From the NCBI GenBank assembly GCA_024697185.1, contig JAILGB010000025.1, forward strand, positions 611-64,610: a stretch of DNA of 64,000 bases, written 5' to 3'. Both the position numbers and the translations under genes were made by a program. The stretch is from Opitutales bacterium. Lineage in GTDB: Bacteria > Verrucomicrobiota > Verrucomicrobiia > Opitutales > UBA953. The notes under the pieces were generated by a model. That model made no database searches, was not told where the DNA came from, and was given only the letters and a program-made list of their open reading frames with translations. Shown one piece after another: positions 1-64,000 of the stretch; the first letter of the stretch is position 1; the number at the start of each line of letters is the position of its first letter.

Positions 1-20
1 TTGTATCGACAGCCGCCGAA

Positions 21-1685
21 TTGCCTCACAACAACTTTAAAATTTATTCAGATAGAATTTTTTACCCCATTTTGACGAATGCTGATGGCATCAGTGAAAT
101 AATTGATACCATTTTTCAAAAAGTCAAAGATGAATCCAGCGATAAAGTTTCATCGGATGATGAATGGGCTGTGAGTAGGTATTCTCCAACACCAACAATT
201 GTCGAAGCGGCAAGTTCTTTGTATCTCAATCATTCCGTGGAAGAAATTTCTCGTCACGATTCTGCCGAGAATCTTTCAAAAACAAGTGCTTTTGTTTCCA
301 AAATTATTGAGCGCAGTAAGGCGAACAACGAAAAAAGTATTTGTTTTGTCACAGGAGTGCCTGGAGCGGGAAAAACTTTGGTAGGGCTCAACATTGCTAC
401 TGAACAATTCAAAAAAGGAGAAATTGCAACTTATCTATCTGGAAATTTCCCATTAGTAGAGGTTTTAACGGAAGCTTTGGCGCGGGACAAGGTGGCAAAG
501 GAAAAAGAAAATGGAAATAAATTCACCAAGTCAAAAGCGACCAGCGAGGTTAAGACATTTATTCAGATGATCCACCACTATCGGGATACATGCCTGCAAG
601 GAGCAAAAATTGAGAACGGAAAGATTGTGATGGATGAAGAGTACTTCCGCAAAGTCAAAAACAAAAATAAACACTACGCTCCCGTCGATCATGTTGCAAT
701 TTTTGACGAGTCACAAAGAGCATGGACACAGGCTCAACTGACAAATTTTATGTCCCGCAAAAAGGGCGTTGCAGGATTTCCGTATTCAGAACCAGAATAC
801 CTTATTTCGTGCTTAGATCGTCATCAAGATTGGGCTGTGATCGTCTGTTTGGTTGGCGGCGGTCAAGAAATCAATACAGGAGAAGCTGGTATTGGTGAAT
901 GGATAGCAGCGTTAAACAAAGACTATAAGCATTGGCATATCTATATTTCTGACCGTCTTACTGAAAAAGAATATTCTGAGGGGCGAGTTTTAGAATCAAT
1001 CGAGAACAAAAACCGAATCACCATAGAACCCGCATTGCATTTGGCAGTTTCAATGCGATCTTTTAGGGCTGAAAATGTGTCGAATTTCGTCCACAATCTT
1101 TTAGAGTCTAATGTTGCTGAAGCAAAAAACCTATTATCTTCTTTGGAAAAATATCCTATTGTTCTAACTCGTGATAAAAATATTGCAAAACAATGGCTTA
1201 GAACACAATCGCGTGGTAGTGAACGTTATGGCATCATCGCTTCATCTGCGGGAGAACGCCTTCGTCCCGAAGAAATAGTTGTAAGACTAAAAGCCGATGT
1301 GGTGCATTGGTTACTCGATGATGTTAACGACATTCGCTCTTCGTTGTTTATGGAAGATGTTGCCACAGAATTTGATGTTCAGGGTTTGGAACTCGACTGG
1401 GTTTGTGTGGCTTGGGATGGCGATTTTAGATATTCTAATGGCGATTGGCAATATTATCAGTTTAATGGTGGCAACAAGTGGAACAACATTAATAAGCCAG
1501 AACGACGTCTTTACAGAAAAAATGCATATCGTGTTCTTCTTACTCGAGCACGACAAGGCATGGTGATTTTTGTTCCTAAAGGCAACAAAAATGACCCTAC
1601 TCGTTTGCCGGAATTCTACGATTCAACTTTCAACTATTTGAAATCCCTCGGAATAAAAGTTTTAGAAGATGAACAAACACTATAA
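21..1685 (+). CDS. DUF2075-type P-loop ATPase / helicase-like protein (5' end probably outside the window)
   Basis: Walker A GVPGAGKT, Walker B-like AIFDESQRAW and C-terminal YRVLLTRARQGMVIF (UvrD_C-like) fit the DUF2075 / Schlafen-group-3-like layout. The frame stays open back to position 3. The gene is visibly AT-rich and has no copy of the GGGAACG word. Confidence 0.7.
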   Translation: MPHNNFKIYSDRIFYPILTNADGISEIIDTIFQKVKDESSDKVSSDDEWAVSRYSPTPTIVEAASSLYLNHSVEEISRHDSAENLSKTSAFVSKIIERSKANNEKSICFVTGVPGAGKTLVGLNIATEQFKKGEIATYLSGNFPLVEVLTEALARDKVAKEKENGNKFTKSKATSEVKTFIQMIHHYRDTCLQGAKIENGKIVMDEEYFRKVKNKNKHYAPVDHVAIFDESQRAWTQAQLTNFMSRKKGVAGFPYSEPEYLISCLDRHQDWAVIVCLVGGGQEINTGEAGIGEWIAALNKDYKHWHIYISDRLTEKEYSEGRVLESIENKNRITIEPALHLAVSMRSFRAENVSNFVHNLLESNVAEAKNLLSSLEKYPIVLTRDKNIAKQWLRTQSRGSERYGIIASSAGERLRPEEIVVRLKADVVHWLLDDVNDIRSSLFMEDVATEFDVQGLELDWVCVAWDGDFRYSNGDWQYYQFNGGNKWNNINKPERRLYRKNAYRVLLTRARQGMVIFVPKGNKNDPTRLPEFYDSTFNYLKSLGIKVLEDEQTL

Positions 1686-2073
1686 TGTTGTGGCGGCGGT
1701 GATTGTGGTGGAAGGGGAGATCCTCTGCATGCGGCGGGGGAAGGGGAAGGCTGCTGAAACGGATTACAAATGGGAGTTTCCGGGCGGAAAAATCGAAAAC
1801 GGCGAAACGCCGCAGGCGGCGCTGATACGCGAGATCCGCGAGGAAATGGATTATAAAATCGTTCCCGTCGAACGCGTCGCTGTCGCGGATTATAAATACC
1901 CGGATTTTACAATTTCCTTGGACGCCTGGATCTGCAGCGCGGACAAGTGCGATTTCAAACTGCTCGAACACATCGATCACCGCTGGCTAAAACCCGAGGA
2001 ACTGAATTCTCTCGACTGGGCTGCCGCCGATCTCGCCATCGTGCAAGCCTTGCAAAAACGATTCACGAATTAG
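1669..2073 (+). CDS. NUDIX hydrolase (MutT / CTP pyrophosphohydrolase-like)
   Basis: Nudix box GGKIENGETPQAALIREIREEMDY (GX5EX7REUXEEXGU). ATG at 1669 overlaps the upstream stop by 17 nt. GC content is native-like. Confidence 0.85.
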   Translation: MNKHYNVVAAVIVVEGEILCMRRGKGKAAETDYKWEFPGGKIENGETPQAALIREIREEMDYKIVPVERVAVADYKYPDFTISLDAWICSADKCDFKLLEHIDHRWLKPEELNSLDWAAADLAIVQALQKRFTN

Positions 2074-2425
2074 AAAATTTCGTGGGTTAAATCAGCGGGA
2101 ACGCAGGAACGGGAACGGTGTGTCGCGGGAACGTGTTTTTAGGATTCACGGATTTTAGGATTTAAGAGATTTTTGTTTTGGATTTACGGGAACGCTATGC
2201 GGGATAGCGGGAATTCCCCAAAAAATGGTTGTGGCTTTATGTCAAAAATAAAAAGCCCGCGTTCCCGCAGTGCCGTTCCCGCAGTTCGCGCTCTTTGCGA
2301 GATTGTTTTTGGCGGGAACGGGATTTTTTCGAAAAATATTGCGTTTTTTTTTTTCTGTATTAGGATTTTGGTGTTGTCAGAAATTTGACAGCGATTTTTT
2401 AAGAATCTCAATAAGATACAAAATT

Positions 2426-3289
2426 ATGAATAAATATATCTCATCTATGGCGGTTTTCGCGTTTGCGGGAACGACTTTTCTTAATGCTCAAACGGCACCG
2501 GATCAAGAGGAATTCGTAGTAGTCAAAGTCCCGCGTTCGCTTCTTCAAAAGAACTCCCAAACGGCACAGGATCAAGAGGAATTCGTGGTAGTCGGCGAAG
2601 CTCCGAAAGAAGAAGCGGCTCCGGTTGCTCCCCAACGCCGCCGTCTCCGGCGAGAGTCCCCGCGCGAAGCCCCGAAAGAAGTGGCGGCTCCGGTTGCTCC
2701 GGTCGTGGAAGAAGCCGTTTACAACGGTTTCATGACGGTAGAAGGCTTTTATGCGGCGGCAAATAATAAAATCGATAAAGATATTGACAAAAAACTCAAT
2801 ATCGGCGGTCTTTGGATGACGGCCGGCCGCAAGTTTGAATTGGATCCGACACTCTCCTTCGATCTCGCCGGGATCTTCGCTGTCGGCGGCGGTTTTTACA
2901 ACGAAAAGAGACCTACAAATGAAGAACGATATATCCAAGCGGATGGTTTGCTCGGAATCCAGCCGTCTCTCACGGTTAATCTCGGCGATCATTTTTCGCT
3001 CAGCGGCGGATTGATGGCGGGATTGGATGTGCGCAGCATGAGATATAGATATTCGGGCTATATAGGTTGGCAGCATAGAATTGTCAACGACACCGACACG
3101 AGATGTGGCGCTTTTTACGGCTCGTTTCTAAAAGCGGATGTAAAATTCACAAAACGTTTTTCTCTGACGGCATCAGCGCGCTATATGGGAACGACGGTGC
3201 AAAACGAATTTGAAGTGGCAGGCGTAAGCTGGCAAACAGAAAAAACAAATTACGCCGTCGTCACTGTCGGCTTTAAATTCGCGTTTTAA
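2426..3289 (+). CDS. outer-membrane beta-barrel protein with a tandem-repeat Pro/Glu-rich linker
   Basis: Signal peptide MNKYISSMAVFAFAGTTFLNA from the ATG at 2426. Alternating beta-strand-like C-terminal half ending in the typical OMP terminus VGFKFAF. The N-terminal extension in the ORF track (2270) looks non-coding. Confidence 0.6.
   Translation: MNKYISSMAVFAFAGTTFLNAQTAPDQEEFVVVKVPRSLLQKNSQTAQDQEEFVVVGEAPKEEAAPVAPQRRRLRRESPREAPKEVAAPVAPVVEEAVYNGFMTVEGFYAAANNKIDKDIDKKLNIGGLWMTAGRKFELDPTLSFDLAGIFAVGGGFYNEKRPTNEERYIQADGLLGIQPSLTVNLGDHFSLSGGLMAGLDVRSMRYRYSGYIGWQHRIVNDTDTRCGAFYGSFLKADVKFTKRFSLTASARYMGTTVQNEFEVAGVSWQTEKTNYAVVTVGFKFAF
2489..2700 (+). repeat. two pairs of in-frame direct repeats with 69-nt period inside the OMP gene
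   Basis: 2489-2524 vs 2558-2593 (36 nt, 2 mismatches). 2603-2631 vs 2672-2700 (29 nt, 2 mismatches). They encode TA(P/Q)DQEEFVVV and PKE(E/V)AAPVAP. Confidence 0.85.
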
Positions 3290-3320
3290 GACCGCTTTAA
3301 TTTAAAAAATCAATTTTTGC

Positions 3321-3357
3321 CGTTCCCGTGAGACATTGTTTCGCGGGAACGTTTTTT
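3321..3357 (+). terminator. rho-independent terminator built from an inverted pair of the genome word
   Basis: CGTTCCCG (3321-3328) / CGGGAACG (3344-3351) stem, 15-nt loop, then TTTTTT. Lies 32 nt after the OMP stop. Confidence 0.65.
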
Positions 3358-3414
3358 AGGATTTGCGGGCGAGTTTTGTTGTGTTAAAATCTACTTATCG
3401 AACCCCTGATATTT

Positions 3415-4521
3415 ATGAAAAAGTTTTTGGCTCTTGTTTTGTTTTTTGTCTCTGTTGCGGGAACGCTGTTTGCTGCGGGAACGGCTTTGGTCGTCGCCGG
3501 ATCGGATTTTCAGGGGAAAACCCACGAGGAGAGCAGTGCGATTGTGGCATCGATATTGTCACAGATCAAAAAAGATTATCCGCGAGCCGACGGCTTTTTG
3601 TTTTGCGGGGATTATACGCTCGACATCAACAACCCGCGTTCGAGCGAGGCTGGGATTGCCGCTTTGAAAAAGACCTTGTCGGCGTCGGAAATGTCGTTCC
3701 CGCCGGAAGCGACGGTCTTGGTGCAGGGCAATCACGATCCCGAAGACACGCGCGGGATGTCGCCGAGCGGCGGGAACGATCCCGCGAACGGGCGTTGGGG
3801 TGTTTTTGTGATCAATGAGGACGATTTCATGTGGTTTCAGGGGTTGCGGCGCACAAACGGCAATCCGCATATCTCGGACGACGAATCGACGGTCGAATCC
3901 ACGGCGATGAATCTCATTATTTATCTTCAACAAAAGAAACTGGAAGATTTCAAGGGCCCGATTTTTGTCATTTCGCATTTGCCGCTGCATTACTCGATGC
4001 GCACCTACAACGACGGCGACGCGCAATATGCGCGATTGATTTTTGATGTGCTGAATCTCTACGCCCGTCAGGGTTTGAAAATCATCTATCTCTTCGGACA
4101 CAACCATTCTAACGGCTGGGACAACTATATCGGCAGCGCGCGCGTCTGCCTCTTGCCGGGCGAGAAAATGCCGATTGCGGCGTGTATCGAAGAAAATCTC
4201 GACCAGCGCAACGCCAAGGTGCGGGAACGCCATTACGACCACAAGCGTTGCGATATCCTGCCGCTGCATTTTGTCTATATGAATGCGGGCTACACGGGAT
4301 ATTTCAAGACGACGGACGCGAACGACGGCGCGGACCGCACTTTGTCGATGACGACTTTTGAAATCGGCGGGAACGGCAAAGTGAAGATTCGCCGTTACAG
4401 CGCGAACGGGCCTTGCGATCTCAAGGCTCCCGGCGTCGTCAACACACGCGACGGCGGACAGGAGGCAAAGCTCAACTTTTACAAACCTTACACGGACAAA
4501 AAAACAGTCTGTGAAATCTGA
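3415..4521 (+). CDS. secreted calcineurin-like metallophosphoesterase
   Basis: Signal peptide MKKFLALVLFFVSVAGTLFA. Motifs GSDFQG, FCGDYT, QGNHD, SHLPLH and GHNHSNG. Confidence 0.8.
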   Translation: MKKFLALVLFFVSVAGTLFAAGTALVVAGSDFQGKTHEESSAIVASILSQIKKDYPRADGFLFCGDYTLDINNPRSSEAGIAALKKTLSASEMSFPPEATVLVQGNHDPEDTRGMSPSGGNDPANGRWGVFVINEDDFMWFQGLRRTNGNPHISDDESTVESTAMNLIIYLQQKKLEDFKGPIFVISHLPLHYSMRTYNDGDAQYARLIFDVLNLYARQGLKIIYLFGHNHSNGWDNYIGSARVCLLPGEKMPIAACIEENLDQRNAKVRERHYDHKRCDILPLHFVYMNAGYTGYFKTTDANDGADRTLSMTTFEIGGNGKVKIRRYSANGPCDLKAPGVVNTRDGGQEAKLNFYKPYTDKKTVCEI

Positions 4522-4546
4522 TCCCGCGGGAAAATTTCACAGACTG
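4505..4546 (-). terminator. 13-bp perfect hairpin between convergent genes (T-run only on the minus strand)
   Basis: CAGTCTGTGAAAT (4505-4517) / ATTTCACAGACTG (4534-4546). The loop contains TCCCGCGGGA. The left arm overlaps the stop codon of the + gene. On the minus strand the hairpin is followed by a T-run. Confidence 0.55.
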
Positions 4547-4566
4547 TCGCTTGCGGGAACGCCGTT

Positions 4567-5586
4567 TTAGGCGGCGAAAATGAGTCCCGCCTTCTCTCGC
4601 GCTTCGAGACGGTCAAACATCTCGTCTTCCTCTTCTCCGATGAAGATGTCTTCATAGGTCAGAGTTTCGTCGCCGCTGGAAATACAGTTTTCGTTGAGCG
4701 ATTTGATTTCCAAACAGGCGCGAAGATCCCGGACAATGTTCAAATCGTTTGAGGAGAGGATTTTGCGTTCACGACAAATCGCCACCGCTTCGTTGAAACA
4801 GCAGTCGTTTTCGAGCATCGTTTTTGCGATTTTGTCGTAAGACTTTTGCGCATTTTCCGGGATTTTGACGATTCGGGACTCGCGTGAAATATCCTGGAGA
4901 CACTTTTTGAGCCACGGGTGAATGAATGTCGAAAATTTAATGCCCGCGCCGACATCGAATCTGTCGATGCAGTCAGAAATCCGAATAAGGATTTCCTGCA
5001 TCAGATCATCGCTGTAGGAACTGCGATTGGAGCGTCGCATATTTTTATTGGCGAAACAGCTCACGTATGGGCAAAAGGATTCGAGGATTTTATTTTTTGT
5101 CGTTTCCCATTTTCGAACGGAGGCTCCGACTTTGTTTTTTAAAACTTCGAGCGGGGATTTTTTTGCGGGAACGGCGTTTTTCAAGGCGTTTTCGTAGGCT
5201 TTGAACAAATAGGCGGGCGGCATTTTGAAACCTTCCGCCGCCATGCTTATTTTTTCTTCGACGGTCGCGGGAACGTCGCCGGCGGCGAGGGTTTTTTCAT
5301 AGTCCGACAAAAGTTTTTTTGAGATGCCGATGGCGGCTCGCGATTGCGAAGCATTGTATTTGGTAATTTTTTTCAACTGCCATGCGCTGTTGATATTCGC
5401 CTCGACGAGCGCGAGCATTTCGCGCAAGACATCGGCGTTTCGAGAGATTTGAGGACGGACGGCGGACTCGATTTCGCGAAGAGTTCCGAAGAATTTGTCG
5501 AGTTCGTTTTGCGAGAGCGTCGAATAAAGCGCGGTGCGCGATTCGCCGGCGACGGCGGCGACATTATGATAATTTTTCCTGAACAT
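4567..5586 (-). CDS. sigma-70-like protein: unknown ~180-aa N-terminal domain plus regions 2-3, no region 4
   Basis: DLMQEILIRISDCIDRFDVGAGIKFSTFIHPWLKKCLQDISRESRIVKIPEN aligns to sigma-70 region 2.1-2.4/3.0 ([37 protein letters not shown]...RTIRIP). The ORF ends before any region-4 HTH. Confidence 0.55.
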   Translation of the reverse strand: MFRKNYHNVAAVAGESRTALYSTLSQNELDKFFGTLREIESAVRPQISRNADVLREMLALVEANINSAWQLKKITKYNASQSRAAIGISKKLLSDYEKTLAAGDVPATVEEKISMAAEGFKMPPAYLFKAYENALKNAVPAKKSPLEVLKNKVGASVRKWETTKNKILESFCPYVSCFANKNMRRSNRSSYSDDLMQEILIRISDCIDRFDVGAGIKFSTFIHPWLKKCLQDISRESRIVKIPENAQKSYDKIAKTMLENDCCFNEAVAICRERKILSSNDLNIVRDLRACLEIKSLNENCISSGDETLTYEDIFIGEEEDEMFDRLEAREKAGLIFAA

Positions 5587-5840
5587 AGTTTAATGAAATG
5601 TTGATAGTGATAGGGGAGGATGAAGAAGGCTTCGTTTCGAAAAACGAAGACGGGAGATTTGACCGCTATTTTTAAAACAGCAATCGTAGGGTTTTCAAGT
5701 GATTTCAGACCGAATCCAAATCGATAAAGAACAACGCTTAGAAATCAAGCGCACTTATAATTTAAAAGATCGGTTTTTAAGAGTCAAGAATTTTTATTAT
5801 TTGCTTTTTTGACTTTTCTTTGGTTAGAATATTTCTATCT

Positions 5841-6953
5841 ATGAAAACCCTTTTGTTCGGCTTGGCTTGGTGTTTTGTTTTTTGGCTTGTTCCCGCGGGA
5901 GCGAGCGATGAGGTGTTGCCGCAAAAATTCAGAGTGGCGACTTACAATCTTTTCCGCTTTAGCGGCAACTCCAAGGGAACGAACGCTCCCGGCATCGATC
6001 CGTCGCCCAAGGAACAGGAGGCGCGCGACGCGATCGCCCACGTTTTGAAACGGGTCAATCCCGACATTTTGGTCGTGCAGGAAATCGGTGACAAGCGCTG
6101 GCTTGAAAACTTGCGCCGGGACCTCGAAGCTGTCGGCGTCGTTTATCCCGCGGAAAACTGCGAATTTGTCTTTGGCAACGACCGCCACAACCACCTCGCC
6201 GTGCTCGCCAAATATCCGTGGAAATCGGCATCGTGGAATGTGCGCGGCGACTTTTTGACGCGCGGCTTCATCTCGTCGCGTTTTAAAATGCAGGACGGCG
6301 AGGATTTCTATGTTTTTCCCGTCCATCTCAAAAGCCAGATCGGGACAAAAACCGATCCCAAATGCACCAAACGCCGTTCCCGCGAACTGCTCGTCCTGCG
6401 CTCGCTCATCTCGCAAGGCGTTCCCGCGGAGCTGCACGAGCGGCGGGATTTTTTTGCCGGGATGATCAAGATTTTCGAACAGTACGGAGTGCCGTTTGAA
6501 AAAAAGACGGAATTTGACGGGCGCGACCTCACGACAGAATATTGGGAACGCCCCGCCTCGACTCCGGAACTCTTTGTGATTTTGGGCGATTTTAACACCC
6601 CGCCGGATGCGCCGGAAATCAAGATTTTTAGAGAAAAGCAATTGTTTGCCGTTCCCGTCGAAGCCGTTCCCGCCGTAATGCGAAAAACTGCGGATTTGTC
6701 AACGGACGAAGGGCGTCGGCGCAATCCGCGACTCGACAATTTTAGCTACGTCATCAAATATGCGTATTCGCCCAATAAAAATTTGCGGGAACGCAATATT
6801 GCGGAGATGTGCGGACAGCTGGATCAGATTTTTCTCTCGCCGCAAGCCTTCAAGCGGCGCAAAAACACGCCGGCGATCATCTGCAACTACGATTATTCCT
6901 GGCTCGGATCCGATCACCGCTGTCTCTATATCGATTTTGATTTTTCCGAATAA
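5841..6953 (+). CDS. secreted endonuclease/exonuclease/phosphatase (EEP) family protein
   Basis: Signal peptide from the ATG at 5841. Motifs RVATYNLF, DILVVQEI, LGDFNTPPD and GSDHRCLYIDF. Confidence 0.8.
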   Translation: MKTLLFGLAWCFVFWLVPAGASDEVLPQKFRVATYNLFRFSGNSKGTNAPGIDPSPKEQEARDAIAHVLKRVNPDILVVQEIGDKRWLENLRRDLEAVGVVYPAENCEFVFGNDRHNHLAVLAKYPWKSASWNVRGDFLTRGFISSRFKMQDGEDFYVFPVHLKSQIGTKTDPKCTKRRSRELLVLRSLISQGVPAELHERRDFFAGMIKIFEQYGVPFEKKTEFDGRDLTTEYWERPASTPELFVILGDFNTPPDAPEIKIFREKQLFAVPVEAVPAVMRKTADLSTDEGRRRNPRLDNFSYVIKYAYSPNKNLRERNIAEMCGQLDQIFLSPQAFKRRKNTPAIICNYDYSWLGSDHRCLYIDFDFSE

Positions 6954-6980
6954 TCCCCGCGCTCTGTTGCGGGAACGCGT

Positions 6981-8324
6981 TTAGAAAAATTTGCTCGCCA
7001 GAATAAAAAAGATGCCGGCGGGAACGACAAAACGGACAAAGAAGAGAAGGACGGGAACGGCATCCGGCCGGTCTTCAAAAGAGCGCATCAGGATTTTTTT
7101 GTCGAGCACCCAACCGACAAAAACGCTGGTGAAGAACGACACGACCGGCATCATCCATTCTGAAGTCAGATAGTCGAGCCAGTCAAAGACGCTTTTTTCA
7201 TGCCATTGAAGATTGCTTTCCGTCAAGGAAATCGCGGCGACGATATTGACGACAACGAAGACAAGACTCATCACGATGATGACTTTTTTGCGGGGAAGAT
7301 CAAGTTTTTCGCTAAAATAAACGAGCACGCCTTCGAACATCGAAATCGATGAAGTGAGCGTCGCCAAGACGAGCAGGGTGAAGAAAAGCACACTGCAGAG
7401 CGTGCCGAGCGGGAGCGTGTTAAAAAGAGACGGCAAGGTGACAAAAATCAATCCCGGACCGCCCTTGAGCAAGGCTTCTTCCGTGTTGCCGTCGCCACCG
7501 GCGGCAAATGCCGTGCAAAAAATAATGATGCCGGCGAGAATGGCGACCAAAGTGTCGAGAACGGCGACTCCCGAAGCCGTTTTGATCAAATCTTCCCGAC
7601 GGCTGAAATATGAAGAATAGACAATCAAAATCGCCATGCCGCAGGAAAGGGAAAAAAATGACTGTCCCAATGCGGCGAGCACGATCGTCGAATTCAGTTT
7701 TGAAAAATCCGGCGCAAAGAAAAATTTGAGCCCCTCAACGGCGCCGGGCAGGGTGACCGCCCTAAAAACCATGACCAACAAAATCACAAAAAGAAGCGGC
7801 ATCATGATTTTGCTCGCCAGCTCGATTCCCTGACGAACACCTTTCCACAAAATCGCGGAGGTTGCAAAAATGGAGACGATAATCCAAAGCGCCTGACGGG
7901 AAGGATTGGCGAGAAGATCGTTAAAAATCCGGTCCGGCTGCGAAAAAAACGCCGTATCCTGTGAAAAAATCGCGGCAAACGAAAGCCGCAAATATTCGCA
8001 AGCCCAACCGGCGACCGTCATGTAAAAACAGGAGATCATCGACAAGACGATCACGGAGAGCAGGCCGACTCCATAAAAAAATCTGCCGCCGCCGAGATTG
8101 GCGAACGATGCCGCCGGATTGGCGCGTCCCTCGCGTCCGACAGTAAACTCGCTGAGGATGATCGGGATCGCAAAAAAGACGACGCAGAGAAGATAGATCA
8201 GCAAAAAAAGTGCACCGCCGCCCTTGGCGGTCTCTGTCGGGAAACGCCAGATGTTGCCCAAGCCGACAGCCGAGCCTGCCGTCGCCATCAAAACACCCAG
8301 TCTTGTCCCGAAATGCGCCCGCAT
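6981..8324 (-). CDS. sodium-dependent transporter, NSS/SNF family
   Basis: N-terminal signature LMATAGSAVGLGNIWRFP; multi-pass hydrophobic protein. Confidence 0.85.
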   Translation of the reverse strand: MRAHFGTRLGVLMATAGSAVGLGNIWRFPTETAKGGGALFLLIYLLCVVFFAIPIILSEFTVGREGRANPAASFANLGGGRFFYGVGLLSVIVLSMISCFYMTVAGWACEYLRLSFAAIFSQDTAFFSQPDRIFNDLLANPSRQALWIIVSIFATSAILWKGVRQGIELASKIMMPLLFVILLVMVFRAVTLPGAVEGLKFFFAPDFSKLNSTIVLAALGQSFFSLSCGMAILIVYSSYFSRREDLIKTASGVAVLDTLVAILAGIIIFCTAFAAGGDGNTEEALLKGGPGLIFVTLPSLFNTLPLGTLCSVLFFTLLVLATLTSSISMFEGVLVYFSEKLDLPRKKVIIVMSLVFVVVNIVAAISLTESNLQWHEKSVFDWLDYLTSEWMMPVVSFFTSVFVGWVLDKKILMRSFEDRPDAVPVLLFFVRFVVPAGIFFILASKFF

Positions 8325-8328
8325 GAAA

Positions 8329-9372
8329 CTATTCTTTCATCTTGATCAGATACTCGTTTTGGATCGGATCGACATAGAGGACAAAACGCCGGAGGAGATC
8401 AACTCCGAAGAGGGCGAGCTCCTCTTCGCCGAGCATCGGCTTGACAGCGTCCAATTTTACCGTGTCGCCGATTTCAATCTCAGAGGGAATGCCGATGCGC
8501 AAGGCCTGATTTTGTCCGTGCGCGTTGATGTCGGTGACGGAGAGCAACGCCGTGCGGGTGGGTTCATCGCTCCAGTATTTTTTGGGGACGAGCGTAAAGC
8601 TTGCACCGCAATCGATTTTAAAGGGGATGATCATACCCGTATCTTTGTTTTTGGCAAAAAGTGCGAGCGAACCGTTGGGTTCGAGGGTGCCGTTAACGGG
8701 GCTGAAACCTGTCGGGCGAATTCGCGTCCATGTCAGTGTTTTTTCGCGGACGTCCAAATAAAACGGCGCCGTTCCCAAAGTGGAAATCCCGATAATGCCG
8801 ACAACTTCTCCGGCAGAAAAATTGTGACGAATCGGCGAAAGGTCGTGCTTCATCACCCAAAAATCCCGAAATCTCGAATTGCCGATCCGGAGTTCTTCCA
8901 CGACACCCGCTTCTTTTTGACGGTTTCCTTTGACATTGGTGGGACCGCTGATCATGATCGGGATGCTTTTCATCTCGGGCATATGTTCCTTGACAAAATT
9001 TTCATCAAGCGTCGTATGCGTCGCTCCCGTATCGAGCAGCATGCGGCAACCGATGCCGTTGATCGTCACGGGAACGGTCAGCAAACCGTTTTTGGGATCG
9101 CGCGTCAAAACGACGGGCGCGCCGCAATCGATAGACATTTTCTTGGGCAAAAACGGTCCGTTAAAACGGCAATAGGTTCTAAACGCATCGCTGATTTGTT
9201 TTATCTGCGGATCTTCCGGACGAGGCTTTCTCTCTCCCGACAAGTGCGAGTTCCGACGCAAGGATGTTTCACTGTGATTCGCATCAGCGGGAACGGCTTG
9301 CGCCTGCGTCAAAACCGGCGTTCCCGCGAAACAGAGCGCGAGAAGGGCGAGCGCAAAAAACTTATTTTTCAT
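8329..9372 (-). CDS. secreted two-domain retropepsin-like aspartic protease
   Basis: Signal peptide MKNKFFALALLALCFAG. First lobe LLDTGATHTTLD, second lobe KIDCGASFTLVP. Each lobe has the retropepsin-like downstream GIIG/FGVD-type segment. Confidence 0.6.
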   Translation of the reverse strand: MKNKFFALALLALCFAGTPVLTQAQAVPADANHSETSLRRNSHLSGERKPRPEDPQIKQISDAFRTYCRFNGPFLPKKMSIDCGAPVVLTRDPKNGLLTVPVTINGIGCRMLLDTGATHTTLDENFVKEHMPEMKSIPIMISGPTNVKGNRQKEAGVVEELRIGNSRFRDFWVMKHDLSPIRHNFSAGEVVGIIGISTLGTAPFYLDVREKTLTWTRIRPTGFSPVNGTLEPNGSLALFAKNKDTGMIIPFKIDCGASFTLVPKKYWSDEPTRTALLSVTDINAHGQNQALRIGIPSEIEIGDTVKLDAVKPMLGEEELALFGVDLLRRFVLYVDPIQNEYLIKMKE

Positions 9373-9400
9373 TTTTGAGGCTTCCTGCAAAAATTTTGTC

Positions 9401-10921
9401 TTATTCCCACTCGATAGATGCCGGCGGCTTGGTCGAGATATCGTAGAGAACGCGATTGATGCCTTTGACCTCGTTTAGGATGCGGTTTGAAACTTCGCGC
9501 AAAAGCGGGATCGGGAGCTCGACCCAGTCCGCCGTCATTGCGTCTTCGGAGACGATGGCACGGAGATTGGTTGCAAACTCGTAAGAGCGTTCGTCGCCCT
9601 TGACGCCGACCGTTTTAACGGGAATCAATCCGGCATAAGCCTGCCAGCATTTGTCATACCAGCCGTATTTGCGGAGGGTCGAAATGAAAATGGCGTCGCA
9701 ATCGCGAATAATGTCGAGGCGTTCCCGCGAAACGGCGCCCGGGCAGCGCACCGCCAAGCCCGGTCCCGGGAACGGATGACGCCAGAGAATGTCGTGGGGA
9801 ATGCCCATCGACGCACCGAGTTCGCGAACTTCATCTTTGAAGAGTTCCGCCAAAGGCTCGAGGACTTTGCCTTGTTTTTGCAGTTCGAGCACTCGTTCGA
9901 CGCGATTGTGGTGCGTCTTGATGACGGAAGCTTTGGACTTGGCGTTGGACGCCGACTCGATCACATCGGGATAAAGCGTTCCCTGCGCGAGCATCTCGGC
10001 ATTGCCGACAGCGTCCCAAAAGACATCGATGAAAAGTCCGCCGATAATGCGACGTTTTTTCTCGGGATCGGCTTCGCCGGCGAGGGCGGTCAAAAAGCGT
10101 TCCGAAGCATCAACCGTCTCAATCGCGACGCCCATCCGTTCAAAGTTTGCCTTGACCTCTGCAGCCTCGTTTTTGCGGAGCAGACCGTTATCGACAAAAA
10201 TCGCGCGCATTTTGACGCCCGCTTCGTGCAGGAGAACTGCGAGAACGGTGGAATCGACACCGCCGGAAACACCGCAGACGACCTGCTTGTCACCGACGCG
10301 CTCACGGATTTCGGCAATCATTTGTTTTTTGAAATCGCCGATATCAAATTTTGCCAAGCCTTCCGCCGTATTCAAAAAGTTTTTCAAAATCGTCCGTCCT
10401 TCGTGCGAATGGGTGACTTCGGGATGGAACTGAATCCCCCACATTTTGTCAGCCCAACGCAAGCTCACGGGAACGCCCTCGGCGTTTTTGGCGATGATCT
10501 GGCAGCCTTCCGCGAGATGATCGACGGTGTCCGAGTGACTCATCCACACTTGCGAGCCGCTTGTGACGCCGGCGTAGAGAGGATCGACAGGCTCGACAGG
10601 GACGAGAGCCGCCGGACCGTATTCGCGCTTGTTGGAGGCGCGGACGCTGCCGCCGTGCTTGATGTTGAGCAACTGCATGCCGTAGCAGACGCCGAGCACG
10701 GGAACGCCAAAACTTTTGAGCCAGGCGAAATCAATGTCCGGCGCGTCGGCATCCGTCGTACTTTTGGGACCGCCCGAGAGGATGATCGCTCCCGGATCCT
10801 TGATTTGCTCGAGATCCTCGAGCGCATAGAGTTTTGACTTAAAGCCCAATTCGCGCACGCGGCGCACAATCAATTGTGTGTATTGGGATCCGAAATCGAT
10901 GACGGCGGTTATTTTTTCCAT
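9401..10921 (-). CDS. guaA: GMP synthase (glutamine-hydrolysing)
   Basis: GATase domain (GVCYGMQ, HPE), PP-loop SGGVDS, C-terminal ...PPASIEWE. Confidence 0.95.
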   Translation of the reverse strand: MEKITAVIDFGSQYTQLIVRRVRELGFKSKLYALEDLEQIKDPGAIILSGGPKSTTDADAPDIDFAWLKSFGVPVLGVCYGMQLLNIKHGGSVRASNKREYGPAALVPVEPVDPLYAGVTSGSQVWMSHSDTVDHLAEGCQIIAKNAEGVPVSLRWADKMWGIQFHPEVTHSHEGRTILKNFLNTAEGLAKFDIGDFKKQMIAEIRERVGDKQVVCGVSGGVDSTVLAVLLHEAGVKMRAIFVDNGLLRKNEAAEVKANFERMGVAIETVDASERFLTALAGEADPEKKRRIIGGLFIDVFWDAVGNAEMLAQGTLYPDVIESASNAKSKASVIKTHHNRVERVLELQKQGKVLEPLAELFKDEVRELGASMGIPHDILWRHPFPGPGLAVRCPGAVSRERLDIIRDCDAIFISTLRKYGWYDKCWQAYAGLIPVKTVGVKGDERSYEFATNLRAIVSEDAMTADWVELPIPLLREVSNRILNEVKGINRVLYDISTKPPASIEWE

Positions 10922-11058
10922 AATACTTACATTATATGCGCGCGGGCGGGAACTTTAAAGATAAAATCCAGCGGGAACGAAGTGCCCCGCGAAAAAAATC
11001 CGGCGTTCCCGCCAAAATGAAAATGTCGCCTGCAAACGGCGTTCCCGGGAGGGGAAGA

Positions 11059-12273
11059 CTAAAACCACTTTTTCTTTTTGAAAAAGAAAATGGACGCGGC
11101 AATAAACACGGCGCAAAATACGGCTACGACAAGGAGCCAGACGGAGCCGCTGAGCCAGGCGGGGAAATTGAAATTCATCCCGAAAAATCCCGTCACGAAG
11201 GTAATCGGGATAAAGAAGAACGTAATCGTCGTCAAAAGCCGGATGATCTCGTTGGTGCGGCGATTATGTTCGTTTTGATAAAAATCCTGAAGTTCCTGCA
11301 AAACGTTCCGCGAATGGTCGAGCCGGTCAAAAGAGCGTTGGGCATGGTCGTCAAGGTCGTCAAAATACATGTCCATTTCCTTCGGCAAAAGCGGATGGTC
11401 GATGGTGCGAAGCTTGTGAACCATACCCGAAAGCGGCTTGATCATTCTGCCGAGACGGATAACGAGGCGTTTGAGATGATAAATCGAGCGGATGTCTTCG
11501 CCGCCCTTGTCATTGTCGTTTGCCTCGATCGCGTTGTCCTCGAGCTCGGAAATTGAGTCTTCGATCTCCTCCGTCAAAACCAGGATGCGGTCCACGAGCG
11601 CGTCAACAAGCACATAGAGCAGGTAGGGCGAACCCCAGTTGCGAATCTTGCCGGAGTTGGTCGCGATGCGTTTTTCGATGTTCTCAAAAATACGTTCGCG
11701 TTTTTCGTGAAATGAGACAAGGAAGTGACCGCCGGCGACAAAGGCGATCTGCTGTCCCTTGGGCTGGAGCTCTTCAAGGTCGTTGAGGCGGACGGCGCGC
11801 GTAATCGCCATAATGATGTCGTCGCCGTATTCTTCAAATTTGGGACGGGACCACTGGTTCAAGACGTCCTCTTGCGCGAGCGGAGGGATTCCGAAAATCG
11901 CGCCGACAAGCTTGACAACCTCCGGTTCGCGAAGACCCATCACCTGCACCCAGACGACACCGTCTTTTTTTTCTGCAAAAATCGGCAGTTTGTCAATGTC
12001 TTCAAATTCATCCAGCGTAAATTCCTCACTCGTGTAGGAAATGACGCGGAAACGCACTTCGTCGGCGTTTTCAAACGGCGATTCCTCCGGGAGCATACCC
12101 GGTTCACGACCGATTTCCGACTCGTCAACCTCCTCTTCCTCCGGATGGGTCGCGCTGGCGGGAACGTCTTCGTCAGGATTGAACACATCATCATAGGCAG
12201 GTCGCCGGCGGCTCAAAAAACTTTTGATTTTCTCAAAAAATGTTTCTTCATGAGTTTTGTGGTCATGAATCAT
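11059..12273 (-). CDS. corA: CorA-family magnesium/cobalt transporter with an acidic N-terminal extension
   Basis: C-terminal TM pair with the FFGMNF (GMN) signature. Confidence 0.85.
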   Translation of the reverse strand: MIHDHKTHEETFFEKIKSFLSRRRPAYDDVFNPDEDVPASATHPEEEEVDESEIGREPGMLPEESPFENADEVRFRVISYTSEEFTLDEFEDIDKLPIFAEKKDGVVWVQVMGLREPEVVKLVGAIFGIPPLAQEDVLNQWSRPKFEEYGDDIIMAITRAVRLNDLEELQPKGQQIAFVAGGHFLVSFHEKRERIFENIEKRIATNSGKIRNWGSPYLLYVLVDALVDRILVLTEEIEDSISELEDNAIEANDNDKGGEDIRSIYHLKRLVIRLGRMIKPLSGMVHKLRTIDHPLLPKEMDMYFDDLDDHAQRSFDRLDHSRNVLQELQDFYQNEHNRRTNEIIRLLTTITFFFIPITFVTGFFGMNFNFPAWLSGSVWLLVVAVFCAVFIAASIFFFKKKKWF

Positions 12274-12376
12274 GGCGAGAGTTCCTTTCTATTGATGATT
12301 GTTAAATAAATTTTACATTTTTTTTAATCTTGAACGCCGCGGGCGGCTCCGTCAAGAACAATTGGCTCGGGAACGC

Positions 12377-13063
12377 CTATTTGCTCCACCTCAGGATGAG
12401 AATTTCGTTGAGATCCCTTCCGTTGTAGAGCTTTGTTCCCGTTCCCGCGACGATGATGAGATAAGTCTCGGTCATGCCGACATGGAGATTGTTCCCGTAA
12501 CGCCAAGTCCGTTTGACATTTTCCCTGCTGTCGGCTGCGGCGACAATGCGAACTGTCAAATCTTCGCCGGGCTTGGAGAGACAATGGTAAGTCTCCGTTT
12601 CGCCGGCGGGAACGACAATGCGAACATCCTCAAGCTGATCGATTGTGCCGCGCAGAGATTTTTCCGTCAGATTGATCAGATAAACCGTTCCCGCCGCATA
12701 TTTTTTCTTGTCGGCATCAAAAATTTTTGCGGTAAAGGGTCGCCGTTTTGTTTCGGGGAAAATAAGCAAGCCGCATTTGTCAAAGTCCGCGGGAACGACG
12801 GCGGAGCCTTGGAGAAGATAGTCGCCGGACTCGTTCTTGAGAAAAATCTCTATTTCGTCACCGACATCGATGGAAATGCTTTTAGTCGGCAACGCGGCGT
12901 TTTCACCGATGAGTTTGCGGTAATTGCCGCCTGACTTAACATAAAAATGGGAATCGCGCGACAGGTCGGAAGAATCGAAAACAGTGAAAAGCTCGACCGT
13001 TCTCGCCGGCACGGCACACGGGAACGCCAAGACGGCAAAAATGAAGAAGATCAGAGCTTTCAT
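12377..13063 (-). CDS. hypothetical secreted protein
   Basis: Signal peptide MKALIFFIFAVLAFPCAVPA. No motif recognised. Last gene of the fhs-lolCE-like cluster. Confidence 0.45.
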   Translation of the reverse strand: MKALIFFIFAVLAFPCAVPARTVELFTVFDSSDLSRDSHFYVKSGGNYRKLIGENAALPTKSISIDVGDEIEIFLKNESGDYLLQGSAVVPADFDKCGLLIFPETKRRPFTAKIFDADKKKYAAGTVYLINLTEKSLRGTIDQLEDVRIVVPAGETETYHCLSKPGEDLTVRIVAAADSRENVKRTWRYGNNLHVGMTETYLIIVAGTGTKLYNGRDLNEILILRWSK

Positions 13064-13072
13064 AGGTTAAAA

Positions 13073-14347
13073 CTACTCTGTCCGCATTGCTTCGGCGGGA
13101 CGTTTGCGCGCCGCGAGAATCGCGGGAACGAGCGCGGCGAGAGTTGTGATCCCGATCGTAAAAATTCCGGCGACGACAAAATCTTCGAGGCTGTAATGGA
13201 CGGGGATTTGAGAGAAAAGATATTGGGTCTGAATCATGTCGCCGCTACCGAAAAGCGAATTGATGAAACGAACGATGTTGTCACGGCAGGCGACGATCCA
13301 AAAAGTCAGTCCGCAACCGCAGGCATAGCCGATAACACCGACGACAACACCCTGGAAGACGAATATGCCGAGGATTTGCCAGGGTCTGCCGCCGAGCGCG
13401 CCGATAATGCCGATTTCGCGGGAACGCTTGATAACCGCGCTAAACAAGGTGCTCGCGATCGAAAATGACGCCACAATCGTCACGATGAACATGAGGAAAA
13501 AAAGCATCGTCTTTTCAAACTGCACCGCCTGCAAAAAATTCCAATTGATCTGCAACCAGGAAATGGCGCGCAATTGTGCGGGAAGAACCTTGTTGATGCG
13601 CGGCAGGTATTCGACGGCGCGTTCGGGATCGTCGATGCGTATGCGGAGCCCGTGCACGCGTTTGCCGAGATGGTAAAAATCCTGCATGCGCCGCAGCGTG
13701 ACGATAATCGTGTTTTGGTCTGCGGGATAATAGCCCGATTCAAAAATGCCGCAGACTTCGAGTTCGACCGGCAGGGGCATTTCACCCTCGTCGATATCGT
13801 CAATCATCGTTGGCGAATAGACCTCGACGGTCTGTCCGGCGGGAACGAAGATTTTTCCCTCGCTGTCAATATCCCATTCGATGCCCAATTCCTGCGCCAG
13901 GACTTTGCCGACAATCACGCGATCGTCATCCAAATCATCCGCTTTGCCGGCGACAATCAGTTTTTTTACGGGAACGACCTTGTCTTCCTGGTCGATATCA
14001 ATCCCGCGAACAAAAGGCAGGGAAGGGATATTGCCGTGCTTGACCATCACCTGACCTTCGGCAAAGGGCGAAACCGCCACGACTCCGGGAACGTCGCCGA
14101 GCGTCTGCGCGAGTTCCTTGTAATTGCCGACGGCGTGCCCTGAGGGATTTTTGACGACGACATGGCCATACATCCGCTGGATGTTTTCGCGATGCTCGCA
14201 GGCATAGCCGTTCATCACCGTTTGCACGACGAGGAGGGAGCAGACGCCGACCGCCACACCGATGATGGAGACAACGGCAAACGCCGACAGCCGCAGGGGC
14301 TTATCCGGCGGGAACAGCTGTTTTAGCGCGAGAAAAAAAGGCCACAT
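13073..14347 (-). CDS. ABC transporter permease, LolC/E / MacB-like (FtsX domain)
   Basis: N-terminal TM, large periplasmic domain, and a C-terminal 3-TM FtsX domain ending LAARKRPAEAMRTE. The ATG at 14347 (MWPFFLALKQ) avoids overlap with fhs. Confidence 0.75.
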   Translation of the reverse strand: MWPFFLALKQLFPPDKPLRLSAFAVVSIIGVAVGVCSLLVVQTVMNGYACEHRENIQRMYGHVVVKNPSGHAVGNYKELAQTLGDVPGVVAVSPFAEGQVMVKHGNIPSLPFVRGIDIDQEDKVVPVKKLIVAGKADDLDDDRVIVGKVLAQELGIEWDIDSEGKIFVPAGQTVEVYSPTMIDDIDEGEMPLPVELEVCGIFESGYYPADQNTIIVTLRRMQDFYHLGKRVHGLRIRIDDPERAVEYLPRINKVLPAQLRAISWLQINWNFLQAVQFEKTMLFFLMFIVTIVASFSIASTLFSAVIKRSREIGIIGALGGRPWQILGIFVFQGVVVGVIGYACGCGLTFWIVACRDNIVRFINSLFGSGDMIQTQYLFSQIPVHYSLEDFVVAGIFTIGITTLAALVPAILAARKRPAEAMRTE

Positions 14348-14355
14348 TGTCCGAA

Positions 14356-15981
14356 CTAACAGCCCAACATTCCTGTAATCGTGCCGTCGGGAGCGAGATC
14401 GATCGTCTCCGCACACGGAGCCTTGGGCAATGCCGGCATTCGCATAATCTCACCGGTGAGCGCCACCAAAAATCCTGCCCCGAGAGCGATTTCAAAATCA
14501 CGGATTGTAATTTTAAAATTGCGCGGACGACCGAGTTTTGCGGGATCGTCAGAAATCGAATTTTGGGTTTTCGCCATACAGATCATCAGATTTTCCGCTC
14601 CTGCCGCATTGAGCATCTCAAGTTTTTTGAGTGCCTTAGGCGAAATGACGACACCGTCCGCGCCGTAGATTTCGCGGGCGATAGTCTCGAGCTTTTCCTT
14701 GACGGGGATATCGAGCGGATAGAGCGCTTTGTAGGGCTCACTTTTCTCTTGGCAGGCTTCGCAAACAAGTTTCGCCAGATCGACACAGCCCGCGCCGCCC
14801 TCGGCAAAAGAGCCGGCATAGGCGGCGGGAACGCCGTAACGCGCGCAACAGTCGCGAACAACGGCAAATTCTTCCTCCGTATCCGTCGGGAAACGATTGA
14901 GGGCGACAACGATGGGGCGTTTGAACTTTTTGGCGGATTCAATGTGGGCTTCGAGATTTTCAAGTCCGCGGCGAACAGCCTCCGTGTCGGGATCGGTCAG
15001 TTCCTTAAGTCCTTTGCCGCCATGCATTTTGAGTGCGCGAATCGTTGCCACGAGAACGACGGCATCGGGAGCGAAGCCGGCATTACGGCACTGGATATCA
15101 AAAAACTTTTCACCGCCGAGATCGAAAGCGAAGCCCGCTTCCGTGATCGCGTAATCGGCGTGCGTCAGAGCCATTTTTGTCGCGATAAGGGAATTGCATC
15201 CTTGGGCGATATTGGCGAACGGTCCGCCGTGAATAAATGCGGGAACGCCTTCCACCGACTGGACGAGATTGGGTTTGAAGGCTTCTTTGAGAATCGCCAT
15301 CATCGATCCCGTGACACCGATTTCCTTGGCGAAGACCGGCTTGTTTTCCGCATCAAAACCGACAACGATATTGTCCAGGCGGGAACGCAAATCTTCGTAA
15401 CTCTCCGCCAAACAGAGAATCGCCATGATCTCGGACGCGACCGTGATATCAAATCCGCTTTCGCGGGGAAGTCCGTTCCCCTGGCAACCGACAACGATGT
15501 TGCGCAAGGAGCGGTCGTTCATGTCAATCACGCGTTTCCAGGTGATGCGGCGCGGGTCGAGACGCGTCATGCGAAAATAAAGTTTGTTATCAATTGCCGC
15601 TGCCAAAAGATTGTGCGCGGCGGTAATGGCGTGAAAGTCGCCGGTAAACTGCAGATTGATTTCCGTCGAAGGCTGCACCGTGGATTTGCCGCCTCCGGTC
15701 GCGCCGCCTTTTCTGCCGAAAACAGGTCCCATCGACGGCTGACGCAGTGCCAAACAAACTTTTTTGCCGATGATCTGCATACCTTGGGCGAGCCCGATCG
15801 AAGTTGTCGTCTTGCCTTCGCCTGCGGGCGTCGGGGTTATGGCGGAGACCAAAATCAATTTTCCGCTTTTGCCGGTGTTCAAGGCGTCGAGCGAAATTTT
15901 CGCTTTGTCTCGACCGTAGGGCTCCACATGGCTTTCATCGATGCCGAGCCGGTTAGCGATTTTCAAAATAGGCAGTTCCAT
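14356..15981 (-). CDS. fhs: formate--tetrahydrofolate ligase
   Basis: PTPAGEGKTTTSIGL P-loop and full-length similarity to FTHFS. Confidence 0.95.
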   Translation of the reverse strand: MELPILKIANRLGIDESHVEPYGRDKAKISLDALNTGKSGKLILVSAITPTPAGEGKTTTSIGLAQGMQIIGKKVCLALRQPSMGPVFGRKGGATGGGKSTVQPSTEINLQFTGDFHAITAAHNLLAAAIDNKLYFRMTRLDPRRITWKRVIDMNDRSLRNIVVGCQGNGLPRESGFDITVASEIMAILCLAESYEDLRSRLDNIVVGFDAENKPVFAKEIGVTGSMMAILKEAFKPNLVQSVEGVPAFIHGGPFANIAQGCNSLIATKMALTHADYAITEAGFAFDLGGEKFFDIQCRNAGFAPDAVVLVATIRALKMHGGKGLKELTDPDTEAVRRGLENLEAHIESAKKFKRPIVVALNRFPTDTEEEFAVVRDCCARYGVPAAYAGSFAEGGAGCVDLAKLVCEACQEKSEPYKALYPLDIPVKEKLETIAREIYGADGVVISPKALKKLEMLNAAGAENLMICMAKTQNSISDDPAKLGRPRNFKITIRDFEIALGAGFLVALTGEIMRMPALPKAPCAETIDLAPDGTITGMLGC

Positions 15982-15997
15982 AATTTTTTAATTATAA

Positions 15998-16056
15998 CAA
16001 TTGTTAGAGTCAGTTCTCAAATTTTAATCCGCCGTTCCCGCGGCGATGGCTTCATT
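15998..16056. repeat. left copy of a direct repeat (duplicated rph 3' end)
   Basis: Core 16007-16040 GAGTCAGTTCTCAAATTTTAATCCGCCGTTCCCG matches 16999-17032 with 1 mismatch. Weaker similarity continues on both sides. Confidence 0.85.
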
Positions 16057-16767
16057 TTTTTGTTTGATATTTTGTTTAAATAATTTGTTTGCGCGTTTTG
16101 AATCGTATTTATCAGGGAGCGGTAGGACTTTCTTTTTGATTTGATTTTTTTGTTCAATGACATATTCGATCCAATCTTCTGTTGTTACATTTAAAAACAT
16201 TGGCATCGGTTCGTTTAAACCATCGCTTGCATTTATCCATGTTTTTAAATCATCATTGTAAAAGAAATCAAAAGTATTTTTCGTTTCCCATAAACCATAA
16301 TTTCTATTGCTACACCAAAATTGTGGAAAAACTCCAGAAATTTTAAAATATCCATCATCGGTAATTGAAAATGGCGTTCTCCCAAATAATAATTTAGAAA
16401 AAAGTTCTTTTTTTGAAACAATTAAATCTTCAAAGGCATAAGGATTTATATCCACGCCAACAGAATTCCAAAGACTTTTCAAACATTTTGCGGTTTCTGT
16501 AAGAAAAATTTCTTTCTTGTTGGTCTTATAATGGGAAAGCGAATTTTCCAATGCAGTTTCAGGCGTATTCTTTTTTTGAAAATAGAGCGCCGCAAGTGAA
16601 TTCCCATAAGAGCCATACGAAACACAAATGACCCATCGCTTATCGTTGTGTTGCATCAATAAATATTGTGTAGATCCCTGTTTAATAGGGATTATTTTAT
16701 CTTTTATTGTGTCTGCATAAACGCAAGGGGAGATTAAAAGAAAAATAAAAATTATAATCGATTTCAT
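16024..16767 (-). CDS. hypothetical exported protein carried on an AT-rich insertion
   Basis: Signal peptide MKSIIIFIFLLISPCVYA. AT-rich with no genome word inside. The last ~8 codons (AIAAGTAD*) come from the duplicated rph end (AILTGMAD*). Confidence 0.5.
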   Translation of the reverse strand: MKSIIIFIFLLISPCVYADTIKDKIIPIKQGSTQYLLMQHNDKRWVICVSYGSYGNSLAALYFQKKNTPETALENSLSHYKTNKKEIFLTETAKCLKSLWNSVGVDINPYAFEDLIVSKKELFSKLLFGRTPFSITDDGYFKISGVFPQFWCSNRNYGLWETKNTFDFFYNDDLKTWINASDGLNEPMPMFLNVTTEDWIEYVIEQKNQIKKKVLPLPDKYDSKRANKLFKQNIKQKNEAIAAGTAD

Positions 16768-16770
16768 AGT

Positions 16771-16986
16771 TATTCTTTATCGATTGAGACTTTGAACAGA
16801 ATGTGTTCGAGCCGAAGGGAAGGGATAATCGGGATCTTCTCCTTCAATAGGGGCTATTACAGAATCTCCAAGGTAAAAAGTATAGTTTTTTATCATTAGA
16901 TTAGCATTGCAGCCAGAATCGCCATAAACAGTTGTAATTGTTTCACTTTCAATTTCTGTTATATTTTGAATTAAAAGCGCAATTTC
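16771..16986 (-). pseudogene. 5'-truncated ORF fragment inside the insertion
   Basis: The minus-strand frame is open from just after the rph stop region (...IALLIQNITEIESETITTVYGDSGCNANLMIKNYTFYLGDSVIAPIEGEDPDYPFPSARTHSVQSLNR*). It has no plausible start at its 5' end. Confidence 0.3.
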
Positions 16987-16989
16987 AAA

Positions 16990-17048
16990 AAATTGTCGGA
17001 GTCAGTTCTCAAATTTTAATCCGCCATTCCCGTGAGGATCGCTTTTTG
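16990..17048. repeat. right copy of the direct repeat (authentic rph 3' end)
   Basis: See 15998-16056. Confidence 0.85.
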
Positions 17049-17753
17049 CTGCAATTCCGAAATTTCGCCGATGCCTTTTTTCGCGAGTGCGATAAGCGCG
17101 GCGAGTTCGTCGGGTGAAAAAGTCGCTTCTTCGCCGGTGGACTGGACTTCGACAAAACATCCCGTTCCCGTCATTACGATATTGGCATCGACGGCGGCAT
17201 CCTTGTCTTCGCAATAACAAAGATCGAGCAGGGCGTTCCCGTCAAAAATTCCTGCACTGATCGCAGCGACGGAGTCGGTGAACGGATCTTCGGCGAGTTT
17301 GCCTTGGGCTATCAGACGTTGAACGGCGATTTTTGCGGCGATATAGGCTCCGGAAATCGATGTTGTGCGCGTGCCTCCGTCAGCCTGCAGCACATCGCAA
17401 TCGATCCAAAGGGTATAACCTTCGAGTTTTGACAAATCGAGCACTGCCCGCAGGGAACGTCCGATCAGGCGTTGAATCTCGACCGTGCGGCCGTCAAGTT
17501 TTCCGCGGGAAATATCCCGGGCTTTGCGTTCGAGAGTCGAATAGGGCAAGAGGGAATACTCCGCCGTCAGCCATCCGCCGGGAACGCCCTGCGCCTTCAT
17601 CCACGAGGGCACTTTCGCTTCAAGGGAGGCGGCGCAAATCACACGGGTGTTCCCGCAAATCGCCAAAACCGATCCCGTCGCATTGGGAGCGATGCCGGGA
17701 ACGAAAGAAATCGGGCGCAACTGGTCGTTTTTTCTGCCGTCTGTGCGTTCCAT
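17016..17753 (-). CDS. rph: ribonuclease PH
   Basis: MERTDGRKNDQLRPI... and full-length RNase PH similarity. Confidence 0.95.
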   Translation of the reverse strand: MERTDGRKNDQLRPISFVPGIAPNATGSVLAICGNTRVICAASLEAKVPSWMKAQGVPGGWLTAEYSLLPYSTLERKARDISRGKLDGRTVEIQRLIGRSLRAVLDLSKLEGYTLWIDCDVLQADGGTRTTSISGAYIAAKIAVQRLIAQGKLAEDPFTDSVAAISAGIFDGNALLDLCYCEDKDAAVDANIVMTGTGCFVEVQSTGEEATFSPDELAALIALAKKGIGEISELQQKAILTGMAD

Positions 17754-17757
17754 AACT

Positions 17758-20700
17758 TTAGATTTCGTTAGGCGTTAACCAGCGGAAGGAAACAACACGG
17801 TAGCGACGTCCCAGAAGACGGTTAACCGCCTTCAAATTGGTGTTGCGCTCAAATTTTTCAAAAAACACGTGGGTCGCATCCGGTTTTTCGTTGCGGTAGT
17901 TGCGCTTGAAAACGAGCGAGTCGAAACTGTATTTGTCCGGGCTGTAAAGCATTTCATCGTCCTGCTCCTCCATCCATTCGGGGGTGCGCTGAACAACGGC
18001 TTCGCAATACGCGCGCGCCACCGGATTGCCGTCGAGACCGACAACGTCGCCATAGGCACGGATCGTGAAAGTGTCCGAACGGACCGACATACCGCCGCCA
18101 AGGCAGGAGAGAATATCGCCCTGACTCAAATAACCGGGACCGCCGGCACGCCCCGAAGGTTTGGCATTGTCGGGAATCAAGTTTTTGTATTCCGACACGT
18201 TGGGGGTGCTTTCGGCAATGTCGTTCCCGTTGTTGAGGGTCGTCTTGTCGATTGCCGCCTGGAGAGCGCCGCGGCGCGCGTGCTCAAGATTGGCGGAATA
18301 GGCGCGACGGTTGACAAAGTCCGCCAAAGACATAAACGGACCGCGTTCCCGCACCTCATCAACTATTTTTTCCGCGAGGGAGTCCAATTCTTTTTCATCA
18401 AGCGAACGATACCAGCGCCAGACTTCACCTTCGTCACCGAAGGAGTCGTTGATCTGCGACTGTGATCCGGCTCCGCCGACATAGCCGCCGAGCTTGGAAC
18501 CGATAATGTTGGCAAAGCGGACGATCGGATAGTTTTGAACCTCCGAAAATGCGCCGTCAATCTTCAAATACTGCTCATGCAAGGAGCCGAGCATAGCCTT
18601 CCAGGCTTCCTTTGAAGTCGAATTGACATTGAACATACCCGTGTAATAGAAATTGCGGGTGACTTTGTTGGGATCCAAGAAATCTTTTTCAATATCTTCC
18701 GCGGCGAACTTTGCCTTGTCGCGGGAACGAATAAACTCGACGCGCTTGTTGGGAAGACAATTTTCCTTGTTTTCGATAATATTGCGGGCGAATTCGTTGA
18801 TCTGTTTGATTTGGCCGTCGCGATCGCCAAAATTTATCGTCGAGAACCAATAGCGATCCCAAATCGCCAGATTGGCGGCAAAAGAATGGTCCGCAAAAGG
18901 CTGGCGGAATTTTGTCGTGATGTCGGTGTCATCGTAGAGAGCTTTGACGCCGGATTGGCGGTTGGAGAGATCAAGACCGACGGGCGGATAGGAGTTGCCG
19001 ACAATGTAGCTCGTTTCCTGTTCGCACCAAGACGCGTCAACACTCTGAAATTGTCCCAAGGAAGTCATCGGCTGGGTCGGGATCTCAAAGAGAACCACAT
19101 TGGTTTGTCCGTCAGAACTTGAAATGTCGTCGCCCCAAAACGCGTTCCCGCCGACATTTTCAATCGGAGAAAATTCATTTTTCGCCGGCAGGATTTCAGA
19201 AACCCATCCGACGCCGGCTGTTGAGAAGTTTTCAACTTCCGTGCCGTTGATGATGTTGCTGTTGGCAGAGTTGAAATTACGCGGCTCGCAAACCCAAGGA
19301 CGGACATTGGTCAGCAGAGGCGACGCGAGAGGCGTATAGCTCGCGGGTGCCTTGTAGATATTGATATCCGCGATCGGCTGTTTGATAACACTGGCGTTCC
19401 AGCCGGAACCGCCGCTTGCGGAAAATGTCTTGCCGACAAAATTGTTTTTGCGGGCGTAGGGATAAAGCGTCAAGCGATGTGACGAAAAACTCTGAATGAG
19501 GCTTTCGTCTCCGACGTCATTGTCGTCGCCAAGAGCTGTCGCAGCCCAAAAGCGCGTCAAAGCGTCCACTGTCGTCAGATTTTGATCGTTTGAGCCCTTG
19601 GGATAAAAAAGATAGAAGGAATACATGTCGCATTCGCCCCAAGAACCCCGCAAGTCAACGCGGAAGGTCGCGCTGCGCAAGTTTTCGAGTTCGTCTTCCG
19701 TGAGAGCGCTCGTCTCGTGTCCGATATAGTTTTTAAACGGCAAAGCATAGCCGGCGACGGAGGAAAGTTCGAAGGTTGTTTTTCCCATACTGGCGACAAC
19801 TTCTCGCGTGCCCATGCCGGAAAGTTTCGGTCTTTCTTTTGAAGCAGGGAAGACAGCCTTGATTTCTCCGGGCTGCAAACGGATTGTTCCCGAAGGTGCA
19901 CGGTCGAGGGAGTTCGTTCCCGCAAAAAAGCGAAAAGCGTGTGAGCGCACCATATAGACGTTGTTGGTGTAATAATAAAGGTCAACAGGCATGTCGCCGC
20001 TCACCTTGAAAAGTCCTGTTTTCTGACGATCATAATAGCCGAATTCCGGCCATTGTTGTCCGTCTGTCCGAACCAAATTGAAGGAGACCGGATAATATTT
20101 GGTGAAAAATGTGCCTACACCGAAAAATTCGATCGGGACATTATAGGGGTTGTAAAGCACCATCATCGGGTCCATGCAAAGCGCATAGGTATCCTGGTTG
20201 AACACCAATGAAAAGCGGAAGACAAAGCGCAAAATGACGGGGGCGATGCGCATCGCCTGGGGGATGACAATCCTGTCTCCGTCAATCATCGGCGTCACCA
20301 AGCGCTGCCCGGTGTCTTGCTGTCCGCGCAAAGCCATCGTACCGACGGAACCTTTGAGCGAGAAAAATCCGTTGTAGGTTTTTCCACTGCCGCTCACGGA
20401 TGTCGCATTCGGACTCTCCCTGCCGTCAACATAGGTGTAGGGACGGATGCCCATCGCCGTAAAAGAAGTGTCGGAAGCGGGTTTGAAACCGCGATAGCCG
20501 GTCGTCTCGACTTCTTTTTTGTAAAAACGATAATAGTTGCGGAAAACATCCCAGGTCGGGCCTCTCAAGATGGCAATGCTCTTCGACTGGCCGCTCCGGT
20601 GTCCCAACTCGGCGTTGTTTTTGGTGTCAAACTCATAAACAAAACCCAAGCCGTCGGTCGGCTGGTTGAGCCACCAGCTCGTCGTATTGTCGTTGGGAAC

Positions 20701-21882
20701 GTTGAAATGGCTCAAAAGATTCATTTTGTTGGTGTCGCCCGATCCGTGGAATTGCGGATAGTCGCGAAAACCTTTTTCAAAATTTTCGCCGGCGTTCCAA
20801 GGCATTTCAAAAGCAAGGGAGAGGTCTGTCTTGAGTCCGCCGTTGTAAACATCGCTCTCGACGCCCTTTGAATAAAATGAAATGTCGTGATAGTATTTTC
20901 TAAAATCGCGCAAACTGGCGGCATCTGTTTTATCGAGATATTCAGCCAAGTCACCGATCGTGACGACATAGGGAAGTTTTGTCGCTCCGACTTCAAGGCT
21001 GTTGCTGAGATCTTGCGTCCAGATTTCCTTCAAATCGCCGAATGTGTCGATGGCTTCACCCGCAAGTCTTTGAGGTGTGGATCTGAAACCTTTGTACCAC
21101 TCATCGACGGAAGAGGCTTTGTTGTCATAATTGTCCGGGAGATTGATTCGTGCCTTGACGCCTTCATCGCCGACCCAATAGGCGAAAGAGCCTGTTGTTT
21201 TTGGCGGGTGTTGATAATTCGTGATTTTTTCGATGGGGACGCGTCTGACTTTGACGATGTTGTCTTCCCATCCATTTTTCTTCCCGAGCGTTCCCGCGCC
21301 AACAAGGGTGATGAGCTCGTTTGATTCGTCTTCGACGCTGTAGGCGCTAATCGCTTTTGAAACAAGGCTTTTGTCAAAGGTTGTGGCGGTCATTTTGTTG
21401 ACAGGGAGCGTGTAGGGCTCAAAACGGCCGCTTTCGCTGTCATAGTTGGAGACAAGCCAGCCGAGAAAGGGTTTGTTGTCGGGAGCGGCATAGTCCCAGT
21501 CGTGCAATTTTGTTTTGTCGCTTTTGTCGAGATTGCCCGTCGCCCAAACGCCAGTCCAATATTTTTTGCCGCGGTAAGGCGTTCCCGACGGGAGAGAGGG
21601 GTTTTGGGAGCCGCCGTTGCCGAGAATGTCCGCCGTGGCGGTGACGCGCTGGTCGTCACCTGTCAACATCTGCAATTGGGCGAGAGCGATGCGGAGACCG
21701 GAGATCGCATTGGTCTGCGCCTGATAACGGCGGATACGATAAGAGGAAATCTGTGTCTCGAGAACGACAAAGGAGACCAAAGATATTGCGATCAGCAACA
21801 TCAACGCCATCATAACCAAGGCGACAACCAGAGAAAATCCGCGTTTGTGATTTCTTGTTTTCTTCAAGAATATTTTTGCCAT
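17758..21882 (-). CDS. giant (1374 aa) pseudopilin-like protein, GspK/PilX-like ends with a large uncharacterised middle
   Basis: Class-III (prepilin-type) signal KRG|FSLVVALVMMALMLLIAISL lacking Glu5, as in GspK/PilX minor pilins. PilX_N-like ETQISSYRIRRYQAQTNAISGLRIALAQL. C-terminal SVRSDTFTIRAYGDV...ARAYCEAVVQR resembles GspK/PilX C-termini. Confidence 0.6.
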   Translation of the reverse strand: MAKIFLKKTRNHKRGFSLVVALVMMALMLLIAISLVSFVVLETQISSYRIRRYQAQTNAISGLRIALAQLQMLTGDDQRVTATADILGNGGSQNPSLPSGTPYRGKKYWTGVWATGNLDKSDKTKLHDWDYAAPDNKPFLGWLVSNYDSESGRFEPYTLPVNKMTATTFDKSLVSKAISAYSVEDESNELITLVGAGTLGKKNGWEDNIVKVRRVPIEKITNYQHPPKTTGSFAYWVGDEGVKARINLPDNYDNKASSVDEWYKGFRSTPQRLAGEAIDTFGDLKEIWTQDLSNSLEVGATKLPYVVTIGDLAEYLDKTDAASLRDFRKYYHDISFYSKGVESDVYNGGLKTDLSLAFEMPWNAGENFEKGFRDYPQFHGSGDTNKMNLLSHFNVPNDNTTSWWLNQPTDGLGFVYEFDTKNNAELGHRSGQSKSIAILRGPTWDVFRNYYRFYKKEVETTGYRGFKPASDTSFTAMGIRPYTYVDGRESPNATSVSGSGKTYNGFFSLKGSVGTMALRGQQDTGQRLVTPMIDGDRIVIPQAMRIAPVILRFVFRFSLVFNQDTYALCMDPMMVLYNPYNVPIEFFGVGTFFTKYYPVSFNLVRTDGQQWPEFGYYDRQKTGLFKVSGDMPVDLYYYTNNVYMVRSHAFRFFAGTNSLDRAPSGTIRLQPGEIKAVFPASKERPKLSGMGTREVVASMGKTTFELSSVAGYALPFKNYIGHETSALTEDELENLRSATFRVDLRGSWGECDMYSFYLFYPKGSNDQNLTTVDALTRFWAATALGDDNDVGDESLIQSFSSHRLTLYPYARKNNFVGKTFSASGGSGWNASVIKQPIADINIYKAPASYTPLASPLLTNVRPWVCEPRNFNSANSNIINGTEVENFSTAGVGWVSEILPAKNEFSPIENVGGNAFWGDDISSSDGQTNVVLFEIPTQPMTSLGQFQSVDASWCEQETSYIVGNSYPPVGLDLSNRQSGVKALYDDTDITTKFRQPFADHSFAANLAIWDRYWFSTINFGDRDGQIKQINEFARNIIENKENCLPNKRVEFIRSRDKAKFAAEDIEKDFLDPNKVTRNFYYTGMFNVNSTSKEAWKAMLGSLHEQYLKIDGAFSEVQNYPIVRFANIIGSKLGGYVGGAGSQSQINDSFGDEGEVWRWYRSLDEKELDSLAEKIVDEVRERGPFMSLADFVNRRAYSANLEHARRGALQAAIDKTTLNNGNDIAESTPNVSEYKNLIPDNAKPSGRAGGPGYLSQGDILSCLGGGMSVRSDTFTIRAYGDVVGLDGNPVARAYCEAVVQRTPEWMEEQDDEMLYSPDKYSFDSLVFKRNYRNEKPDATHVFFEKFERNTNLKAVNRLLGRRYRVVSFRWLTPNEI

Positions 21883-22023
21883 AAAAAGTCGGGGTTTTGA
21901 TACATCTAATAATAATGAAAGGACGGCGGAAAAGCAATTTTAGAATGCGCGTTCCCGCGTCGGAAATTCGAGTGTTGAGAAAAGCTGCGGGAACAATCAA
22001 AATGAATTTATAAAATTTTGTTT

Positions 22024-22791
22024 ATGAATGTCTATCTTCTCATAGGAACACCGCATTGCGGGCGGCGGGCGATTTTGGCGGACTTGTTGGACTACGGGCT
22101 GGGCTCGGGAACGAAAGTGACGGTCTGGCTGCCGGAAGAAGAACGCGATGAAACGGCGGACGAACCGCTCCAAAAAATGCCGGCGCTCGATCTGCGTTCC
22201 TGGAAACTCGTTCCCGCGGATTCGCCCAAAGGCGTTCCCGCGATCGAGTTCGAAAACAATTTTGAGCCCGAAGATTACGGTTTTTTTGTCCTCAACGGCA
22301 GACGCGATCCGATCGGTCAGATCGAGGCTTTTGCGGATTTGGTGAAGCGCTATGCGTGGAGTCTGGTGCGGGTGATTCTCGTCGTCGATTCAAAATTCGC
22401 AAAAGCCGTTCCCGAAACGGCGGACTTTTACAAAGCGCTCATTCATTTTTCCGATGTCGTGCTTTTCGCCAATCGCGGCGACATTTCATCCGCCTGGTTT
22501 GAGGCGTTCAAAAAACCTTACAGGGACGAGTGCTACCCGTGCATTTTTGAACTCGTCAAAAAAAATCGCGTCAAGAACGCCGTGGCGACACTCGCGGACA
22601 CGCCGCGCCGGATGACGATGATTTTTGACGACATCGACCCTTTGGATGACATGGAATTCGATGAGGACAATTTGCCGACAGAACCCTTTGACATTGTCGC
22701 AAAACCCGATCCCTATTTTGAGCGCAACGAACATGGCGCCCGCCTGATCGTCGTTCCCGATATTGAAGAACTTTTGAAGAAAAATGGATAA
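22024..22791 (+). CDS. COG0523/CobW-like G3E-family protein with degenerate P-loop
   Basis: Colinear with CobW/YjiA motifs but degenerate: YLLIGTPHCGRRAIL (vs LLTGFLGAGKTTLL), FFVLNGRRDP (vs IEcTGmADP), ILVVDS, and SDVVLFANRGD (vs ADrIlLtKtD). Overlaps the nspC start by 8 nt. Confidence 0.4.
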   Translation: MNVYLLIGTPHCGRRAILADLLDYGLGSGTKVTVWLPEEERDETADEPLQKMPALDLRSWKLVPADSPKGVPAIEFENNFEPEDYGFFVLNGRRDPIGQIEAFADLVKRYAWSLVRVILVVDSKFAKAVPETADFYKALIHFSDVVLFANRGDISSAWFEAFKKPYRDECYPCIFELVKKNRVKNAVATLADTPRRMTMIFDDIDPLDDMEFDEDNLPTEPFDIVAKPDPYFERNEHGARLIVVPDIEELLKKNG

Positions 22792-23956
22792 TTTTATAGA
22801 CGCTGTTTCAAAACTCGACCTCGAGCGCGTGCCGTCGCCGTGTCATCTTTTGCACCGCGATTTGCTCGAACACAACTGCCGCATACTGCGCTCGGTCGCC
22901 GAACGCACGGGAGCGCATATTTTGCTGGCGCTCAAAGGTTTCGCCCAATTCAGCGAATTTGAGATGCTTTCGCATCATCTCGCGGGAACGACGGCGAGCG
23001 GTCTCCACGAACTTATGCTCGGCAACGATTATTTTCCCGGAGAACATCACGTCTATTCTCCGGCGTTCCCGCCGGCGGACATGGAGCAAATCGTAAAAAT
23101 CGCAGATCACATTTCCTTCAACTCTCCGGCGCAATGGTTGCGATACAAAAAAACGGTCCAAAACTGCGGCAGAAAAATTTCCTGCGGTCTCCGCGTCAAT
23201 CCCGAATACGCGGAAGTCGAGCATGACATTTACAATCCTTGCGTCAAAGGTTCGCGACTGGGAACACCTCGAGGGGAAATAAAAAACATCTCCGACCTCG
23301 ACGGTCTCGAAGGGCTTCACATGCACACCATGTGCGAGCAGGGCGCCGACGTGCTCGCGCGAACGATCGTGCATTTTGAAAAAAAATTCGGCGATTTGAT
23401 TCCTCAAATGAAATGGATCAATTTTGGCGGCGGCCATTGGATCACCCATCCCACTTACGATGTCAATCTGCTCTGTGAAACCTTGCTCGCTTTCCGCAAG
23501 CGTTGGGGTGAAAAAATCCAAATTTATCTCGAACCCGGCGAGGCTGTCGCCATTCGCACGGGGATTTTAGTGGCGACCGTTTTGGACATTGTTCACAATG
23601 GGATGGACATTGCAGTTTTGGACACTTCGGCGGCGGCGCATATGCCGGACACGCTCGAAATGCCTTATCGTCCCGATGTTCTCGGAGCGGGAACGCCGGG
23701 TGAATTTGCGCACGATTACCGCCTTGCCGGTGGCACCTGTCTGGCGGGCGATGTCATCGGCGACTATTCGTTCTCGCAGCCGCTCGTGCCGGGACAACGC
23801 ATCGCCTTGCTCGACATGTCGCATTATACGATGGTCAAGAATACGACCTTTAACGGCATTATCCGCCCAGCCATCGCGACTTTTGTTCCCGAAAGCGGCG
23901 AATACCGCCTGATAAAAAAATTCGGCTATGAAGATTTTCGCGACCGTCTCTCCTAA
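22784..23956 (+). CDS. nspC: carboxynorspermidine/carboxyspermidine decarboxylase
   Basis: ALKGF, GTTASG, RVNPE, YLEPGEA, CLAGD, and C-terminal FGYEDFRDRLS as in Vibrio NspC. Confidence 0.85.
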   Translation: MDNFIDAVSKLDLERVPSPCHLLHRDLLEHNCRILRSVAERTGAHILLALKGFAQFSEFEMLSHHLAGTTASGLHELMLGNDYFPGEHHVYSPAFPPADMEQIVKIADHISFNSPAQWLRYKKTVQNCGRKISCGLRVNPEYAEVEHDIYNPCVKGSRLGTPRGEIKNISDLDGLEGLHMHTMCEQGADVLARTIVHFEKKFGDLIPQMKWINFGGGHWITHPTYDVNLLCETLLAFRKRWGEKIQIYLEPGEAVAIRTGILVATVLDIVHNGMDIAVLDTSAAAHMPDTLEMPYRPDVLGAGTPGEFAHDYRLAGGTCLAGDVIGDYSFSQPLVPGQRIALLDMSHYTMVKNTTFNGIIRPAIATFVPESGEYRLIKKFGYEDFRDRLS

Positions 23957-23977
23957 GGCTCGGGAACGAAAAAAATT

Positions 23978-24016
23978 GGCGGGAACGGCATTTTTCGCGT
24001 TCCCGCCATTTTTTAT
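23978..24016. terminator. bidirectional terminator built from an inverted pair of the genome word
   Basis: GGCGGGAACG (23978-23987) / CGTTCCCGCC (23998-24007) with T-runs on both strands. Lies between the convergent nspC and SNF2 genes. Confidence 0.7.
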
Positions 24017-24029
24017 CCTCAAAAACAAA

Positions 24030-27000
24030 TCAGTTTAACAAATCCTTGATGTCGGCAAGTGAGATGTGCATGCCGAGATCCTGATTGGCCTTGAACAGCG
24101 AATCGAGCAGGGCGCGTTTGCGCATTTGCAAGGCGAGCACGCGTTCTTCGATAGAGTTTGCCGTCACCAGTTTGAGAGCGGTGACAACGCGAGTTTGCCC
24201 GATGCGGTGCGCGCGGTCTGTCGCCTGGGCTTCCGCTGCAGGATTCCACCACGGATCGTAGTGGATCACCATGTCCGCTCCCGTAAGATTGAGACCGACG
24301 CCGCCGGCTTTGAGTGAAATCAGACAAATCGGGATTGAAGCGTCCTTGTTAAAACGATCGCAGATCTCTGTCCGGTTTTGTGTCGAACCGTCGATATATT
24401 CGTAGCGGATACCGTCCTCATCAAGCGCTTTTTTGATAAAGGCGAGCACCGAGACAAACTGTGAAAAAACAAGCATGCGGTGGCCGCCTTCGATCGCTTC
24501 GTCGCGGATCTCACGAAACGCTTTGAGCTTTGTCGAATTTTCCTCATTGAACTCCGAATCGACAAGGCGCGGCTCTGTGCAAATCTGCCGGAGTCTCATC
24601 AATTGGGCGAAAGCGGTCAGGCGAAGCACATTTTCGTTGGCACCCGTCTGTTCGAGAGCATCAAATTCTTCGCGCGTTTGCTTTTGCCAGGATTTGTAGA
24701 GTTTTTCCTGCTCGTTGTCAAATTCGCACCAAACGAGCTGTTCAATGCGCGGCGGAAGCTCCGGCGCCACAAGATCCTTGGTGCGTCGCAAAATATAGGG
24801 AGCCGCATAACGGCGCGTCAAATGCTCATAGCGCTCCTGGTATTCGGCAAGCGGCATGCTGCGCGTGTTGTGTTCTGCCTTGGGAATATAGGTCGGCAGC
24901 AAAAATTCAAAAAGGGTCCTCAAATCATCCGTCGAGTTTTCAACCGGCGTTCCCGTGAGAACAAAGCGCGTTTCAGCACGAAGATCCCGCAAGGTTTTGG
25001 AATTTCTCGATTGTCGGTTTTTTACCTGTTGCGCCTCATCGGCGATGATGATTGTCCATTCGCGTTCAAAAAAGAAAAGTGCGTCACGAGTGAGCGTCGA
25101 ATAGGAAGTCAGGACGACACCGTCTTTGAACGCCCGCAGGTCAAGTTGGTCGCGCGCGTTCCCGTGATGAACATAGACGGGGATTTTGGGAGCGAAGCGA
25201 ACGATTTCCCGCCGCCAGTTTTCAACCAGTCCCGCCGGAGCCACAATCAGATAAGAGCGGGGTGCAGCCTTTCGCGCCAAATCCCGCTGCTCTTTTTTCA
25301 TCCTCAAAATCCGTTGTTCCTCCGCCGCCTGCTGGAGTTTTAAAAACTTCTTTTTAACGACGATTTTGAGAGCCGGCGAGTTTTCTGCGGAATCTGAATT
25401 TTTTGAAACGGATTTTAAAACTTTTTTCTCTGTTTTTTCCGGGGAATCCAAAGTTTCGGGAACGGGATTTTCTTCATTTTGACGGACAATCTCACGGGCG
25501 ATTTGCGCGTCCTGATAGTCGGCGGCGAGGAAGGCGATTGATTCGACGGTTTTTCCAAGTCCCATTTCGTCCGCAAGCAAACCGCCCAATTCGTTTTTGT
25601 GAAGGAAAGAAAGCCACTGGGCGCCGATGCGCTGATAAGGACGGAGCATGCTGTCGAGTTTTTGGGGAATATTGATGGGCGGCAGCATTTGGGGATTGCG
25701 GAGCGGCTCCGTGATTTTTTTCCAATAATCCGGCAGGAGATCCTCGTTTTTTCCGTCCTCGGCGCCTTCGCCGGCGTCGTCTTCAAGAATCCCGAGTTTT
25801 CGCATGATCGCTTCACAAACGGGAAGCTCTCTGAACTTCAAACGCCGCGTCCACTTGCTTTCCGCAGAGGAGCTCGAAATATCGAGATCGAGATCCAATT
25901 TGATATTTTCGAGCTGGTCAATGACACGCTGGGTAATGACGACATAACGCCCTTCGCCATTTTGAACATAAGGACGGGAACACGCCAAAGCCCGCTCGAC
26001 ATCAAGCACGCTGCTGCCCTTGGTGTCGATAGCGAGATTGAGCTCGATACTGTCCGATTCAAAAAGAGGATTAAAGCTCAGGGAAAGTTTGTTGCAAAAG
26101 AGAATGGAGTTGATAATCGAGGAAAACTTGACGCTGCGACGCGACGGGGCGATTTGTTCCAGGCGCTTCCAGCCGCGTGAGAAAAAGTTTAAAATCTCAT
26201 GTTCGCCGTTCAGATACCAGCGACCTTCCTCCAAGATGAAATTGTTCTCTTTTAAGATCCCGATAACTTCGTTGTAGTTGAAAGAATCGACATCCGGGGC
26301 GATAATCATCAGCCAGTCGTGCTCACCGTCAACTTTGATGCGAAATTCTGTGTTCAAGAAAATAATACGGTGCTCGGGCGTCTTTGAAACATCATGATAG
26401 TGACGGGGATCCTTTACCCAGTCATAAATGATTTCATGTTCCGTCAACGGCCGCACCCAAGTGGAGCGCTTGCGCCATTGGTTGCGGTTTTGACTGTGGT
26501 CTTCATAAATTTCAAAATCGAGATCGCTTTCGATTTTGCGTTCCTTGCGCTCTTTGAGTTCTATCTTGCGACGAATCTCTTCAATCTCACGGGCGTCGGG
26601 AACGCAAGGTGCGGGAACGGGCTTGTCGGGACGATAATTGGCAAGCGTCTGCGTGCTCTTGGCTCGGGCTGCCGCCGCACGATCGTTTTGCAAAAATTTT
26701 GCATCCGAGCGAACTTTCCCGTTTTTCACATCGCTTTTATTAAATCGTTCCTTGAGCGAGGCCAGGGCTTTTTTTGCCGCAGCGGAGCGGGGCGCGATGG
26801 GAGCGCTTGTCGCCTTCAAATTAGTGTTGATGTTTTTGTTGGCGCCGATCGGAACCGCCACCGGCAAAGATTCTTTGGAATCCCCCATTGCGGAGAGAAT
26901 GGCGGTCTGCGCCTGCAACATACGTTCAAAATAGCGAAAATAAACAGCGATCGCGTGTTTGCAAAGCGGATGTTTTTCTGTCAGCCCGCAAGTGCATTTG

Positions 27001-27206
27001 GCAACGGGAGCTTCAAGGTCTTCAAAATTGAGTTCCACATTTATCTTGCGTTCTCCGTCCGTCAAAGAACCTTTCAAAATCGGATCCGACCACTGGACAT
27101 GATTGACGAACGCAATCATATTTTTACCGGCGCTCAACAACTGTTCCGGCAAAAATTGTTTCCATTTTGCATCATTAAACTGAGGCGGGTGTGCCTTGCT
27201 GCTCAT
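24030..27206 (-). CDS. SWIM zinc-finger SNF2-family helicase
   Basis: SWIM CTCGLTEKHPLCKHAIAV. SNF2 motifs DEMGLGKT (I), LIVAPAGLVENW (Ia), DEAQQVKN (II), LTGTPVEN (III) and DRAHRIGQTR (VI). I prefer the ATG at 27206; the ORF track starts at a TTG at 27260. Confidence 0.85.
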   Translation of the reverse strand: MSSKAHPPQFNDAKWKQFLPEQLLSAGKNMIAFVNHVQWSDPILKGSLTDGERKINVELNFEDLEAPVAKCTCGLTEKHPLCKHAIAVYFRYFERMLQAQTAILSAMGDSKESLPVAVPIGANKNINTNLKATSAPIAPRSAAAKKALASLKERFNKSDVKNGKVRSDAKFLQNDRAAAARAKSTQTLANYRPDKPVPAPCVPDAREIEEIRRKIELKERKERKIESDLDFEIYEDHSQNRNQWRKRSTWVRPLTEHEIIYDWVKDPRHYHDVSKTPEHRIIFLNTEFRIKVDGEHDWLMIIAPDVDSFNYNEVIGILKENNFILEEGRWYLNGEHEILNFFSRGWKRLEQIAPSRRSVKFSSIINSILFCNKLSLSFNPLFESDSIELNLAIDTKGSSVLDVERALACSRPYVQNGEGRYVVITQRVIDQLENIKLDLDLDISSSSAESKWTRRLKFRELPVCEAIMRKLGILEDDAGEGAEDGKNEDLLPDYWKKITEPLRNPQMLPPINIPQKLDSMLRPYQRIGAQWLSFLHKNELGGLLADEMGLGKTVESIAFLAADYQDAQIAREIVRQNEENPVPETLDSPEKTEKKVLKSVSKNSDSAENSPALKIVVKKKFLKLQQAAEEQRILRMKKEQRDLARKAAPRSYLIVAPAGLVENWRREIVRFAPKIPVYVHHGNARDQLDLRAFKDGVVLTSYSTLTRDALFFFEREWTIIIADEAQQVKNRQSRNSKTLRDLRAETRFVLTGTPVENSTDDLRTLFEFLLPTYIPKAEHNTRSMPLAEYQERYEHLTRRYAAPYILRRTKDLVAPELPPRIEQLVWCEFDNEQEKLYKSWQKQTREEFDALEQTGANENVLRLTAFAQLMRLRQICTEPRLVDSEFNEENSTKLKAFREIRDEAIEGGHRMLVFSQFVSVLAFIKKALDEDGIRYEYIDGSTQNRTEICDRFNKDASIPICLISLKAGGVGLNLTGADMVIHYDPWWNPAAEAQATDRAHRIGQTRVVTALKLVTANSIEERVLALQMRKRALLDSLFKANQDLGMHISLADIKDLLN

Positions 27207-27347
27207 AAAAAAAATAAAAATGTTGGGAATAACGACAAAATCAATATCGTTTTCGTTCAAGTAGAGATTTGCAATAAATTCTAAAGCAATTTTCCTCTTA
27301 AACTGATTTTATTCTCTTAGATTTTTATGCCGCTTGCAAGCGAAAAA

Positions 27348-28724
27348 TTAAGACGGGAACGCGATTCCGGCACGCTTTTGTTTTTGCAACTGCGAAATCC
27401 AGCGTCCCGTAAAAAATATCGACAGCACAAAAAGAGCGCCCGCAAGCCCCAGCCAAATGCCGTTCCCGTCAAAACCGAGCGGGAACGCCAGGAACAGGCC
27501 GAATCCGACTGCAAGCGGCCAATAGGCGACAAAAGTTGCATACGAGATGATTTTTACATCGCCCATGCCGCGCATCACTCCGGACGAAACGCATTGGAAT
27601 CCGTCAAACAATGATGAGAAGCCTGAAATCATCAGAAACCCGGCGGCGAGTTGTGTTCCTTCGGGCGTCAGATTAAAGACGGCGGCGATTTCCCGACAAA
27701 AAAGAATGACGGCACTCCCGTTAAGAATCATCAACACAAATGTCAATGCGAGCAGGCCGGCGGCAATATTGAAGATCTTTTGCAATTGCCGCGCGCCAAA
27801 GGCTTCGCCGACTCTGATGGACATCGCCTGTGCAAGACCGGCTGGCACCATATAGACAAAACTGACAATCGTGATGGCTATCGCGTTGGCAGCAATCGAA
27901 GACTCTCCGATCCAACCCATAAAAAAGGGCGAAAGCATAAAAAATCCGCCTTCAAAAATACCCTGGGCAGAACAGGGAACTCCGAATTTTAAAATCCGGA
28001 ACGTCTCTTTGAAATTGAATTTTTCCCTCAACCGCAAAGAAAAATCCCCATGAAAAACGATCCCCGCCAAAGAAATCGTCCGCGAAATCAGCGTTCCCGC
28101 CGCCGCGCCGTTCAAACCCATTTCCGGAAAAAACAACGCTCCCGTCATCAAGACATAGTTAAAAAAGATGTTGAGAGCGATCCCGATCAAAGTCCAAAAC
28201 ATCCCGCGCCACTGTTTTTTTGTCGCGTCCCGATAGGATTTTACCGCGACAAAAACCGTTCCCGCCGGCAAAGAAAGCGCCAAAATCAGCGTGTAGCTTT
28301 CGGCGATTGCCGACACTTCGTGAGGCTGGCCCAGTTTGTCAAAGAGTGAGGCGTGGACAAACAAAAACAACAAGGCGACGAAAAAGCAGCTGGCGACGAT
28401 TTGCACCAGCAGCGAATGCCTCAAAATGCTCGCCTCACCGGCGGCGACACGTTCCCGTGCGGCGACAAAATCGTGCCGCATCGATTCTCTGCCGCGCAAC
28501 TGCGCAACAAAAACGGGCAGCCCCATCGAAAGCCCGATACAAATCATCATCGGCAGCCAAAAAAGGCTGTTGGCGAGAGTCGCGCTAGCCAAAGCGCGTT
28601 CCCCCAAAAGTTGTCCGATCATAAAAGTATCGACAAGCATAAAAAGCCCCTGTCCAAGGAAACCGACAATAATCGGGAACGCAAGAACGATAGTGGTCTT
28701 TAACTCTTTTAAAAAAAGATTCAC
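27348..28724 (-). CDS. MATE-family efflux transporter
   Basis: 12-TM protein with a MATE-like N-terminus (ELKTTIVLAFPIIVGFLGQGLFMLVDTFMIGQL) and an internal duplication. Confidence 0.8.
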   Translation of the reverse strand: MNLFLKELKTTIVLAFPIIVGFLGQGLFMLVDTFMIGQLLGERALASATLANSLFWLPMMICIGLSMGLPVFVAQLRGRESMRHDFVAARERVAAGEASILRHSLLVQIVASCFFVALLFLFVHASLFDKLGQPHEVSAIAESYTLILALSLPAGTVFVAVKSYRDATKKQWRGMFWTLIGIALNIFFNYVLMTGALFFPEMGLNGAAAGTLISRTISLAGIVFHGDFSLRLREKFNFKETFRILKFGVPCSAQGIFEGGFFMLSPFFMGWIGESSIAANAIAITIVSFVYMVPAGLAQAMSIRVGEAFGARQLQKIFNIAAGLLALTFVLMILNGSAVILFCREIAAVFNLTPEGTQLAAGFLMISGFSSLFDGFQCVSSGVMRGMGDVKIISYATFVAYWPLAVGFGLFLAFPLGFDGNGIWLGLAGALFVLSIFFTGRWISQLQKQKRAGIAFPS

Positions 28725-28769
28725 GGGAACGTTAAATTATTTTTTGCAGGACTGCCCGCTTAAAATCGA

Positions 28770-28838
28770 GTCGCGGGAACGCCGGGCCTGTCATAAAACT
28801 ATCTCAAACTAATAAAACCGAACCGGCGTTCCCGCGAC
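28770..28838. repeat. 16-bp perfect inverted repeat containing the genome word, downstream of dnaA
   Basis: GTCGCGGGAACGCCGG (28770-28785) / CCGGCGTTCCCGCGAC (28823-28838) with a 37-nt spacer. Possible dnaA terminator. Confidence 0.6.
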
Positions 28839-28857
28839 AAAAAATTTATTTTGAAGA

Positions 28858-30243
28858 TTAATGCCTTAAAAGAGTGCGCAATTTTTCGAGTTCTTTGCGC
28901 CGCTCCGCGTCTGTTTCGACAGTGTCCCTCACTTTTTTTCGAGCGTTGATGACGGTGCCGTGATCGCGCCCGCCAAAAGCTTGTCCGACTGCAGTCTGAG
29001 TGCTTTTGGTAAGCTCCAGACAAAGGAACATCGCCACTTGTCGGGCGTAGGCGATACTGGCGGTGCGGGACTTGCCGCAGAGATCGCCGATTTCAAGTTT
29101 GTAAAATTTCGCAACTTCATCCTGAACAGTTTTAATGCTGATGGAGGAGGTCGAGTCGGAAGAGACAAAACTGCCGAGCACTTCTTCAAGTTGCGCCTGA
29201 TTCAAAGTGTTAACTTTGCGAAAACGGACATAATTGATCAGCGTATTCAAAGCGCCTTCAAGATTGCGAACATTGCGAGTAATCTTTTGAGTGATAAAAT
29301 CGAAGGCTTCCTTGAAATTGGGGAAGAAACTGAAGTTCCGCCGTTGCGCCTTATCTTTCAAAATCGCCGCACGAACAACTTCGCGGGGCGGGTGGATGTC
29401 CGCGGTGATGCCTTGTTTGAAGCGCGAAATCAAACGATCGTCCAAAACCATCGCGGAGGCTTCCCTGTCGCAAGTCAGGACAATTTTGCAACCTCTCATG
29501 CAAAGCGTGTTAAAGGTATGGAAGAACTCCTCCATTGTCTGCTCCTTGCCGGCGATAAACTGAATATCGTCAACAAGCAAAAGGTTGAGCGTGCGGTATC
29601 GATCGCGAAATTCGTTCGTTTTGCGCTCGGCGAGACTGTTAATATAATCGTTGGTAAAAGATTCTCCGGAAACATAAAGAATGCGAACTCCAGCATATTT
29701 TTTATAAGCGGCGTTGGCAATCGCATGCAGCAAGTGGGTCTTGCCGATCCCTGAGGGACCGTAGATAAAAAGCGGATTGCTGCTCTGGCGGTCATAAAGC
29801 TCCTCGACAATCGACTTTGCCGCGGCGCAAGCCAATTCGTTTTCCTGGCCTTCGATAAAAGTTTCAAAGGTGTTGTCCGGATTAATCGATGTCGGCAAAG
29901 AAGGTTTTTCATCCTCCTTCAAAATCGGTTTTTTTCCAGAAGACTTTTTGGGCACTTCAGGCCAGGCTGCCGGTTTTTCCTCTTCCGAATCGCCACATTC
30001 TTCAAACTTCAAATTGATCGTGGAATCCCCCAAGACGGAAACAAACGCGTCTTTTAAAATTTCCAGACCGCCATTATTGTCAATCCAAACCGACTGGAAA
30101 TAAGAAACCTTAAAAGTATAGGTGCGGGATTCGGAATCATAGGAGTCAATCTTAAAATCACGAAGAATATTGCAAAGATAATTGCACCCTCTCGAAGAAA
30201 GATTGTCCAAAACACTTAGCCAAATGGATGATAAATCGTTCAT
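28858..30243 (-). CDS. dnaA: chromosomal replication initiator protein DnaA
   Basis: AAA+ motifs LFIYGPSGIGKTHLLHAI and LLVDDIQF. C-terminal DnaA-box-binding HTH (QVAMFLCLELTKSTQTAVGQAFGGRDHGTVINA). Confidence 0.95.
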   Translation of the reverse strand: MNDLSSIWLSVLDNLSSRGCNYLCNILRDFKIDSYDSESRTYTFKVSYFQSVWIDNNGGLEILKDAFVSVLGDSTINLKFEECGDSEEEKPAAWPEVPKKSSGKKPILKEDEKPSLPTSINPDNTFETFIEGQENELACAAAKSIVEELYDRQSSNPLFIYGPSGIGKTHLLHAIANAAYKKYAGVRILYVSGESFTNDYINSLAERKTNEFRDRYRTLNLLLVDDIQFIAGKEQTMEEFFHTFNTLCMRGCKIVLTCDREASAMVLDDRLISRFKQGITADIHPPREVVRAAILKDKAQRRNFSFFPNFKEAFDFITQKITRNVRNLEGALNTLINYVRFRKVNTLNQAQLEEVLGSFVSSDSTSSISIKTVQDEVAKFYKLEIGDLCGKSRTASIAYARQVAMFLCLELTKSTQTAVGQAFGGRDHGTVINARKKVRDTVETDAERRKELEKLRTLLRH

Positions 30244-31115
30244 TTTTCTTCACAAACAATGATGTTTATTCACAAAAACGCTTATTTCGGTTAACAACCT
30301 CGTCTTATTTTGTCGCAAAAGCAGGATTTACCGAAAAAAATCCGCAAACAGATTCTGCAAGACAGGCAGTTGCGCCTCTTTCTCGTGACAAATTAGCCGA
30401 AACAGCGATAAATAAAGGGTTTTCAAAGTTTTTTTTCATTTTAAAAAAGATATATTTCTATGAGCGCAAAATAGTTCACGCTGAGGTTTCACTCTACAAA
30501 CAAGTCTAATTTTAGCCCCTAAATCCCTCAATAAATTTTTATGAACACATTATTCACAAAAAAAAGTGAATAAAACACCCTCCTTTGATTTAAATTTCCA
30601 AAAAAATAAAACTTTTAGAGGGAAATGGGACATTTTTTACATAAAATTTTATTTATTTCTTTATTATTATAAAAAATCAAATCAAAAAACCTTATTCTTT
30701 TCAAAAAATAATAAAGACGAAAAAACAAGACATTCCTTTTTAGTTGAATATTTTTCTTTTTTTAGTCAAATCGAGTTTTTTCGAGCTTTGAAATCTTAAT
30801 CTTAGCCCTTAAAAATGCCGTTCCCGTCTCGATTTAGCAGATGTTTTTCTCAAATTTTCGGAATCCAGAATTCCATCCCCTTAAAATAGCTGTATTTTTT
30901 TTACATTCCCGATAAAAATCCAAAAGAAGCACCTGATTGTCGTTCCCGATAATTTTGACATAAGACGGGAATTTTATGGAACTTTTTATTTCGTAATATT
31001 ATTTTTTTACAAAATAATCATCGCAACAGAAGATCGTTGTTCCTTCCGGTCAAGTTTTTACGGGTGAGGGTGGGTATTTCGTTTTTTCTCAAAATATTTT
31101 TCTATCACAACATAT
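30244..31115. other. putative chromosomal replication origin (oriC): DnaA boxes plus an AT-rich unwinding region
   Basis: Immediately upstream of dnaA. TTATTCACA at 30266-30274 and 30550-30558. Inverted near-box AGTGAATAA at 30565-30573. Weaker TTCTTCACA at 30246-30254. Extremely AT-rich tract at about 30600-30790. No credible ORF. Confidence 0.6.
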
Positions 31116-31156
31116 AAAAAAGCGTTCCCGTGGGAATAATCACGGGAACGCTTTTT
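31116..31156. terminator. bidirectional terminator built from an inverted pair of the genome word
   Basis: AAAAAGCGTTCCCGTG (31116-31132 region) / CACGGGAACGCTTTTT (31141-31156) with an 8-nt loop. Lies 20 nt after the stop of the 31176-32102 gene. Confidence 0.75.
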
Positions 31157-31175
31157 ATTGTATTAAAGCGATGGA

Positions 31176-32102
31176 TTAAAAATCGTCGTCGAAGAAATCA
31201 TCGTCTTCGTCGCTTGCGTCGCTGCTGTCGCCACCTTCCTCTTCGCTATCTCCGCTATCGTCGGAGTCGTCGCTTGAAGAAGAGTCGCTGTCGGACAATG
31301 AAGAAGCCAAGCTGGGTTTCTCCGTCATTTGGGCGATATAGGCTTTTTTGAAATTGGTGCGCGATGCGTGGATTTTAAATGTTTGATTTTTGTTGTTAGC
31401 GTTGCGCACCGTCAACAGCCCGCTGTCGGTCATATCAAGGATGAAAACCTTTGTATTTTTGGGGATTGTCGTTTCTCCGACCTTTTTCCCGTTATTATCC
31501 AAAATGTTGATCTTTGTTCCCGCCTTTGTAATTTTAATGCTTGTCGGCCACGTTGTTTTTTTGTGGCGGATACTGGCGTAATTGATAGTTATTTTCTTTT
31601 TCTTTTCGGGAACGGCTTCCGGCGCGGGCTCATCGCTTGCCGCCTCGTCGGCACCGTCGCTATCAGTGTCGGTGTCGTCGGAGCTCGAATCGTCACCGGC
31701 TTCGTCGGAACTGTCTTGATCGTCAGCGGAGGGACTTGCATCGTCGCTATCGGTGCTTTCTTCTGCCGCGGCGGCATCAGCCTTTTGCTTTTCGGCCTCT
31801 GCGGCTGCGCGTTCCTGCTGACGACGTGCTTCTTCCTCTTTTTTCACCTGTTCGATTGCTGCGGCAATCTCATCTTGGGAAGCGGCGCGTTTTTTGGCTT
31901 CCGCTTCTTTTTTAGCTTTAGCTTCCTGTTCCGCCTTGCCGTCCTCCACCTTTGAAAGGAGGATATTGGCGAGATCTGTTTTGATCCAGCCGCGCTGTTC
32001 GCAGAGCAGGTAGGCCATAAAAATAAGAATCGCCAGAAATACGCCGATGACGATTTTTAAAAGGGTGCTAAAAAAACCACCGTTATTTTTTTCGTTAGAC
32101 AT
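31176..32102 (-). CDS. membrane-anchored hypothetical protein with charged coiled-coil, poly-acidic tracts and a small beta-rich domain
   Basis: ATG at 32102 (MSNEKNNGGFF). One TM (LLKIVIGVFLAILIFMAYLL). KAEQEAKAKKEAEAKK coiled segment, D/S/E-rich tracts, and C-terminal DDDFFDDDF. Confidence 0.5.
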   Translation of the reverse strand: MSNEKNNGGFFSTLLKIVIGVFLAILIFMAYLLCEQRGWIKTDLANILLSKVEDGKAEQEAKAKKEAEAKKRAASQDEIAAAIEQVKKEEEARRQQERAAAEAEKQKADAAAAEESTDSDDASPSADDQDSSDEAGDDSSSDDTDTDSDGADEAASDEPAPEAVPEKKKKITINYASIRHKKTTWPTSIKITKAGTKINILDNNGKKVGETTIPKNTKVFILDMTDSGLLTVRNANNKNQTFKIHASRTNFKKAYIAQMTEKPSLASSLSDSDSSSSDDSDDSGDSEEEGGDSSDASDEDDDFFDDDF

Positions 32103-32140
32103 TTTATATTTTGTTTTAGAAGTTAATGTTAAAAAATTTA

Positions 32141-33076
32141 TCAAATCCAATCGAGACCGATATCAATCCACGGGACATTGTGGGTAAGGGCTCCGCAGGA
32201 AACAAAATCCGCGCCGACCGTGCCCAAGAGGGGAAGAGACTCGAGAGTGACACCGCCGCTGATTTCCGTCCAGGCTTCGTCCCCGATCATTGCGACAGCC
32301 GTCTTGAGGTCGTCAATTGAAAAATTGTCAAGCAGGATAATATCCGCTCCCGCTTTTAAAACCGGTGGGATCTGCTCGAGAGAATCGACCTCGACTTCGC
32401 AAAGCAAATCCGGACGCAGATTTTTTGACTGGCGGACGAGGGCTTCGAGGGCCGTTCCCGCTCCGGCATTGTCTGCTGCGAGATGATTGTCCTTGAGCAT
32501 CAAGCGATCAAAAAGCCCGATGCGATGATTCCAGGCACCGCCGCAACCGACAGCGTATTTGTCCAAAACGCGATGTCCGGGCGTGGTTTTGCGAGTATCC
32601 AGCAAATGTGTGTGTTGCGAATTGAGCGCATCGACATACTTGGATGTAATCGTCGCGATCCCGCTCATCCGTTGCAAAAAGTTGAGCATGATCCGCTCCG
32701 CCATCAGCATTTCCGTCGCAGAGCCTTCGATCGTCGCGACAACCGTCTTGGCGGGAACGCGATCGCCGTCTTTTGCCAGAACTGTCACTTTGACGTTCCC
32801 GCCATAGACGGCAAGAATGTCTTCAAGCATATAAAGTCCTGAGAGAGTGCAGGCTTTTCTGGCAACAAAATTGGCTTTTGCCGTCGTGGCGGGCGGCGCG
32901 GAAACCTCCGTCGTTGCATCGCCCGCTTTTTGCGGTTTCATCGCATCGACCAATCCCGTTCCCGCGATATCCTCATCGCGAGCGAGCGTTATAATCGTCT
33001 TCAAATAAAGCGGATCAATCTCCTTCCAATCCAATCGATGGCAGAGACCCGGTGCTTCCTGTAAGCTCTTTTTCAT
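32141..33076 (-). CDS. nadC: nicotinate-nucleotide diphosphorylase (carboxylating)
   Basis: LDTRKTTPGHR, MLKDNH and GADIILLDN motifs of QPRTase. Confidence 0.9.
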   Translation of the reverse strand: MKKSLQEAPGLCHRLDWKEIDPLYLKTIITLARDEDIAGTGLVDAMKPQKAGDATTEVSAPPATTAKANFVARKACTLSGLYMLEDILAVYGGNVKVTVLAKDGDRVPAKTVVATIEGSATEMLMAERIMLNFLQRMSGIATITSKYVDALNSQHTHLLDTRKTTPGHRVLDKYAVGCGGAWNHRIGLFDRLMLKDNHLAADNAGAGTALEALVRQSKNLRPDLLCEVEVDSLEQIPPVLKAGADIILLDNFSIDDLKTAVAMIGDEAWTEISGGVTLESLPLLGTVGADFVSCGALTHNVPWIDIGLDWI

Positions 33077-33112
33077 AGGGATATTATAAAAAATCTTTTT
33101 GATTTTCTCAAT

Positions 33113-34384
33113 TTAATTGCTCCGGAGCGCCTTCGTGCGCTGTTCGAGCGTCGGATGAGAATAATAAAAGTTCACATAAAAAGGATGCGGCGTGAGGTTG
33201 GAGAGGTTTTCCTTGTTCAGCTTTCTGAGGCCGGAGACCAAAGCTTCGCCGTTACCGAGAAGTTGTTTGGCGTATGCATCCGCCTCATACTCGTGCTTGC
33301 GCGAGAGAAAGGCGGAAAGCGGCGAAATCCAAAAAGCGATGAGCGATGCGAATTCACTGACGAGGAAAAACGCGGGAACGATCATCAGATTTTGGCGATA
33401 CTCGAAACCGAAGGCCTCAAAAAACGCCGGCCATCGCAATATCGCTGCCACGAGTCCGAATGCCAAAAATCCCAAAAAGAAAGAAAGGAAAAGGTGTTTT
33501 GTAATATGTCCCTTTTTAGAATGTCCGATTTCGTGGGCGAGCACCGCGCAAATTTCCTTCGGCTCCAGCTGTTTGATCAAGGTGTCAAAAAGGACGATGC
33601 GGCGCCATTTGCCAAATCCTGAAAAATAGGCATTGGAGTGTCCGCTGCGCTTGGAGCTGTCAATAACTTCGATTTTGTCGGCGACAAATCCGGCTTTCTC
33701 GGCGAGAGCGACAAGTTCCGTCTTAAGTTCGCCCTCGGGGAGCGGTGTCAGCTTATTAAAAAGTGGCAAAATCAGCTTGGGATAAAGCACCATCAAAAAG
33801 AGCTGAATCACAAAAAACGCGCATTGTGCAAAAATCCACCAAGTATCCGGGAACAAATGATAAAAACCGATTAACAGGGACGCCACGGGAACGCCGATTA
33901 TAAATTCCAAAGCCCATCCCTTAAGCTGGTCAAAAACCCAAAGACGCGGCGTTGTTTTGTTAAAGCCGTGTTTTTCCTCGATTTTGAACGTCTCGTAGAG
34001 ATCGAGCGGCAAATCGGTCAGGGACATCAAAAAAATCATCGCGACACAAATAACGCTTTCGCGCCAGGTCGCCGACCAGCCTGCCGTTCCCGCGTCCAAG
34101 CCGATCCATTGGCTGGCCCAGGCGTAGATGCAGGCATAGAGACCCAAAACCCAAAGCAATTCCCATACGACATCGTAAGGTTTTGTCAGCAGGGAAAATT
34201 TGGAGTTTTCGAGCGAGTAGGCTACGGATTTTTGATAGTCCTCCCATTTGACATGGTCCGCATATTTTGCGGGAACGGCGTCTTTATGGCGCAACATTTC
34301 CCGGCGATTGAGCCAGGACAAAGAAAGTTGCGCCGCCGTTTTCGCGCCCAAAAAAACGAGATAGGCGATAAGGATCAGGCTCAT
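33113..34384 (-). CDS. M48-family (Ste24/HtpX-like) zinc metalloprotease
   Basis: Multi-TM N-terminus, HEIGH (LAHEIGHSKKGH), and downstream EYEADAY and YYSHPTLEQR. Confidence 0.85.
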   Translation of the reverse strand: MSLILIAYLVFLGAKTAAQLSLSWLNRREMLRHKDAVPAKYADHVKWEDYQKSVAYSLENSKFSLLTKPYDVVWELLWVLGLYACIYAWASQWIGLDAGTAGWSATWRESVICVAMIFLMSLTDLPLDLYETFKIEEKHGFNKTTPRLWVFDQLKGWALEFIIGVPVASLLIGFYHLFPDTWWIFAQCAFFVIQLFLMVLYPKLILPLFNKLTPLPEGELKTELVALAEKAGFVADKIEVIDSSKRSGHSNAYFSGFGKWRRIVLFDTLIKQLEPKEICAVLAHEIGHSKKGHITKHLFLSFFLGFLAFGLVAAILRWPAFFEAFGFEYRQNLMIVPAFFLVSEFASLIAFWISPLSAFLSRKHEYEADAYAKQLLGNGEALVSGLRKLNKENLSNLTPHPFYVNFYYSHPTLEQRTKALRSN

Positions 34385-36426
34385 TGCTTTGCGATCAGCT
34401 CCTCGTTGTTTTTGCTTCCGCGAATATCGTTCAGCAAAGCTTCGAGCGCCTCTGCAACCGGCATTTCTTCCGTATTTTTGCGGATGCGGTTTTCCAACGC
34501 CAGTTCTTTTTCGCTCATCAAAAGCTCTTCGCGACGATTGGAAGTGTTGGCAATGTCGATTTGCGGGAACTCCGCCTTTTTGACCAGTGTCAACTTGGCG
34601 TTGCTCGTGCCGTCAAACTCTTCAAAGACGATTTCCTTGGCCTTGACCGGCGAATGGGTCGTAAGCGAGGCGATAATCGTAATCGAACCTCCGTTGCTAT
34701 AGTTGCAAGCGGCGCTAAAAAGATTTTTGGGCTTTGTAAGCGTCAAAATATCGATACTGCCGGAGACAAATTTCTGTCCGTTTGAACGCAAATTGTTGTA
34801 GGCTCGGGCAAGACGTGTCAGCGAATCGAGCAGAATGATCGTGTGTTTGCCGAGTTCGGCGCGACGGCGGGCGTGTTCGATCGTCATTTCGGCGATATGG
34901 ACGTGCGTCTCGTCCGGTTTGCTGTTGTCGGAGGCTACAATGGCAAATTTTTTCTCCTCTTTTCTGAACAGGGCGATGTCTTCGCGATGCGCGTCGATGA
35001 GCAATGTTGTGATTTCCGCATCGGCGGCATTTTCCGAAAGCGCTCTCGCGAGCGTTTTCATGATCGGCACCCTGTCAAATCCCTCCGGCGCGTTGATAAT
35101 CAGGCGCTGACCGTATCCGATAGGGCAAATCAGGTCGATAACTCTCATTGCCAGATTGCTTTTTTCGCTCAAGGTTTCCGATTCGAGACGAATACGGCGA
35201 TCCGGATAAACGGGCGTCAAAGAGGAGAAATCCGGCAATTCCGCGACTTTGACGGGATCGCATCCTTCGACTTCCAATATGCTTACAATCATCGGGGCCG
35301 TCTCACCGGGCATCGGCGGGAACGCGACACCCTTGACGCGATGACCGCGCTTCAAATTGTATTTTTTGATCAAAAGTGCGGGAACGAAGGCTGAAAATTC
35401 GACGCGTTCGTAATTTTCGCAAGCGTAGAGCAAAAGCCCGTTCCCGTTATATTCGAGTAAATCGAGCGTTCCCGTGATCAAAATCGGACGACGGGCGATA
35501 TAGGCTTCCCTAAGAATGTTCAAAATCAAATTGCTGCGGTTCAGGCTTTGGGTATTTTTAACATTTAACGCCTCCGCGAACTCTCTCAACTTTCCGGGAT
35601 GCAGACCGTAAAATTCCGCCAGCGCCAACGGTTCTGCGGGAACGTCATCGACAAGCTCTTCAACGATTTGTGTGATTTCGGCACGCGCAAACGGATCGTT
35701 AGGATTGGCGTTGGGCACTTCGCGACGCATGATTTTTTTGGTATGCGCGGCTCGTTGTGCCAACTTGCTCAAATATTCTTCGTTGTTGAGGTTGTTAAGG
35801 TCAAATTTTTCCCCCAGTTTGAGGGCGGGAATCTCTGTGGAATCCCGATTTGCCAGCTTTGTGTAATTGGGTGCGGTAACGGCAGGAGCTCCAAACCTCA
35901 AAGGTTTCTTAGCCGGTCCGCCCGAAGAAAAGCGCGGTGCCGTTCCCGCGGGAACGCCAGCCGGACGCATTTGCGGGCGAGGGGCAAAACGAGAAACTGT
36001 TTGGGAGGCGGAAGGCGCACGGAGCGCCCAAGCAGGCAATTTGCGCGGCTCGGGAACATTTTCAGGGCTGGGATAATGGAGCTCCGGCTTCAAGGTTTCC
36101 GCGGGAACGCCTTCTTGTCGCGGGCGCGGATTGAGGGCGCTCGCTTGCGGCTTTTCATCGGCAACGCTTTTATTTTCCAGAACGGGCGCTTTTTCTTCCA
36201 CGATTGTTTTTTTCATATTTTGAGAGGCGCTCATCGCCAGGCGGCGCGCGGCTTCGAGGAGCATTTCTGGCGACTCCGCCATACTCAGCTCGCTTTCGAG
36301 ATTTTCACAAATATTTTTTTCGTCGCAAAGCATCGCAGGATTTTCTTGGGCAGGGGTTTCCGCCACGATTTTACGGGGACGTCCGCGGCTGCGTTTGGGT
36401 TGTGGTGTCGGTGTTTCTTCTTCCAT
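34381..36426 (-). CDS. Rho transcription-termination-factor homologue with a long N-terminal extension and degenerate ATPase motifs
   Basis: Colinear with E. coli Rho from the RNA-binding OB domain to the C-terminus (IILLDSLTRLARAYN, GGSITIIAS, VFEEFDGTSN, FPQIDI). However, the P-loop reads APEGFDRV and DERPEE reads DAHRED. Overlaps the M48 start by 4 nt; coaE lies 11 nt upstream. Confidence 0.75.
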   Translation of the reverse strand: MEEETPTPQPKRSRGRPRKIVAETPAQENPAMLCDEKNICENLESELSMAESPEMLLEAARRLAMSASQNMKKTIVEEKAPVLENKSVADEKPQASALNPRPRQEGVPAETLKPELHYPSPENVPEPRKLPAWALRAPSASQTVSRFAPRPQMRPAGVPAGTAPRFSSGGPAKKPLRFGAPAVTAPNYTKLANRDSTEIPALKLGEKFDLNNLNNEEYLSKLAQRAAHTKKIMRREVPNANPNDPFARAEITQIVEELVDDVPAEPLALAEFYGLHPGKLREFAEALNVKNTQSLNRSNLILNILREAYIARRPILITGTLDLLEYNGNGLLLYACENYERVEFSAFVPALLIKKYNLKRGHRVKGVAFPPMPGETAPMIVSILEVEGCDPVKVAELPDFSSLTPVYPDRRIRLESETLSEKSNLAMRVIDLICPIGYGQRLIINAPEGFDRVPIMKTLARALSENAADAEITTLLIDAHREDIALFRKEEKKFAIVASDNSKPDETHVHIAEMTIEHARRRAELGKHTIILLDSLTRLARAYNNLRSNGQKFVSGSIDILTLTKPKNLFSAACNYSNGGSITIIASLTTHSPVKAKEIVFEEFDGTSNAKLTLVKKAEFPQIDIANTSNRREELLMSEKELALENRIRKNTEEMPVAEALEALLNDIRGSKNNEELIAKQ

Positions 36427-36437
36427 TTTTCTATTCC

Positions 36438-37028
36438 TTAATTGTGTTGGTCCTCAAAAAATTTAGGGAGGACGGATTTTATTTGTTGTTCTAAAAATTC
36501 AAGATTGCCGTCATTAAAAATGACAATGTCGGCGCGTTTCATTTTCTCCTCGACCGGCAGTTGGGCGGCGATGCGTTCCCGCGCACGGGAAGACTGGAGG
36601 CCGCGATTTTTAAGCCGCTCGATTTGGACTTGTTCCGATGCGGCGAGACAAAGAGTGAGATCAAATTGGGATTCGAGATTTTTTTCAAAAAGCAGGGGGA
36701 TTTCACAAACGCACGGGCGATTTTGCCGTTCGGCGTCTTCCATTACTTTTTTTTCTTCCGATGCGATTTGAGGGTGCAAAAAATTTTCCAAGATTTTACG
36801 TTTTTCGGGAACGGAAAAAATTAAGCGAGCCAGCTCCTGTTTGTCGATTTTGCCGTTGTTCAAATATTGCGGACCGAAATTATTTTTAACAAAAAGGACC
36901 GTTTCCCGCCTATTGAGAATTTCTTCATTAATAGCATCTGCGCTGCTTGTCAAACAACCGAGCCGGTCAAAAATCTTTAATGCCGAAGTTTTGCCGCAAC
37001 CGATTCCTCCTGTCAGTGCAATATTCAT
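36438..37028 (-). CDS. coaE: dephospho-CoA kinase
   Basis: MNIALTGGIGCGKTS P-loop; about 196 aa. Confidence 0.9.
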   Translation of the reverse strand: MNIALTGGIGCGKTSALKIFDRLGCLTSSADAINEEILNRRETVLFVKNNFGPQYLNNGKIDKQELARLIFSVPEKRKILENFLHPQIASEEKKVMEDAERQNRPCVCEIPLLFEKNLESQFDLTLCLAASEQVQIERLKNRGLQSSRARERIAAQLPVEEKMKRADIVIFNDGNLEFLEQQIKSVLPKFFEDQHN

Positions 37029-37108
37029 CTGCTCCTTATAATTTCCCTTTTTGAATCATTGTATAACAATCGACAAATTTTATCAATTTTTTTAACTTTA
37101 AAATTAAA

Positions 37109-38809
37109 ATGGGGAATATTAGACTAATCATTATGCTGCGATCCCAAAATTTAAGCGTCGTCACACCCGACGGGAATGAGATTTTAAAAAAAGCCACCGT
37201 TTCTTTCGCGCCTCAAAAGATGCACGCGCTTATCGGTCCCAGCGGCTGTGGCAAAACGACATTGATGAAGGCGATTCTCGGGATGATCGACCACTCCGGG
37301 GGAACGAGTTTTTTGGATGATTTTGAAATCAAAGCTTCAGACGAACTTGCCGGCGCCATCGGTTTTGTGCCCCAATTTACCTTGGCGTATGAAAATCTGA
37401 CGGTTCGCGAATCCCTGGAATACATTTTAAAAATAGGCGGCGTTCCCGCAGCCAAGGCGAAAACACGTCTGCAATCCGTCTTAAAAGTTGTCAAACTGAC
37501 CGATCGGGCGGGAACGCGGATCGCAGCGCTTTCCGGCGGGCAATTGCGACGGCTCGGCTTGGCGATGGAACTGGTGCTCAGCCCGTCCTATCTCGTTTGC
37601 GACGAAGTTACAAGCGGACTCGATCCCAACTCTGAAAACGAAATGCTCGCGCTCATGCGGGAACTCGTCCAAAACGAGGGGAAGGCGATCGTCTGTATTA
37701 TTCACAACCTGACACAATTGGACAAATTTGACACTGTAACCGTCGTCCTGAAAGGTCGTGTCGTTTTCCAAGGCTCTCCACAGGAGCTCTTAAAATATTT
37801 TTCAATCCAAAATTATCTCCAACTGTATTCGGTGCTCAACTCGCAGGAAATTGATTTTTGGACCAATCTTTACGAAAAATTTCAGCGGGAACGCAATTTG
37901 AACGGGAAGGATCAGTCATTGCCCTCGCAAACAGGGAAAAGCGCCCTATCTCCTTCCATCGGTACGCAACTTTTATCCTTGCTCTCGCGCCGGACAAAAC
38001 TTTTTTTTCGGGACAAAGGCTATTTATCTTTAACCCTGGCGATCACTTTCGGGTTTCCCTGCATTGTGGCGCTTTTTGCGATGAACGGTTTGCCGTCAAT
38101 CGAACAGTTGCCGCTAAATCATTCGGGGACATTTTCAATCTCAGCCGTCAACGAGGCGATTCGCATCAAATTGTCAAACAGCCAAGTGGCGACGCTCGCC
38201 ACGGGTCTGGTGCTTTTTCAAGTGATTCTGCTCGCTTTGATGGGCGCCAACAACGGCGGGCGCGAAATCGCAGGAGAGCGATCGCTTTATGAAAAGGAAC
38301 GGATGCTCGGACTCAATCCGGTCGCATACGCCTTTTCAAAACTGATTTTCACCTCCGTCATCGCTATTTTTCAAGGAGTTTGGATGTGCGGATTTGTCAA
38401 AACAATCTGCATCTTCCCGGGATCGTGGGCGGAACAACTCTCCATCATGGCGGGCGTCTGCCTCGCGATGACTTTGATTTGTCTGGGATTCTCCTCTTTG
38501 ATGAAAAGTGCGGAAAAAGCCTCGTTGCTCACGATTTATCTGGTCGGATTCCAACTGCCGCTTTCCGGCATCGTCCTCGAATTGCCGGACGCTTTAGTTT
38601 GGGTTTTCAGACCTTTTGTAAATGCCTTTTGGGGCTGGAGCGGTTTTTTTGACGCAATGAACGACAGTCAGATTTATGACGCTTATACATCCATGAATCC
38701 CAATGCCGATATTTTTACTTTTTCGACATCTTTCATCGTGCTCCTCATTCAAGCCCTCGCGGGAACGCTGATGTTGCTCGCCGGCTGTATTCGCCGGCAA
38801 AAAAATTGA
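37109..38809 (+). CDS. fused ABC transporter (N-terminal ATPase plus C-terminal ABC-2 type permease)
   Basis: GPSGCGKTTL, LSGGQLRRLGLA and LVCDEVTSGLD, followed by about 6 TM helices. Confidence 0.8.
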   Translation: MGNIRLIIMLRSQNLSVVTPDGNEILKKATVSFAPQKMHALIGPSGCGKTTLMKAILGMIDHSGGTSFLDDFEIKASDELAGAIGFVPQFTLAYENLTVRESLEYILKIGGVPAAKAKTRLQSVLKVVKLTDRAGTRIAALSGGQLRRLGLAMELVLSPSYLVCDEVTSGLDPNSENEMLALMRELVQNEGKAIVCIIHNLTQLDKFDTVTVVLKGRVVFQGSPQELLKYFSIQNYLQLYSVLNSQEIDFWTNLYEKFQRERNLNGKDQSLPSQTGKSALSPSIGTQLLSLLSRRTKLFFRDKGYLSLTLAITFGFPCIVALFAMNGLPSIEQLPLNHSGTFSISAVNEAIRIKLSNSQVATLATGLVLFQVILLALMGANNGGREIAGERSLYEKERMLGLNPVAYAFSKLIFTSVIAIFQGVWMCGFVKTICIFPGSWAEQLSIMAGVCLAMTLICLGFSSLMKSAEKASLLTIYLVGFQLPLSGIVLELPDALVWVFRPFVNAFWGWSGFFDAMNDSQIYDAYTSMNPNADIFTFSTSFIVLLIQALAGTLMLLAGCIRRQKN

Positions 38810-38842
38810 GGAAGCGAACACCGTTCCTTTCCCATAAAAGGG

Positions 38843-38880
38843 CGTTCCCGCTATTTTTTACGGGAATGTTTTTTTATTTT
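38843..38880 (+). terminator. rho-independent terminator (inverted genome word, one G.U pair)
   Basis: CGTTCCCG (38843-38850) / CGGGAATG (38861-38868), then TTTTTTTATTTT. Confidence 0.6.
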
Positions 38881-38958
38881 TCCTGTAAGATAAATTCGCC
38901 GCTTTTTAAGGCTTGTAAAATCAAAATATAAGGAGTTTAATGGAAAGGAATTTTTACT

Positions 38959-40677
38959 ATGAACTGGTTTTTAGAACTCTTTACGAACACTAGCGGAGTG
39001 GCTCACACTGTCGTCCTCTTCGCTTTAGTCATTTCCTTGGGCATGACCCTCGGGAAAATTAAATTTGGCGGGATCGCGCTTGGGGCGACTTTTGTCTTAT
39101 TTGTCGGGATTCTTGCCGGACACATTTACACGCTCACAGGGCTGACAGATGTGGGCGAACACGCAATCCCGCTCTCCGTTTTATCCTTTATGCAGGATTT
39201 CGGGCTTATTCTTTTTGTTTATTGCATCGGACTTCAGGTGGGGCCAGGCTTTTTTCACACCTTCCGTTCAGGCGGCGGTCTCAAGATGAACTATGTGGCG
39301 ATGGGCATCGTGATGCTCAACGCGCTGGTGATGTTAGGGCTTTATTATATTTTCTTTAACAACGGCAATCCGAATGATCTGCCGATGATGGTGGGAGTGC
39401 TCTACGGAGCCGTCACCAATACACCCGGCTTGGGTGCGGCACAAGAGGCGCTCTATTCTGTCGAGAATGTCTCCAAAAGTCTCGACATCGCATCCGGATA
39501 TGCCTGCGCCTATCCCTTAGGTGTCTTAGGAATTATCGGAACAACTATTCTCTTGCGTTTCGTTTGCAAAATCAAATTGAAAAACGAAGAAGAAGAATTG
39601 TTAAAACTGCGGGAAAACAATCCTCATGCGAAACCGCATCGGATGACACTCAAAGTTTGCAATCATAGTATTGTCGGAAAAGAGTTATCGCAACTGCTCG
39701 ATTTTTTGGACCATGAATTCGTTTGCACGCGAATCATAAAAAACGGGAAAATCATCAACGCCTATCACAAGACGGTCGTAAACGAAGGCGACTTGATGAA
39801 CATTGTCTGCCCGGAAGACAAGACTGAAGCCGTTATTGCACTGATCGGAGAAGTCGTAGAGGATGTTGACTGGAAAATCAAAACCGGGAAAATCGTTTCC
39901 CGCCGCATCCTCGTTACCCAGCCGAGAGTCAATGGAAAAACTTTCGGGCAAATGCATTTTTCATCCGTTTACGGTGTTAATGTCACGCGCATTTTGCGCC
40001 AGGGCATGGAACTTTTTGCAGACCGCGCCTTAAGAATCCAAACGGGCGACCGTCTCCTGGTCGTCGGAGAACAAGACGCCGTCAACCGTGTGGAAGAGGT
40101 CTTAGGCAACAATATAAAGGCTCTGGACCATCCCAATATCGCCGCCATTTTTATCGGAATCCTCTTGGGAATCACTTTGGGATCTCTTCCGATCGCAATA
40201 CCCGGCATGTCGGTTCCTCTTAAGCTGGGATTAGCTGGCGGACCGCTTATCGTCGCCATCCTCATTGGAGCCTACGGCTACCGTTTTCGCATCAATGCAT
40301 ACATGACGAGCGCTTCCAATCTATTTATTCGCGAATTGGGACTTGCAATCTTTCTCGCCGCCGTCGGGATCAAAGCCGGCAGCAGTTTTTGGCAAACAAT
40401 CACTCACGGCGACGGGCTCCTCTATGTTTTTTGCGGCTTTATCATTACCGTCCTTCCCATTTTAATCATGGGATATCTGGCGCGACGCTTTTTGAAGCTC
40501 AATTATTTTACGCTTATGGGGCTCATCGCGGGCGCCTATACGGATCCGCCGGCATTGGGCTATGCCAACACCTGTTCCTCGACAGACGCGCCCAGCGTCG
40601 GCTATAGCACCGTCTATCCCTTTACAATGTTCCTGCGCATTCTCGTGGCACAAGTCCTTATACTGTTCCTCTGCTGA
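38959..40677 (+). CDS. AAE-family transporter (YidE/YbjL-like, two TrkA_C domains between duplicated TM bundles)
   Basis: N-terminal MNWFLELF...; duplicated hydrophobic halves separated by a soluble ~170-aa region; about 570 aa, typical of YidE/YbjL. Confidence 0.7.
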   Translation: MNWFLELFTNTSGVAHTVVLFALVISLGMTLGKIKFGGIALGATFVLFVGILAGHIYTLTGLTDVGEHAIPLSVLSFMQDFGLILFVYCIGLQVGPGFFHTFRSGGGLKMNYVAMGIVMLNALVMLGLYYIFFNNGNPNDLPMMVGVLYGAVTNTPGLGAAQEALYSVENVSKSLDIASGYACAYPLGVLGIIGTTILLRFVCKIKLKNEEEELLKLRENNPHAKPHRMTLKVCNHSIVGKELSQLLDFLDHEFVCTRIIKNGKIINAYHKTVVNEGDLMNIVCPEDKTEAVIALIGEVVEDVDWKIKTGKIVSRRILVTQPRVNGKTFGQMHFSSVYGVNVTRILRQGMELFADRALRIQTGDRLLVVGEQDAVNRVEEVLGNNIKALDHPNIAAIFIGILLGITLGSLPIAIPGMSVPLKLGLAGGPLIVAILIGAYGYRFRINAYMTSASNLFIRELGLAIFLAAVGIKAGSSFWQTITHGDGLLYVFCGFIITVLPILIMGYLARRFLKLNYFTLMGLIAGAYTDPPALGYANTCSSTDAPSVGYSTVYPFTMFLRILVAQVLILFLC

Positions 40678-40718
40678 GGAACAAAGCCACGGACGGCATT
40701 AAAAATTGCCACGACAAA

Positions 40719-40755
40719 AAAAGAGCGTTCCCGCAACTTTCGGGAACGCTCTTTT
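40719..40755. terminator. bidirectional terminator built from an inverted pair of the genome word
   Basis: AAAAGAGCGTTCCCG (40719-40733) / CGGGAACGCTCTTTT (40741-40755) with a 7-nt loop. Lies between the convergent AAE transporter and glgP genes. Confidence 0.75.
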
Positions 40756-40777
40756 ATTTTTTTATCGACGGGAACGC

Positions 40778-43321
40778 TTATTCCGTGAGCGGATCAAGAT
40801 CCCAAATCTCTTGGGCATATTCCTTGATCGTGCGGTCGGAGGAAAACTTTCCGACACGCGCCGTATTAAGAATCGCCGCCTTTGTCCAAGCGTCTTTATC
40901 CCGGAAAGCCTTATCGACGCGTTCCTGGCATTCAATATAAGAACGATAGTCGGCAAGCACAAGGAAGGGGTCGCCGCCTTCGAGCAGGGAGCGGACAACG
41001 GGAGCGAGCGAATGGGGAGCCTCCGGTGTGAAATAGTCGCCGGCAAGCCATCCGAGAACAGCACGCAACTCGTTATCGTTATTGTAATAATCCCAAGGCG
41101 AATAACCCTTAGAGTGAAGTTTTTTGACTTCGTCAACCGTCAAACCGAAGATGAAGATATTTTCATCGCCGACTTCCTCCTTGATTTCGACATTGGCACC
41201 GTCCAAGGTTCCGATCGTCAAAGCGCCGTTGAGCGCGAGTTTCATATTGCCCGTTCCCGAAGCCTCTTTGCCGGCTGTGGAAATCTGCTCAGAGAGGTCC
41301 GCCGCAGGAATGATTTTTTCCGCCAGCGAAACACGGTAGTCGGGAATAAAGGCGACCTTGATTTTTCCTTTGACGCGCGGATCGTTATTGATCTTGGCAC
41401 CGACAGCGTTGATGGCATGGATAATGTGTTTTGCCAAATCATAACCGGGAGCGGCCTTGGCGCCAAAGACAAAAACACGAGGCACCATGTCAAACTTCGG
41501 GTCATTCAAAAGACGATGATACAGGGTCAAAATGTGCAGCAGGTTCAAGTGCTGACGCTTGTATTCGTGCAAACGCTTGATCTGGACGTCGAAGAGGGCG
41601 TCGGGCGAAACTTCGATCCCGCAAAGCTCCTTGATGATTCGGGCGAGTTCCACTTTGTTCTCGCGCTTGACCGCCGCATAGCGTTTGCGGAAATTTGCGT
41701 TGTCCGCATATTTTCCAAGCTGTTGAAGCTTGTCGAGATCCGCCGTCCAATCGTCGCCGATTGTCTCATCAATCAATTTGGAAAGTCCCAAATTGCAGGA
41801 ACGCAACCAGCGGCGCGGCGTAATGCCGTTTGTCTTGTTGTTAAAACGCTCCGGATAAAGCTCATAAAGACCGCTGAAAAGCGTCTGTTTAAGCAACTCT
41901 GTATGCAACGCCGCGACACCGTTTGTCGAATGACAGGCGACGACTGCCAAAGTCGCCATACGAACCTGCTTGGGCATACCTTCTTCAATAATCGAAAGCT
42001 CGCGCTTCTTCTGGTCGTCACCCGGCCATTGTTTTTCAACTTCCGCGAGGAAGCGACGATTGATTTCGTAAACAATCTGAAGATGACGCGGCAAAACCGT
42101 TTCAAACAGCGGTACCGACCAGCGTTCGAGCGCCTCCGGCAAAAGCGTGTGATTCGTATAGGCAAAAATCTTCGTCACGAGATCCCAAGCTTTTTCCCAT
42201 GAAAAACCTTCAACATCAATGAGCAGGCGCATCATTTCCGGAATGGCGATCGTCGGGTGCGTGTCATTCAGCTGAATCGCGACCTTGTCCGCCAGATTTT
42301 CAAGCGTGCCGTTTTCTTTCTTGTGACGACGGATAATATCTTGCAATGAAGCGGAAACGAAGAAGATTTGCTGCACCAGGCGCAACTGACGGCCGACAGC
42401 CGACTTGTCGTTGGGGTAGAGGACTTTTGAAATCGTCTCGTTGCTCGCTTTTTCGCGAATCGCATCAATATAATTGCCCTCGTTAAATTTGTTGAAATCG
42501 AAATCGCGCGTCGCTTTCGCTTCCCAAAGACGCAAATAATTGACCGTCTTGGCGCCGTAACCGACAATCGGAATATCCCACGGGACCGCCAAAAGCGATT
42601 TTGTATTGATCCAGCGGGGGCGGAAATTGCCGTTTTCGTCATAAGACAAAGTCACATTGCCGTAAATCGGCACCTCGACGGCAAACGCCGAACGGCGAAG
42701 ATGCCAAGGATTGCCGCCGACAAGCCAATTGTCCGCCGTTTCAACCTGATAACCGTTTTTAAACGTTTGACGGAAAAGACCGAATTCATAATGAATGCCA
42801 TAGCCGACAGAGGGCAGGCCGAGCGTTGCCAGAGAGTCCAAAAAGCAAGCCGCCAAACGACCCAAACCGCCGTTCCCGAGCGCCATGTCTTTTTCCTCAT
42901 CCATAATCACTTCCGGATCAAGGCCGAGTTCCTTCATCGCCTCGACAGCGACACCGTAAAGCTTTGTGCTGATCAAATTGTTGCGGAGCAGGCGGCCCAT
43001 CAAAAATTCGAGAGACATGTAATAGCAACGGCGCGTCTTGGCGTGGACATAGCGTTCCTGCGTATCGATAAGCTTTTTGTGAATAAAGTCACGAATCGCA
43101 TAGCTGACAGCATAAAACCAATCCTGCTGGCGTGCCGTCTCTTTGTCGCGGGCAAGGGTGCAACGCAGATGAAACTCTACGGTCTTTTTGAACTGATCGA
43201 CCGTGATCGCTTTTTCAAAAGAAGGATCCGGCGCAGAAAAAGGAGCAGTTTCTTGGGCAGGAGCCGGTCGCGAGGTTTTTTTCGTGGCGACAGGCGCCTT
43301 GCTTGTTTTCTTTGTTTTCAT
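40778..43321 (-). CDS. glgP: glycogen/maltodextrin phosphorylase
   Basis: [12 protein letters not shown] and the PLP site EASGTGNMK; about 847 aa. Confidence 0.95.
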
Positions 43322-43430
43322 GTTTTAATTTTATTTTCGTTTTTAATTTATAAAAAAACTCCCTTAAAAATTTAGGACTTTCGGTTATTATAATATTTTT
43401 TCAGCGATAAGTCCATTTATTTTTAAACCC

Positions 43431-43724
43431 TCAATCATCGGATCGACGCCAAGCGGAAAGCGAAATCAGCTTGCGATCAATACAATCGCGATTTTCATAA
43501 TAATAAATCGCCAAACGCAATGCGGGCAGGGCAATTTTGCTCTCTGCCATAAAATCCACCTTCTGTATCTCCCTGAACAAACTCTCGGCGGAACGTCCTT
43601 GCAACTCAAAGAGGTCATGATAGCCCGCATCCAAAAGCCAACGGGCAACTTTTACCGGCATATTGGGAACATGCATAAAAGAACTCAAAACTGCTTCTTG
43701 ATCAATCTTTTTGCTCGAACTCAT
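43431..43724 (-). CDS. small helix-hairpin-helix-like protein
   Basis: 97 aa. The segment MHVPNMPVKVARWLLDAGYHDLFELQGRSAESLF resembles an HhH motif. Assignment is weak. Confidence 0.35.
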   Translation of the reverse strand: MSSSKKIDQEAVLSSFMHVPNMPVKVARWLLDAGYHDLFELQGRSAESLFREIQKVDFMAESKIALPALRLAIYYYENRDCIDRKLISLSAWRRSDD

Positions 43725-44454
43725 ATTGAATAAGTATAAACAAATATGGATACTTAAAAAAGCAGAAAGCCAAAAGCTGAATCAAATATTAAAAAAAAAG
43801 AGCGGGAACAAAAAATCACAGGAACGAACAGGAAAAAAAACCACAACGACAAATTTCAGTGAAGAAGAAAATAATTACGAACAGAGAATATGAATTTAGA
43901 CATGATGACGGGAACGGCTTTGGAAGGCACAAACCGAACACGGGAAGCTCGGAAGAAGAAATCAAAATGCCGGGGAAATTTAAAAACAACAGAAAAGCCG
44001 GCAGGATTTTTGGAGCGGGCGAGCCTTCAGTATTTTTAATAAATAAAAATTAGACATAATGGCGGCTGTAATAGAAATCCGGCTTTTTTAAAAACCTTCG
44101 GGAACGATGTTATTTACTGGGATTGTCGGCTTTTTCCCGATGCTTGAACACCTTGAAGAAAAAAAAGTCAATTTCAGCCCTTTTTCACAATCCGATCCCG
44201 AAGCAAGAACTTCAATATTTTTATTTTTTGTTAAAGATTTTGAAAAAAAAACTCTCTCAAAATCCCGCTGCCGCAAAAACCCGTTCCCGCCTCGCGAGAC
44301 TTCTCTACAATCGTCGTTCCCGAAAACTAACCGACATTCCGGCAGCAACAAAAACGATATTCCCGTTCCCGCAACATCCCCTAATCATTCCCGAGTCTTT
44401 TGCCCGGGAAAACTTTTCTAAGAAGAACCGTTGTCGCGCCAAGCGTTCCCGCGC

Positions 44455-45009
44455 CTATCGGACTCCCCGTTGCCTGAGAGCTTCAAAAAGACAAACTCCA
44501 GCCGCTACGGAGACATTCAGACACGGGACGGCTCCAAGCATTGGGATGCGAAGAAGAAAATCACAGGTTTCCGTCGTCAAATGCCGCATCCCGTCTCCTT
44601 CCGCGCCCATGACGATAGCGAGCGGTCCCTTGAGATTTGCCGAATAAATCGACTGGCTTGCCTTGTGGTCGCTCGTTCCCGCAATCCAAACACCGCTTGA
44701 TTTGAGTTTTTCAAGAGCGTTTCTCAAATTGTTGGCGAGGACAATCGGGACACTTTCCGCACCGCCACAAGCAATTCGTCTTACGGTCTCGGTTACGGGA
44801 GCGCTGCGCCGTTTTGTGATAACGACAAAAGCGACACCGGCACAATCCGCCGTTCGCAATATGGCACCCAGATTGTGCGGATCCTGAATCCCGTCAAGAA
44901 CGAGAATCAAAGGATTTTTACCGGCAGCCTCAACCATTTCCGGAATCTCGCTTTCCTCGTGCTTGAGAATCGCTCCGTAAGGATTGTAATGAGAGTTTTC
45001 GCGCGCCAT
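44455..45009 (-). CDS. SpoU/TrmH-family RNA 2'-O-methyltransferase (short form)
   Basis: LVLDGIQDPHNLGAILRTADCAGV, IVMGAEGDGM and LNVSVAAGVCLFE motifs. Confidence 0.8.
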   Translation of the reverse strand: MARENSHYNPYGAILKHEESEIPEMVEAAGKNPLILVLDGIQDPHNLGAILRTADCAGVAFVVITKRRSAPVTETVRRIACGGAESVPIVLANNLRNALEKLKSSGVWIAGTSDHKASQSIYSANLKGPLAIVMGAEGDGMRHLTTETCDFLLRIPMLGAVPCLNVSVAAGVCLFEALRQRGVR

Positions 45010-45021
45010 ATATAAAAAGTG

Positions 45022-46032
45022 CTATTTTTCGTTGGGTTTCAAATCTCGCGTCATTAAAGAGCGGATCGAGCTTTCAAGATCGGTTTTTTCAAAAATAATC
45101 GCATGCACACATTCGAGAATGGGTGCGGGAACGCAAAGTTTTTGAGCAACCGCAAAAAAGTTTTTTGTGGCATAATAGCCCTCAACAATAGATTTCCCCG
45201 CCTGCATTTCTTCAAGCGCCTTTGCCGTTCCCGTCATGGCAATTTTAATCCCGAACTGTCTGTTGCGAGACCAATCGGCGCTTGCCGTCGCCACAAGGTC
45301 TCCAAGTCCGCTGAGTCCCTGCACCGTCTCCGCCTTGCCGCCGAGAGCGACTACCAGCCTGGACATTTCCGCCAACGCCCGCGTCAAAAGCGACGCTCTC
45401 GCATTAACTCCAAGCCGCATACCGTCACAAATGCCGGCGGCGATCGCATAAACGTTTTTCAAACTCCCGCCAAGCTCGACACCGGCAATGTCCGAGGAAC
45501 GATAAAGCCTGAATGTCGGCGAACTGAACGCGTGTTGGACCTGTGTCGCCAAAGCCTCGTCCGCATCCGTGGCAAAAACAGCCGCGACCGGCAGATGTCT
45601 GGAAATCTCCATAGCGTTTGTAGGACCGGAAATTGTTCCCGCGGGCATATCGCCAAAAACGTCTTTTAAGACCTGCTCCGCCCTGAAATTCGTTCCCGCC
45701 TCAAGCCCTTTCGAAAGCGACAAAAGCAATCGAATCGGCGTTCCCGCCGGCATCACCTTTTTAATGTGTTCCGCCGTTGTTCGCAGCGCCTTTGACGGAC
45801 AGGCAAAAATCAAAATGTCGCATTCCGCCAAAACCGGTGCGACATCGTAGCCGATCTGCAAATCGTTCGGCAAAAAAATCCCGGGAAGATAAGCTTTGTT
45901 TTCGCGCGTTCCCGCGAGTTCGAGCGCCTGCTCCAGTCTTCGCGGCAAAAGCGTCACGCGCTGTCCGCATTCGTTAAGGTGAACAGCCATCGCCGTTCCC
46001 CATGCACCAGAGCCAAGAACTACAATATTCAT
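45022..46032 (-). CDS. gpsA: NAD(P)H-dependent glycerol-3-phosphate dehydrogenase
   Basis: VLGSGAWGTAMA Rossmann motif and full-length GpsA similarity. Confidence 0.9.
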   Translation of the reverse strand: MNIVVLGSGAWGTAMAVHLNECGQRVTLLPRRLEQALELAGTRENKAYLPGIFLPNDLQIGYDVAPVLAECDILIFACPSKALRTTAEHIKKVMPAGTPIRLLLSLSKGLEAGTNFRAEQVLKDVFGDMPAGTISGPTNAMEISRHLPVAAVFATDADEALATQVQHAFSSPTFRLYRSSDIAGVELGGSLKNVYAIAAGICDGMRLGVNARASLLTRALAEMSRLVVALGGKAETVQGLSGLGDLVATASADWSRNRQFGIKIAMTGTAKALEEMQAGKSIVEGYYATKNFFAVAQKLCVPAPILECVHAIIFEKTDLESSIRSLMTRDLKPNEK

Positions 46033-46953
46033 TTATTCTGCAATAATTTTAAGAGTCGCTCCCAATTTGTTGATGTGCATTTTTCTGATATGCCAATTAC
46101 TTTCGAGAGAATCGCAAAAATCCGCCAGCTGGTTGCCGAACCCGTCGTCGTCGTCGATACAAATCGCGACAATCGTCGGCCCAGCACCGGAAACATATAC
46201 GCTGACGGCGTCACGACTTTTTTCGATAAAATTAAAAACTTTGTCACCCTCGGGAATAAGTTGGAGACGATAGCGCTGGTGGATGCGATCCTTGCAGCCC
46301 GCTTTGATAAATTCACGATTGGCGGTTTCCAAGCCTTCGAGCAAAATCGGAACACGGGAAAGGTTGTAAACGCAATCGCTCAACGCATAATTTTTAGGCA
46401 AAATCGCACGCGCCTCTTCTGTCGGAACACGGACATCCGGCATCAAAGCATAAAAAGTGATCCGGTCCGAAATCGGATAAGAATGCGAATAGATAAATTC
46501 TTTTTCGATCACCGCCGCGACAAAACCGCCGAGAATCGCGGGCGCGACATTGTCCGGGTGCCCTTCAATCAGCGTCGCGATGCGCAAAATCTCTTTTTTG
46601 TCAAAACCGAGATTGCCGATTTGATTTGCAGCCATTACGCCGGCGACAATACAGGTCGAACTCGAACCGAGTCCGGAGCAGATCGGCAAATCCGTATCAA
46701 AACGAATCGACAGGGGCGGAACTTTTTTACCGTAGCTCGACAGCGTTTTTTCAAGCGTCGTATAAACAAGATTGTTCGCGGGAACGGCAAATTCCGCCTC
46801 GCAACCGCCGATAGAAACATAGCCTTCCGGAAAATCCCGACCGCTCAACGTCTCGAAGAAAAAGCGGTTGAACATGTCAAACGCGACTCCCATGACGTCA
46901 AATCCGGGACCGACATTGGCGCTCGTTGCGGGAACGGAAATTTTAAACTTCAT
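46033..46953 (-). CDS. thrB: homoserine kinase
   Basis: N-terminal VPATSANVGPGFDV and GHMP motif PICSGLGSSS. Confidence 0.85.
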   Translation of the reverse strand: MKFKISVPATSANVGPGFDVMGVAFDMFNRFFFETLSGRDFPEGYVSIGGCEAEFAVPANNLVYTTLEKTLSSYGKKVPPLSIRFDTDLPICSGLGSSSTCIVAGVMAANQIGNLGFDKKEILRIATLIEGHPDNVAPAILGGFVAAVIEKEFIYSHSYPISDRITFYALMPDVRVPTEEARAILPKNYALSDCVYNLSRVPILLEGLETANREFIKAGCKDRIHQRYRLQLIPEGDKVFNFIEKSRDAVSVYVSGAGPTIVAICIDDDDGFGNQLADFCDSLESNWHIRKMHINKLGATLKIIAE

Positions 46954-46956
46954 AAC

Positions 46957-47913
46957 TTATTTGTTGTTAATCTCAGCAAGCAAAGCCAAAATCGCCTTTT
47001 GCGTATGCAAACGGTTTTCCGCCTCGTCAAAAACAATGCTTTGGGGACCTTTCAAAACGCCTTCACTGACCTCTTCGCCGATGTGCGCCGGCAGACAGTG
47101 CATAAAATACGCGTCTTTTTTTGCGAGCGACATAATATGTTCATTGACCTGATAGTTGCGAAATTCACGCAGGCGACGCTCTTTTTCCGTCTCCATACCC
47201 ATACTCACCCAAACGTCCGTATAAAGCACGTCCGCATCTTTTGCCGCCGCTTCGGGATCCGTGGTAAATGTAAATTTGGACGCCTCGATCCCGTCTGCAG
47301 CCAACTGGTCGTAAAGCTCCTGGTGCGGCTCGTAGCCTTTGGGACCGCAAAGCACGACCTCCATACCCAAATGCGCGCAACCCAAGGCAAAAGTGTTGCC
47401 CATATTGCAGGCGGTGTCGCCCATAAAAACAAATTTGCGGCCTTTGAGCGATTCCGCCATTTTTGACGGCTCACCACGACTCCAGCGCTCGGCGAGCGTG
47501 AACATGTCGGTATAAAATTGGCAAGGATGCAAAAAGTCCGACAAAGCGTTGACGACCGGCATCGTCCCCTCCCTGACAAAAGTTTCAAGCAGCTGATGAC
47601 CGAAACAGCGAATCACGATCCCGTGAAGATAGCGCGACAAAACTTTTGCCGTGTCTTCCGGCGTCTCTCCGCGCGAAAGCTGCATGTCTTCAGCATTGAG
47701 CATCACGGGATTGCCGCCCAACTCATGAACGCCGACTTGAAAAGAGACGCGCGTGCGCGTAGATTTTTTGAAAAACAGCAAACCCCACGACTGACCCGCC
47801 AAAGGTTTGATTGCGTCGGCGCTCCCACGATTGGCTTTGAGTTCCGCCGCCAATTCAAAAACTCGAGCCGCTTCCGCAACACTCAAATCCGTTTCTTTTA
47901 AAAAATGTTTCAT
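46957..47913 (-). CDS. argF: ornithine carbamoyltransferase
   Basis: STRTR, DVWVSMG and FMHCLPA motifs. Confidence 0.9.
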   Translation of the reverse strand: MKHFLKETDLSVAEAARVFELAAELKANRGSADAIKPLAGQSWGLLFFKKSTRTRVSFQVGVHELGGNPVMLNAEDMQLSRGETPEDTAKVLSRYLHGIVIRCFGHQLLETFVREGTMPVVNALSDFLHPCQFYTDMFTLAERWSRGEPSKMAESLKGRKFVFMGDTACNMGNTFALGCAHLGMEVVLCGPKGYEPHQELYDQLAADGIEASKFTFTTDPEAAAKDADVLYTDVWVSMGMETEKERRLREFRNYQVNEHIMSLAKKDAYFMHCLPAHIGEEVSEGVLKGPQSIVFDEAENRLHTQKAILALLAEINNK

Positions 47914-48012
47914 TTTTGATAGACTGTAACAATAAGTTAAAAATGAGATTATAATAGCGCGTTCCCGCGGGCGCGAGATAAATTTAGCACTCCCGCAAAG
48001 GCGTTCCCGCGA

Positions 48013-48939
48013 CTATTCCTCGTTTACGCCGTCCCAGACTTCTTCGCGTTTCCATGGCAGATTTGCCGGCAACCAATGCAGCATCAGCGATTCCTTGCCG
48101 ATTTTTGTATCAGGGCAACGGATGGCGATCAGTTTGTAAAAAAGATTGGCGCCTTCCGCATCGCGAGCTCTCAACCACGTTCCCGCCGTCAACAGTATCC
48201 GGGCAGTCCGCTCATCGTTATTCGGCAAAAGGGACGCCGCATAAAGCGCCAGACGCGACGCGCGACGCCGGACGGCGAGTTCTGAAAAATCCTCGCCGGA
48301 TCCGTCAAAAACACAATTCGCGGGCAAAAGGGTTTCCGGCGAAAACGATGTCGCAAAAAGAGCATCGCCGTTCCCGCGGACAATCAACGCCGCCTCCCAA
48401 AAAGCCTTGGCGCGTTCCCCCTCACCCAATGTCAGATCATACGCCTTTTTGTTGGCGGCGACATAATTGTCAAACTCGGGCAAAAGTTCCTCCGGGAAAT
48501 ACTCGCGCGCCCGCGAAGGAAGATTCTCCCGCATCAGACGGCGCGCCAAAACATAGCGCAGTTCCCGCGTAATTTGCTGTCCGTCATCAATCGACGGCTC
48601 CTCTCCATCTTTCGTTTGCTCGGGAACTGCAGGACATTTTTCCCGCACAAAGTTTTCCAGCTCCGTCGTCTCAATAACACATTCCGCCAAATAATAAATA
48701 AGGTCGAAATTCCCGTACGACATCGACAGTTCAAGTGCCCCGAGAAAATCTTTTTTTTCCAATTTTTGCCAAAGCGGGTCGTTTCTCTCGACAATCGCGG
48801 GATCGTCTTCCTGGAATCGGTAAAGTTCCGCTTCCTCCGCCAGATCCGAAGAAGGCTTGTTGCTCTCCGACGCACAAGAGGATAAAATCAGCGTTCCCGC
48901 GAGCAAAAACGGCGACAAGGCCAAAATCGCATTCTTCAT
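48013..48939 (-). CDS. hypothetical lipoprotein
   Basis: ATG at 48939. Signal plus lipobox MKNAILALSPFLLAGTLILSSC. No recognised domain. Confidence 0.5.
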   Translation of the reverse strand: MKNAILALSPFLLAGTLILSSCASESNKPSSDLAEEAELYRFQEDDPAIVERNDPLWQKLEKKDFLGALELSMSYGNFDLIYYLAECVIETTELENFVREKCPAVPEQTKDGEEPSIDDGQQITRELRYVLARRLMRENLPSRAREYFPEELLPEFDNYVAANKKAYDLTLGEGERAKAFWEAALIVRGNGDALFATSFSPETLLPANCVFDGSGEDFSELAVRRRASRLALYAASLLPNNDERTARILLTAGTWLRARDAEGANLFYKLIAIRCPDTKIGKESLMLHWLPANLPWKREEVWDGVNEE

Positions 48940-48952
48940 TTTCTTCAAAAAA

Positions 48953-49426
48953 TTATTTGCTGCCGCTCGAGCCGTAACCGCCGGCACCACGCTCTGTTTC
49001 AGACAAATTTTCCGACTCGACAACCGTCACATGGGGATACGGCATAATGATGATTTGGGCGCAACGCATACCTGGCGCATAGAGTTTTTCTGCCGCGACC
49101 AAAGCTTCCTTGTCCGTCAAATCGCCCGCCACATCGAGCACATCAAAAACCGCCATCACGTTCCCGCGATAACCCGAGTCGATGACACCGACACTGTTGG
49201 AGAGACGGCAAAACGACTTTTGAACCGAGCTCCTCGGGAAAATCAGCCCGACATAGCCGTCTGGGATCTCCATTTGGATCCCAAAATCAACCTTGATTTT
49301 TCGCGGATCCTTAAATTCCGCCGCCACCGCCGTCAAATCCATTCCGGCGTCCCCCGGTTTCGCATAGCGCGGCGTTACCGCATCCGGGTGAACTTTTTTG
49401 ATTTTCAATTCAATTTTTTCCTGCAT
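48953..49426 (-). CDS. dut: dUTP diphosphatase
   Basis: PGDAGMDL and GVIDSGYRG motifs. The ATG at 49426 avoids overlap with recR. Confidence 0.9.
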   Translation of the reverse strand: MQEKIELKIKKVHPDAVTPRYAKPGDAGMDLTAVAAEFKDPRKIKVDFGIQMEIPDGYVGLIFPRSSVQKSFCRLSNSVGVIDSGYRGNVMAVFDVLDVAGDLTDKEALVAAEKLYAPGMRCAQIIIMPYPHVTVVESENLSETERGAGGYGSSGSK

Positions 49427-49448
49427 AAGCCAATCATTTAAATTTTCA

Positions 49449-50045
49449 TCAAAAATTTTTTCGTGCCTCCAACGCACTTTTCAAAGTCGCCGGATCCGAA
49501 AAGCCCAAAGTGCCGCCGGCAGGCAGACCGAATCCGATTCTCGAGACCTTCACCTGCGGGAACGGCGCCGCCAGCGTCGAACGGATATAATGGCAGGTCG
49601 CCTCCGCCTCAATTTCGTTGGAAAGCGCCAAAATCACTTCCCTGACCTCGCCGCCAGCCAGACGTTCCCGCAAAGTGTCCAGGTTCAATTTTTCCGGCGT
49701 GATCCCGCGAATCGGCGAAAGCCTTCCGTGCAAAACATGATAAACGCCCCTAAAATCGCCGCCGCGTTCAAACGCCAACAAATCCGGCACCGTCTCCACA
49801 ACACAAACAACAGAATGGTTGCGCGCATCGTTGGCGCAAACTTTGCAAAGCTCGCCTTTTTCCGACATGTTGCCGCAACGCGGGCAACGGGAAATCGTCG
49901 TTCCCGCCGTCGCCAAAGCTGTCAAAAGCGGCGGGAGCGTCTCCGGAGCCTCCAAGAGAAGATGCAAGGCAATCCGCTCCGCCGAGCGGGCGCCGAGCCC
50001 GGGCAGTTTTCGCAAAAGCGCACAAAGATCTTCAAAGGAAGTCAT
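49449..50045 (-). CDS. recR: recombination protein RecR
   Basis: HhH N-terminus, zinc finger CPRCGN...CKVC, Toprim domain. Confidence 0.9.
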   Translation of the reverse strand: MTSFEDLCALLRKLPGLGARSAERIALHLLLEAPETLPPLLTALATAGTTISRCPRCGNMSEKGELCKVCANDARNHSVVCVVETVPDLLAFERGGDFRGVYHVLHGRLSPIRGITPEKLNLDTLRERLAGGEVREVILALSNEIEAEATCHYIRSTLAAPFPQVKVSRIGFGLPAGGTLGFSDPATLKSALEARKNF

Positions 50046-50069
50046 TTTCGGGAACGTTCCCGCAAAGCC

Positions 50070-50390
50070 TTAGCCCAAAAGCCCCATCTGACCGCCGAGT
50101 CCGAAACCCGCAGTCGCGCCCTGCATCAGTTCCTGATTGCGATCCTTGGAACGCTTGACCGCGTCCTTGAAGGCATCGAGAACCGTTTGCTCGACAACAG
50201 ACTTCTCCTCTTTCAAAAATTCCGGATCAATCGCCAAAGACAGCGGCTCGCCGTGTCCGTTAACACCGACCTTGACCGCTCCCCCCGCCATCGAAACCTC
50301 TATGACCTCATTGAGAAGCTGCTGGTTCGCCTCCTCAATTTTCTTCTGCATTTTTTGCGCCTGTTTCAATAATTTTCCTACGCCTGGCAT
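50070..50390 (-). CDS. ybaB: YbaB/EbfC-family nucleoid-associated protein
   Basis: 106 aa, with the motif LLKQAQKMQKKIEE. Lies immediately upstream of recR, as is usual. Confidence 0.85.
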   Translation of the reverse strand: MPGVGKLLKQAQKMQKKIEEANQQLLNEVIEVSMAGGAVKVGVNGHGEPLSLAIDPEFLKEEKSVVEQTVLDAFKDAVKRSKDRNQELMQGATAGFGLGGQMGLLG

Positions 50391-50639
50391 AACTGTGTTT
50401 TCCTGTTAAATTTTAAAGATTTTTTTGATTTTAAACTGGACTTTCATTATAAATTCCCGTTCCCGCAAGAGCAATATCATTCATTCCCGGACAAAAATCG
50501 AAAGACACGACTCGGGAACGACAAAAAAAAATGATATTTTTGGTTTTTTAAAAAAATTAAACGCCCTCGACTCAAATAAAATTGCGGCGGGAACGAAGAA
50601 TCTTTTTAATGGTAAATGTCAGGTTTTTGTAAATTTGCC

Positions 50640-53600
50640 ATGTATTTGAAACAATTGGTCATCAACGGCTTCAAAAGTTTTGCCGATCGGACGCGCATTG
50701 AACTGCGTCCCGGCATTGTTGCGATTGTCGGCCCCAACGGTTGTGGCAAATCCAACATCGTTGACGCGATTCGCTGGGTTTTGGGCGAACAAAGCGCCAA
50801 AGCCCTTCGCGGCGGGAACATGCACGATGTCATTTTTTCGGGAACGGACAAACGCAAAGCCCTCTCCTTTTGCGAAGTCGAACTCGTTTTTGCCGATTGC
50901 GAAAAAGACTTGGGAACGGCGTTTCACGAAATCTCCATTCTGCGCCGAGTCTCCCGCGACGATTCCTCGGAATATTTTCTCAACGGCAAAATCTGCCGCC
51001 TAAAAGACATTCAGCGGCTTTTTATGGATACAGGCGTCGGGCGCGTCTCCTATTCCTTCATGGTCCAGGGACAAATCGACCAGGTGCTCTCCGCCAATCC
51101 CGCCGAACGGCGCGCGCTTTTTGAAGAGGCTGCGGGCATCACGCGTTACAAGACACAACGGAAAGAAGCGCTCGGAAAACTGGCGCTCGTCGATCAAAAT
51201 CTCTCGCGGGTGACCGACGTTCTCGACGAACTCACCCGGCAAATCAACACCCTCAAACGACAGGCGGCAAAGGCGCTGCGCTACAAACGCCTCCGCCATC
51301 GCCTGACCTGCCTCGACAAGGCAAACCAGGCCTTTCTCTTCGCCGAACACCGCAACGCCGTCACAGAACTCGCCCGCGAAGCGCAAACCTTGCGGGAACG
51401 CCTCAACACCCTCCAAGACGCCCTCGCCCAACGCGAACAGACACTCGCAGAGTCCAAAGTCCGCCGCGGAGAACTCCTCGCAAAAATCGAAGAACAGCAA
51501 CAACAGATTTTCTCAACACGCTCTGCAAAAGAATCGACGGAAAACAACATCAAATACTCCGACGCGCGCATTCGGGATCTCGACGAACGCAACTTGGGAA
51601 TCGAACAGGAAATCGCCGGCATGCGTTCCCGCCAGGGCGAACTTGAAGCCCGCATCGCCGGCGGAGGCGACGAACAGGCGAAACACGCCGGAGATTTGAG
51701 TTCTGTGGAAAATCTTTTCCGCGCCCGCCAAGATGAGTTCGAAAAAGCCTCCAATGCCCTAAACGCGACAGAGTCCGCCCTCGCCAAAAACCGCGAAGCA
51801 CTGCTGTTGGCAGAAAACGAAATCACGCGTTCCCGCGCCAGTGTCTCCAAGCTCGAACTCGATTTGCGCTCCTCCGAAATCCGCCACACGGAACTCGCCA
51901 ACCGCATCGCCCAAACGCGCAACGAGCAAAACGCCCTGCGTTCCCGCCACGAAGAAGCCCAAGCCTTCGCCGAACAACATCGACAAAGCCAGGCGCAAAT
52001 CCAAAGCGAAATCGCAGCCGCTAAGGAGGAAGCCAAAAACCTTCTCATAAGATTTAGAGAAAAACAACAGGAGATCACCGCCCTCGACCGCCAGGTCGCG
52101 CGAACAGCGGCGCAACTGACAATGCTCAAACAGCTGCAGGCAAAATTTGAAGGCTTTAGCGAAAGCGCCAAAAGCATCCTCAAAGGCGAGATCCCGGAAA
52201 TCGTTCCCGCGGGAACGGCAAAAACCTTGAACGCCCTGCTCGAAATCGAAGAGAATGTTTACGCCGGAGCCATCGAACTTTTGCTCGAAAGCAACAGCGG
52301 CACAATCTGCCTTCCCGAGGGAACGCCGATCACACGACTGATCGAAACGCTCAACGGGAAAAATCTCGACGCCGTCCAAATCTCCCTGCCGGAACTCTGC
52401 AAAAACATTCCCGGACAAAACGACAAACAAAATCTGCCGGAATTTATCGTTCCCGCCAACCGTCTGGTCAAAGTCCGCGATGCAAATTTCGAAAACCAGG
52501 TCCGGACAATTTTGGACCGCTGCTATATTTGCGACGACAGCGGACAATTCCTCCAATTCTGGCGGGAACGCCCCGATTTCGATTTTGTCCTCATCGCCAC
52601 TCTCAACGGCGAACTGATCGACCGGCGGGGAACGCTAAAGACACCCTCCGGACAAAAACAGACAGGCGTCTCGTCATTCCGGCGCGAGGCGGAAATCGCC
52701 GCGCTGGCGAAACTCTCGCAGGCGGAAAATGAAAAACTGACCGAAGCCAACGAAAGCGCAATGGCGATCCAACGGCAAATGGACGAAAACGAAACGCTCG
52801 TCGAAACCCTGCGGACACGAGCCGCAAGCGTCGCCCAGGAACTTTCCGCCGTCAGCGCAGACGAACGCAACGCCGCAACGGCACTCGAAAACAATATCGC
52901 CGCTCTCGAAAAAATGACGGCGCAACTCGAAGATTTGGAGCGGGAACGGGAACGCAACACCCAAAAAATGAGCGAAGCCAAAAATCTCCTCGAATCCGGA
53001 GAATCCACAATCGGCAAACTCAAAGAGACAATCGCACAAAAAGAAAACGAAATCACAACACTTCGCGGGAACGCGGATGCCGCCCGGGAAGCCGCCAACG
53101 AAATAAAATTCGAACTCGCCAAGAAAAAACAGCAGCTCGAACTCATCGAACAGGAAGTGCAAAATATCCGTTCCCAAGTCTCCGAAATGCAACATCGCAT
53201 CGAGACCCGCGAAAACGAAAAACGCAACAACCAAAACCAACGTGACGCCTACAGCGAACAAATCGAAAAAGATAAGGCAGCCGTCCTAAAACTCCAAGAA
53301 CAGCTCGACAACGGGAACGCCGTTCTCGAAAACATCCGCAACGATTGCCGCAATGCCGACCTCGCCATCGAAACGCTCGACCAGTCCATGAGCGCCGAAC
53401 GCGAAGAGGTTCACAAAAACGAAAACACCCTTAAAGACCGCGAAATCAAACTTTCAGAAGAAACCTTGTTGTGCAAAAACATCGCCGAAAAAATCTCCGG
53501 TGACTACCAGACCGATATCACCTCCATCGATTGGAAACGGGAACTGTGGCGCGCGGACGAAAATTTTGAAAGCAAAATCAATTTCGCCGAACTCGAAGAC

Positions 53601-54419
53601 GGCGACGAGGAAAATCCGGACGGGAACATTGAGCCGCCCTCTAAAAAACATCTCAATGTCGAGCCCGGCGAAGAAGACTTGGCAGCGATGGACTCGACCG
53701 ACTGGCAGCCGCTTCGCCGAGAAATCGAGGATTTGCGGGAACGCCTCCGCGCATTTGGAGCCATCAACCACGCCGCCATCGACGAATATCTCGAAGTGCG
53801 GGAACGCTTTAATTTCACAAAAAAACAATCCGACGACCTTTGGACCGCCAAAAACGAACTTACGGCTGCCATCGACGAAATTAACACGACCTCCCAAAAA
53901 CTTTTCACCGAAACCTTCGAACAGATCCGCAAAAATTTTGCCTTCACATTCGAACGGCTTTTCCACGGCGGCGAAAGCGATCTCACCCTCGTGCAATCCG
54001 ACGATGTTCTCGAATCCGGCATCGAAATCGTCGCCCGCCCGCCAGGAACAAAATTGCGCAGCATCTCTCTGCTCTCCGGCGGGCAGCGCACGATGACAGC
54101 CGTCGCCCTGCTTTTCGCCATCTACATGGTCAAGCCCTCGCCGTTTTGCGTGCTCGACGAACTCGACGCTCCGCTCGACGACGCCAATGTCGGACGCTTT
54201 ACCGACATCGTCAAAGAATTTACAAAATACTCCCAGTTCCTCGTCGTCACCCACAACAAAAAGACCGTCTCCGCAGCCAACATGATCTACGGCGTCACGA
54301 TGCAGGAACGCGGTGTCACCCAAGTCCTCTCGATGAGATTCAATCACGACAACGGCAAAACCGAAAACGCCACAAGCCCGGAGCTCGGCAAAGGCGGCTC
54401 CTTCAATATGGCGCGCTAA
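50640..54419 (+). CDS. smc: chromosome segregation protein SMC
   Basis: [27 protein letters not shown], long coiled coils, hinge, [16 protein letters not shown] and [11 protein letters not shown]. Confidence 0.95.
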
Positions 54420-54438
54420 AAACGCCGTTCCCGCGGAC

Positions 54439-55443
54439 TCAACGATAATGGAAGGAAATCACCGTCTCCTCCTCTTCACCGAGAAGCTCGATCATTTCCT
54501 GCGACCATTCCTCAAACGGCGCGCGGGACTCGATAGCGTCCCGACAAGCGTAAGCGGCAACTTCGCCTGCCGTCGATTCGAGAATTGACGAACTCGAAAT
54601 CACACCGTCGCTCCGCAAACAAAAACGCACGACAACATGCCCGCGCGCTCCCGTGATCTTGTTTTCACAAAGTTTATACCAGGAGGCTTCGATGGCTTCG
54701 AGCATTCGCTGCGTATATTCGCCGTATTCGCTGTAACGCGCGTCGATAGCGATCGTCCCGATCTCGTTTGTCCGCGTGTTGGATTTCATCAACAGCGATT
54801 TCAGTCCCGGAGCGGGAAGAACTTTCGGTTGGGTCGTCGGCGCGGGAACGCCCTCAATCAGTTGGGGCGCCTTTTTGGGACTTTCTCCGATTTTTACCGT
54901 TCCCGTATCGCTCACAAGTGCCTTAATGCCTTCGGCAATTTTGGCTTCATCCGCCTCTTCTGAAATTTCTTGCGCGGGATTCACACCGGCAGCATAGACA
55001 GAACGCCAGATCTCCGCTTGCGGCGGCAAAAATTCCCGCGGCAACAGCCGGTCGTTGACGGTCAAAGACTCCTCTTTTTCTCCGTCAAGTTCCGGACTGC
55101 GCCTCCAAGAATTGATATCCGGATTTTCCTGTGCGGCGCGCTGATCGGCAGAAGAGACTCTCAAAGTCTCTTCCGGAGGTTTTTTTGATTTCGCCTCAGA
55201 ATTGACGGGAACGAATTTCGGTTTTTTGAAAACCTCCGGCAACAGTTCCTCCGGCAAATCGACAGCCTTGATCAAATCAAGATTTGTCCGCTTTACAGGC
55301 GTCAGCGTCACCAAGACATCAATCGTCTTGGGCGCAATCAGCCATATCAAAAAATGAACGACAACTGCAGCCAGCGCAGCCCAAAGCAAACGTTTGCGGT
55401 TCCCGCGACGATAAGAGAGACTGAAAAGAGTCCGGTAAAACAT
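54439..55443 (-). CDS. TonB-like energy-transducer family protein
   Basis: N-terminal TM (LLWAALAAVVVHFLIWLIA), extended linker, and a C-terminal TonB_C-like region GHVVVRFCLRSDGVISSSSILESTAGE. Confidence 0.45.
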   Translation of the reverse strand: MFYRTLFSLSYRRGNRKRLLWAALAAVVVHFLIWLIAPKTIDVLVTLTPVKRTNLDLIKAVDLPEELLPEVFKKPKFVPVNSEAKSKKPPEETLRVSSADQRAAQENPDINSWRRSPELDGEKEESLTVNDRLLPREFLPPQAEIWRSVYAAGVNPAQEISEEADEAKIAEGIKALVSDTGTVKIGESPKKAPQLIEGVPAPTTQPKVLPAPGLKSLLMKSNTRTNEIGTIAIDARYSEYGEYTQRMLEAIEASWYKLCENKITGARGHVVVRFCLRSDGVISSSSILESTAGEVAAYACRDAIESRAPFEEWSQEMIELLGEEEETVISFHYR

Positions 55444-55466
55444 CCCGCGCCGCCCCCTTCAAAATC

Positions 55467-57236
<1,770 letters not shown>

Positions 57237-57397
57237 TTAAAAACGACGTTCCCGCGAAATCCAAAATCCAGAAACCCACGGAAGCGCGGAAACGGGAACA
57301 AACATTAAACACAAAGTCACAGAGCCGCGCGTTCCCGCCGTCCTAACGGGAACGCGGGAACGATTTTTATTTGACGTGGCGGGAACGGGAAAAGTGC

Positions 57398-57426
57398 TTG
57401 ACTTGGGTGGTGTTTGTGAGGATACT
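57398..57426 (+). promoter_or_regulatory. sigma-70-type promoter candidate
   Basis: TTGACT (57398-57403), 17-nt spacer, GATACT (57421-57426). Points into the RHS-junction stub region. Confidence 0.35.
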
Positions 57427-57491
57427 GAATGAGGTTTCCGGCAACCCCGCCGGAATAGCGATTTGTTAAAAACAATAGAAACAGGTGATTT

Positions 57492-57623
57492 ATGTCTGAT
57501 CAAGATCCGTCGTTGGAGCAATTGACTCCGTTCCCGGGAACATGGGTTCCGACGGGGAATGTTCCCGCGGATTCACTCCAGTGGTCATTATTCCTGAATA
57601 GCTTGTTTTATAATCTGTACTAA
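57492..57623 (+). pseudogene. decayed RHS-core junction stub (43 codons)
   Basis: ...LTPFPGTWVPTGNVPADSLQWSLFLNSLFYNLY* is homologous to FTPAGTPSRTTIPANPLQWSSEIYDSELALVYYNY of the orphan at 58975 onwards. DNA repeat 57562-57586 vs 59008-59032. Confidence 0.5.
57562..57586 (+). repeat. RHS junction repeat, copy 1
   Basis: TTCCCGCGGATTCACTCCAGTGGTC vs TTCCCGCGAATCCGCTCCAGTGGTC at 59008-59032 (3 mismatches). Confidence 0.75.
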
Positions 57624-57685
57624 AATCCTAAAAAATATAATGTATTAGTTTTAAGAATCCTTTCCCGTCACTTTTGGATTAGAAT

Positions 57686-58297
57686 ATGAGAGCTGTTGAT
57701 ACGGAATCGACCCTGTTTTGCTTGATTGTAAACATTGGATTTGTAGTTTTTGCAGGGATCTATGCAAATCCGACCTCTGTCGTACCTTACATTTATCAAG
57801 CATTTCTTTTATTTCTTTCAAATTGGCTTTGGATGCACTCGACAGCTGTACTTGGAGCTTTTTTTTGGATAAAAAGTAAGCTAAGGCGGAAGGATTATGA
57901 TGACGATCTTTCATGGAAATGGAGTGTGAGACTTGCTGTGTTTTCCGTTTTTTTCCCACCACTTCTCTTAGGAGGAATTTTTTGGTATTTAGGGGGCGAA
58001 GTGGTACATGATTGTATTCTTTCATCGATAGTTGTTGCAATGCTTCAGGTGCTTCTGGCATTGATTGGTTTTCTTCGTCCTCTTGCCACATGTACCCTGC
58101 AGGAAGAGCCATTATTCAATCCTCCACTTTTTAAGCGAGAAGATGGAGAGAAAATCAGCTCGTGGGAATTTCTTCTTCCGCGACCAATCATTAATGCTTT
58201 AAGAAATGCAAAGAGAACCCTAAAAAAAAGCAAATTGGGAGCTGGTATAGTTTCAGTTGTTGAAACATATTTCCGTTTGTTTGGGAGTCCGCTTTAG
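57686..58297 (+). CDS. hypothetical multi-pass membrane protein (possible immunity protein)
   Basis: 4-5 hydrophobic helices. AT-rich and free of the genome word. Same strand as the RHS cassettes. Competes with the antisense ORF 57651-58112. Confidence 0.4.
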   Translation: MRAVDTESTLFCLIVNIGFVVFAGIYANPTSVVPYIYQAFLLFLSNWLWMHSTAVLGAFFWIKSKLRRKDYDDDLSWKWSVRLAVFSVFFPPLLLGGIFWYLGGEVVHDCILSSIVVAMLQVLLALIGFLRPLATCTLQEEPLFNPPLFKREDGEKISSWEFLLPRPIINALRNAKRTLKKSKLGAGIVSVVETYFRLFGSPL

Positions 58298-58432
58298 GTA
58301 CAAAAAATGAGAAAATCTTATGCTTTCGACAACAGAACTTGGCAGCTAGCAATCAGGGAGCCGAATCACAAAAAGCCAAGACAATAACAAAACTTATTGA
58401 GCAAGCTAAACGCCTTGGAGAAAACTATTGAA

Positions 58433-58924
58433 ATGAAAAAAGCAGACTATATTGAGTTAAAAAAAGAGATTTCTTTGCAGATGAAAGAGAAAAACTATGT
58501 TATTGCACAGCGTATGATTTTAAAAGCACTGGAAGAATTTCCATATGACACTGATTTGCTTTTGAAAAAATACGTTTGCGCTTGGTTTGTTCCTTCAGAT
58601 GCTTTTGTTGAAGATGTTGCCAAATCAACATTAGAGGTTGCGGCAGAACTGAGTCCAAACTCCGTTGCTAATCAAATTGAATTAGGAAATCACTATTATG
58701 CCGTGTTAGAGGATTTCGAACGTGCAAAAGTATGTTTCCGAAAAGCTGTAGATATTGCGCTACAACAAATCCGAGAGTCTTATCTCGGATTGATGAAAAT
58801 TTCCATTGATGAATATAGCAAAGAGGAATACCAGAAAGTTAAAGAAGAAATTAGCCTTTTATCGGAAGATGTTCGGAACTACTGCAACATAAATGCAGAG
58901 ATTGAAGTATTGGAAGAAGATTAA
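58433..58924 (+). CDS. hypothetical helical (TPR-like) protein, possible immunity protein
   Basis: GGAG lies 9-10 nt before the ATG at 58433. All-helical composition with a TPR-like segment (NQIELGNHYYAVLEDFERAKVCFRKAVDIA). Confidence 0.4.
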   Translation: MKKADYIELKKEISLQMKEKNYVIAQRMILKALEEFPYDTDLLLKKYVCAWFVPSDAFVEDVAKSTLEVAAELSPNSVANQIELGNHYYAVLEDFERAKVCFRKAVDIALQQIRESYLGLMKISIDEYSKEEYQKVKEEISLLSEDVRNYCNINAEIEVLEED

Positions 58925-59687
58925 AACACAAAGTTGTATGTATAAAAAATCCCAAAAGACGTGCGATATAGTCTTTACGCCGGCGGGAACGCCGTCCAGA
59001 ACAACCATTCCCGCGAATCCGCTCCAGTGGTCGTCCGAAATCTACGATTCCGAGCTCGCCCTTGTCTATTACAACTACCGCCATTATTCCCCAATCCTTG
59101 GTCGCTGGCTCTCCCGCGACCCAATCGAAGAACAAGGCGGGCTGAATTTGTATTGCTTTTTAAAAAATGATTTCTTTAAAACAGATTATTTAGGTTTAAA
59201 ATACATTGAACGACTATGTCGAGAACTAATTCAAAAAATTGAGAGTTTTTCAAATTCTTTAAAAAAAGAAATAGATAAATACGATCCAATAAAAGACGGA
59301 AAAGGTGGGTTTATCCATGCACATGGAATAACAAAACCGGGTGGTCATTATAAGGAAATAAAAGACTTCCAAAATGGACTAAAAAATAAACTTAAAAAAT
59401 GGAAAGATGTTTGTAAAGACGATGGTGATCCGCCTTGTTCGCCTTTCCCTTATCCTAGATTTGCAGATCAACTTGCAAATAAATATATTATAGAACCCCA
59501 ATATTCAATAGAATCAAATGATGATACAATATGGATTGCGATTTTATCAGGAGTGACGGTATCAATTGTTGCTGTTGTAATTGCAGGAAATGCAGGTCCA
59601 CAAGCATTGGCTCCAGAAGAAATTATAACGATTCCTGTTGCTGCAATTGTCGGAGGAATTATAGGCGCAATTAAATTTATCGACTAA
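58893..59687 (+). CDS. orphan RHS C-terminal cassette: end of RHS core plus an uncharacterised toxin domain
   Basis: YDSELALVYYNYRHYSPILGRWLSRDPIEEQGGLNLYCFLKNDFFKTDYLGL matches the RHS-repeat-associated core end (YD..tGLyYyr.RYYdP..GRflS.DPig..GG.NLY.yv.NnP....DP.GL). A ~165-aa unique tail follows and ends in two Gly/Ala-rich TM helices. The true start is uncertain (homology begins about 58975). Confidence 0.7.
   Translation: MQRLKYWKKIKTQSCMYKKSQKTCDIVFTPAGTPSRTTIPANPLQWSSEIYDSELALVYYNYRHYSPILGRWLSRDPIEEQGGLNLYCFLKNDFFKTDYLGLKYIERLCRELIQKIESFSNSLKKEIDKYDPIKDGKGGFIHAHGITKPGGHYKEIKDFQNGLKNKLKKWKDVCKDDGDPPCSPFPYPRFADQLANKYIIEPQYSIESNDDTIWIAILSGVTVSIVAVVIAGNAGPQALAPEEIITIPVAAIVGGIIGAIKFID
59008..59032 (+). 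repeat. RHS junction repeat, copy 2
   Basis: See 57562-57586. Confidence 0.75.
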
Positions 59688-59891
59688 GTAAAATTTCTAC
59701 TTTATGGAAAATAATTATAAGCATAGAGCAATTTTAATTTTTGTTAAAAAACTTATTTTTAGGTTTTTCCCGACTAAAGATTTAATAAAAAAAATTGATA
59801 GGAATTCAGAGAGTTTATAGTATTTTTTCTATTCTCATTTTTTTTCGGGAAGATTTATTCGGAAAACTATTCCGTTATTTTATCAGAACCT

Positions 59892-60482
59892 TTGATTTCC
59901 TCATTTGATCCTTTGGATAAAAAATTGGGCTGTCTTTTTGTCGACATTGATGAGATAAACAAAGAAATATTAAAAATGCTTGAAATTGGATCGACAGAAT
60001 ATAAAATTGACGGAGTAGTTAAACTTTTTTTTGATCCAACGGATGGAATTGTTTTATGTTTTGCGGTTGAACATTGCGAGTATTGGTATGAACGTGGAAG
60101 CAATTCGTATCCTTTTATTTTATTAGGAAATATTTTTAATTTTGTTGAAAAAGAAATGGAAAAAAGTTCAAAAAACAAATGTGTTTTGGATATTATTCCG
60201 AGTTCGATTTCAAGTGATAAAAAAATTTGGGCGATAAAGAATCTTGCTTTTCATCCTGAATTTACAGAAGAAATACATATGAAATTCTGCCGTCAGATTA
60301 TTTCTCAAAACGATCCTCTTTTGAAAATTGCGTATTTGGAGGCATTTGAAAAATCCCATTTAAAATTTTTATATTCAGATTCTATTCTTCCTTTTTTTGT
60401 AAATGATTCTGATGAAAATGTTCGTTTAAAAGCTAAAAATCTTCTTAACGATGCAAATAATTTTCATGGTTGTTGTTTTTAG
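59892..60482 (+). CDS. hypothetical protein, candidate cognate immunity protein
   Basis: First sizeable ORF downstream of the RHS toxin tail on the same strand. AT-rich. HEAT-like C-terminal segment DSDENVRLKAKNLL. Start uncertain (TTG at 59892 or ATG at 59976). Confidence 0.4.
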   Translation: MISSFDPLDKKLGCLFVDIDEINKEILKMLEIGSTEYKIDGVVKLFFDPTDGIVLCFAVEHCEYWYERGSNSYPFILLGNIFNFVEKEMEKSSKNKCVLDIIPSSISSDKKIWAIKNLAFHPEFTEEIHMKFCRQIISQNDPLLKIAYLEAFEKSHLKFLYSDSILPFFVNDSDENVRLKAKNLLNDANNFHGCCF

Positions 60483-60688
60483 GAACAATGTTAAAAGGTG
60501 GATAAATTTCTTGAAATCATATATAAAAAAAGAGAACGGGGGGCTCTCCGCGACGGGACGGCTTTCTGTCGCTTCTTACGGGAACGTTGACTTTGCTAAC
60601 AATTACCTCGCGGGAACGAATCTTTTGGCGGGCGTGGCAAGTTCGTTTCTTCCTTTTAAGTTAGCCGCAGTCTCGCAATCGGAAAACT

Positions 60689-61633
60689 TTATTTTGCTTT
60701 GAGTTTTTCAAAAGCTTGGGTCATTTTGTTTTTGGCGCCCCAAGCCCTGCGACGCTTTTGCGGATCGAGAATTCGGCAATAGCCGGTGATTTTGTGTTGT
60801 TCAAGTTTCCAGCCTTCATGCCGGTCCAAAACCCTCCACCAAATTTCCCCGTCGATAACGCAAAATTCCAAATTCAAATTATCCTGCGGCACCATTATGC
60901 GTCCGTCGCTTTCCTGTTCGCCGTTTAAAACTTGTTTCAGATACTGAAAATAAAATGGGGCATAATGGTTTGCAATCCGTTTTAAGCTCTCAAAATTTCC
61001 CCATGTCGCCTCTATTGGTGTTTTTGCTGTGATATCATCGGGAACGGCGATTTCGACAAAATTGTCCAATTTTTTTATCGTCCCTCCGGCTCCCGCAGCA
61101 CTTGCCTCTTCGTCTCCGCCCAAGGTATAAAGATATTTTAAAGTCACATCATCCGGATTGCAGATTGAGATTACGGGCAAAAGACTGCCCTTGCCCGCGT
61201 CGTTGAGATCGGGATCGTCATTGGGGATTGCCGCCGCGAGCAAAATCGCGCTTTTAACCTTTATTCCCTGTCTGCCGAGATTGGCGATTGCGCGCGCCAC
61301 TATCCGCCCGCCGAGCGAGTGCCCGACCAATATCAGGCGGGAACGCTCAGAGCCCGGCATTCGGACGATTTCCTCCGCCAACAGAAGCGCCGCCGCATCG
61401 GCGTTTTTTATCGAGGAAGCCCAAAGCCCGTTCCCGTCCCAGGTTTTAAAAACAAGTTCCGCATCGGGGAAGGTTTCAGAAAAAGCTTTCCAAATGGCGC
61501 CTTCGGAATCTTTTGTCCTGAGCCAACCCGGAAAATACCAGACAAGATCCGCATTTTTTTCATCTTCGGCCGCTCCCGCCCAAAGCGTTGAAAAAATAGC
61601 ACAAAAAACAATTGCGATTTTTCGGAAAAACAT
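60689..61633 (-). CDS. secreted alpha/beta-hydrolase (lipase/esterase-like)
   Basis: Signal peptide MFFRKIAIVFCAIFSTLWAGA. Nucleophile elbow LVGHSLGG. Confidence 0.6.
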   Translation of the reverse strand: MFFRKIAIVFCAIFSTLWAGAAEDEKNADLVWYFPGWLRTKDSEGAIWKAFSETFPDAELVFKTWDGNGLWASSIKNADAAALLLAEEIVRMPGSERSRLILVGHSLGGRIVARAIANLGRQGIKVKSAILLAAAIPNDDPDLNDAGKGSLLPVISICNPDDVTLKYLYTLGGDEEASAAGAGGTIKKLDNFVEIAVPDDITAKTPIEATWGNFESLKRIANHYAPFYFQYLKQVLNGEQESDGRIMVPQDNLNLEFCVIDGEIWWRVLDRHEGWKLEQHKITGYCRILDPQKRRRAWGAKNKMTQAFEKLKAK

Positions 61634-61739
61634 TGCTAAAAATTATCGTTGCGGCGGGAACGCCGATCATTCTTATAAAGCCATTATAGATTAAAATTTG
61701 TGTTCCCGCGAAAATTTACCGAATACTTTTTAGGCGGAC

Positions 61740-61776
61740 AAAAAAAACGTTCCCGCGAGGATTTTCTCACGGGAAC
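61740..61776 (-). terminator. glgC terminator built from an inverted pair of the genome word
   Basis: On the minus strand: CGTTCCCGTGAGAAAATCCTCGCGGGAACG followed by TTTTTTT. Nearly the same module as the terminator at 3321-3357. Confidence 0.7.
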
Positions 61777-61801
61777 GATTTGTTTTTTGGCGGGAACGCG
61801 C

Positions 61802-63100
61802 TTAGTCGTCGATTTCGCCGATGACTGTTCCCGGAGGAATAATCGCGTCCTTTTTGGTGATGAGCACGCCGTCCTTCACATAGATTTCCGGAGTCTCAAA
61901 ACCGTCTTTGACGCCTTTGGGGGAGAGTCGGCAATTTTTGCCGATTCGAGTGCCCTTATCGATGATGGCGTCGCGAATCACACAATTTTCTCCGATACCG
62001 ATAATCGGTTTTCCCGTCTTGCGGCATTCGGCGACATCGTTGATGTTTTCGTAATAGTCGGCGCCCATGTAAACGACGTTTTTGAGATCGCAACCGGAAT
62101 CGACGACGGAACGGACGCCGATGACGCAGCGATTAAGTTTGGAATTGCTGATAATGGCACCGTCGCCCATAACGACATGTTTAATCGTGCAACCGTTGAG
62201 TTTTGCCGGCGGCAAAAGACGGTCGTGCGTATAAATCGGTGCGACATCGTCAAAGAAATCGAACGGGGGAACATCGTCTGTCAGCGAAAGATTGGTCTCC
62301 CAAAACGCGCGGACGGTTCCGATATCTTCCCAATAATCGTCAAAGACATGGGCAACGAGTTTTTTCTTGCCAAGCAAGCCCGGGATGACTTCCTTGCCGA
62401 AATCCTTCATATCGTTGTCGAGGGCTTCGCAAAGGAATTTCCCGGAGAAGATATAGATGCCCATAGACGCGAGGCAGTATTCCGCATCGCTCTTGTCCGA
62501 GAGCGCCTCACGCAGTTTGCCGCGAACGACAAGCGATTGGATGACTGCCGGGTCTTTCGGCTTTTCGACAAATTCGACAATCTCCGAATTTTCGTTGACG
62601 CGCATGACACCGAGAGCGGAAACTTCTTTTTTGGGCATTGCCTTTGCCGCGATTGTGACATCGGCATTTTCCGCGATGTGCTGATCGAGCATTTTCTTAA
62701 AATCCATTCGGAAAAGTTGGTCTCCCGAAAGAATCAGAACATAGTCGTTAGGCTGGAGATTGAAGTGTTGAAGATTGTGGCGGACGGCATCGGCGGTTCC
62801 CTGATACCAGGATTCGCTTTCCATATTTTGCTCTGCCGCAAGAATATCGACATAGCCTTTGCCGAAGGAATCAAATTTGTAAGTGCGCTGAATATGACTA
62901 TGCAGCGACGCGGTGTTAAACTGCGTGAGCACACAGATTGTGTTGAATCCGGAGTTCAAACAGTTGCTGATCGGGATGTCGATCAAACGATATTTGCCCG
63001 CCAAGGGAACGGCAGGTTTGCAACGAGCTGCGGTTAGAGGATACAGACGGGTGCCACGCCCTCCGCCCATAATTACACAAACAACTTTAGATTTTGCCAT
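61802..63100 (-). CDS. glgC: glucose-1-phosphate adenylyltransferase
   Basis: VCVIMGGGRGTRLYPLT, WYQGTADAV, and a C-terminal left-handed beta-helix region. Confidence 0.9.
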   Translation of the reverse strand: MAKSKVVCVIMGGGRGTRLYPLTAARCKPAVPLAGKYRLIDIPISNCLNSGFNTICVLTQFNTASLHSHIQRTYKFDSFGKGYVDILAAEQNMESESWYQGTADAVRHNLQHFNLQPNDYVLILSGDQLFRMDFKKMLDQHIAENADVTIAAKAMPKKEVSALGVMRVNENSEIVEFVEKPKDPAVIQSLVVRGKLREALSDKSDAEYCLASMGIYIFSGKFLCEALDNDMKDFGKEVIPGLLGKKKLVAHVFDDYWEDIGTVRAFWETNLSLTDDVPPFDFFDDVAPIYTHDRLLPPAKLNGCTIKHVVMGDGAIISNSKLNRCVIGVRSVVDSGCDLKNVVYMGADYYENINDVAECRKTGKPIIGIGENCVIRDAIIDKGTRIGKNCRLSPKGVKDGFETPEIYVKDGVLITKKDAIIPPGTVIGEIDD

Positions 63101-63194
63101 AATTATACTAAAAATCGGGGTTAAAACACTTATAGACTATTCCCGCATAAAATAAATCGCAAGAAAATTCGTCTTTTGTCATTTATCATTTTTT

Positions 63195-64000
63195 TTAAAA
63201 CGGGTCGCCGCCGTCTTCATCGATCCCGTCCCAGTTACGATAATTGTAAGATTTGCCTCCGCCAAAGTCGTGGGAATAATGGACAATCTGACCGAGCCGC
63301 TGATAGGTTTCGGGATTTGCCTCGCGGACAAAACGGCTCAACTCGTAGGTCATCTGGTCGCTAAATCTCGGACATTCGAGGATATAGACCAAGGTCAATT
63401 CATCCTTGGCGCGCGTGCAGGCGACATAAAAAAGCCGCCGCTCCTCATCGACCGTGTCTTCTTCGAGCGAGCGTTTTGACGGGAACAGTTCATCGGAACA
63501 CGACAAAACAAAGACATACGGGAACTCGAGTCCCTTCGCCTGGTGAATCGTCGATAAGCGCACCTTGGGCTCCTCAAAATCGCGTTCCCGCGACTCGATG
63601 TCGCTTCGCGTGTTCCCGGAGTCCATCAGGCTGACTTGTGCGAGAAAATCGGCGAGCGTCTCGTAATTGGAGGCAAAGTCGATCAAGCTGTTCAAATCGT
63701 CACAGCGTTCCCGCCAGTTCGGATAAATCCGTTTCGCAAAGTCGCCATACCATCCTTCGATGCCGATGGCGACGACCATCCTGGGCTCCATGATTTCCTG
63801 AACGCCCTCCCCGTCCGTTCCCGCCGCCTCATCCGCCAAGGCGAACAAATCCGCCTCTTCATTTGCGGGAACGGGATCCGCATCAGGCATTGCCGCCGCC
63901 TCGATTTTCGTTCCCGTCAAGCCTTCATACATATTGTGCAGCGTCAGGACAAAATCCTTAAAATCGTCGAGAGCCGGCGCGGGAACGATTTTTAAAACAG
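63195..64000 (-). CDS. UvrD/Rep/PcrA-family helicase, C-terminal part (continues beyond the window)
   Basis: STIHQAKGLEFPYVFV and RRLFYVACTRAKDELTLVY (motifs V/VI). The frame is open through 64000. Confidence 0.8.
   Translation of the reverse strand, partial: VLKIVPAPALDDFKDFVLTLHNMYEGLTGTKIEAAAMPDADPVPANEEADLFALADEAAGTDGEGVQEIMEPRMVVAIGIEGWYGDFAKRIYPNWRERCDDLNSLIDFASNYETLADFLAQVSLMDSGNTRSDIESRERDFEEPKVRLSTIHQAKGLEFPYVFVLSCSDELFPSKRSLEEDTVDEERRLFYVACTRAKDELTLVYILECPRFSDQMTYELSRFVREANPETYQRLGQIVHYSHDFGGGKSYNYRNWDGIDEDGGDPF

What the first reader, a model, noticed from the sequence alone, without database searches (positions are those of the whole stretch)
1860..63990. Hyper-abundant genome word (G)CGGGAACG(C) / (G)CGTTCCCG(C): an uptake-signal-like oligomer saturating the native DNA
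By eye I tally about 200 copies of the 7-mer core. About 110 are GGGAACG and about 95 are CGTTCCC on the + strand, roughly one per 300 bp. A random 7-mer on both strands of 64 kb would give about 8 (2 x 64000 / 4^7). The flanks extend the consensus to GCGGGAACG(C). The word occurs in every reading frame of genes on both strands, encoded as AGT, RER, GN., RSR, VPA or .FP. In SMC alone: FSGT, LGTA, LRERL, MRSRQ, TRSRA, IVPAGTA, WRERP, LERERER, LRGNA. It is even denser between genes, with 7 copies in 2095-2330. It often forms inverted pairs. I see no orientation bias: about 57 vs 41 left of dnaA and about 56 vs 54 right of it. It is absent from the AT-rich islets. Over-representation, both orientations, tolerance inside genes and inverted pairs acting as terminators are the established behaviour of Neisseria DUS and Pasteurellaceae USS. 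Here the word is several-fold denser, and I know of no described uptake signal for this kind of organism.
Basis: partly seen in the sequence, partly recalled or inferred. Interest (0 to 1): 0.85.

Follow-up and report, generated by a model that had tools for sequence, protein, structure and literature searches.

The report
Hyper-abundant 8-base word in gut Verrucomicrobia
The 8-base word CGGGAACG occurs about once every 330 bases, roughly 80-100 times more often than chance, across a whole clade of uncultured gut Verrucomicrobia; its placement matches the genomic hallmarks of the 'DNA uptake sequences' of Neisseria and Haemophilus, which suggests but does not prove that these bacteria preferentially take up their own kind's DNA.

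Summary
The true core is the 8-mer CGGGAACG/CGTTCCCG, with 105 + 89 = 194 copies in 64 kb against about 2.5 expected.

- **Enrichment survives codon-aware nulls.** There are 151 copies in genes, against 13.4 after a synonymous-codon shuffle and 3.2 after a codon-order shuffle. 79% of all peptide sites that could encode the word do encode it.
- **No longer element.** Flanks add only a weak G before and C after, so this is not a REP or MITE.
- **No polarity.** I found no replichore-type strand skew.
- **Clade-wide.** The same word is the top 8-mer in five related loci with GC 46-62%, including Candidatus Spyradosoma. It is absent from Akkermansia and other Verrucomicrobia.
- **DNA-level origin.** Orthologue alignments show the word is made by codon choice at conserved VPV, FPG and RER peptides. 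Word positions are conserved 60% against 9% for control 8-mers.

The testable genomic hallmarks of DUS/USS are mostly met: both orientations, all six frames with a frame bias, 2-6-fold tripeptide enrichment, 3-fold intergenic excess, inverted pairs forming the strongest terminators, and depletion in AT-rich inserts. Even spacing is not met.

Uptake bias, competence genes and a receptor could not be tested. Best reading (about 0.5): an uptake-signal-type word spread by molecular drive. I found no prior description.

The parts
1860..63987 (.). 194 dispersed copies of the 8-mer CGGGAACG (105 on +, 89 on -). 151 lie inside genes and 43 are intergenic or straddle gene ends.
2096..2320 (.). Intergenic cluster of 7 copies: 2096+, 2110+, 2126+, 2187+, 2260-, 2274-, 2313+. 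It lies between the NUDIX gene and the next ORF.
3321..3351 (+). Terminator-like hairpin built from an inverted word pair, CGTTCCCGTGAGACATTGTTTCGCGGGAACG followed by TTTTTT. It has a 14-bp stem and sits 3' of ORF 2270-3289.
23978..24007 (.). Hairpin GGCGGGAACGGCATTTTTCGCGTTCCCGCC followed by ATTTTTT. It lies between the convergent genes 22784-23956(+) and 24030-27260(-).
28771..28838 (.). Long-loop inverted pair GTCGCGGGAACGCCGG ... CCGGCGTTCCCGCGAC, between the MatE gene and the 3' end of dnaA.
31117..31156 (.). Bidirectional terminator-like hairpin AAAAAGCGTTCCCGTG...CACGGGAACGCTTTTT with a 16-17 bp stem, 3' of ORF 31176-32150(-).
40719..40755 (.). Bidirectional terminator-like hairpin AAAAGAGCGTTCCCGCAACTTTCGGGAACGCTCTTTT with a 15-bp stem, between the convergent genes 38959-40677(+) and glgP 40778-43321(-).
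35941..35956 (.). Abutting inverted pair CGTTCCCGCGGGAACG inside rho. The same 16-mer occurs at 52202-52217 inside smc.
50049..50062 (.). Overlapping inverted pair CGGGAACGTTCCCG, immediately upstream of the recR start.
50616..54419 (+). smc gene carrying 15 copies in several frames. 15 of its 17 word-compatible peptide sites use the word.
9401..10921 (-). guaA with 4 copies. Alignment with word-less Akkermansia and other orthologues shows the word is created by synonymous codon choice at conserved VPV, FPG and RER peptides.
21..1685 (+). AT-rich, word-free gene: a Schlafen-like helicase matching the PADLOC candidate defence protein PDC-S41. It serves as a contrast region and is probably acquired.
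15996..17044 (.). AT-rich insert (ORF 16024-16767, GC 0.37) bracketed by a 57-nt direct repeat. It carries a single word, located in the repeat.
57600..60500 (.). AT-rich block (GC 0.36) of unannotated small ORFs with a single word, at 58984.
17758..21882 (-). 1374-aa protein with a prepilin-like N-terminus (weak PilX_N hit). It is a possible type IV pilus or T2SS minor pseudopilin. It is a lead only, because the family also occurs in word-less lineages.
43431..43724 (-). 97-aa helix-hairpin-helix protein with weak Cdd1 and TfoX_C matches. It is a lead only.

Best explanation
CGGGAACG, with weak flanks giving gCGGGAACGc, is a clade-specific 'self' word of the DUS/USS type (DNA uptake enhancing sequences).

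**Proposed mechanism (inferred).** A surface DNA receptor of a type IV pilus-dependent transformation machinery binds double-stranded DNA carrying the word. Word-bearing fragments from relatives are then imported and recombined more often. Any mutation that creates or improves a word is over-transmitted through this molecular drive, and selection on proteins opposes it.

**What this predicts, and what is shown.** The word should fill every position where it costs little. It fills intergenic DNA, where inverted pairs double as terminators. It fills synonymous options at compatible peptides, which are now 79% saturated. It then spreads through tolerated amino-acid changes, which shows as 2-6-fold enrichment of AGT, VPx, RER and RSR peptides. 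DNA that arrived recently lacks it.

**Shown:** the abundance, its DNA-level origin, its conservation across the clade, its symmetry and its distribution.

**Inferred:** that the biased step is DNA uptake, that these organisms are competent, and that a receptor exists.
For: 1. **Enrichment.** About 80-100-fold in the window and 41-224-fold over base composition in six genomes of 46-62% GC, so it is not compositional.
2. **DNA-level cause.** 151 genic copies against 13.4 (synonymous shuffle) and 3.2 (codon-order shuffle). 148 of 187 compatible peptide sites are realised.
3. **Codon choice.** In guaA, the word-bearing lineages use GTT-CCC-G, CCG-TTC-CCG and CGG-GAA-CG where Akkermansia and others use other synonymous codons for the same residues.
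4. **Uptake-sequence properties (PMC2817400) met here.**
   - Non-palindromic, with both orientations equal: 105:89 overall, sense 76 against antisense 75.
   - No sign change across dnaA.
   - Coding under-representation: 2.6 against 8.4 per kb.
   - Frame bias: 97 of 151 copies fall in two frames.
   - Tripeptide enrichment of 2.3-12-fold against reversed peptides and about 2.7-6-fold against outgroup proteomes.
   - The three strongest terminator-like hairpins are inverted word pairs.
5. **Perfect against decayed copies.** 513 perfect copies against 489 copies summed over all 24 one-off variants in 168 kb. Transitions dominate the one-offs, as expected from decay balanced by drive.
6. **Positional conservation.** Between the window and L001, 60% of word positions are retained against 9% for control 8-mers. 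Where the peptide is conserved, the figures are 94% against 19%.
7. **Depletion in probable foreign DNA.** AT-rich islets are depleted, and an Asp-Al_Ex gene absent from the syntenic relative has none.
8. **Clade-limited.** Present down to 40% identity of a fast-evolving marker protein, and absent in Akkermansia-type and GC-70% sister lineages.
9. **Precedent.** Hyper-abundant words with this profile are experimentally tied to transformation in Neisseriaceae and Pasteurellaceae. HIP1 has recently been tied to it too (10.1101/2024.09.10.611283; 10.64898/2026.06.24.733823).
Against: - No uptake or transformation data exist for these uncultured organisms.
- Competence genes (comEC, comEA, dprA, pilQ, pilT) and a receptor could not be searched in whole genomes. 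The window shows only weak pilin-like and TfoX_C-like hits, and the pilin-like family is also present in word-less relatives.
- Density is 3-5 times that of DUS/USS.
- Only about 10 of 194 copies lie in terminator hairpins, whereas about half of DUS/USS do (10.1101/2025.10.24.684340).
- Spacing is more clustered than random (CV 1.28 against 0.99), whereas DUS/USS are reported as more even than random.
- Inverted pairs are not enriched over direct pairs.
- Some 20-kb segments show a moderate orientation imbalance: L001 37:62, L328 40:23, window 1-16 kb 38:15. Whole-genome polarity is therefore not excluded.
Confidence: 0.5

Rival explanations
1. A HIP1-like word with an intracellular role. It would be a recognition site for an orphan DNA methyltransferase, a recombination or repair factor (a non-polar Chi-like stimulator) or another genome-maintenance protein. 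Selection or biased gene conversion inside the cell would maintain it, independently of any uptake specificity.
For: [quoted passage not shown]
- Positional conservation above control 8-mers is the same kind of evidence used to argue selection on HIP1.
- The word contains GAAC/GTTC and two CpGs, so it could carry a modification. This rests on my own knowledge and is untested.
- The clustered spacing and low terminator share differ from DUS/USS.
Against: - The word is not palindromic, unlike HIP1.
- No methyltransferase or matching repair gene lies in the window.
- No single one-off neighbour is strongly depleted, as a VSR-type single-position drive would produce. Such a drive also cannot give roughly 80-fold enrichment (inference).
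- Per-site selection on thousands of sites is a weak force compared with a transmission drive (inference).
- HIP1 itself is now proposed to act in transformation, so this rival partly merges with the main explanation.
Confidence: 0.2
2. A genome-wide 'self' mark or architectural site. A nucleoid-associated protein, a condensin-loading factor or a defence nuclease would read word density to tell native DNA from foreign DNA, or to organise the chromosome.
For: - The word is depleted in AT-rich, probably foreign inserts, one of which encodes a candidate defence protein.
- It is present on both strands everywhere in native DNA.
- It is conserved across a deep clade while GC content drifts from 46% to 62%.
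Against: - No known system of this kind uses an 8-mer at about 3 per kb (own knowledge).
- Nothing in the window points to a reader protein.
- Depletion in foreign DNA is equally expected under any native-DNA drive.
- The one phage contig that looked enriched turned out to be compositional. There is therefore no evidence that phages mimic the mark.
Confidence: 0.15
3. A by-product of context-dependent mutation or mismatch-repair bias, or of codon and amino-acid usage, with no signalling role.
For: High-order Markov expectations approach the observed count. The favoured frames use fairly common codons such as GCG, ACG, GTT and CCC.
Against: - Codon-aware shuffles give 3-13 copies against 151 observed.
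- The same exact 8-mer dominates in genomes of 46-62% GC with different codon usage, and it is absent in close outgroups of similar GC.
- It is enriched even more in non-coding DNA.
- The high-order Markov match is circular, because the sub-words are made by the word itself.
Confidence: 0.05
4. Part of a longer dispersed element (REP, MITE or CRISPR-like), or a polar Chi- or KOPS-type sequence.
For: Some intergenic clusters and hairpins exist. The three-word scan of metagenomes mostly retrieved local tandem arrays containing the word, in unrelated contigs.
Against: - The logo has no information beyond +/-1-2 nt.
- All repeat families are just the word with decaying flanks.
- 78% of copies lie inside genes in all frames.
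- There is no sign switch of orientation across dnaA in the window or in L001.
Confidence: 0.03

Closest known systems
Neisseriaceae DUS (10-12-mer) and Pasteurellaceae USS (9-mer core), together called DNA uptake enhancing sequences
   Same: - A short non-palindromic word, hugely over-represented and found in both orientations.
- Tolerated in all reading frames with a strong frame bias, and it enriches the peptides it encodes.
- Denser between genes, where inverted pairs form terminators.
- Sparse in acquired DNA.
- Shared by a whole family-level clade and absent outside it.
- Perfect copies are about as numerous as all one-off variants together.

(properties as listed in PMC2817400)
   Different: - A different phylum (Verrucomicrobiota, class Opitutia) and an unrelated sequence.
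- An 8-bp core with almost no flank information.
- 3-5 times denser, at about 3 per kb.
- 79% saturation of compatible peptide sites.
- Only about 5% of copies lie in terminators, against roughly half.
- Spacing is clustered rather than even.
- No 'dialects' were seen across the clade, down to 40% identity of a marker protein.
- Uptake bias, receptor and competence are all untested.
Cyanobacterial HIP1 (GCGATCGC)
   Same: - An octamer at about one per gene or denser.
- Phylogenetically broad within one lineage.
- Conserved at orthologous positions far above control octamers.
- Not explained by codon usage.
- Function not settled, although recent preprints link it to natural transformation.
   Different: - HIP1 is a perfect palindrome containing the GATC and CGATCG methyltransferase sites, whereas this word is asymmetric.
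- HIP1 shows 10-90 kb periodicity, which cannot be tested in 64 kb.
- No associated methyltransferase is known here.
Chi and KOPS/AIMS polar octamers
   Same: An over-represented 8-mer read by a DNA-processing machine.
   Different: Those are typically only a few-fold enriched, occur about once per several kb, and are strongly skewed to the leading strand (own knowledge). Here the enrichment is about 80-fold, the density about 3 per kb, and the orientation does not switch across dnaA.

Membership tests
DNA uptake sequences (DUS/USS) | Competent cells preferentially bind and take up DNA carrying the word | not testable with these tools
   Needs uptake or transformation competition assays. The organisms are known only from metagenome assemblies.
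DNA uptake sequences (DUS/USS) | The genome encodes type IV pilus/ComEA/ComEC/DprA machinery and a word-binding receptor (ComP-type minor pilin) | not testable with these tools
   Only 64 kb plus about 100 kb of relatives could be read. There are weak leads only: a PilX_N-like 1374-aa protein (E 4e-4, below the Pfam cut-off) and a TfoX_C/Cdd1-like 97-aa protein. The pilin-like family also occurs in word-less lineages.
DNA uptake sequences (DUS/USS) | A short non-palindromic word, hundreds to thousands of copies per genome, far above expectation | tested here: met
   194 copies in 64 kb against about 2.5 expected, and 513 copies in 168 kb from six genomes.
DNA uptake sequences (DUS/USS) | Similar numbers in both orientations, with no replication or transcription polarity | tested here: met
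   105:89 overall, sense 76 against antisense 75, and no sign change across dnaA. Some 20-kb segments are imbalanced, and no whole-genome test was possible.
DNA uptake sequences (DUS/USS) | Under-represented in coding DNA relative to intergenic DNA | tested here: met
   2.6 per kb in genes against 8.4 per kb between genes.
DNA uptake sequences (DUS/USS) | Intergenic inverted pairs act as transcription terminators | tested here: inconclusive
   The three strongest terminator-like hairpins, plus one more, are inverted word pairs with T-runs at gene 3' ends. Inverted pairs are not enriched over direct pairs (21 against 25), and only about 5% of copies are involved. Termination itself was not measured.
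DNA uptake sequences (DUS/USS) | Reading-frame bias and enrichment of the tripeptides the word encodes | tested here: met
   97 of 151 genic copies fall in two frames. [ATS]GT is enriched 3.0-fold, VP[AVGDE] 2.3-fold, RER 5-fold and RSR 12-fold over reversed peptides, and about 2.7-6-fold over outgroup proteomes.
DNA uptake sequences (DUS/USS) | Spaced more evenly than random | tested here: not met
   Spacing CV is 1.28 against 0.99 +/- 0.07 for random placement. 8 of 64 1-kb bins are empty against 3.1 expected. The clustering reflects the intergenic excess and word-free genes.
DNA uptake sequences (DUS/USS) | Shared by a clade, absent from outgroups, and rare in recently acquired DNA | tested here: met
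   Present in L001, L323, L328, L329 and L330. Absent in L321-L327, L331, L332 and L334. AT-rich inserts are depleted.
HIP1-type highly iterated palindromes | A palindromic octamer embedding methyltransferase sites | tested here: not met
   The reverse complement of CGGGAACG is CGTTCCCG, so it is not a palindrome (sequence itself).
HIP1-type highly iterated palindromes | Density near or above one per gene, and conservation at orthologous positions above control octamers | tested here: met
   1 per 330 bp. 21 of 35 positions are conserved against 9% for controls, and 17 of 18 against 19% where the peptide is conserved.
Chi / KOPS polar sequences | Strong strand skew that switches at the replication origin | tested here: not met
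   54:38 left and 51:51 right of dnaA. L001 shows the same sign on both sides. Caveat: the position of the origin is not proven.
REP / MITE dispersed elements | Copies share a longer conserved sequence or structure beyond the core | tested here: not met
   Information content is about 0 beyond +/-3 nt. The repeat families are only the word plus decaying flanks.

The most novel reading that the evidence does not exclude
The word may not be an uptake signal at all. It could be the mark of an undescribed genome-wide self-recognition or biased-conversion system in gut Verrucomicrobia. Such a system would be an intracellular reader, for repair, recombination, defence or nucleoid organisation, that drives an asymmetric 8-mer to about 80% saturation of every permissive site. 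That is stronger than any documented DUS/USS drive. It would be conserved unchanged while genomic GC drifts from 46% to 62%.
Probability: 0.2. Interest if true: 0.9.

Novelty: new member of a known kind. Interest (0 to 1): 0.78.

Why it matters
**If it is an uptake signal.** It would be the first uptake-signal-type word in the PVC superphylum. Experimentally established examples are currently only Neisseriaceae and Pasteurellaceae, with cyanobacterial HIP1 recently proposed. It would imply that an abundant, uncultured group of animal- and human-gut Verrucomicrobia (relatives of Candidatus Spyradosoma) practise natural transformation biased towards their own DNA.

**Practical consequences.**
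- Adding gCGGGAACGc to constructs may make these organisms genetically tractable.
- Word density is a simple marker for binning their contigs and for flagging horizontally acquired genes.

**Evolutionary interest.** The near-saturation (79% of compatible sites, 2-6-fold distortion of tripeptide usage) is an extreme case of a DNA-level drive reshaping a proteome. It gives a new system for the long-standing debate between drive and selection over uptake sequences and HIP1.

**If it is not an uptake signal.** It would point to an unknown genome-wide recognition system.

Tried and rejected
1. **Scan of viral contigs with a two-word pattern.** It returned mostly chance matches or local repeats. The one dispersed case, L094, is a real phage fragment with portal and terminase genes. 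However, other 8-mers are commoner in it, so its 14 copies are compositional. This gives no evidence for word-bearing phages.
2. **Scan of metagenome contigs with a three-word pattern.** It was unproductive for finding relatives.
3. **Genome-contig scan with DnaA.** It gave only one true relative (L001). The other 79 loci were Actinomycetota and other distant DnaA matches.
4. **Inverted-pair enrichment.** Rejected as a general property.
5. **A VSR-type single-base repair drive.** No specifically depleted neighbour was found.
6. **The giant PilX_N-like protein as a clade-specific receptor candidate.** Rejected as specific, because homologues occur in word-less lineages.
7. **Rfam and tRNA scans of the window.** They found nothing, so the word-dense spacers are not known RNAs.
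8. **DnaA-box search.** Only two near-consensus boxes lie upstream of dnaA, and the total number of matches is not clearly above chance. The origin position therefore stays unproven.
9. **Literature searches.** Searches for the word, for uptake sequences or natural transformation in Verrucomicrobia, and for surveys of abundant octamers found no prior description.

Full report

Yes.
- K-mer ranking shows the sharper unit is the 8-mer CGGGAACG, with 105 copies on the + strand and 89 on the - strand. That is 194 in total, one per 330 bp, and it is the commonest 8-mer of the window.
- Low-order Markov models expect about 2 per strand. A second-order model built after masking the word expects 2.5 for both strands.
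- Markov orders 5-6 'predict' the count, but only because their sub-words are supplied by the word itself. That test is circular.
- A logo of all 193 sites with full flanks shows information only at G(-1), weakly at T(-3) and C(+1, +2), and a mild T-richness 3' of the word. Nothing longer is conserved.
- A repeat search finds only families seeded by the word with decaying flanks. It is a word, not a REP, MITE or CRISPR element.

**2. What is the window?**

It is a bacterial chromosome segment. Genes include dnaA (28858-30243, -), smc, rho, recR, guaA, thiC, glgP, glgC and formate-tetrahydrofolate ligase.
- The nearest genome in the species-representative collection is an 'uncultured Opitutales' MAG from Hadza gut. 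Its DnaA is 67% identical and it is syntenic over about 15 kb.
- A lineage-specific 1374-aa protein places the window among relatives labelled Candidatus Spyradosoma, at 50% and 42% identity. That genus belongs to Verrucomicrobiota, class Opitutia.

**3. Is it more than codon usage or composition?**

Yes.
- 151 of the 194 copies lie in genes, in all six frames. Sense (76) equals antisense (75).
- Shuffling synonymous codons within each gene keeps the protein and the codon usage but leaves 13.4 +/- 3.6 copies. Shuffling codon order leaves 3.2 +/- 1.7.
- Of 187 peptide sites that could encode the word ([ATSP]GT, RER, xGN[GADEV], RSR, [ATSP]FP, xVP[GADEV]), 148 (79%) do so.
- The peptides themselves are enriched 2.3-12-fold over their reversed controls and about 2.7-6-fold over proteins of word-less Verrucomicrobia.
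- A codon alignment of guaA is the clearest picture. At conserved VPV, FPG and RER the two word-bearing lineages write GTT-CCC-G, CCG-TTC-CCG and CGG-GAA-CG. Akkermansia and two other Verrucomicrobia use other synonymous codons for the same residues. A few sites needed K>R or D>N replacements.

**4. How widely is it shared?**

The identical 8-mer is the top 8-mer in five other loci.

| Locus | GC | Copies | Length |
|---|---|---|---|
| L001 | 45.6% | 99 | 21 kb |
| L323 | 57.3% | 30 | 14 kb |
| L328 (Ca. Spyradosoma sp.) | 61.8% | 63 | 24 kb |
| L329 | 51.7% | 72 | 20 kb |
| L330 | 52.4% | 55 | 24 kb |

- Observed over expected from base composition is 41-224.
- The word is at background level (0-5 copies per locus) in Akkermansia muciniphila-type contigs, whose GuaA is 85-87% identical to the window's. 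The same holds for two other Verrucomicrobia and three GC-70% sister contigs.
- No variant 'dialect' was seen.
- Between the window and L001 (proteins 59-92% identical; only half of the codons for identical residues are the same), 21 of 35 window words sit at the same codon position and orientation. That is 60% against 9% for control 8-mers.
- Where the peptide is conserved, the word is conserved in 17 of 18 cases against 19% for controls.
- Lineage-specific words almost always coincide with amino-acid differences. Synonymous capacity therefore looks saturated, and turnover now runs through protein change (inference).

**5. Distribution**
- Intergenic DNA is 3.3 times denser than genes: 8.4 against 2.6 per kb.
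- Pairs within 60 nt are as often direct (25) as inverted (21), so inverted pairing is not a general tendency.
- Even so, the three strongest terminator-like hairpins in the first 60 kb (the part of the window that was scanned) are inverted word pairs flanked by A/T runs at gene 3' ends. They lie at 3321-3351, 31117-31156 and 40719-40755. A fourth lies at 23978-24007.
- Orientation shows no sign switch across dnaA in the window (54:38 and 51:51) or in L001. Some 15-20 kb stretches are imbalanced.
- Spacing is more clustered than random (CV 1.28). The causes are the intergenic excess and several word-free genes.
- dnaA, the OTCase gene and an Asp-Al_Ex transporter gene have no compatible peptides at all. 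thiC has three and uses none.
- AT-rich segments carry 1.4 against 3.3 copies per kb (P = 3e-4). The clearest inserts are nearly word-free:
  - a PDC-S41-type candidate defence gene at 21-1685;
  - an ORF bracketed by a 57-nt direct repeat at 15996-17044;
  - a 3-kb block at 57.6-60.5 kb.
- Perfect copies (513 in 168 kb of six genomes) are as numerous as all 24 one-off variants together (489). Transitions are the commonest one-offs. Positions 2 and 5 are the least tolerant, and 6, 4 and 8 the most. No neighbour is specifically depleted.

**6. Interpretation**

A process acting on DNA, not on protein or RNA, favours this exact asymmetric 8-mer on either strand throughout native DNA of one clade. 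It is strong enough to fill four fifths of the free sites and to distort the proteome.

The only experimentally established process with this signature is biased DNA uptake in natural transformation. That produces the DUS of Neisseriaceae and the USS of Pasteurellaceae by molecular drive (PMC2817400).

Of the genomic properties that paper lists as common to uptake sequences:
- Six are met here: non-palindromic form, both orientations, coding under-representation, dyad terminators, frame bias and tripeptide enrichment.
- One is not met: even spacing.

The differences are quantitative. The word is 3-5 times denser, and about 5% of copies lie in terminators instead of about half (10.1101/2025.10.24.684340).

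The other close analogue is cyanobacterial HIP1. It has the same density and the same excess positional conservation (PMC5861425), but it is a methylated palindrome. Two recent preprints now link HIP1 itself to transformation.

I therefore favour an uptake-signal-type word at about 0.5. The rivals are:
- an intracellular HIP1-like role, about 0.2;
- a self-mark or architectural site, about 0.15;
- mutation or repair bias, or codon usage, about 0.05;
- a longer dispersed element or a polar sequence, about 0.03.

**7. What is not shown**

Uptake preference, competence and a receptor are not shown.
- The window holds only weak leads. One is a 1374-aa protein with a prepilin-like N-terminus (weak PilX_N hit). 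Its family also occurs in word-less lineages and sits beside pseudopilin genes in L328. The other is a 97-aa TfoX_C/Cdd1-like HhH protein.
- A weak replichore polarity cannot be excluded from 64 kb, particularly as the origin is not firmly placed.

**8. Novelty**

Full-text searches found nothing. They covered the word itself, uptake sequences or natural transformation in Verrucomicrobia, and surveys of abundant octamers.

I rate it a new member of a known kind: hyper-abundant genomic self-words of the DUS/USS/HIP1 class. It lies in a phylum where none is described, and its saturation is unusually extreme.

Noticed in passing
window 21-1685 (+): An AT-rich gene for a Schlafen-group-3-like helicase. 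It matches the PADLOC candidate defence protein PDC-S41 almost full length (E 6e-221). It carries no copy of the word and is probably a recently acquired defence gene.
   Followed up: partly
window 15996-17044: The AT-rich ORF 16024-16767 (GC 0.37, no Pfam or PADLOC hit) is bracketed by a 57-nt direct repeat (15996-16052 and 16988-17044, 86% identical). The repeat overlaps the 3' end of the RNase PH gene, which looks like an insertion with target duplication. One repeat copy holds an intact word and the other a decayed one (CCATTCCCGTG).
   Followed up: partly
window 57600-60500: A 3-kb AT-rich block (GC 0.36) of four or five small ORFs with no Pfam or PADLOC match other than a sub-threshold TPR hit (E 0.0085). 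It holds only one word and is probably foreign DNA.
   Followed up: partly
window 38959-40677 (+): An Asp-Al_Ex/TrkA_C transporter gene that is absent from the otherwise syntenic relative L001. It contains no word and no word-compatible peptide, although its GC is normal.
   Followed up: partly
window 55467-57650: thiC has three word-compatible peptide sites and none uses the word, against 79% elsewhere. This may indicate recent acquisition. No TPP riboswitch reached Rfam's gathering score upstream, although the 57237-57530 leader holds 6 words.
   Followed up: partly
window 17758-21882 (-); L328 5148-8438: A 1374-aa protein without Pfam domains except a weak PilX_N-like prepilin N-terminus (KRGFSLVVALV...). 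Homologues of 1200-2000 aa are spread over Verrucomicrobiota. In the Ca. Spyradosoma locus L328 the gene lies next to three N_methyl pseudopilin genes.
   Followed up: partly
window 43431-43724 (-): A 97-aa helix-hairpin-helix protein with borderline matches to Cdd1 (E 6e-6) and to the TfoX C-terminal domain (E 1e-4, just below the cut-off).
   Followed up: no
window 1-64000; 30244-31175: Cumulative GC skew rises to a plateau around 26-40 kb and then falls. It therefore peaks around dnaA, where the usual origin pattern would give a trough. The 930-bp AT-rich spacer upstream of dnaA holds only two DnaA-box-like 9-mers (TTATTCACA). The origin position is therefore uncertain.
   Followed up: partly
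L323 492-8566: In this word-bearing relative, rpoB and the first 1.6 kb of rpoC (5.9 kb in all) contain no word, while the following 8 kb contain 30.
   Followed up: no
window, genome-wide: The one-off variant CGGGATCG, which contains GATC, has 25 copies in the window but only 1 in L001. CGGGAACA is the commonest decay variant in both.
   Followed up: no
window 14347-16083 (+), 45979-47466 (+), 61700-63037 (+): Long ORFs of 445-578 aa lie antisense to genuine genes (FTHFS, the GHMP-kinase and OTCase genes, glgC). They have no Pfam hits and are spurious shadow ORFs that a naive ORF caller would pick.
   Followed up: yes
L265, L243, L259 and many other loci: Unrelated metagenome contigs carry one-orientation tandem arrays containing CGGGAACG, for example 43 copies in 3.7 kb in L265. 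These are local repeats, not the dispersed genome word.
   Followed up: partly
window 34381-36426 (-): Rho is 681 aa, with about 300 extra N-terminal residues before the RNA-binding domain. It carries 8 words, including an abutting inverted pair.
   Followed up: no

Follow-up and report, generated by a model that had tools for sequence, protein, structure and literature searches.

The textbook example of a hexameric RNA translocase is Rho, which is normally a homo-hexamer. To our knowledge, all models of Rho-dependent termination end in ATP-powered action. Substitutions at K184, T185, E211 or R212 of E. coli Rho abolish both its ATPase activity and termination. Subunit B of V1/A1 and subunit alpha of F1, which belong to the superfamily of the Rho C-terminal domain (CTD), have lost catalytic residues (in V1-B, the P-loop too) while the fold and a trans-acting arginine are kept. 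Retention of the trans arginine together with loss of the subunit's own P-loop is the V1-B pattern. In broad surveys, the Rho ATPase domain was described as highly conserved, and proteins with RNA-binding and ATPase domains were counted as ‘functional Rho’ (PMC11347177). Two rho genes are reported for 30 PVC genomes, and Rho hetero-hexamers have been proposed (PMC11347177). Atypical second copies are common in PVC and Actinomycetota; those of ‘Group B’ (type 4 or 2d) lack the N-terminal domain and keep all catalytic and bicyclomycin-pocket residues (PMC11347177). We found no paper that describes a natural Rho without a P-loop.

Results

The window, i.e., the whole 64-kb stretch of DNA analysed here, contains a rho-derived gene at 34381..36426 (minus strand, stop codon included). 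It encodes a protein of 681 aa, P0001, and was identified from its ORF, NCBIfam models, PDB searches and Foldseek. The original prediction, made from the DNA alone, placed it in a coaE-rho locus, and coaE (dephospho-CoA kinase; TIGR00152, 138.5 bits) was indeed found immediately upstream at 36438..37028 (minus strand) as the first gene of the operon. A promoter-like sequence, TTGATA-17-TACAAT, was picked up upstream of coaE at 37058..37086 (minus strand) by consensus scan alone. At the end of the coaE-rho-M48-nadC-hyp gene string is a strong bidirectional intrinsic-terminator hairpin (31117..31156, no strand assigned), with a stem of 16-17 bp and T-runs on both sides. Among the loci examined, coaE lay directly upstream of rho in 20/20 from Opitutales and 4/4 from Kiritimatiellia. 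Position and phylogeny both point to orthology, the gene for P0001 following coaE as it does in every canonical relative. The closest of these, referred to here as the canonical sisters, are Ca. Spyradosoma, Ca. Spyradenecus and RGIG animal-gut MAGs (P0004, P0121 and L008-L021), and their rho locus also comes directly after coaE.

Downstream, at 33113..34384 (minus strand), is the gene for an M48-family (Ste24/HtpX-like) metalloprotease. It overlaps rho by ATGA, as read from the DNA at the junction (...aag caa tga / atg agc ctg). An M48 gene was seen next to rho only in the clade that shares the degenerate motifs described below, and not beside the canonical sisters. Translational coupling of the two genes through a 4-nt overlap had been claimed; the overlap is real, but tight coupling is not kept across the clade, the spacing being a 4-nt overlap in the window, a 1-nt overlap in the species of P0002 and a 111-nt gap in the species of P0003.

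P0001 is recognizable as Rho over its last ~405 residues, which aligned gap-free. The claim that the C-terminal ~400 aa are colinear with E. coli Rho was confirmed by phmmer against the PDB, with residues 278-677 matching E. coli Rho (E ~1e-60) and residues 277-679 matching Thermus Rho (E 9.5e-66). The Rho-like strings listed with that claim, IILLDSLTRLARAYN, GGSITIIAS, VFEEFDGTSN and FPQIDI, are all present in P0001. In Foldseek, the predicted fold matched E. coli Rho 5jji over the whole chain (TM 0.93, rmsd 2.3 A, 418 columns). The Rho equivalog models, however, scored P0001 under their cut-offs (NF006886, 300.5 bits vs 315; TIGR00767, 293.3 bits vs 509.45), while the canonical sister P0121 cleared both with 538.5 and 532.5 bits, respectively. 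Identity to E. coli Rho was 33% for P0001 and 48-49% for the sister clade. The short-form Rho model paralog_Rho2 (NF041509) was also considered and was rejected for P0001, with 249.3 bits vs a cut-off of 628 and an N-terminal domain present.

P0001 has an N-terminal extension ahead of its Rho homology. Residues 1-190 (35857..36426, minus strand) are rich in Pro, Ala and Glu (14.7% Pro and 13.2% Ala) and, from composition and pLDDT, are predicted to be mostly disordered; pLDDT is <50 at residues 1-37 and 68-202. This initial region is the fastest-evolving part of the protein, with 54-60% identity between species and 16/26 of the strain-level polymorphisms. Residues 11-20 (36367..36396, minus strand) form an AT-hook-like motif, KRSRGRPRKI, which gave a weak match to Pfam AT_hook (E 0.11); canonical Rho proteins of Opitutales and Kiritimatiellia have a conserved RGRPRK or RGRPPK at their N terminus. 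Neither the AT-hook nor the long N-terminal extension is peculiar to P0001; both were inherited from the canonical Rho of Opitutales. A low-complexity, Pro/Ala-rich extension of ~270 aa had been predicted, and the extension is real, but the low complexity is limited to the first ~190 residues. Residues 191-275 (35602..35856, minus strand), just before the Rho homology, are a conserved, probably folded segment and not low complexity. Within the clade they are 73-81% identical (dN 0.15-0.23), and they were modelled as a helix and beta elements with a pLDDT of 55-77. Their motif, DSxExxxLxLGxxFDxNxLxxEE, is common to the canonical sisters and was used as a scan pattern.

Residues 276-405 (35212..35601, minus strand) comprise the Rho N-terminal helix bundle and the OB-fold RNA-binding domain. 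Pfam Rho_RNA_bind scored 28.8 bits, above its cut-off of 27, and Rho_N scored 24.1 bits, just below its cut-off of 24.9. The model of P0001 contains helices at 269-310 and the OB strands. Residues at PBS positions are those of the canonical sisters, and 9/9 invariant columns of the N-terminal domain (NTD) are kept in the degenerate clade, with 0 altered. Since the N-terminal helix bundle is present, P0001 is a complete Rho and not an N-domain-less ‘Group B’ copy; with the N-terminal domain present and the catalytic residues gone, it is the reverse of that second-copy type.

The remainder of the protein, residues 406-681 (34384..35211, minus strand), is a RecA/F1-type CTD without a catalytic site (Pfam ATP-synt_ab, PF00006, 49.5 bits), modelled with a pLDDT of 75-92 across residues 410-680 except in the Q- and R-loop regions. 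At the position of the P-loop (residues 446-453; 35068..35091, minus strand), APEGFDRV replaces APPR[TV]GKT. This loss, including the absence of any GK[ST], had been predicted and was borne out by the PDB alignments, in which APPKAGKT lies opposite APEGFDRV, by the DNA at 35091-35068 (gcg ccg gag gga ttt gac agg gtg) and by a regex search of the whole protein for [AG]x4GK[ST] or GK[ST], which returned neither; no GK[ST] was found in the other frames. An intact Walker A elsewhere in the protein, which the original prediction had named as evidence that would count against it, was not found by the regex search. The beta(441-447)-loop-helix(453-466) topology around the P-loop was nevertheless modelled with a pLDDT of 81-89. 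Ala479-His480 (34987..34992, minus strand) takes the place of the catalytic Glu211 and the Arg-valve Arg212 (E. coli numbering). The reported change of LLIDERPEEV to LLIDAHREDI, with Glu to Ala and Arg to His, is seen in both the alignment and the DNA (gac gcg cat cgc gaa gac at 34995-34978), and DAH is fixed in 3/3 species. The statement that there is no local frameshift also holds, as this stretch is in the same continuous frame as the P-loop and the other two frames over the gene contain 20 and 31 stops.

Other parts of the motor are affected as well. The changes at the nucleotide site are G183D, K184R, T185V, E211A, R212H, K336D/N and R353A, and a 4-residue deletion at E. coli positions 344-347 takes out R347. 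In the Q and R loops, which were modelled with a pLDDT <50, K283, S/T286 and the K326 position are kept (Arg in P0003), and otherwise invariant residues are altered (G282Q, G288S/T and DTGS to HSP[VN]). Out of 127 universally invariant CTD columns, 48 are changed in all members of the clade and 19 in some, which gives 67/127. The Walker B aspartate, Asp534 (E. coli D265; 34825..34827, minus strand), is kept inside an intact DSLTRLARAYN, as is the arginine-finger position, Arg631 (E. coli R366; 34534..34536, minus strand), next to which K367 has become R. LLDSLTR and SNRRE of P0001 align opposite LLDSITR and GTRKE, and S266 and R269 are also retained.

P0001 is colinear with E. coli Rho (PDB 5jji, 3ice and 1pv4) and has Walker B, R269 and R366 in common with it. 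It differs in a 275-residue N-terminal addition, in altered Q/R loops and in the absence of the P-loop Lys/Thr, the catalytic Glu and the Arg valve. With the canonical sisters it shares the N-terminal AT-hook(s), the long disordered region, the DSxE...FDxNxL segment, the helix bundle, an OB fold with unusual NGLLLY/PPMPGETAP motifs and the RecA-type CTD. The sisters keep APPR[TV]GKT, DERPEE, DTGSKM and GTRKE as in E. coli, in contrast to P0001, which is without the first three.

The degenerate motifs have become fixed: they occur in three species-level lineages and in 15 strain variants, and APEGFDR is invariant. Assemblies in Logan, ENA and NCBI, all of them metagenomic and from six or more samples, contain the gene. 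The same motifs came from Logan ERR10140819, ERR10140824, DRR848875, DRR848614 and SRR22936631, the Hadza MAG CAKUQY01 and NCBI records, and synteny is conserved. The hosts are human-gut Opitutales (Verrucomicrobiota), Hadza samples included. The ATPase-like domain is under purifying selection, with dN of 0.10-0.20, saturated dS (>1.4) and an omega of about 0.06-0.14, a rough value given the saturation of dS; each folded domain has an omega well below 1. Strain polymorphisms occupy 2.5% of sites in the CTD vs 8.4% in the disordered region. The CTD is 73-82% identical within the clade, above the flanking CoaE (62-66%), and is 40% identical to the canonical sisters, where ~87% was expected. An NJ tree places the degenerate clade as sister to canonical gut Opitutales, with Ca. 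Spyradosoma and Ca. Spyradenecus, and canonical Rho is found at the same locus in 14 sister gut-Opitutales genomes. The stem branch of the degenerate clade is long, with 0.73 substitutions per site. On this one branch the CTD fell to its present identity with the sisters and half of its universally invariant positions changed, after which it was stable at the within-clade identities given above. Its NTD evolves at the canonical rate.

A second rho was found neither in the window nor in any fetched +/-10-kb locus, which together cover a few percent of each genome. A GTDB scan gave one rho locus per genome; it used N-terminal Opitutales-type motifs, which a divergent paralogue would escape, and covered incomplete MAGs. 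Partial loss of the catalytic site was seen in other PVC Rho proteins, namely P0151 of Opitutales and P0211, P0403, P0405, P0407-P0409, P0413, P0417 and P0170 of Kiritimatiellia, and all four loci examined among them (P0151, P0170, P0403 and P0413) are linked to coaE. The changes include E211A/D, D210G, GKT to GRR/GRS, D265A and R366C/L/Q/H/D. These proteins are long-form like P0001 and represent independent lineages, 31-36% identical to it, each of which has lost one to three elements. Unlike in P0001, their P-loop is mostly recognizable, and none has the APEGFDR/DAH combination.

Discussion

These data argue that P0001 is very likely a selected, ATPase-dead orthologue of Rho, the primary termination factor, in a small uncultured clade of gut Opitutales. 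From its sequence, the protein is predicted to have no RNA-dependent ATPase activity. RNA capture and ring assembly have probably been kept. Rho-like rings would still be assembled through the conserved RecA-fold domain, and the new P-loop residues (the acidic Glu448 and Asp451 together with Arg452) may fill the empty nucleotide pocket and contact Arg631/Arg632, which are retained, in a pairing across to the next subunit. Nascent or untranslated RNA would still be bound by the unchanged helix-bundle/OB crown, and DNA perhaps also, by way of the AT-hook and the disordered region. Such a protein would not be a translocase that pulls RNA from RNA polymerase, and classical Rho-dependent termination would be lost in this lineage. 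Its role could instead be that of a passive RNA-binding or RNAP-associated factor, which coats RNA, blocks elongation or acts as a scaffold. That P0001 works alone and without ATP is our preferred reading, though close to an even call. Somewhat less likely is the fuller proposal that it is the sole Rho-family gene in these genomes, a termination motor turned into an ATP-independent RNA/DNA-binding ring and kept by selection.

The main alternative, though less likely, is that these genomes also code for an intact second Rho. P0001 would then be its non-catalytic partner, in mixed hexamers like those of F1 alpha/beta or V1 A/B, or would have been freed for a regulatory role after the paralogue took over termination. 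As a partner, it would supply its long N-terminal RNA/DNA-binding module and an arginine finger to the active sites of the other subunit. P0001 has lost its own P-loop and catalytic Glu but still has Arg631 (R366) with the basic residue beside it, D265, S266 and R269, which is consistent with this explanation, and motor-site decay recurs at the coaE-rho locus in other PVC lineages, where it would be tolerated more easily with a back-up. The two rho genes reported for 30 PVC genomes and the proposed hetero-hexamers also fit (PMC11347177). However, the retention of R366 carries no statistical weight, since roughly half of the invariant positions survive in any case. P0001 is, moreover, a complete Rho at the primary locus and not the N-domain-less second-copy type, and the window, the fetched loci and the GTDB scan, at a few percent of each genome, contained no second rho. 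V1/A1 B and F1 alpha have a known catalytic partner encoded alongside, whereas none is known for P0001, and the likeness to these subunits is one of logic and not of family membership.

Activity through an unconventional site, by which P0001 would still bind or hydrolyse nucleotide as a weak or altered motor, is very unlikely. In its favour, P0001 still has the RecA fold, the Walker B Asp, R269 and the Arg finger, and strict conservation of the replacement P-loop suggests that the loop does something. On the other hand, G183D, K184R and T185V remove the loop-shaping glycine, the lysine that binds phosphate and the hydroxyl that binds Mg, E211A takes away the catalytic base, and with R212H, K336D/N, R353A, the R347 deletion and the Q/R-loop changes nearly every nucleotide-sensing element is affected. 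We know of no P-loop NTPase that functions with such a set of changes. The low scores with curated Rho models and the long stem branch might instead suggest a decaying relic, i.e., an undisrupted pseudogene without function. This is strongly disfavoured, as the frame is intact in three species with saturated synonymous sites, omega is far under 1 in all folded domains, the CTD is better conserved than the flanking CoaE (73-82% vs 62-66%), strain-level polymorphisms avoid the folded domains and the replacement motifs are invariant. A sequencing, assembly or binning artefact has nothing in its favour except that every source is a metagenome assembly, and it is refuted for practical purposes by conserved synteny and by the occurrence of identical motifs in assemblies made independently, with different pipelines and in different studies.

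If P0001 is the only Rho of these bacteria, then Rho would have a second role that needs no motor and is important enough to keep the protein in place once termination was lost; this would apply to the long PVC form, with its AT-hook and disordered region, if not to Rho in general. Catalytic decay at coaE-rho loci in Kiritimatiellia and other Opitutales would then be a general PVC phenomenon. If a partner exists, P0001 would give a first indication that Rho can be hetero-oligomeric, on the plan of the F1/V1 ATPases. Domain-based censuses would overcount the lineages with Rho-dependent termination. P0001 would also offer a natural separation-of-function variant for the motor-free roles of Rho, such as RNA capture, ‘stand-by’ binding to RNAP, condensates and R-loop control. 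The protein can be expressed heterologously.

A Rho chain without its catalytic site

Our analysis shows that the 681-aa protein P0001 (34381-36426, minus strand) is an orthologue of the primary Rho that is maintained by selection. It lacks the catalytic site and keeps the RNA-capture module and RecA-fold scaffold intact; it is a pseudo-enzyme derivative of Rho. A phmmer search against the PDB returned Rho chains at E-values of 1e-60 to 1e-65, and the alignment was gap-free near the catalytic motifs, with APEGFDRV standing for APPKAGKT and LLIDAHREDI for LLIDERPEEV. Both motifs were read in the DNA in a single frame (gcg ccg gag gga ttt gac agg gtg; gac gcg cat cgc gaa gac), the remaining frames were rich in stops, and GK[ST] was absent from the entire protein. 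The DNA reading and the whole-protein motif search thus ruled out a frameshift or an alternative Walker A, and they agree with the original prediction, which described a Rho homologue with destroyed Walker A and catalytic motifs in a continuous frame.

In Pfam, the RNA-binding domain of Rho scored 28.8 bits and the nucleotide-binding domain of the F1/RecA type 49.5 bits, with Rho_N borderline at 24.1 bits against a cut-off of 24.9. The NCBIfam Rho equivalogs span residues 277-679 end to end, and P0001 scored under both of their cut-offs (300.5 vs 315 bits and 293.3 vs 509.45 bits). Residues 1-190 are rich in Pro, Ala, and Glu. An AlphaFold2 model, built on one alignment (A3), had a pLDDT of 75-92 across most of residues 205-681 and contained a three-helix bundle (269-310), the OB strands, and a RecA-type core. 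P-loop topology was intact, running strand (441-447), loop, helix (453-466) at a pLDDT of 81-89, and values fell below 50 in residues 1-37 and 68-202 and in the Q- and R-loop regions. The top Foldseek matches in the PDB were E. coli Rho chains, including 5jji_C (target-normalised TM 0.93, rmsd 2.3 Å, 33% identity across 418 columns). By its modelled domains and fold, P0001 is therefore a full Rho chain that carries an extra N-terminal part, and not a second-copy Rho without the N domain. The short-form paralogue Rho2 was rejected as an identity for P0001 on NCBIfam profile score; true Rho2 was also absent among the eight representatives scanned, which were short, sister, or partially degenerate proteins.

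Rho proteins of the Opitutales and Kiritimatiellia have in common one or two AT-hook-like motifs (RGRP[RP]K) at the N terminus. In the gut Opitutales, a conserved segment of about 85 residues (DSxE..LxLG..FDxNxL..EE) also lies between the disordered region and the helix bundle, under constraint equal to that of the OB domain. In the window, the motif and the segment are at 36367-36396 and 35602-35856, and such shared N-terminal features also mark the proteins of loci L009-L021 and P0122 and P0123.

Distribution of the degenerate form

A search of 5.8 billion proteins found three 90% clusters of the degenerate form, with P0002 and P0003 being 68% and 62% identical to P0001. The next match was P0004, a canonical Rho of sister gut Opitutales (39%), which has the same N-terminal architecture and the canonical motifs APPRVGKT and DERPEE. 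Exhaustive phmmer over 1.84 billion cluster representatives found the degenerate form in a single 50%-identity cluster (P0002, 969 bits), followed by the canonical P0121 at 387 bits. The same degenerate motifs occur in all three proteins and canonical ones in their sisters, so the loss is clade-wide. A GTDB genome scan with N-terminal motifs specific to the clade yielded 15 loci, all from gut-associated Opitutales MAGs (including Ca. Spyradosoma, Ca. Spyradenecus, and animal-gut RGIG bins). One, from the Hadza human-gut MAG CAKUQY01 (L007), encodes the degenerate form. The remaining 14 have the canonical sequence at all motifs they contain, the L018 sequence ending after the catalytic motif.

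Logan, ENA, and NCBI assemblies contribute 22 members to the P0002 cluster, with APEGFDR in 15 of 15 among the members listed, and P0003 was present in three further sequencing runs. Because the same motifs recur across these independent assemblies and runs, an assembly artefact was excluded.

Four loci carry organism labels that look wrong: L011, L015, L012, and L016 (CAZPYE01, CAZWIK01, CAVFCB01, and CAVEBA01). Their titles name Enterobacteriaceae, Bacteroidaceae, and Sphaerochaetaceae, but at the coaE-rho locus they nearly match Opitutales MAGs, L011 being the same as L009 in the Rho core.

Orthology and locus

The gene was originally placed at a coaE-rho locus, and this placement holds in its relatives as well: coaE lies immediately 5' of rho in 20 of 20 Opitutales loci. 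It has the same position in four Kiritimatiellia loci, one of which (L025) encodes a canonical Rho. Given this adjacency in both groups, the place next to coaE is ancestral for the primary rho in PVC bacteria. The downstream genes (M48, nadC, a hypothetical gene, and dnaA) are common to the degenerate clade only. The 4-nt overlap between the rho-like gene and the M48 protease gene, also part of the original prediction, is real (ATGA). A functional link between the two genes was unsupported, as their adjacency is clade-specific and their coupling variable.

A neighbour-joining tree built from 410 core columns without gaps placed the degenerate clade as sister to the Spyradosoma and Spyradenecus clade. 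Its stem branch measured 0.73 substitutions per site compared to 0.06-0.13 for the sister branches, and root-to-tip distance was 1.52 compared to 0.82. Identity to E. coli Rho was 48-49% for the canonical sisters and 32-34% for the degenerate proteins.

Changed residues and selection

With E. coli Rho and 17 canonical PVC Rho proteins as the reference, 136 columns were invariant, 127 in the ATPase-like C-terminal domain (CTD) and 9 in the N-terminal helix bundle and OB domain (NTD). Of the 136, 48 are altered throughout the degenerate clade and a further 19 in part of it, and all of these lie in the CTD; all nine NTD columns were kept, and the primary RNA-binding-site residues were those of the canonical sisters. 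In E. coli numbering, the changes include P180E, G183D, K184R, and T185V/A in the P-loop, E211A, R212H, and P213x in the catalytic segment, G282Q and G288S/T in the Q-loop, and T323S, G324P, M327A, and D328K in the R-loop. Elsewhere in the CTD are K336D/N, E342K, R353A, and a four-residue deletion that takes out R347. D265, S266, T268, R269, K283, and R366 were retained, K367 became Arg, and the K326 position was kept, as Arg in P0003. From what is known of P-loop NTPases and Rho mutants, this set of changes is predicted to be incompatible with productive binding or hydrolysis of Mg-ATP.

Among the three degenerate species, dN was low, at 0.10-0.20 for the ATPase-like domain and 0.15-0.21 for the NTD. 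Omega, from NG86 only, was about 0.06-0.15 compared to 0.18-0.35 in the disordered region; these figures are rough since interspecies dS was saturated (> 1.4). The flanking CoaE was used as a clock for domain identities. Canonical pairs (CoaE 53-59%) were 87-88% identical in the CTD and about 60% in the NTD, and degenerate-clade pairs (CoaE 62-66%) were 73-82% and 74-78% identical, respectively. Pairs across the two groups (CoaE 45-54%) shared just 40% of the CTD and 43-46% of the NTD. Calibrated in this way, the NTD has stayed at its usual constraint, and the CTD changed in a burst before settling under a constraint that is weaker but still strong. At the strain level, 16 of 26 amino-acid polymorphisms fell in residues 1-190, seven in the 276-residue CTD, and two in the NTD. 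A pseudogene is untenable, as dN/dS, the CoaE calibration, and strain polymorphism all oppose it.

Partial losses in other PVC Rho proteins

Individual catalytic elements are missing from several more long-form PVC Rho proteins within the 150 nearest representatives. The Opitutales singleton P0151, which is coaE-linked, carries E211A and R366Q. A Kiritimatiellia family (P0211, P0403, P0405, P0407-9, P0413, P0417, and P0170) shows E211A/D, D210G, GKT changed to GRR or GRS, D265A, or R366C/L/Q/H/D, and some of its clusters comprise 18-20 sequences. All three members examined (P0170, P0403, and P0413) are at a coaE-rho locus. The coaE-linked partial-loss genes are at 2811-4649 of L022, 6001-8130 of L023, 6001-8124 of L024, and 731-2704 of L026. 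Judging by the sequences of P0151 and the Kiritimatiellia family, decay of the motor site in the primary-locus Rho seems to be recurrent among PVC bacteria. The degenerate Opitutales clade goes furthest, having lost the entire P-loop.

Possible mode of action

We found no relevant report in the literature of a natural Rho that lacks Walker A or is catalytically dead. A 2025 review applies "catalytically inactive" solely to the open-ring conformational state. In a 2024 survey of 2,730 genomes (PMC11347177), the ATPase domain is described as highly conserved, "functional Rho" means domain presence, and no PVC species is named among those without it.

Our preferred reading, held tentatively and at a little less than an even chance, is that P0001 acts alone without ATP. 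It might form an ATP-free Rho-like ring or oligomer, with its AT-hook, disordered region, and crown binding nascent or untranslated RNA, possibly DNA. The pocket would be occupied by the new P-loop residues, acidic and basic, which are invariant, and these could latch onto the retained arginines of the neighbouring subunit. Classical Rho-dependent termination would then have been lost in the degenerate lineage. The main rival, which we consider less likely, is that an intact second Rho exists and that P0001 either joins it as a non-catalytic partner or has been freed for a regulatory role. Two points favour this rival: the arginine finger kept with the P-loop lost is the pattern of V1-B-type subunits, and the survey counts two rho genes in 30 PVC genomes (PMC11347177). 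According to the survey, second copies retain the catalytic residues; second-copy Rho also lacks the N-terminal domain, in contrast to P0001, in which it is present. No second rho was found by tblastn of E. coli Rho in the 64-kb window or in any fetched locus, each having one, or in the GTDB scan with the clade-specific N-terminal motifs, which gave one locus per genome.

Other features of the window

A gene-free region of about 870 bp with lower GC (30244-31116) lies directly upstream of dnaA (28858-30243, minus strand), is bounded by a bidirectional terminator at 31117-31156, and is likely the oriC region. The rho-like operon would therefore be a few kb from the presumed replication origin. 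Between nadC and the dnaA upstream region is a 324-aa hypothetical protein (31176-32150, minus strand). It has a hydrophobic segment near the N terminus, a charged stretch of the KAEQEAKAKKEAEAKK type, and long acidic tracts rich in Ser, Asp, and Glu, one of which is the C-terminal tail. The protein had no NCBIfam match, and tblastn similarity within the clade covered a segment of about 90 residues only. A 1374-aa ORF (17758-21882, minus strand) had no Pfam match, and an Rfam scan of the window gave no matches. A Schlafen-group-3-type helicase (21-1685, plus strand; 247 bits) is near the window start, and the strong AT skew at 52-54 kb is due to the SMC gene at 50616-54419.

The 9-mer CGGGAACGC, mostly preceded by G, has 84 copies in the 64 kb compared to 1.3 expected, on both strands and also within genes. 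Inverted pairs of it form the stems of strong bidirectional terminators (e.g. 31122-31151 and 40725-40749). In nearly all gut-Opitutales loci, from degenerate and canonical rho clades alike (L001-L016, L020, and L021), its density is 1.1-3.0 per kb; L017-L019 and L022, the latter unrelated, have just 0.1-0.3 per kb. In density and in pairing at terminators, the 9-mer is similar to the DNA uptake sequences known from Neisseria and Pasteurellaceae.

What the first reader, a model, noticed from the sequence alone, without database searches (positions are those of the whole stretch)
58893..60482. Orphan RHS C-terminal cassette with an uncharacterised toxin tail and candidate immunity gene, far from any full-length rhs gene
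The ORF contains only the last ~60 residues of an RHS core (YDSELALVYYNYRHYSPILGRWLSRDPIEEQGGLNLYCFLKND....DYLGL). That ending is the conserved auto-cleavage end of RHS-repeat-associated cores. A unique ~165-aa tail follows, containing KDGKGGFIHAHGITKPGGHY and ending in two Gly/Ala-rich hydrophobic helices (IAILSGVTVSIVAVVIAGNAG...IPVAAIVGGIIGAI). A 196-aa AT-rich ORF follows on the same strand, the usual position of an immunity gene. GC content and the genome word change exactly at the core/tail junction: one word copy at 58983 in the core-derived part and none in the tail. This is the classic architecture of displaced 'orphan' rhs toxin/immunity modules that can be swapped onto a main rhs gene by recombination. 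I do not recognise the toxin domain.
Basis: partly seen in the sequence, partly recalled or inferred. Interest (0 to 1): 0.65.

Follow-up and report, generated by a model that had tools for sequence, protein, structure and literature searches.

The report
Decayed orphan RHS toxin array
This is a real leftover RHS toxin cassette in a gut Opitutales genome, but it sits in a 3-kb graveyard of a toxin/immunity array: its true immunity gene is cut down to 37 codons and the ORF proposed as its immunity gene is a truncated protector for a different toxin.

Summary
ORF 58893-59687 carries the last ~70 residues of an RHS core (TIGR03696, E 6e-16), then a 163-aa AT-rich tail ending in two hydrophobic helices.

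The tail belongs to a widespread RHS C-terminal family that Pfam and NCBIfam do not model (177 clusters). In 8 of 8 other loci it is followed at once by one small cytoplasmic protein family. A Hadza-gut Opitutales MAG has the same tail (3.9% DNA divergence; core end 16%) plus an intact 144-aa partner. Window homology to that locus stops at about 59816, so only 37 codons of the partner remain (59704-59820).

The 196-aa ORF is unrelated to that family. It is a 5'-truncated homologue of a gene that follows an HExxH toxin tail in a Ca. Spyradenecus array. Upstream lie a core-end stub and two intact immunity-type genes whose toxins are missing.

The whole AT-rich island (about 57490-60500) is therefore a deletion-riddled orphan array. 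Independent metagenome contigs confirm both junctions around the cassette. The tail models as a Cys-clamped helical hairpin plus a transmembrane hairpin with no known fold match; membrane targeting is a guess.

The parts
57492..57623 (+). Decayed RHS core-end stub (43-codon ORF). It marks the left edge of the AT-rich island.
   Evidence: A 25-nt direct repeat, 57562-57586 versus 59008-59032, matches at 22 of 25 positions. The peptide TPFPGTWVPTGNVPADSLQWS aligns to the TPFG...VPANPLQWS junction of many rhs loci; each match is weak on its own (E 0.06-0.9) but they are consistent. An X1 metagenome contig joins a near-identical FPGTWV.TG. sequence directly to the 59008 core end.
57686..58297 (+). 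Intact 203-aa multi-pass membrane protein. It is an immunity-type gene whose toxin is missing here.
   Evidence: 57% identical over its full length (E about 1e-86) to 205-aa ORFs in L069 (950-1567, directly after a Gly-rich RHS toxin tail) and in L075 (37-654). Hydrophobic segments are shown. In the window only about 60 nt separate it from the core stub.
58397..58924 (+). Intact 175-aa TPR-like protein. It is an immunity-type gene whose toxin is missing here.
   Evidence: 31% identical (E 9e-23) to L075 1599-2072, which directly follows a 278-aa orphan rhs fragment. That fragment in turn follows the 205-aa membrane protein. In the window only 100 nt lie between the two immunity-type genes. Weak TPR Pfam hits were found.
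58983..59195 (+). Last ~70 codons of an RHS core, including the RD...D..GL autoproteolysis motif region. The upstream part of the ORF (58893-58982) is not RHS-derived.
   Evidence: TIGR03696 matches at E 5.9e-16. Homology to L007 and to about 70 other rhs loci begins at 58983 or later. This segment is 16% diverged from L007 (35/213). The left junction is crossed by independent contigs X19 and X20.
59196..59510 (+). Conserved toxin-tail module (C...KYDP.DG.GG...TKPGGHY...Q.G...C).
   Evidence: phmmer finds 177 clusters at E<=1e-3, and the conserved part is tail residues 8-104. Cys8 is present in 63/64 sequences; Cys73, D34, H51 and P31 in 71/71. AF2 gives pLDDT above 90 with a helix-loop-helix plus a beta-hairpin. 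Foldseek against the PDB finds nothing (best E 2.3). There is no Pfam or NCBIfam model.
59520..59684 (+). Two Gly/Ala-rich hydrophobic helices (predicted transmembrane hairpin) at the C-terminus.
   Evidence: Kyte-Doolittle segments at ORF residues 210-236 and 239-264. These are conserved in P0122, P0001-3 and P0123-4. The C-terminal extension varies across the family, and some members end in a Tox-WTIP domain.
59704..59820 (+). 5' remnant (37 homologous codons, then Leu and a stop) of the cognate immunity gene.
   Evidence: tblastn of the L007 144-aa partner hits 59704-59814 at 97% identity (E 1e-19). DNA homology to L007 is perfect up to about 59815 and then unrelated. The partner belongs to the conserved family found after 8 of 8 tail modules.
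59802..60482 (+).
   Evidence: Its only relative is L037 912-1577 (221 aa), at 36% identity and E 5e-29. That gene overlaps the stop of an HExxH toxin tail by 4 nt. The in-frame stretch from 59805 (FREFIVFFLFSFFFGKIY) aligns to L037's N-terminal hydrophobic anchor, but the ATG and first ~6 codons are absent. It is an ORFan in a 5.8-billion-protein search. The junction is crossed by independent contigs X12 and X13.

Best explanation
The AT-rich island at about 57490-60500, between thiC and an alpha/beta-hydrolase gene, is the deletion-eroded remnant of an rhs orphan toxin/immunity array in an uncultured human-gut Opitutales bacterium.

Reading left to right, it holds:
1. A core-end stub.
2. An immunity-type membrane protein (203 aa) with its toxin deleted.
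3. An immunity-type TPR-like protein (175 aa) with the preceding orphan rhs deleted.
4. One orphan rhs fragment cut down to its last ~70 core codons, but with an intact toxin tail.
5. That toxin's cognate immunity gene, truncated after 37 codons.
6. Fused to it by the same deletion, an immunity-type gene of a fourth module that has lost its start codon and first ~6 codons.

The tail and its immunity remnant are a recently shared mobile cassette. They are 2-4% diverged from a Hadza-gut Opitutales MAG, whereas the core end is 16% diverged. This is the usual mosaic produced by recombination at the core/tail boundary.

The cassette is most likely silent cargo. It has no delivery part and no intact immunity gene. 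Recombining it onto a main rhs gene would be self-harmful unless immunity is encoded elsewhere.

Shown: the anatomy, the homologies, the breakpoints and the toxin-immunity linkage in relatives.

Inferred: the order of deletion events, the silence of the ORF, and the toxin's action. The toxin itself is a Cys-clamped helical hairpin with a conserved Gly/His loop and a two-helix hydrophobic end. My best guess, at roughly 45%, is that it inserts in the target's membrane and dissipates it, as proposed for Tox-WTIP. A soluble cytoplasmic immunity protein would neutralise it by binding the conserved hairpin module.
For: RHS core end: TIGR03696.

Breakpoints and divergence:
- blastn of the window against L007 aligns 58983-59836 with 2966-3819 at 92.7% identity.
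- Differences by segment: core 35/213, tail 19/492, immunity remnant 2/113, unrelated beyond about 59816.
- Core dS is 0.58 against tail dS 0.058.

Cognate immunity family:
- The L007 partner (144 aa) matches the family profile at E 5.9e-21.
- The tail module is followed by this family in 8 of 8 distinct loci: L001, L002, L003, L005, L006, L007, L009 and L052. The last two were not used to build the profile. The window is the sole exception.
- No family member lies anywhere in the 64-kb window.

The 196-aa ORF:
- Its only homologue follows an HExxH tail in L037 and has an N-terminal anchor that the window copy has lost.

Upstream immunity-type genes:
- The 203-aa and 175-aa ORFs have homologues in immunity positions in L069 and L075.
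- L075 preserves the order membrane protein, orphan rhs, TPR protein.

Junction checks:
- Independent contigs from other samples cross both junctions with 0 differences.
- Samples carrying this organism show zero depth over the 3' part of the cognate immunity gene.

Toxin family:
- 177 clusters. All long carriers are RHS-repeat proteins of 760-1917 aa.
- The AF2 module has pLDDT above 90.
- One member (P0004) has a Tox-WTIP end. Zhang et al. 2012 describe Tox-WTIP as a two-helix pore-forming toxin (PMC3482391).
Against: - The whole genome could not be searched. An intact copy of the cognate immunity gene, or a main rhs gene sharing this junction, may exist elsewhere. The metagenome check is low-depth, and contigs show presence, not absence.
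- The tail ORF is fully open. Its omega against L007 is 0.55 from only 18 substitutions, so purifying selection, and hence function, cannot be excluded.
- The ORF has in-frame ATGs (58893, 58938), so internal expression is possible.
- The two intact upstream immunity-type genes may be maintained by selection. 'Decay' may therefore describe only the toxin parts.
- A soluble immunity protein is unusual for a pore-former, which weakens the membrane-toxin guess.
- The conserved Asp, His and Cys residues could instead indicate metal or ligand binding, or catalysis.
- The left-hand stub rests on short, individually weak matches.
Confidence: 0.8

Rival explanations
1. It proposes a complete, functional orphan toxin/immunity cassette, with the 196-aa ORF as the cognate immunity gene, held in reserve to be recombined onto a main rhs gene.
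For: The position and strand of the 196-aa ORF fit the model, and its composition is AT-rich. Its one homologue sits in an immunity position in an rhs array. The orphan-recombination mechanism is established in Salmonella (PMC3967940).
Against: - Eight of eight homologous tails pair with a different family.
- A 37-codon remnant of that family lies between the tail and the 196-aa ORF.
- Profile comparison gives probability 0.05.
- The 196-aa ORF's homologue pairs with an HExxH tail.
- The window copy lacks its start codon and part of its N-terminal anchor.
Confidence: 0.05
2. Under this reading the island is maintained as an orphan-immunity ('poly-immunity') island. It would protect against Rhs toxins fired by neighbouring gut Opitutales, and the toxin tail would be a neutral hitch-hiker not yet deleted.
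For: Two immunity-type genes are full-length and intact while their toxins are precisely missing. Orphan immunity genes of the tail's partner family also occur without the toxin in L038 and L044. Orphan immunity islands are documented in gut bacteria and in Rhs systems (titles and abstracts: PMC10539506, 10.1101/2025.05.03.651265).
Against: - Two of the four immunity-type genes are truncated: imm3 to 37 codons, and imm4 without a start.
- There is no expression evidence. Promoter and terminator scans are at chance level.
- Selection on the intact genes could not be measured, because the homologues are too diverged.
Confidence: 0.35
3. Here the 264-aa ORF is expressed from its own start and acts inside the producer. 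It could work as a toxin-antitoxin-like or growth-regulating element, as reported for the Salmonella orphan Rhs, or as a membrane protein with a non-toxic role.
For: In-frame ATGs at 58893 and 58938 give a fully open frame. Both catalytic-motif aspartates of the core end are retained, as read from the sequence. Precedent exists in PMC7043789 (abstract).
Against: - There is no intact antitoxin or immunity gene.
- The openness of the frame is explained by recency, with only 19 differences from the L007 copy.
- No RNA evidence was obtained.
- No promoter signal rises above chance.
Confidence: 0.07
4. The junctions would be metagenome assembly chimeras created by collapsing repeated rhs sequences.
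For: The window comes from a 74.5-kb metagenome-type contig. rhs cores are multi-copy in these samples, shown by depth spikes at 59005-59151 and 57388-57534.
Against: Contigs from other runs cross 58983 (X19, X20) and about 59816 (X12, X13) with 0 differences. Others cross the stub/TM junction and the TM/TPR junction (X2 57555-58318 and X1 58149-58497).
Confidence: 0.02

Closest known systems
Orphan rhs-CT/rhsI modules downstream of main rhs genes (E. coli, Salmonella, Dickeya; Poole et al. 2011 PMC3150448; Koskiniemi et al. 2014 PMC3967940)
   Same: It is a C-terminal rhs fragment retaining core homology, followed by a polymorphic toxin tail. Composition drops at the core/tail junction. The mosaic divergence indicates cassette exchange.
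   Different: It is not next to a main rhs gene within 64 kb. Only about 70 core codons remain. The cognate immunity gene is truncated, and the neighbouring modules have lost their toxins.
Tox-WTIP (PF15654), the predicted two-helix pore-forming polymorphic toxin domain (Zhang et al. 2012, PMC3482391)
   Same: It is a short, highly hydrophobic C-terminal end predicted to form two membrane helices. A TIP tripeptide begins the second helix (EEIITIPVAA). One family member (P0004) carries a bona fide Tox-WTIP end after the same conserved module.
   Different: The window tail has no PF15654 hit at E<=1. There is no RxxR in helix 1 and no Trp before TIP. The conserved hallmark here is the upstream Cys-clamped helical-hairpin module, which PF15654 does not cover.
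Orphan / poly-immunity gene islands (Zhang et al. 2012; Serratia Rhs orphan immunity, PMC10539506; gut Bacteroidales orphan immunity, 10.1101/2025.05.03.651265)
   Same: It is a run of immunity-type genes without their toxins, in a compositionally foreign island, in a gut bacterium.
   Different: It still contains one intact toxin tail. Two of the four immunity-type genes are broken. The lineage is Opitutales (Verrucomicrobiota).
P0122 module in the Hadza-gut Opitutales MAG (CAKUQY01 contig 14; L007/L010)
   Same: The tail is 93% identical in protein. The spacer and the first 37 codons of the immunity gene match at 98% DNA identity.
   Different: There the fragment is 542 aa and lies in an array next to a cut main rhs end. 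It has an intact 144-aa immunity gene and a further orphan downstream, at a different chromosomal site (rpoN-tuf).

Membership tests
RHS repeat-associated core domain (TIGR03696) | Profile match above the curated cutoff | tested here: met
   58.7 bits against a cutoff of 32.5, E 5.9e-16, at residues 32-101.
RHS repeat-associated core domain (TIGR03696) | DPxGL-type C-terminal cleavage motif with the upstream conserved Arg-Asp and second Asp | tested here: met
   The sequence reads RWLSRDPIEE...TDYLGL|K. R75, D76, D98 and G101 are invariant in the 12-sequence alignment. Cleavage itself was not tested.
Full-length RHS/YD-repeat toxin | YD-repeat shell (PF05593 / PF25023) and an N-terminal delivery region | tested here: not met
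   There are no RHS_repeat or TEN_YD-shell hits in the 264-aa ORF. Homology to rhs loci begins only at 58983.
Orphan rhs toxin/immunity module | Polymorphic C-terminal toxin domain also found on full-length RHS proteins | tested here: met
   The tail module lies at the C-end of RHS-repeat proteins of 763-1917 aa.
Orphan rhs toxin/immunity module | Intact cognate immunity gene immediately downstream | tested here: not met
   Only 37 of 144 codons of the cognate gene remain. No family member lies elsewhere in the window.
Orphan rhs toxin/immunity module | Main rhs gene in the same genome sharing the core end, as a recombination partner | not testable with these tools
None lies in the 64-kb window. 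Related core ends are multi-copy in samples carrying the organism.
Tox-WTIP (PF15654) | Pfam profile match | tested here: not met
   No hit at E<=1 for the window ORF. P0004 matches at E 1e-12, but only in its own C-end.
Tox-WTIP (PF15654) | Two membrane-spanning helices, with RxxR in the first and Wx[ST]IP in the second (PMC3482391) | tested here: inconclusive
   Two hydrophobic segments are present. TIP is present (IITIP), but there is no Trp before it and no RxxR.
Cognate immunity family of the tail (alignment A4; weak DUF6714 resemblance) | The 196-aa ORF matches the family profile | tested here: not met
   hhalign probability 0.05. hmmsearch --max finds nothing at E<5 in the six-frame window.

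The most novel reading that the evidence does not exclude
The KYDP...TKPGGHY module would define a new, widespread RHS-delivered toxin class, not merely another pore-former. It would be a disulfide-clamped helical hairpin whose invariant Asp/His/Gly loop binds a specific envelope target, tethered by a variable hydrophobic tail. A dedicated soluble immunity family would neutralise it. The window's immunity-less but intact copy would then show that such a toxin is harmless unless delivered from outside.
Probability: 0.25. Interest if true: 0.55.

Novelty: new member of a known kind. Interest (0 to 1): 0.3.

Why it matters
The window feature itself is ordinary: a decaying rhs orphan array of the kind known from Enterobacteria, here in a poorly studied gut Verrucomicrobiota lineage.

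Its main value is as a pointer in three directions.

1. It flags a large RHS C-terminal toxin family that Pfam, NCBIfam and the PDB do not cover (177 clusters at 50% identity). The family has a confidently modelled fold without structural relatives and a strictly linked immunity family. It is a ready-made toxin/immunity pair for experimental study.
2. It shows that gut Opitutales, Akkermansia and related MAGs carry many multi-orphan rhs arrays whose toxins and immunity proteins are almost all unannotated.
3. It is a cautionary example. Position alone mis-assigns immunity genes when arrays erode by internal deletions.

Tried and rejected
- Exact-sequence look-ups of the window's own proteins (the 168-aa ORF, the hydrolase and ThiC): none is on record.
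- Looking for the same chromosomal site in relatives through the flanking hydrolase. The nearest homologue is only 57% identical and its contig is not syntenic, so no empty-site comparison was possible.
- The genome-contig scan did not return the window's own genome.
- Promoter and terminator scans were indistinguishable from shuffled sequence.
- Rfam and tRNA scans of the flanks were empty. There is no tRNA or integrase hallmark of an integrative island.
- Foldseek of the tail model against the PDB gave no significant match (best E 2.3).
- Foldseek of the low-confidence 196-aa model (pLDDT 60) also gave none (best E 0.17). Its hits are generic HEAT-like repeats, and a CdiI chain at E 1.9 is not significant.
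- The PDB sequence search with the family profile hit only the RHS core end.
- Recovery of the alternative allele seen at 57570 failed. It is not in the window, not in the fetched loci, and not in JGI metagenomes.
- I considered and rejected remote homology between the 196-aa ORF and the cognate immunity family. The forced alignment showed a few shared residues, but profile methods gave nothing.
Full report
**1. Observation**

The ORF at 58893-59687 (+, 264 aa) exists. Residues 32-101 match the RHS repeat-associated core domain TIGR03696 at 58.7 bits against a cutoff of 32.5 (E 5.9e-16). The match ends in TDYLGL, the position of the DPxGL-type autoproteolysis site. No YD-repeat or shell domain is present.

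The remaining 163 residues (59196-59684) have no Pfam or NCBIfam match. They end in two hydrophobic segments.

GC drops from about 0.45 to 0.27-0.37 at the junction. The island of low GC spans about 57500-60500. It lies between thiC (55467-57230, minus strand) and an alpha/beta-hydrolase gene (60689-61633, minus strand).

The 'genome word' is CGGGAACG, with 194 copies in 64 kb. Only one copy, at 58984 in the core-derived part, lies between about 57600 and 60570.

**2. The tail is a member of a large, unmodelled RHS C-terminal family**

A word-indexed search found RHS proteins from Opitutales and other MAGs that share the tail. An exhaustive phmmer search with the tail alone found 177 representative clusters at E<=1e-3.

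The conserved part is tail residues 8-104: C...KYDP.DG.GG...TKPGGHY.EI..LQ.GLKN...C. The most conserved positions are:

| Position (tail numbering) | Conservation |
|---|---|
| Cys8 | 63/64 |
| Cys73, Asp34, His51, Pro31 | 71/71 each |

All long carriers tested (763-1917 aa) are RHS-repeat proteins.

After the module comes a variable extension, usually hydrophobic or Pro-rich, with a median length of 46 aa. In the window and its nearest relatives this extension is a Gly/Ala-rich two-helix hairpin. In P0004 and a few others it is a bona fide Tox-WTIP domain. Zhang et al. 2012 predicted Tox-WTIP to be a two-helix pore-forming toxin (PMC3482391).

AlphaFold2 with a 71-sequence alignment models the module at pLDDT above 90. 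The model is a long antiparallel helical hairpin (helices 2-28 and 50-73) with a small beta-hairpin loop that carries the invariant Gly/His residues. The hydrophobic end is low-confidence. The two near-invariant cysteines sit at the start of helix 1 and the end of helix 2, so a disulfide clamp is plausible; this is inference.

Foldseek against the PDB gives nothing better than E 2.3. A profile search of PDB sequences matches only the RHS core end.

**3. The tail has a strictly linked partner family, and the window lacks it**

In every locus I could inspect, the gene carrying the module is followed within about 10-200 nt by a member of one small protein family. The members are soluble by hydropathy and 132-174 aa long. 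These loci are L001, L002, L003/4, L005, L006 and L007/8. L009 and L052 show the same arrangement and were not used to build the profile. That makes 8 of 8 distinct loci.

The family has only weak DUF6714-like Pfam hits. The linkage holds whatever the type of C-terminal extension. This suggests the partner recognises the conserved module (inference).

The window's 196-aa ORF is not a member:

| Method | Result |
|---|---|
| hhalign | probability 0.05 |
| hmmsearch --max against the six-frame window | nothing below E 5 |
| tblastn | nothing |

**4. The decisive comparison**

P0122 is a 542-aa orphan rhs fragment from a Hadza-gut Opitutales MAG. It carries the same tail at 93% protein identity. 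In its contig (L007/L010) it sits in an array: a cut rhs end, two small ORFs, P0122, a 144-aa ORF, another orphan and two more small ORFs. The array lies next to rpoN-tuf-nusG. The 144-aa ORF matches the partner-family profile at E 5.9e-21.

DNA homology between the window and L007 runs from 58983 to about 59816 (92.7% over 855 nt). Divergence by segment is strongly mosaic:

| Segment | Differences | Divergence |
|---|---|---|
| Core end | 35/213 | 16% |
| Tail | 19/492 | 3.9% |
| Spacer | 1/16 | 6% |
| Immunity-gene 5' end | 2/113 | 1.8% |
| Beyond about 59816 | 8/20 | unrelated |

Core dS is 0.58 and tail dS is 0.058. This is the expected signature of cassette exchange at the core/tail boundary.

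The window therefore retains only codons 1-37 of the cognate immunity gene (59704-59814, 97% identical). These are followed by one unrelated codon and a stop at 59818-59820.

**5. What the 196-aa ORF is**

In 5.8 billion proteins it matches only its own 168-aa gene call. Among the fetched rhs loci it has one relative. That is a 221-aa ORF in a Ca. Spyradenecus array (L037 912-1577), at 36% identity over 191 aa and E 5e-29. The L037 gene overlaps by 4 nt the stop of an RHS fragment whose tail bears an HExxH motif.

The L037 protein starts with MSRGKK and a hydrophobic anchor. In the window, the frame is open from 59802. The stretch FREFIVFFLFSFFFGKIY aligns to that anchor, but the start codon and first ~6 codons are gone.

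A single deletion thus appears to have fused codon 37 of one immunity gene to about codon 7 of the next module's immunity gene. The same deletion would have removed the intervening orphan toxin.

An AF2 model of the ORF is poor (pLDDT 60), with a HEAT-like helical C-terminal half and no significant PDB match.

**6. The rest of the island tells the same story**

- The 203-aa membrane protein (57686-58297) is 57% identical over its full length to 205-aa ORFs in two arrays. One directly follows a Gly-rich RHS toxin tail in L069. The other opens L075.
- The 175-aa TPR-like protein (58397-58924) is 31% identical (E 9e-23) to the ORF that follows a 278-aa orphan rhs in L075.
- L075 has the order membrane protein, orphan rhs, TPR protein. 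The window has the two small genes only 100 nt apart.
- At the left edge, a 43-codon ORF (57492-57623) preserves a degraded TPFG...VPA.(S/P)LQWS core-end junction. It shares a 25-nt repeat (22/25) with the cassette's core end.
- An independent first-stage note (e1-4240709) reached the same reading of this stub. I re-derived it before seeing that note.

**7. Are the junctions real?**

Contigs from other gut-metagenome runs of one study carry the island with zero differences. They cross the following junctions:

| Junction | Crossing contigs |
|---|---|
| Stub to membrane-protein gene | X2 57555-58318 |
| Membrane-protein gene to TPR gene | X1 58149-58497 |
| Left cassette junction, 58983 | X19 58848-59038; X20 58949-59411 |
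| Right junction, about 59816 | X12 59754-59954; X13 59669-59896 |

Assembly chimerism is therefore unlikely.

I also laid four of these runs on the L007 reference. They show only the window-type variant, and zero depth over the 3' three-quarters of the immunity gene. This is weak evidence, given 2-5x depth, that no intact close copy exists in these communities.

**8. Limits**

I could not look for the main rhs gene or for an immunity copy elsewhere in the genome.
- The genome-contig scan did not return the window's own genome.
- The nearest homologue of the flanking hydrolase is 57% identical and not syntenic. No empty-site or fuller-array allele could be compared.
- Omega for the tail (0.55) rests on 18 substitutions and cannot separate constraint from neutrality.
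- No expression evidence was obtained. Consensus promoter and terminator scans are at chance level.

**9. Mechanism**

Shown:
- the anatomy, homologies and breakpoints;
- the toxin-immunity linkage in relatives;
- the fold confidence and the lack of known structural relatives.

Inferred:
- The island is what is left of an rhs orphan array after several internal deletions. These removed toxin-coding parts and, in one case, most of an immunity gene.
- The surviving tail is probably unexpressed cargo.
- When borne by a full-length RHS protein, the tail would be released by the core's autoproteolysis. Its hydrophobic end would let it act on the target's membrane.
- The soluble partner would block it by binding the conserved hairpin.

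I put about 0.8 on the relic-array reading and about 0.45 on the membrane-damage mechanism. The soluble immunity protein and the invariant Asp/His/Cys residues leave room for a ligand- or metal-binding mechanism, or a catalytic one.

**10. Novelty and verdict**

Orphan rhs modules, their recombination onto main genes (PMC3967940; PMC3150448) and orphan immunity islands (PMC10539506 and others) are well known. This is a new member of a known kind, in gut Opitutales.

The part worth following up is the toxin/immunity family pair that Pfam, NCBIfam and the PDB do not cover, not this eroded copy.

Noticed in passing
window 57419-57573: In at least five gut-metagenome runs (X1, X3, X4, X12, X20), contigs match this stretch with 2-4 differences. 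They then continue after 57570 with unrelated sequence (GTTTTGCTCCTG...; in frame ...NVPAGFAPVTDDTG; up to 684 nt more). Their depth is often higher than the island's. Either this is an alternative allele of the locus in co-occurring strains, or the stub is multi-copy.
   Followed up: partly
window, whole 64 kb: The 8-mer CGGGAACG and its complement occur 194 times, about once per 330 bp, on both strands. The motif is nearly absent from the AT-rich island. The copy at 58983 is part of the rhs coding sequence (AGTPS) and is also present in the Hadza MAG copy.
   Followed up: partly
window 58307-58387: A tiny ORF, MRKSYAFDNRTWQLAIREPNHKKPRQ, lies in the 100-nt spacer between the two intact immunity-type genes. 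YAFD..NR resembles the YAFD.(I/V)GNR start of orphan rhs fragments in related arrays. It may be a stub of the deleted orphan, but it is too short to test.
   Followed up: no
window 57231-57480 (thiC leader): There is no Rfam match, including no TPP riboswitch, at E<=0.1 in 55000-62000. There is also no tRNA gene in 54000-64000.
   Followed up: partly
P0194, P0218, P0248, P0249: Very small predicted proteins (61-92 aa) consist of little more than the Gly-rich hydrophobic hairpin (AGNAGPQALVPEEIVTVPA...), without the conserved module or any RHS part. They could be gene fragments from arrays or stand-alone membrane peptides.
   Followed up: no
L005 1073-2032; L038 and L044 9201-9533: The tail's partner family occurs as two tandem paralogues after the Omnitrophica toxin (L005). 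It also occurs without any tail module in two Ca. Spyradenecus loci, where the copies are orphan immunity genes.
   Followed up: no
L037 1-915; L069 2-946; L075 750-1586: Other RHS tails in gut Opitutales arrays have no Pfam match at all. Examples are an HExxH-motif tail, a Gly-rich beta-looking tail and a helical tail. These arrays are a reservoir of unannotated toxins and immunity proteins.
   Followed up: partly
window 60689-61633 (-): The flanking alpha/beta-hydrolase has no homologue above 57% identity in 5.8 billion proteins. Yet the toxin cassette next to it is 96% identical in DNA to one in a Hadza Opitutales MAG. This is consistent with lateral movement of the cassette, but the genome-wide relatedness of the two organisms could not be measured.
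   Followed up: partly
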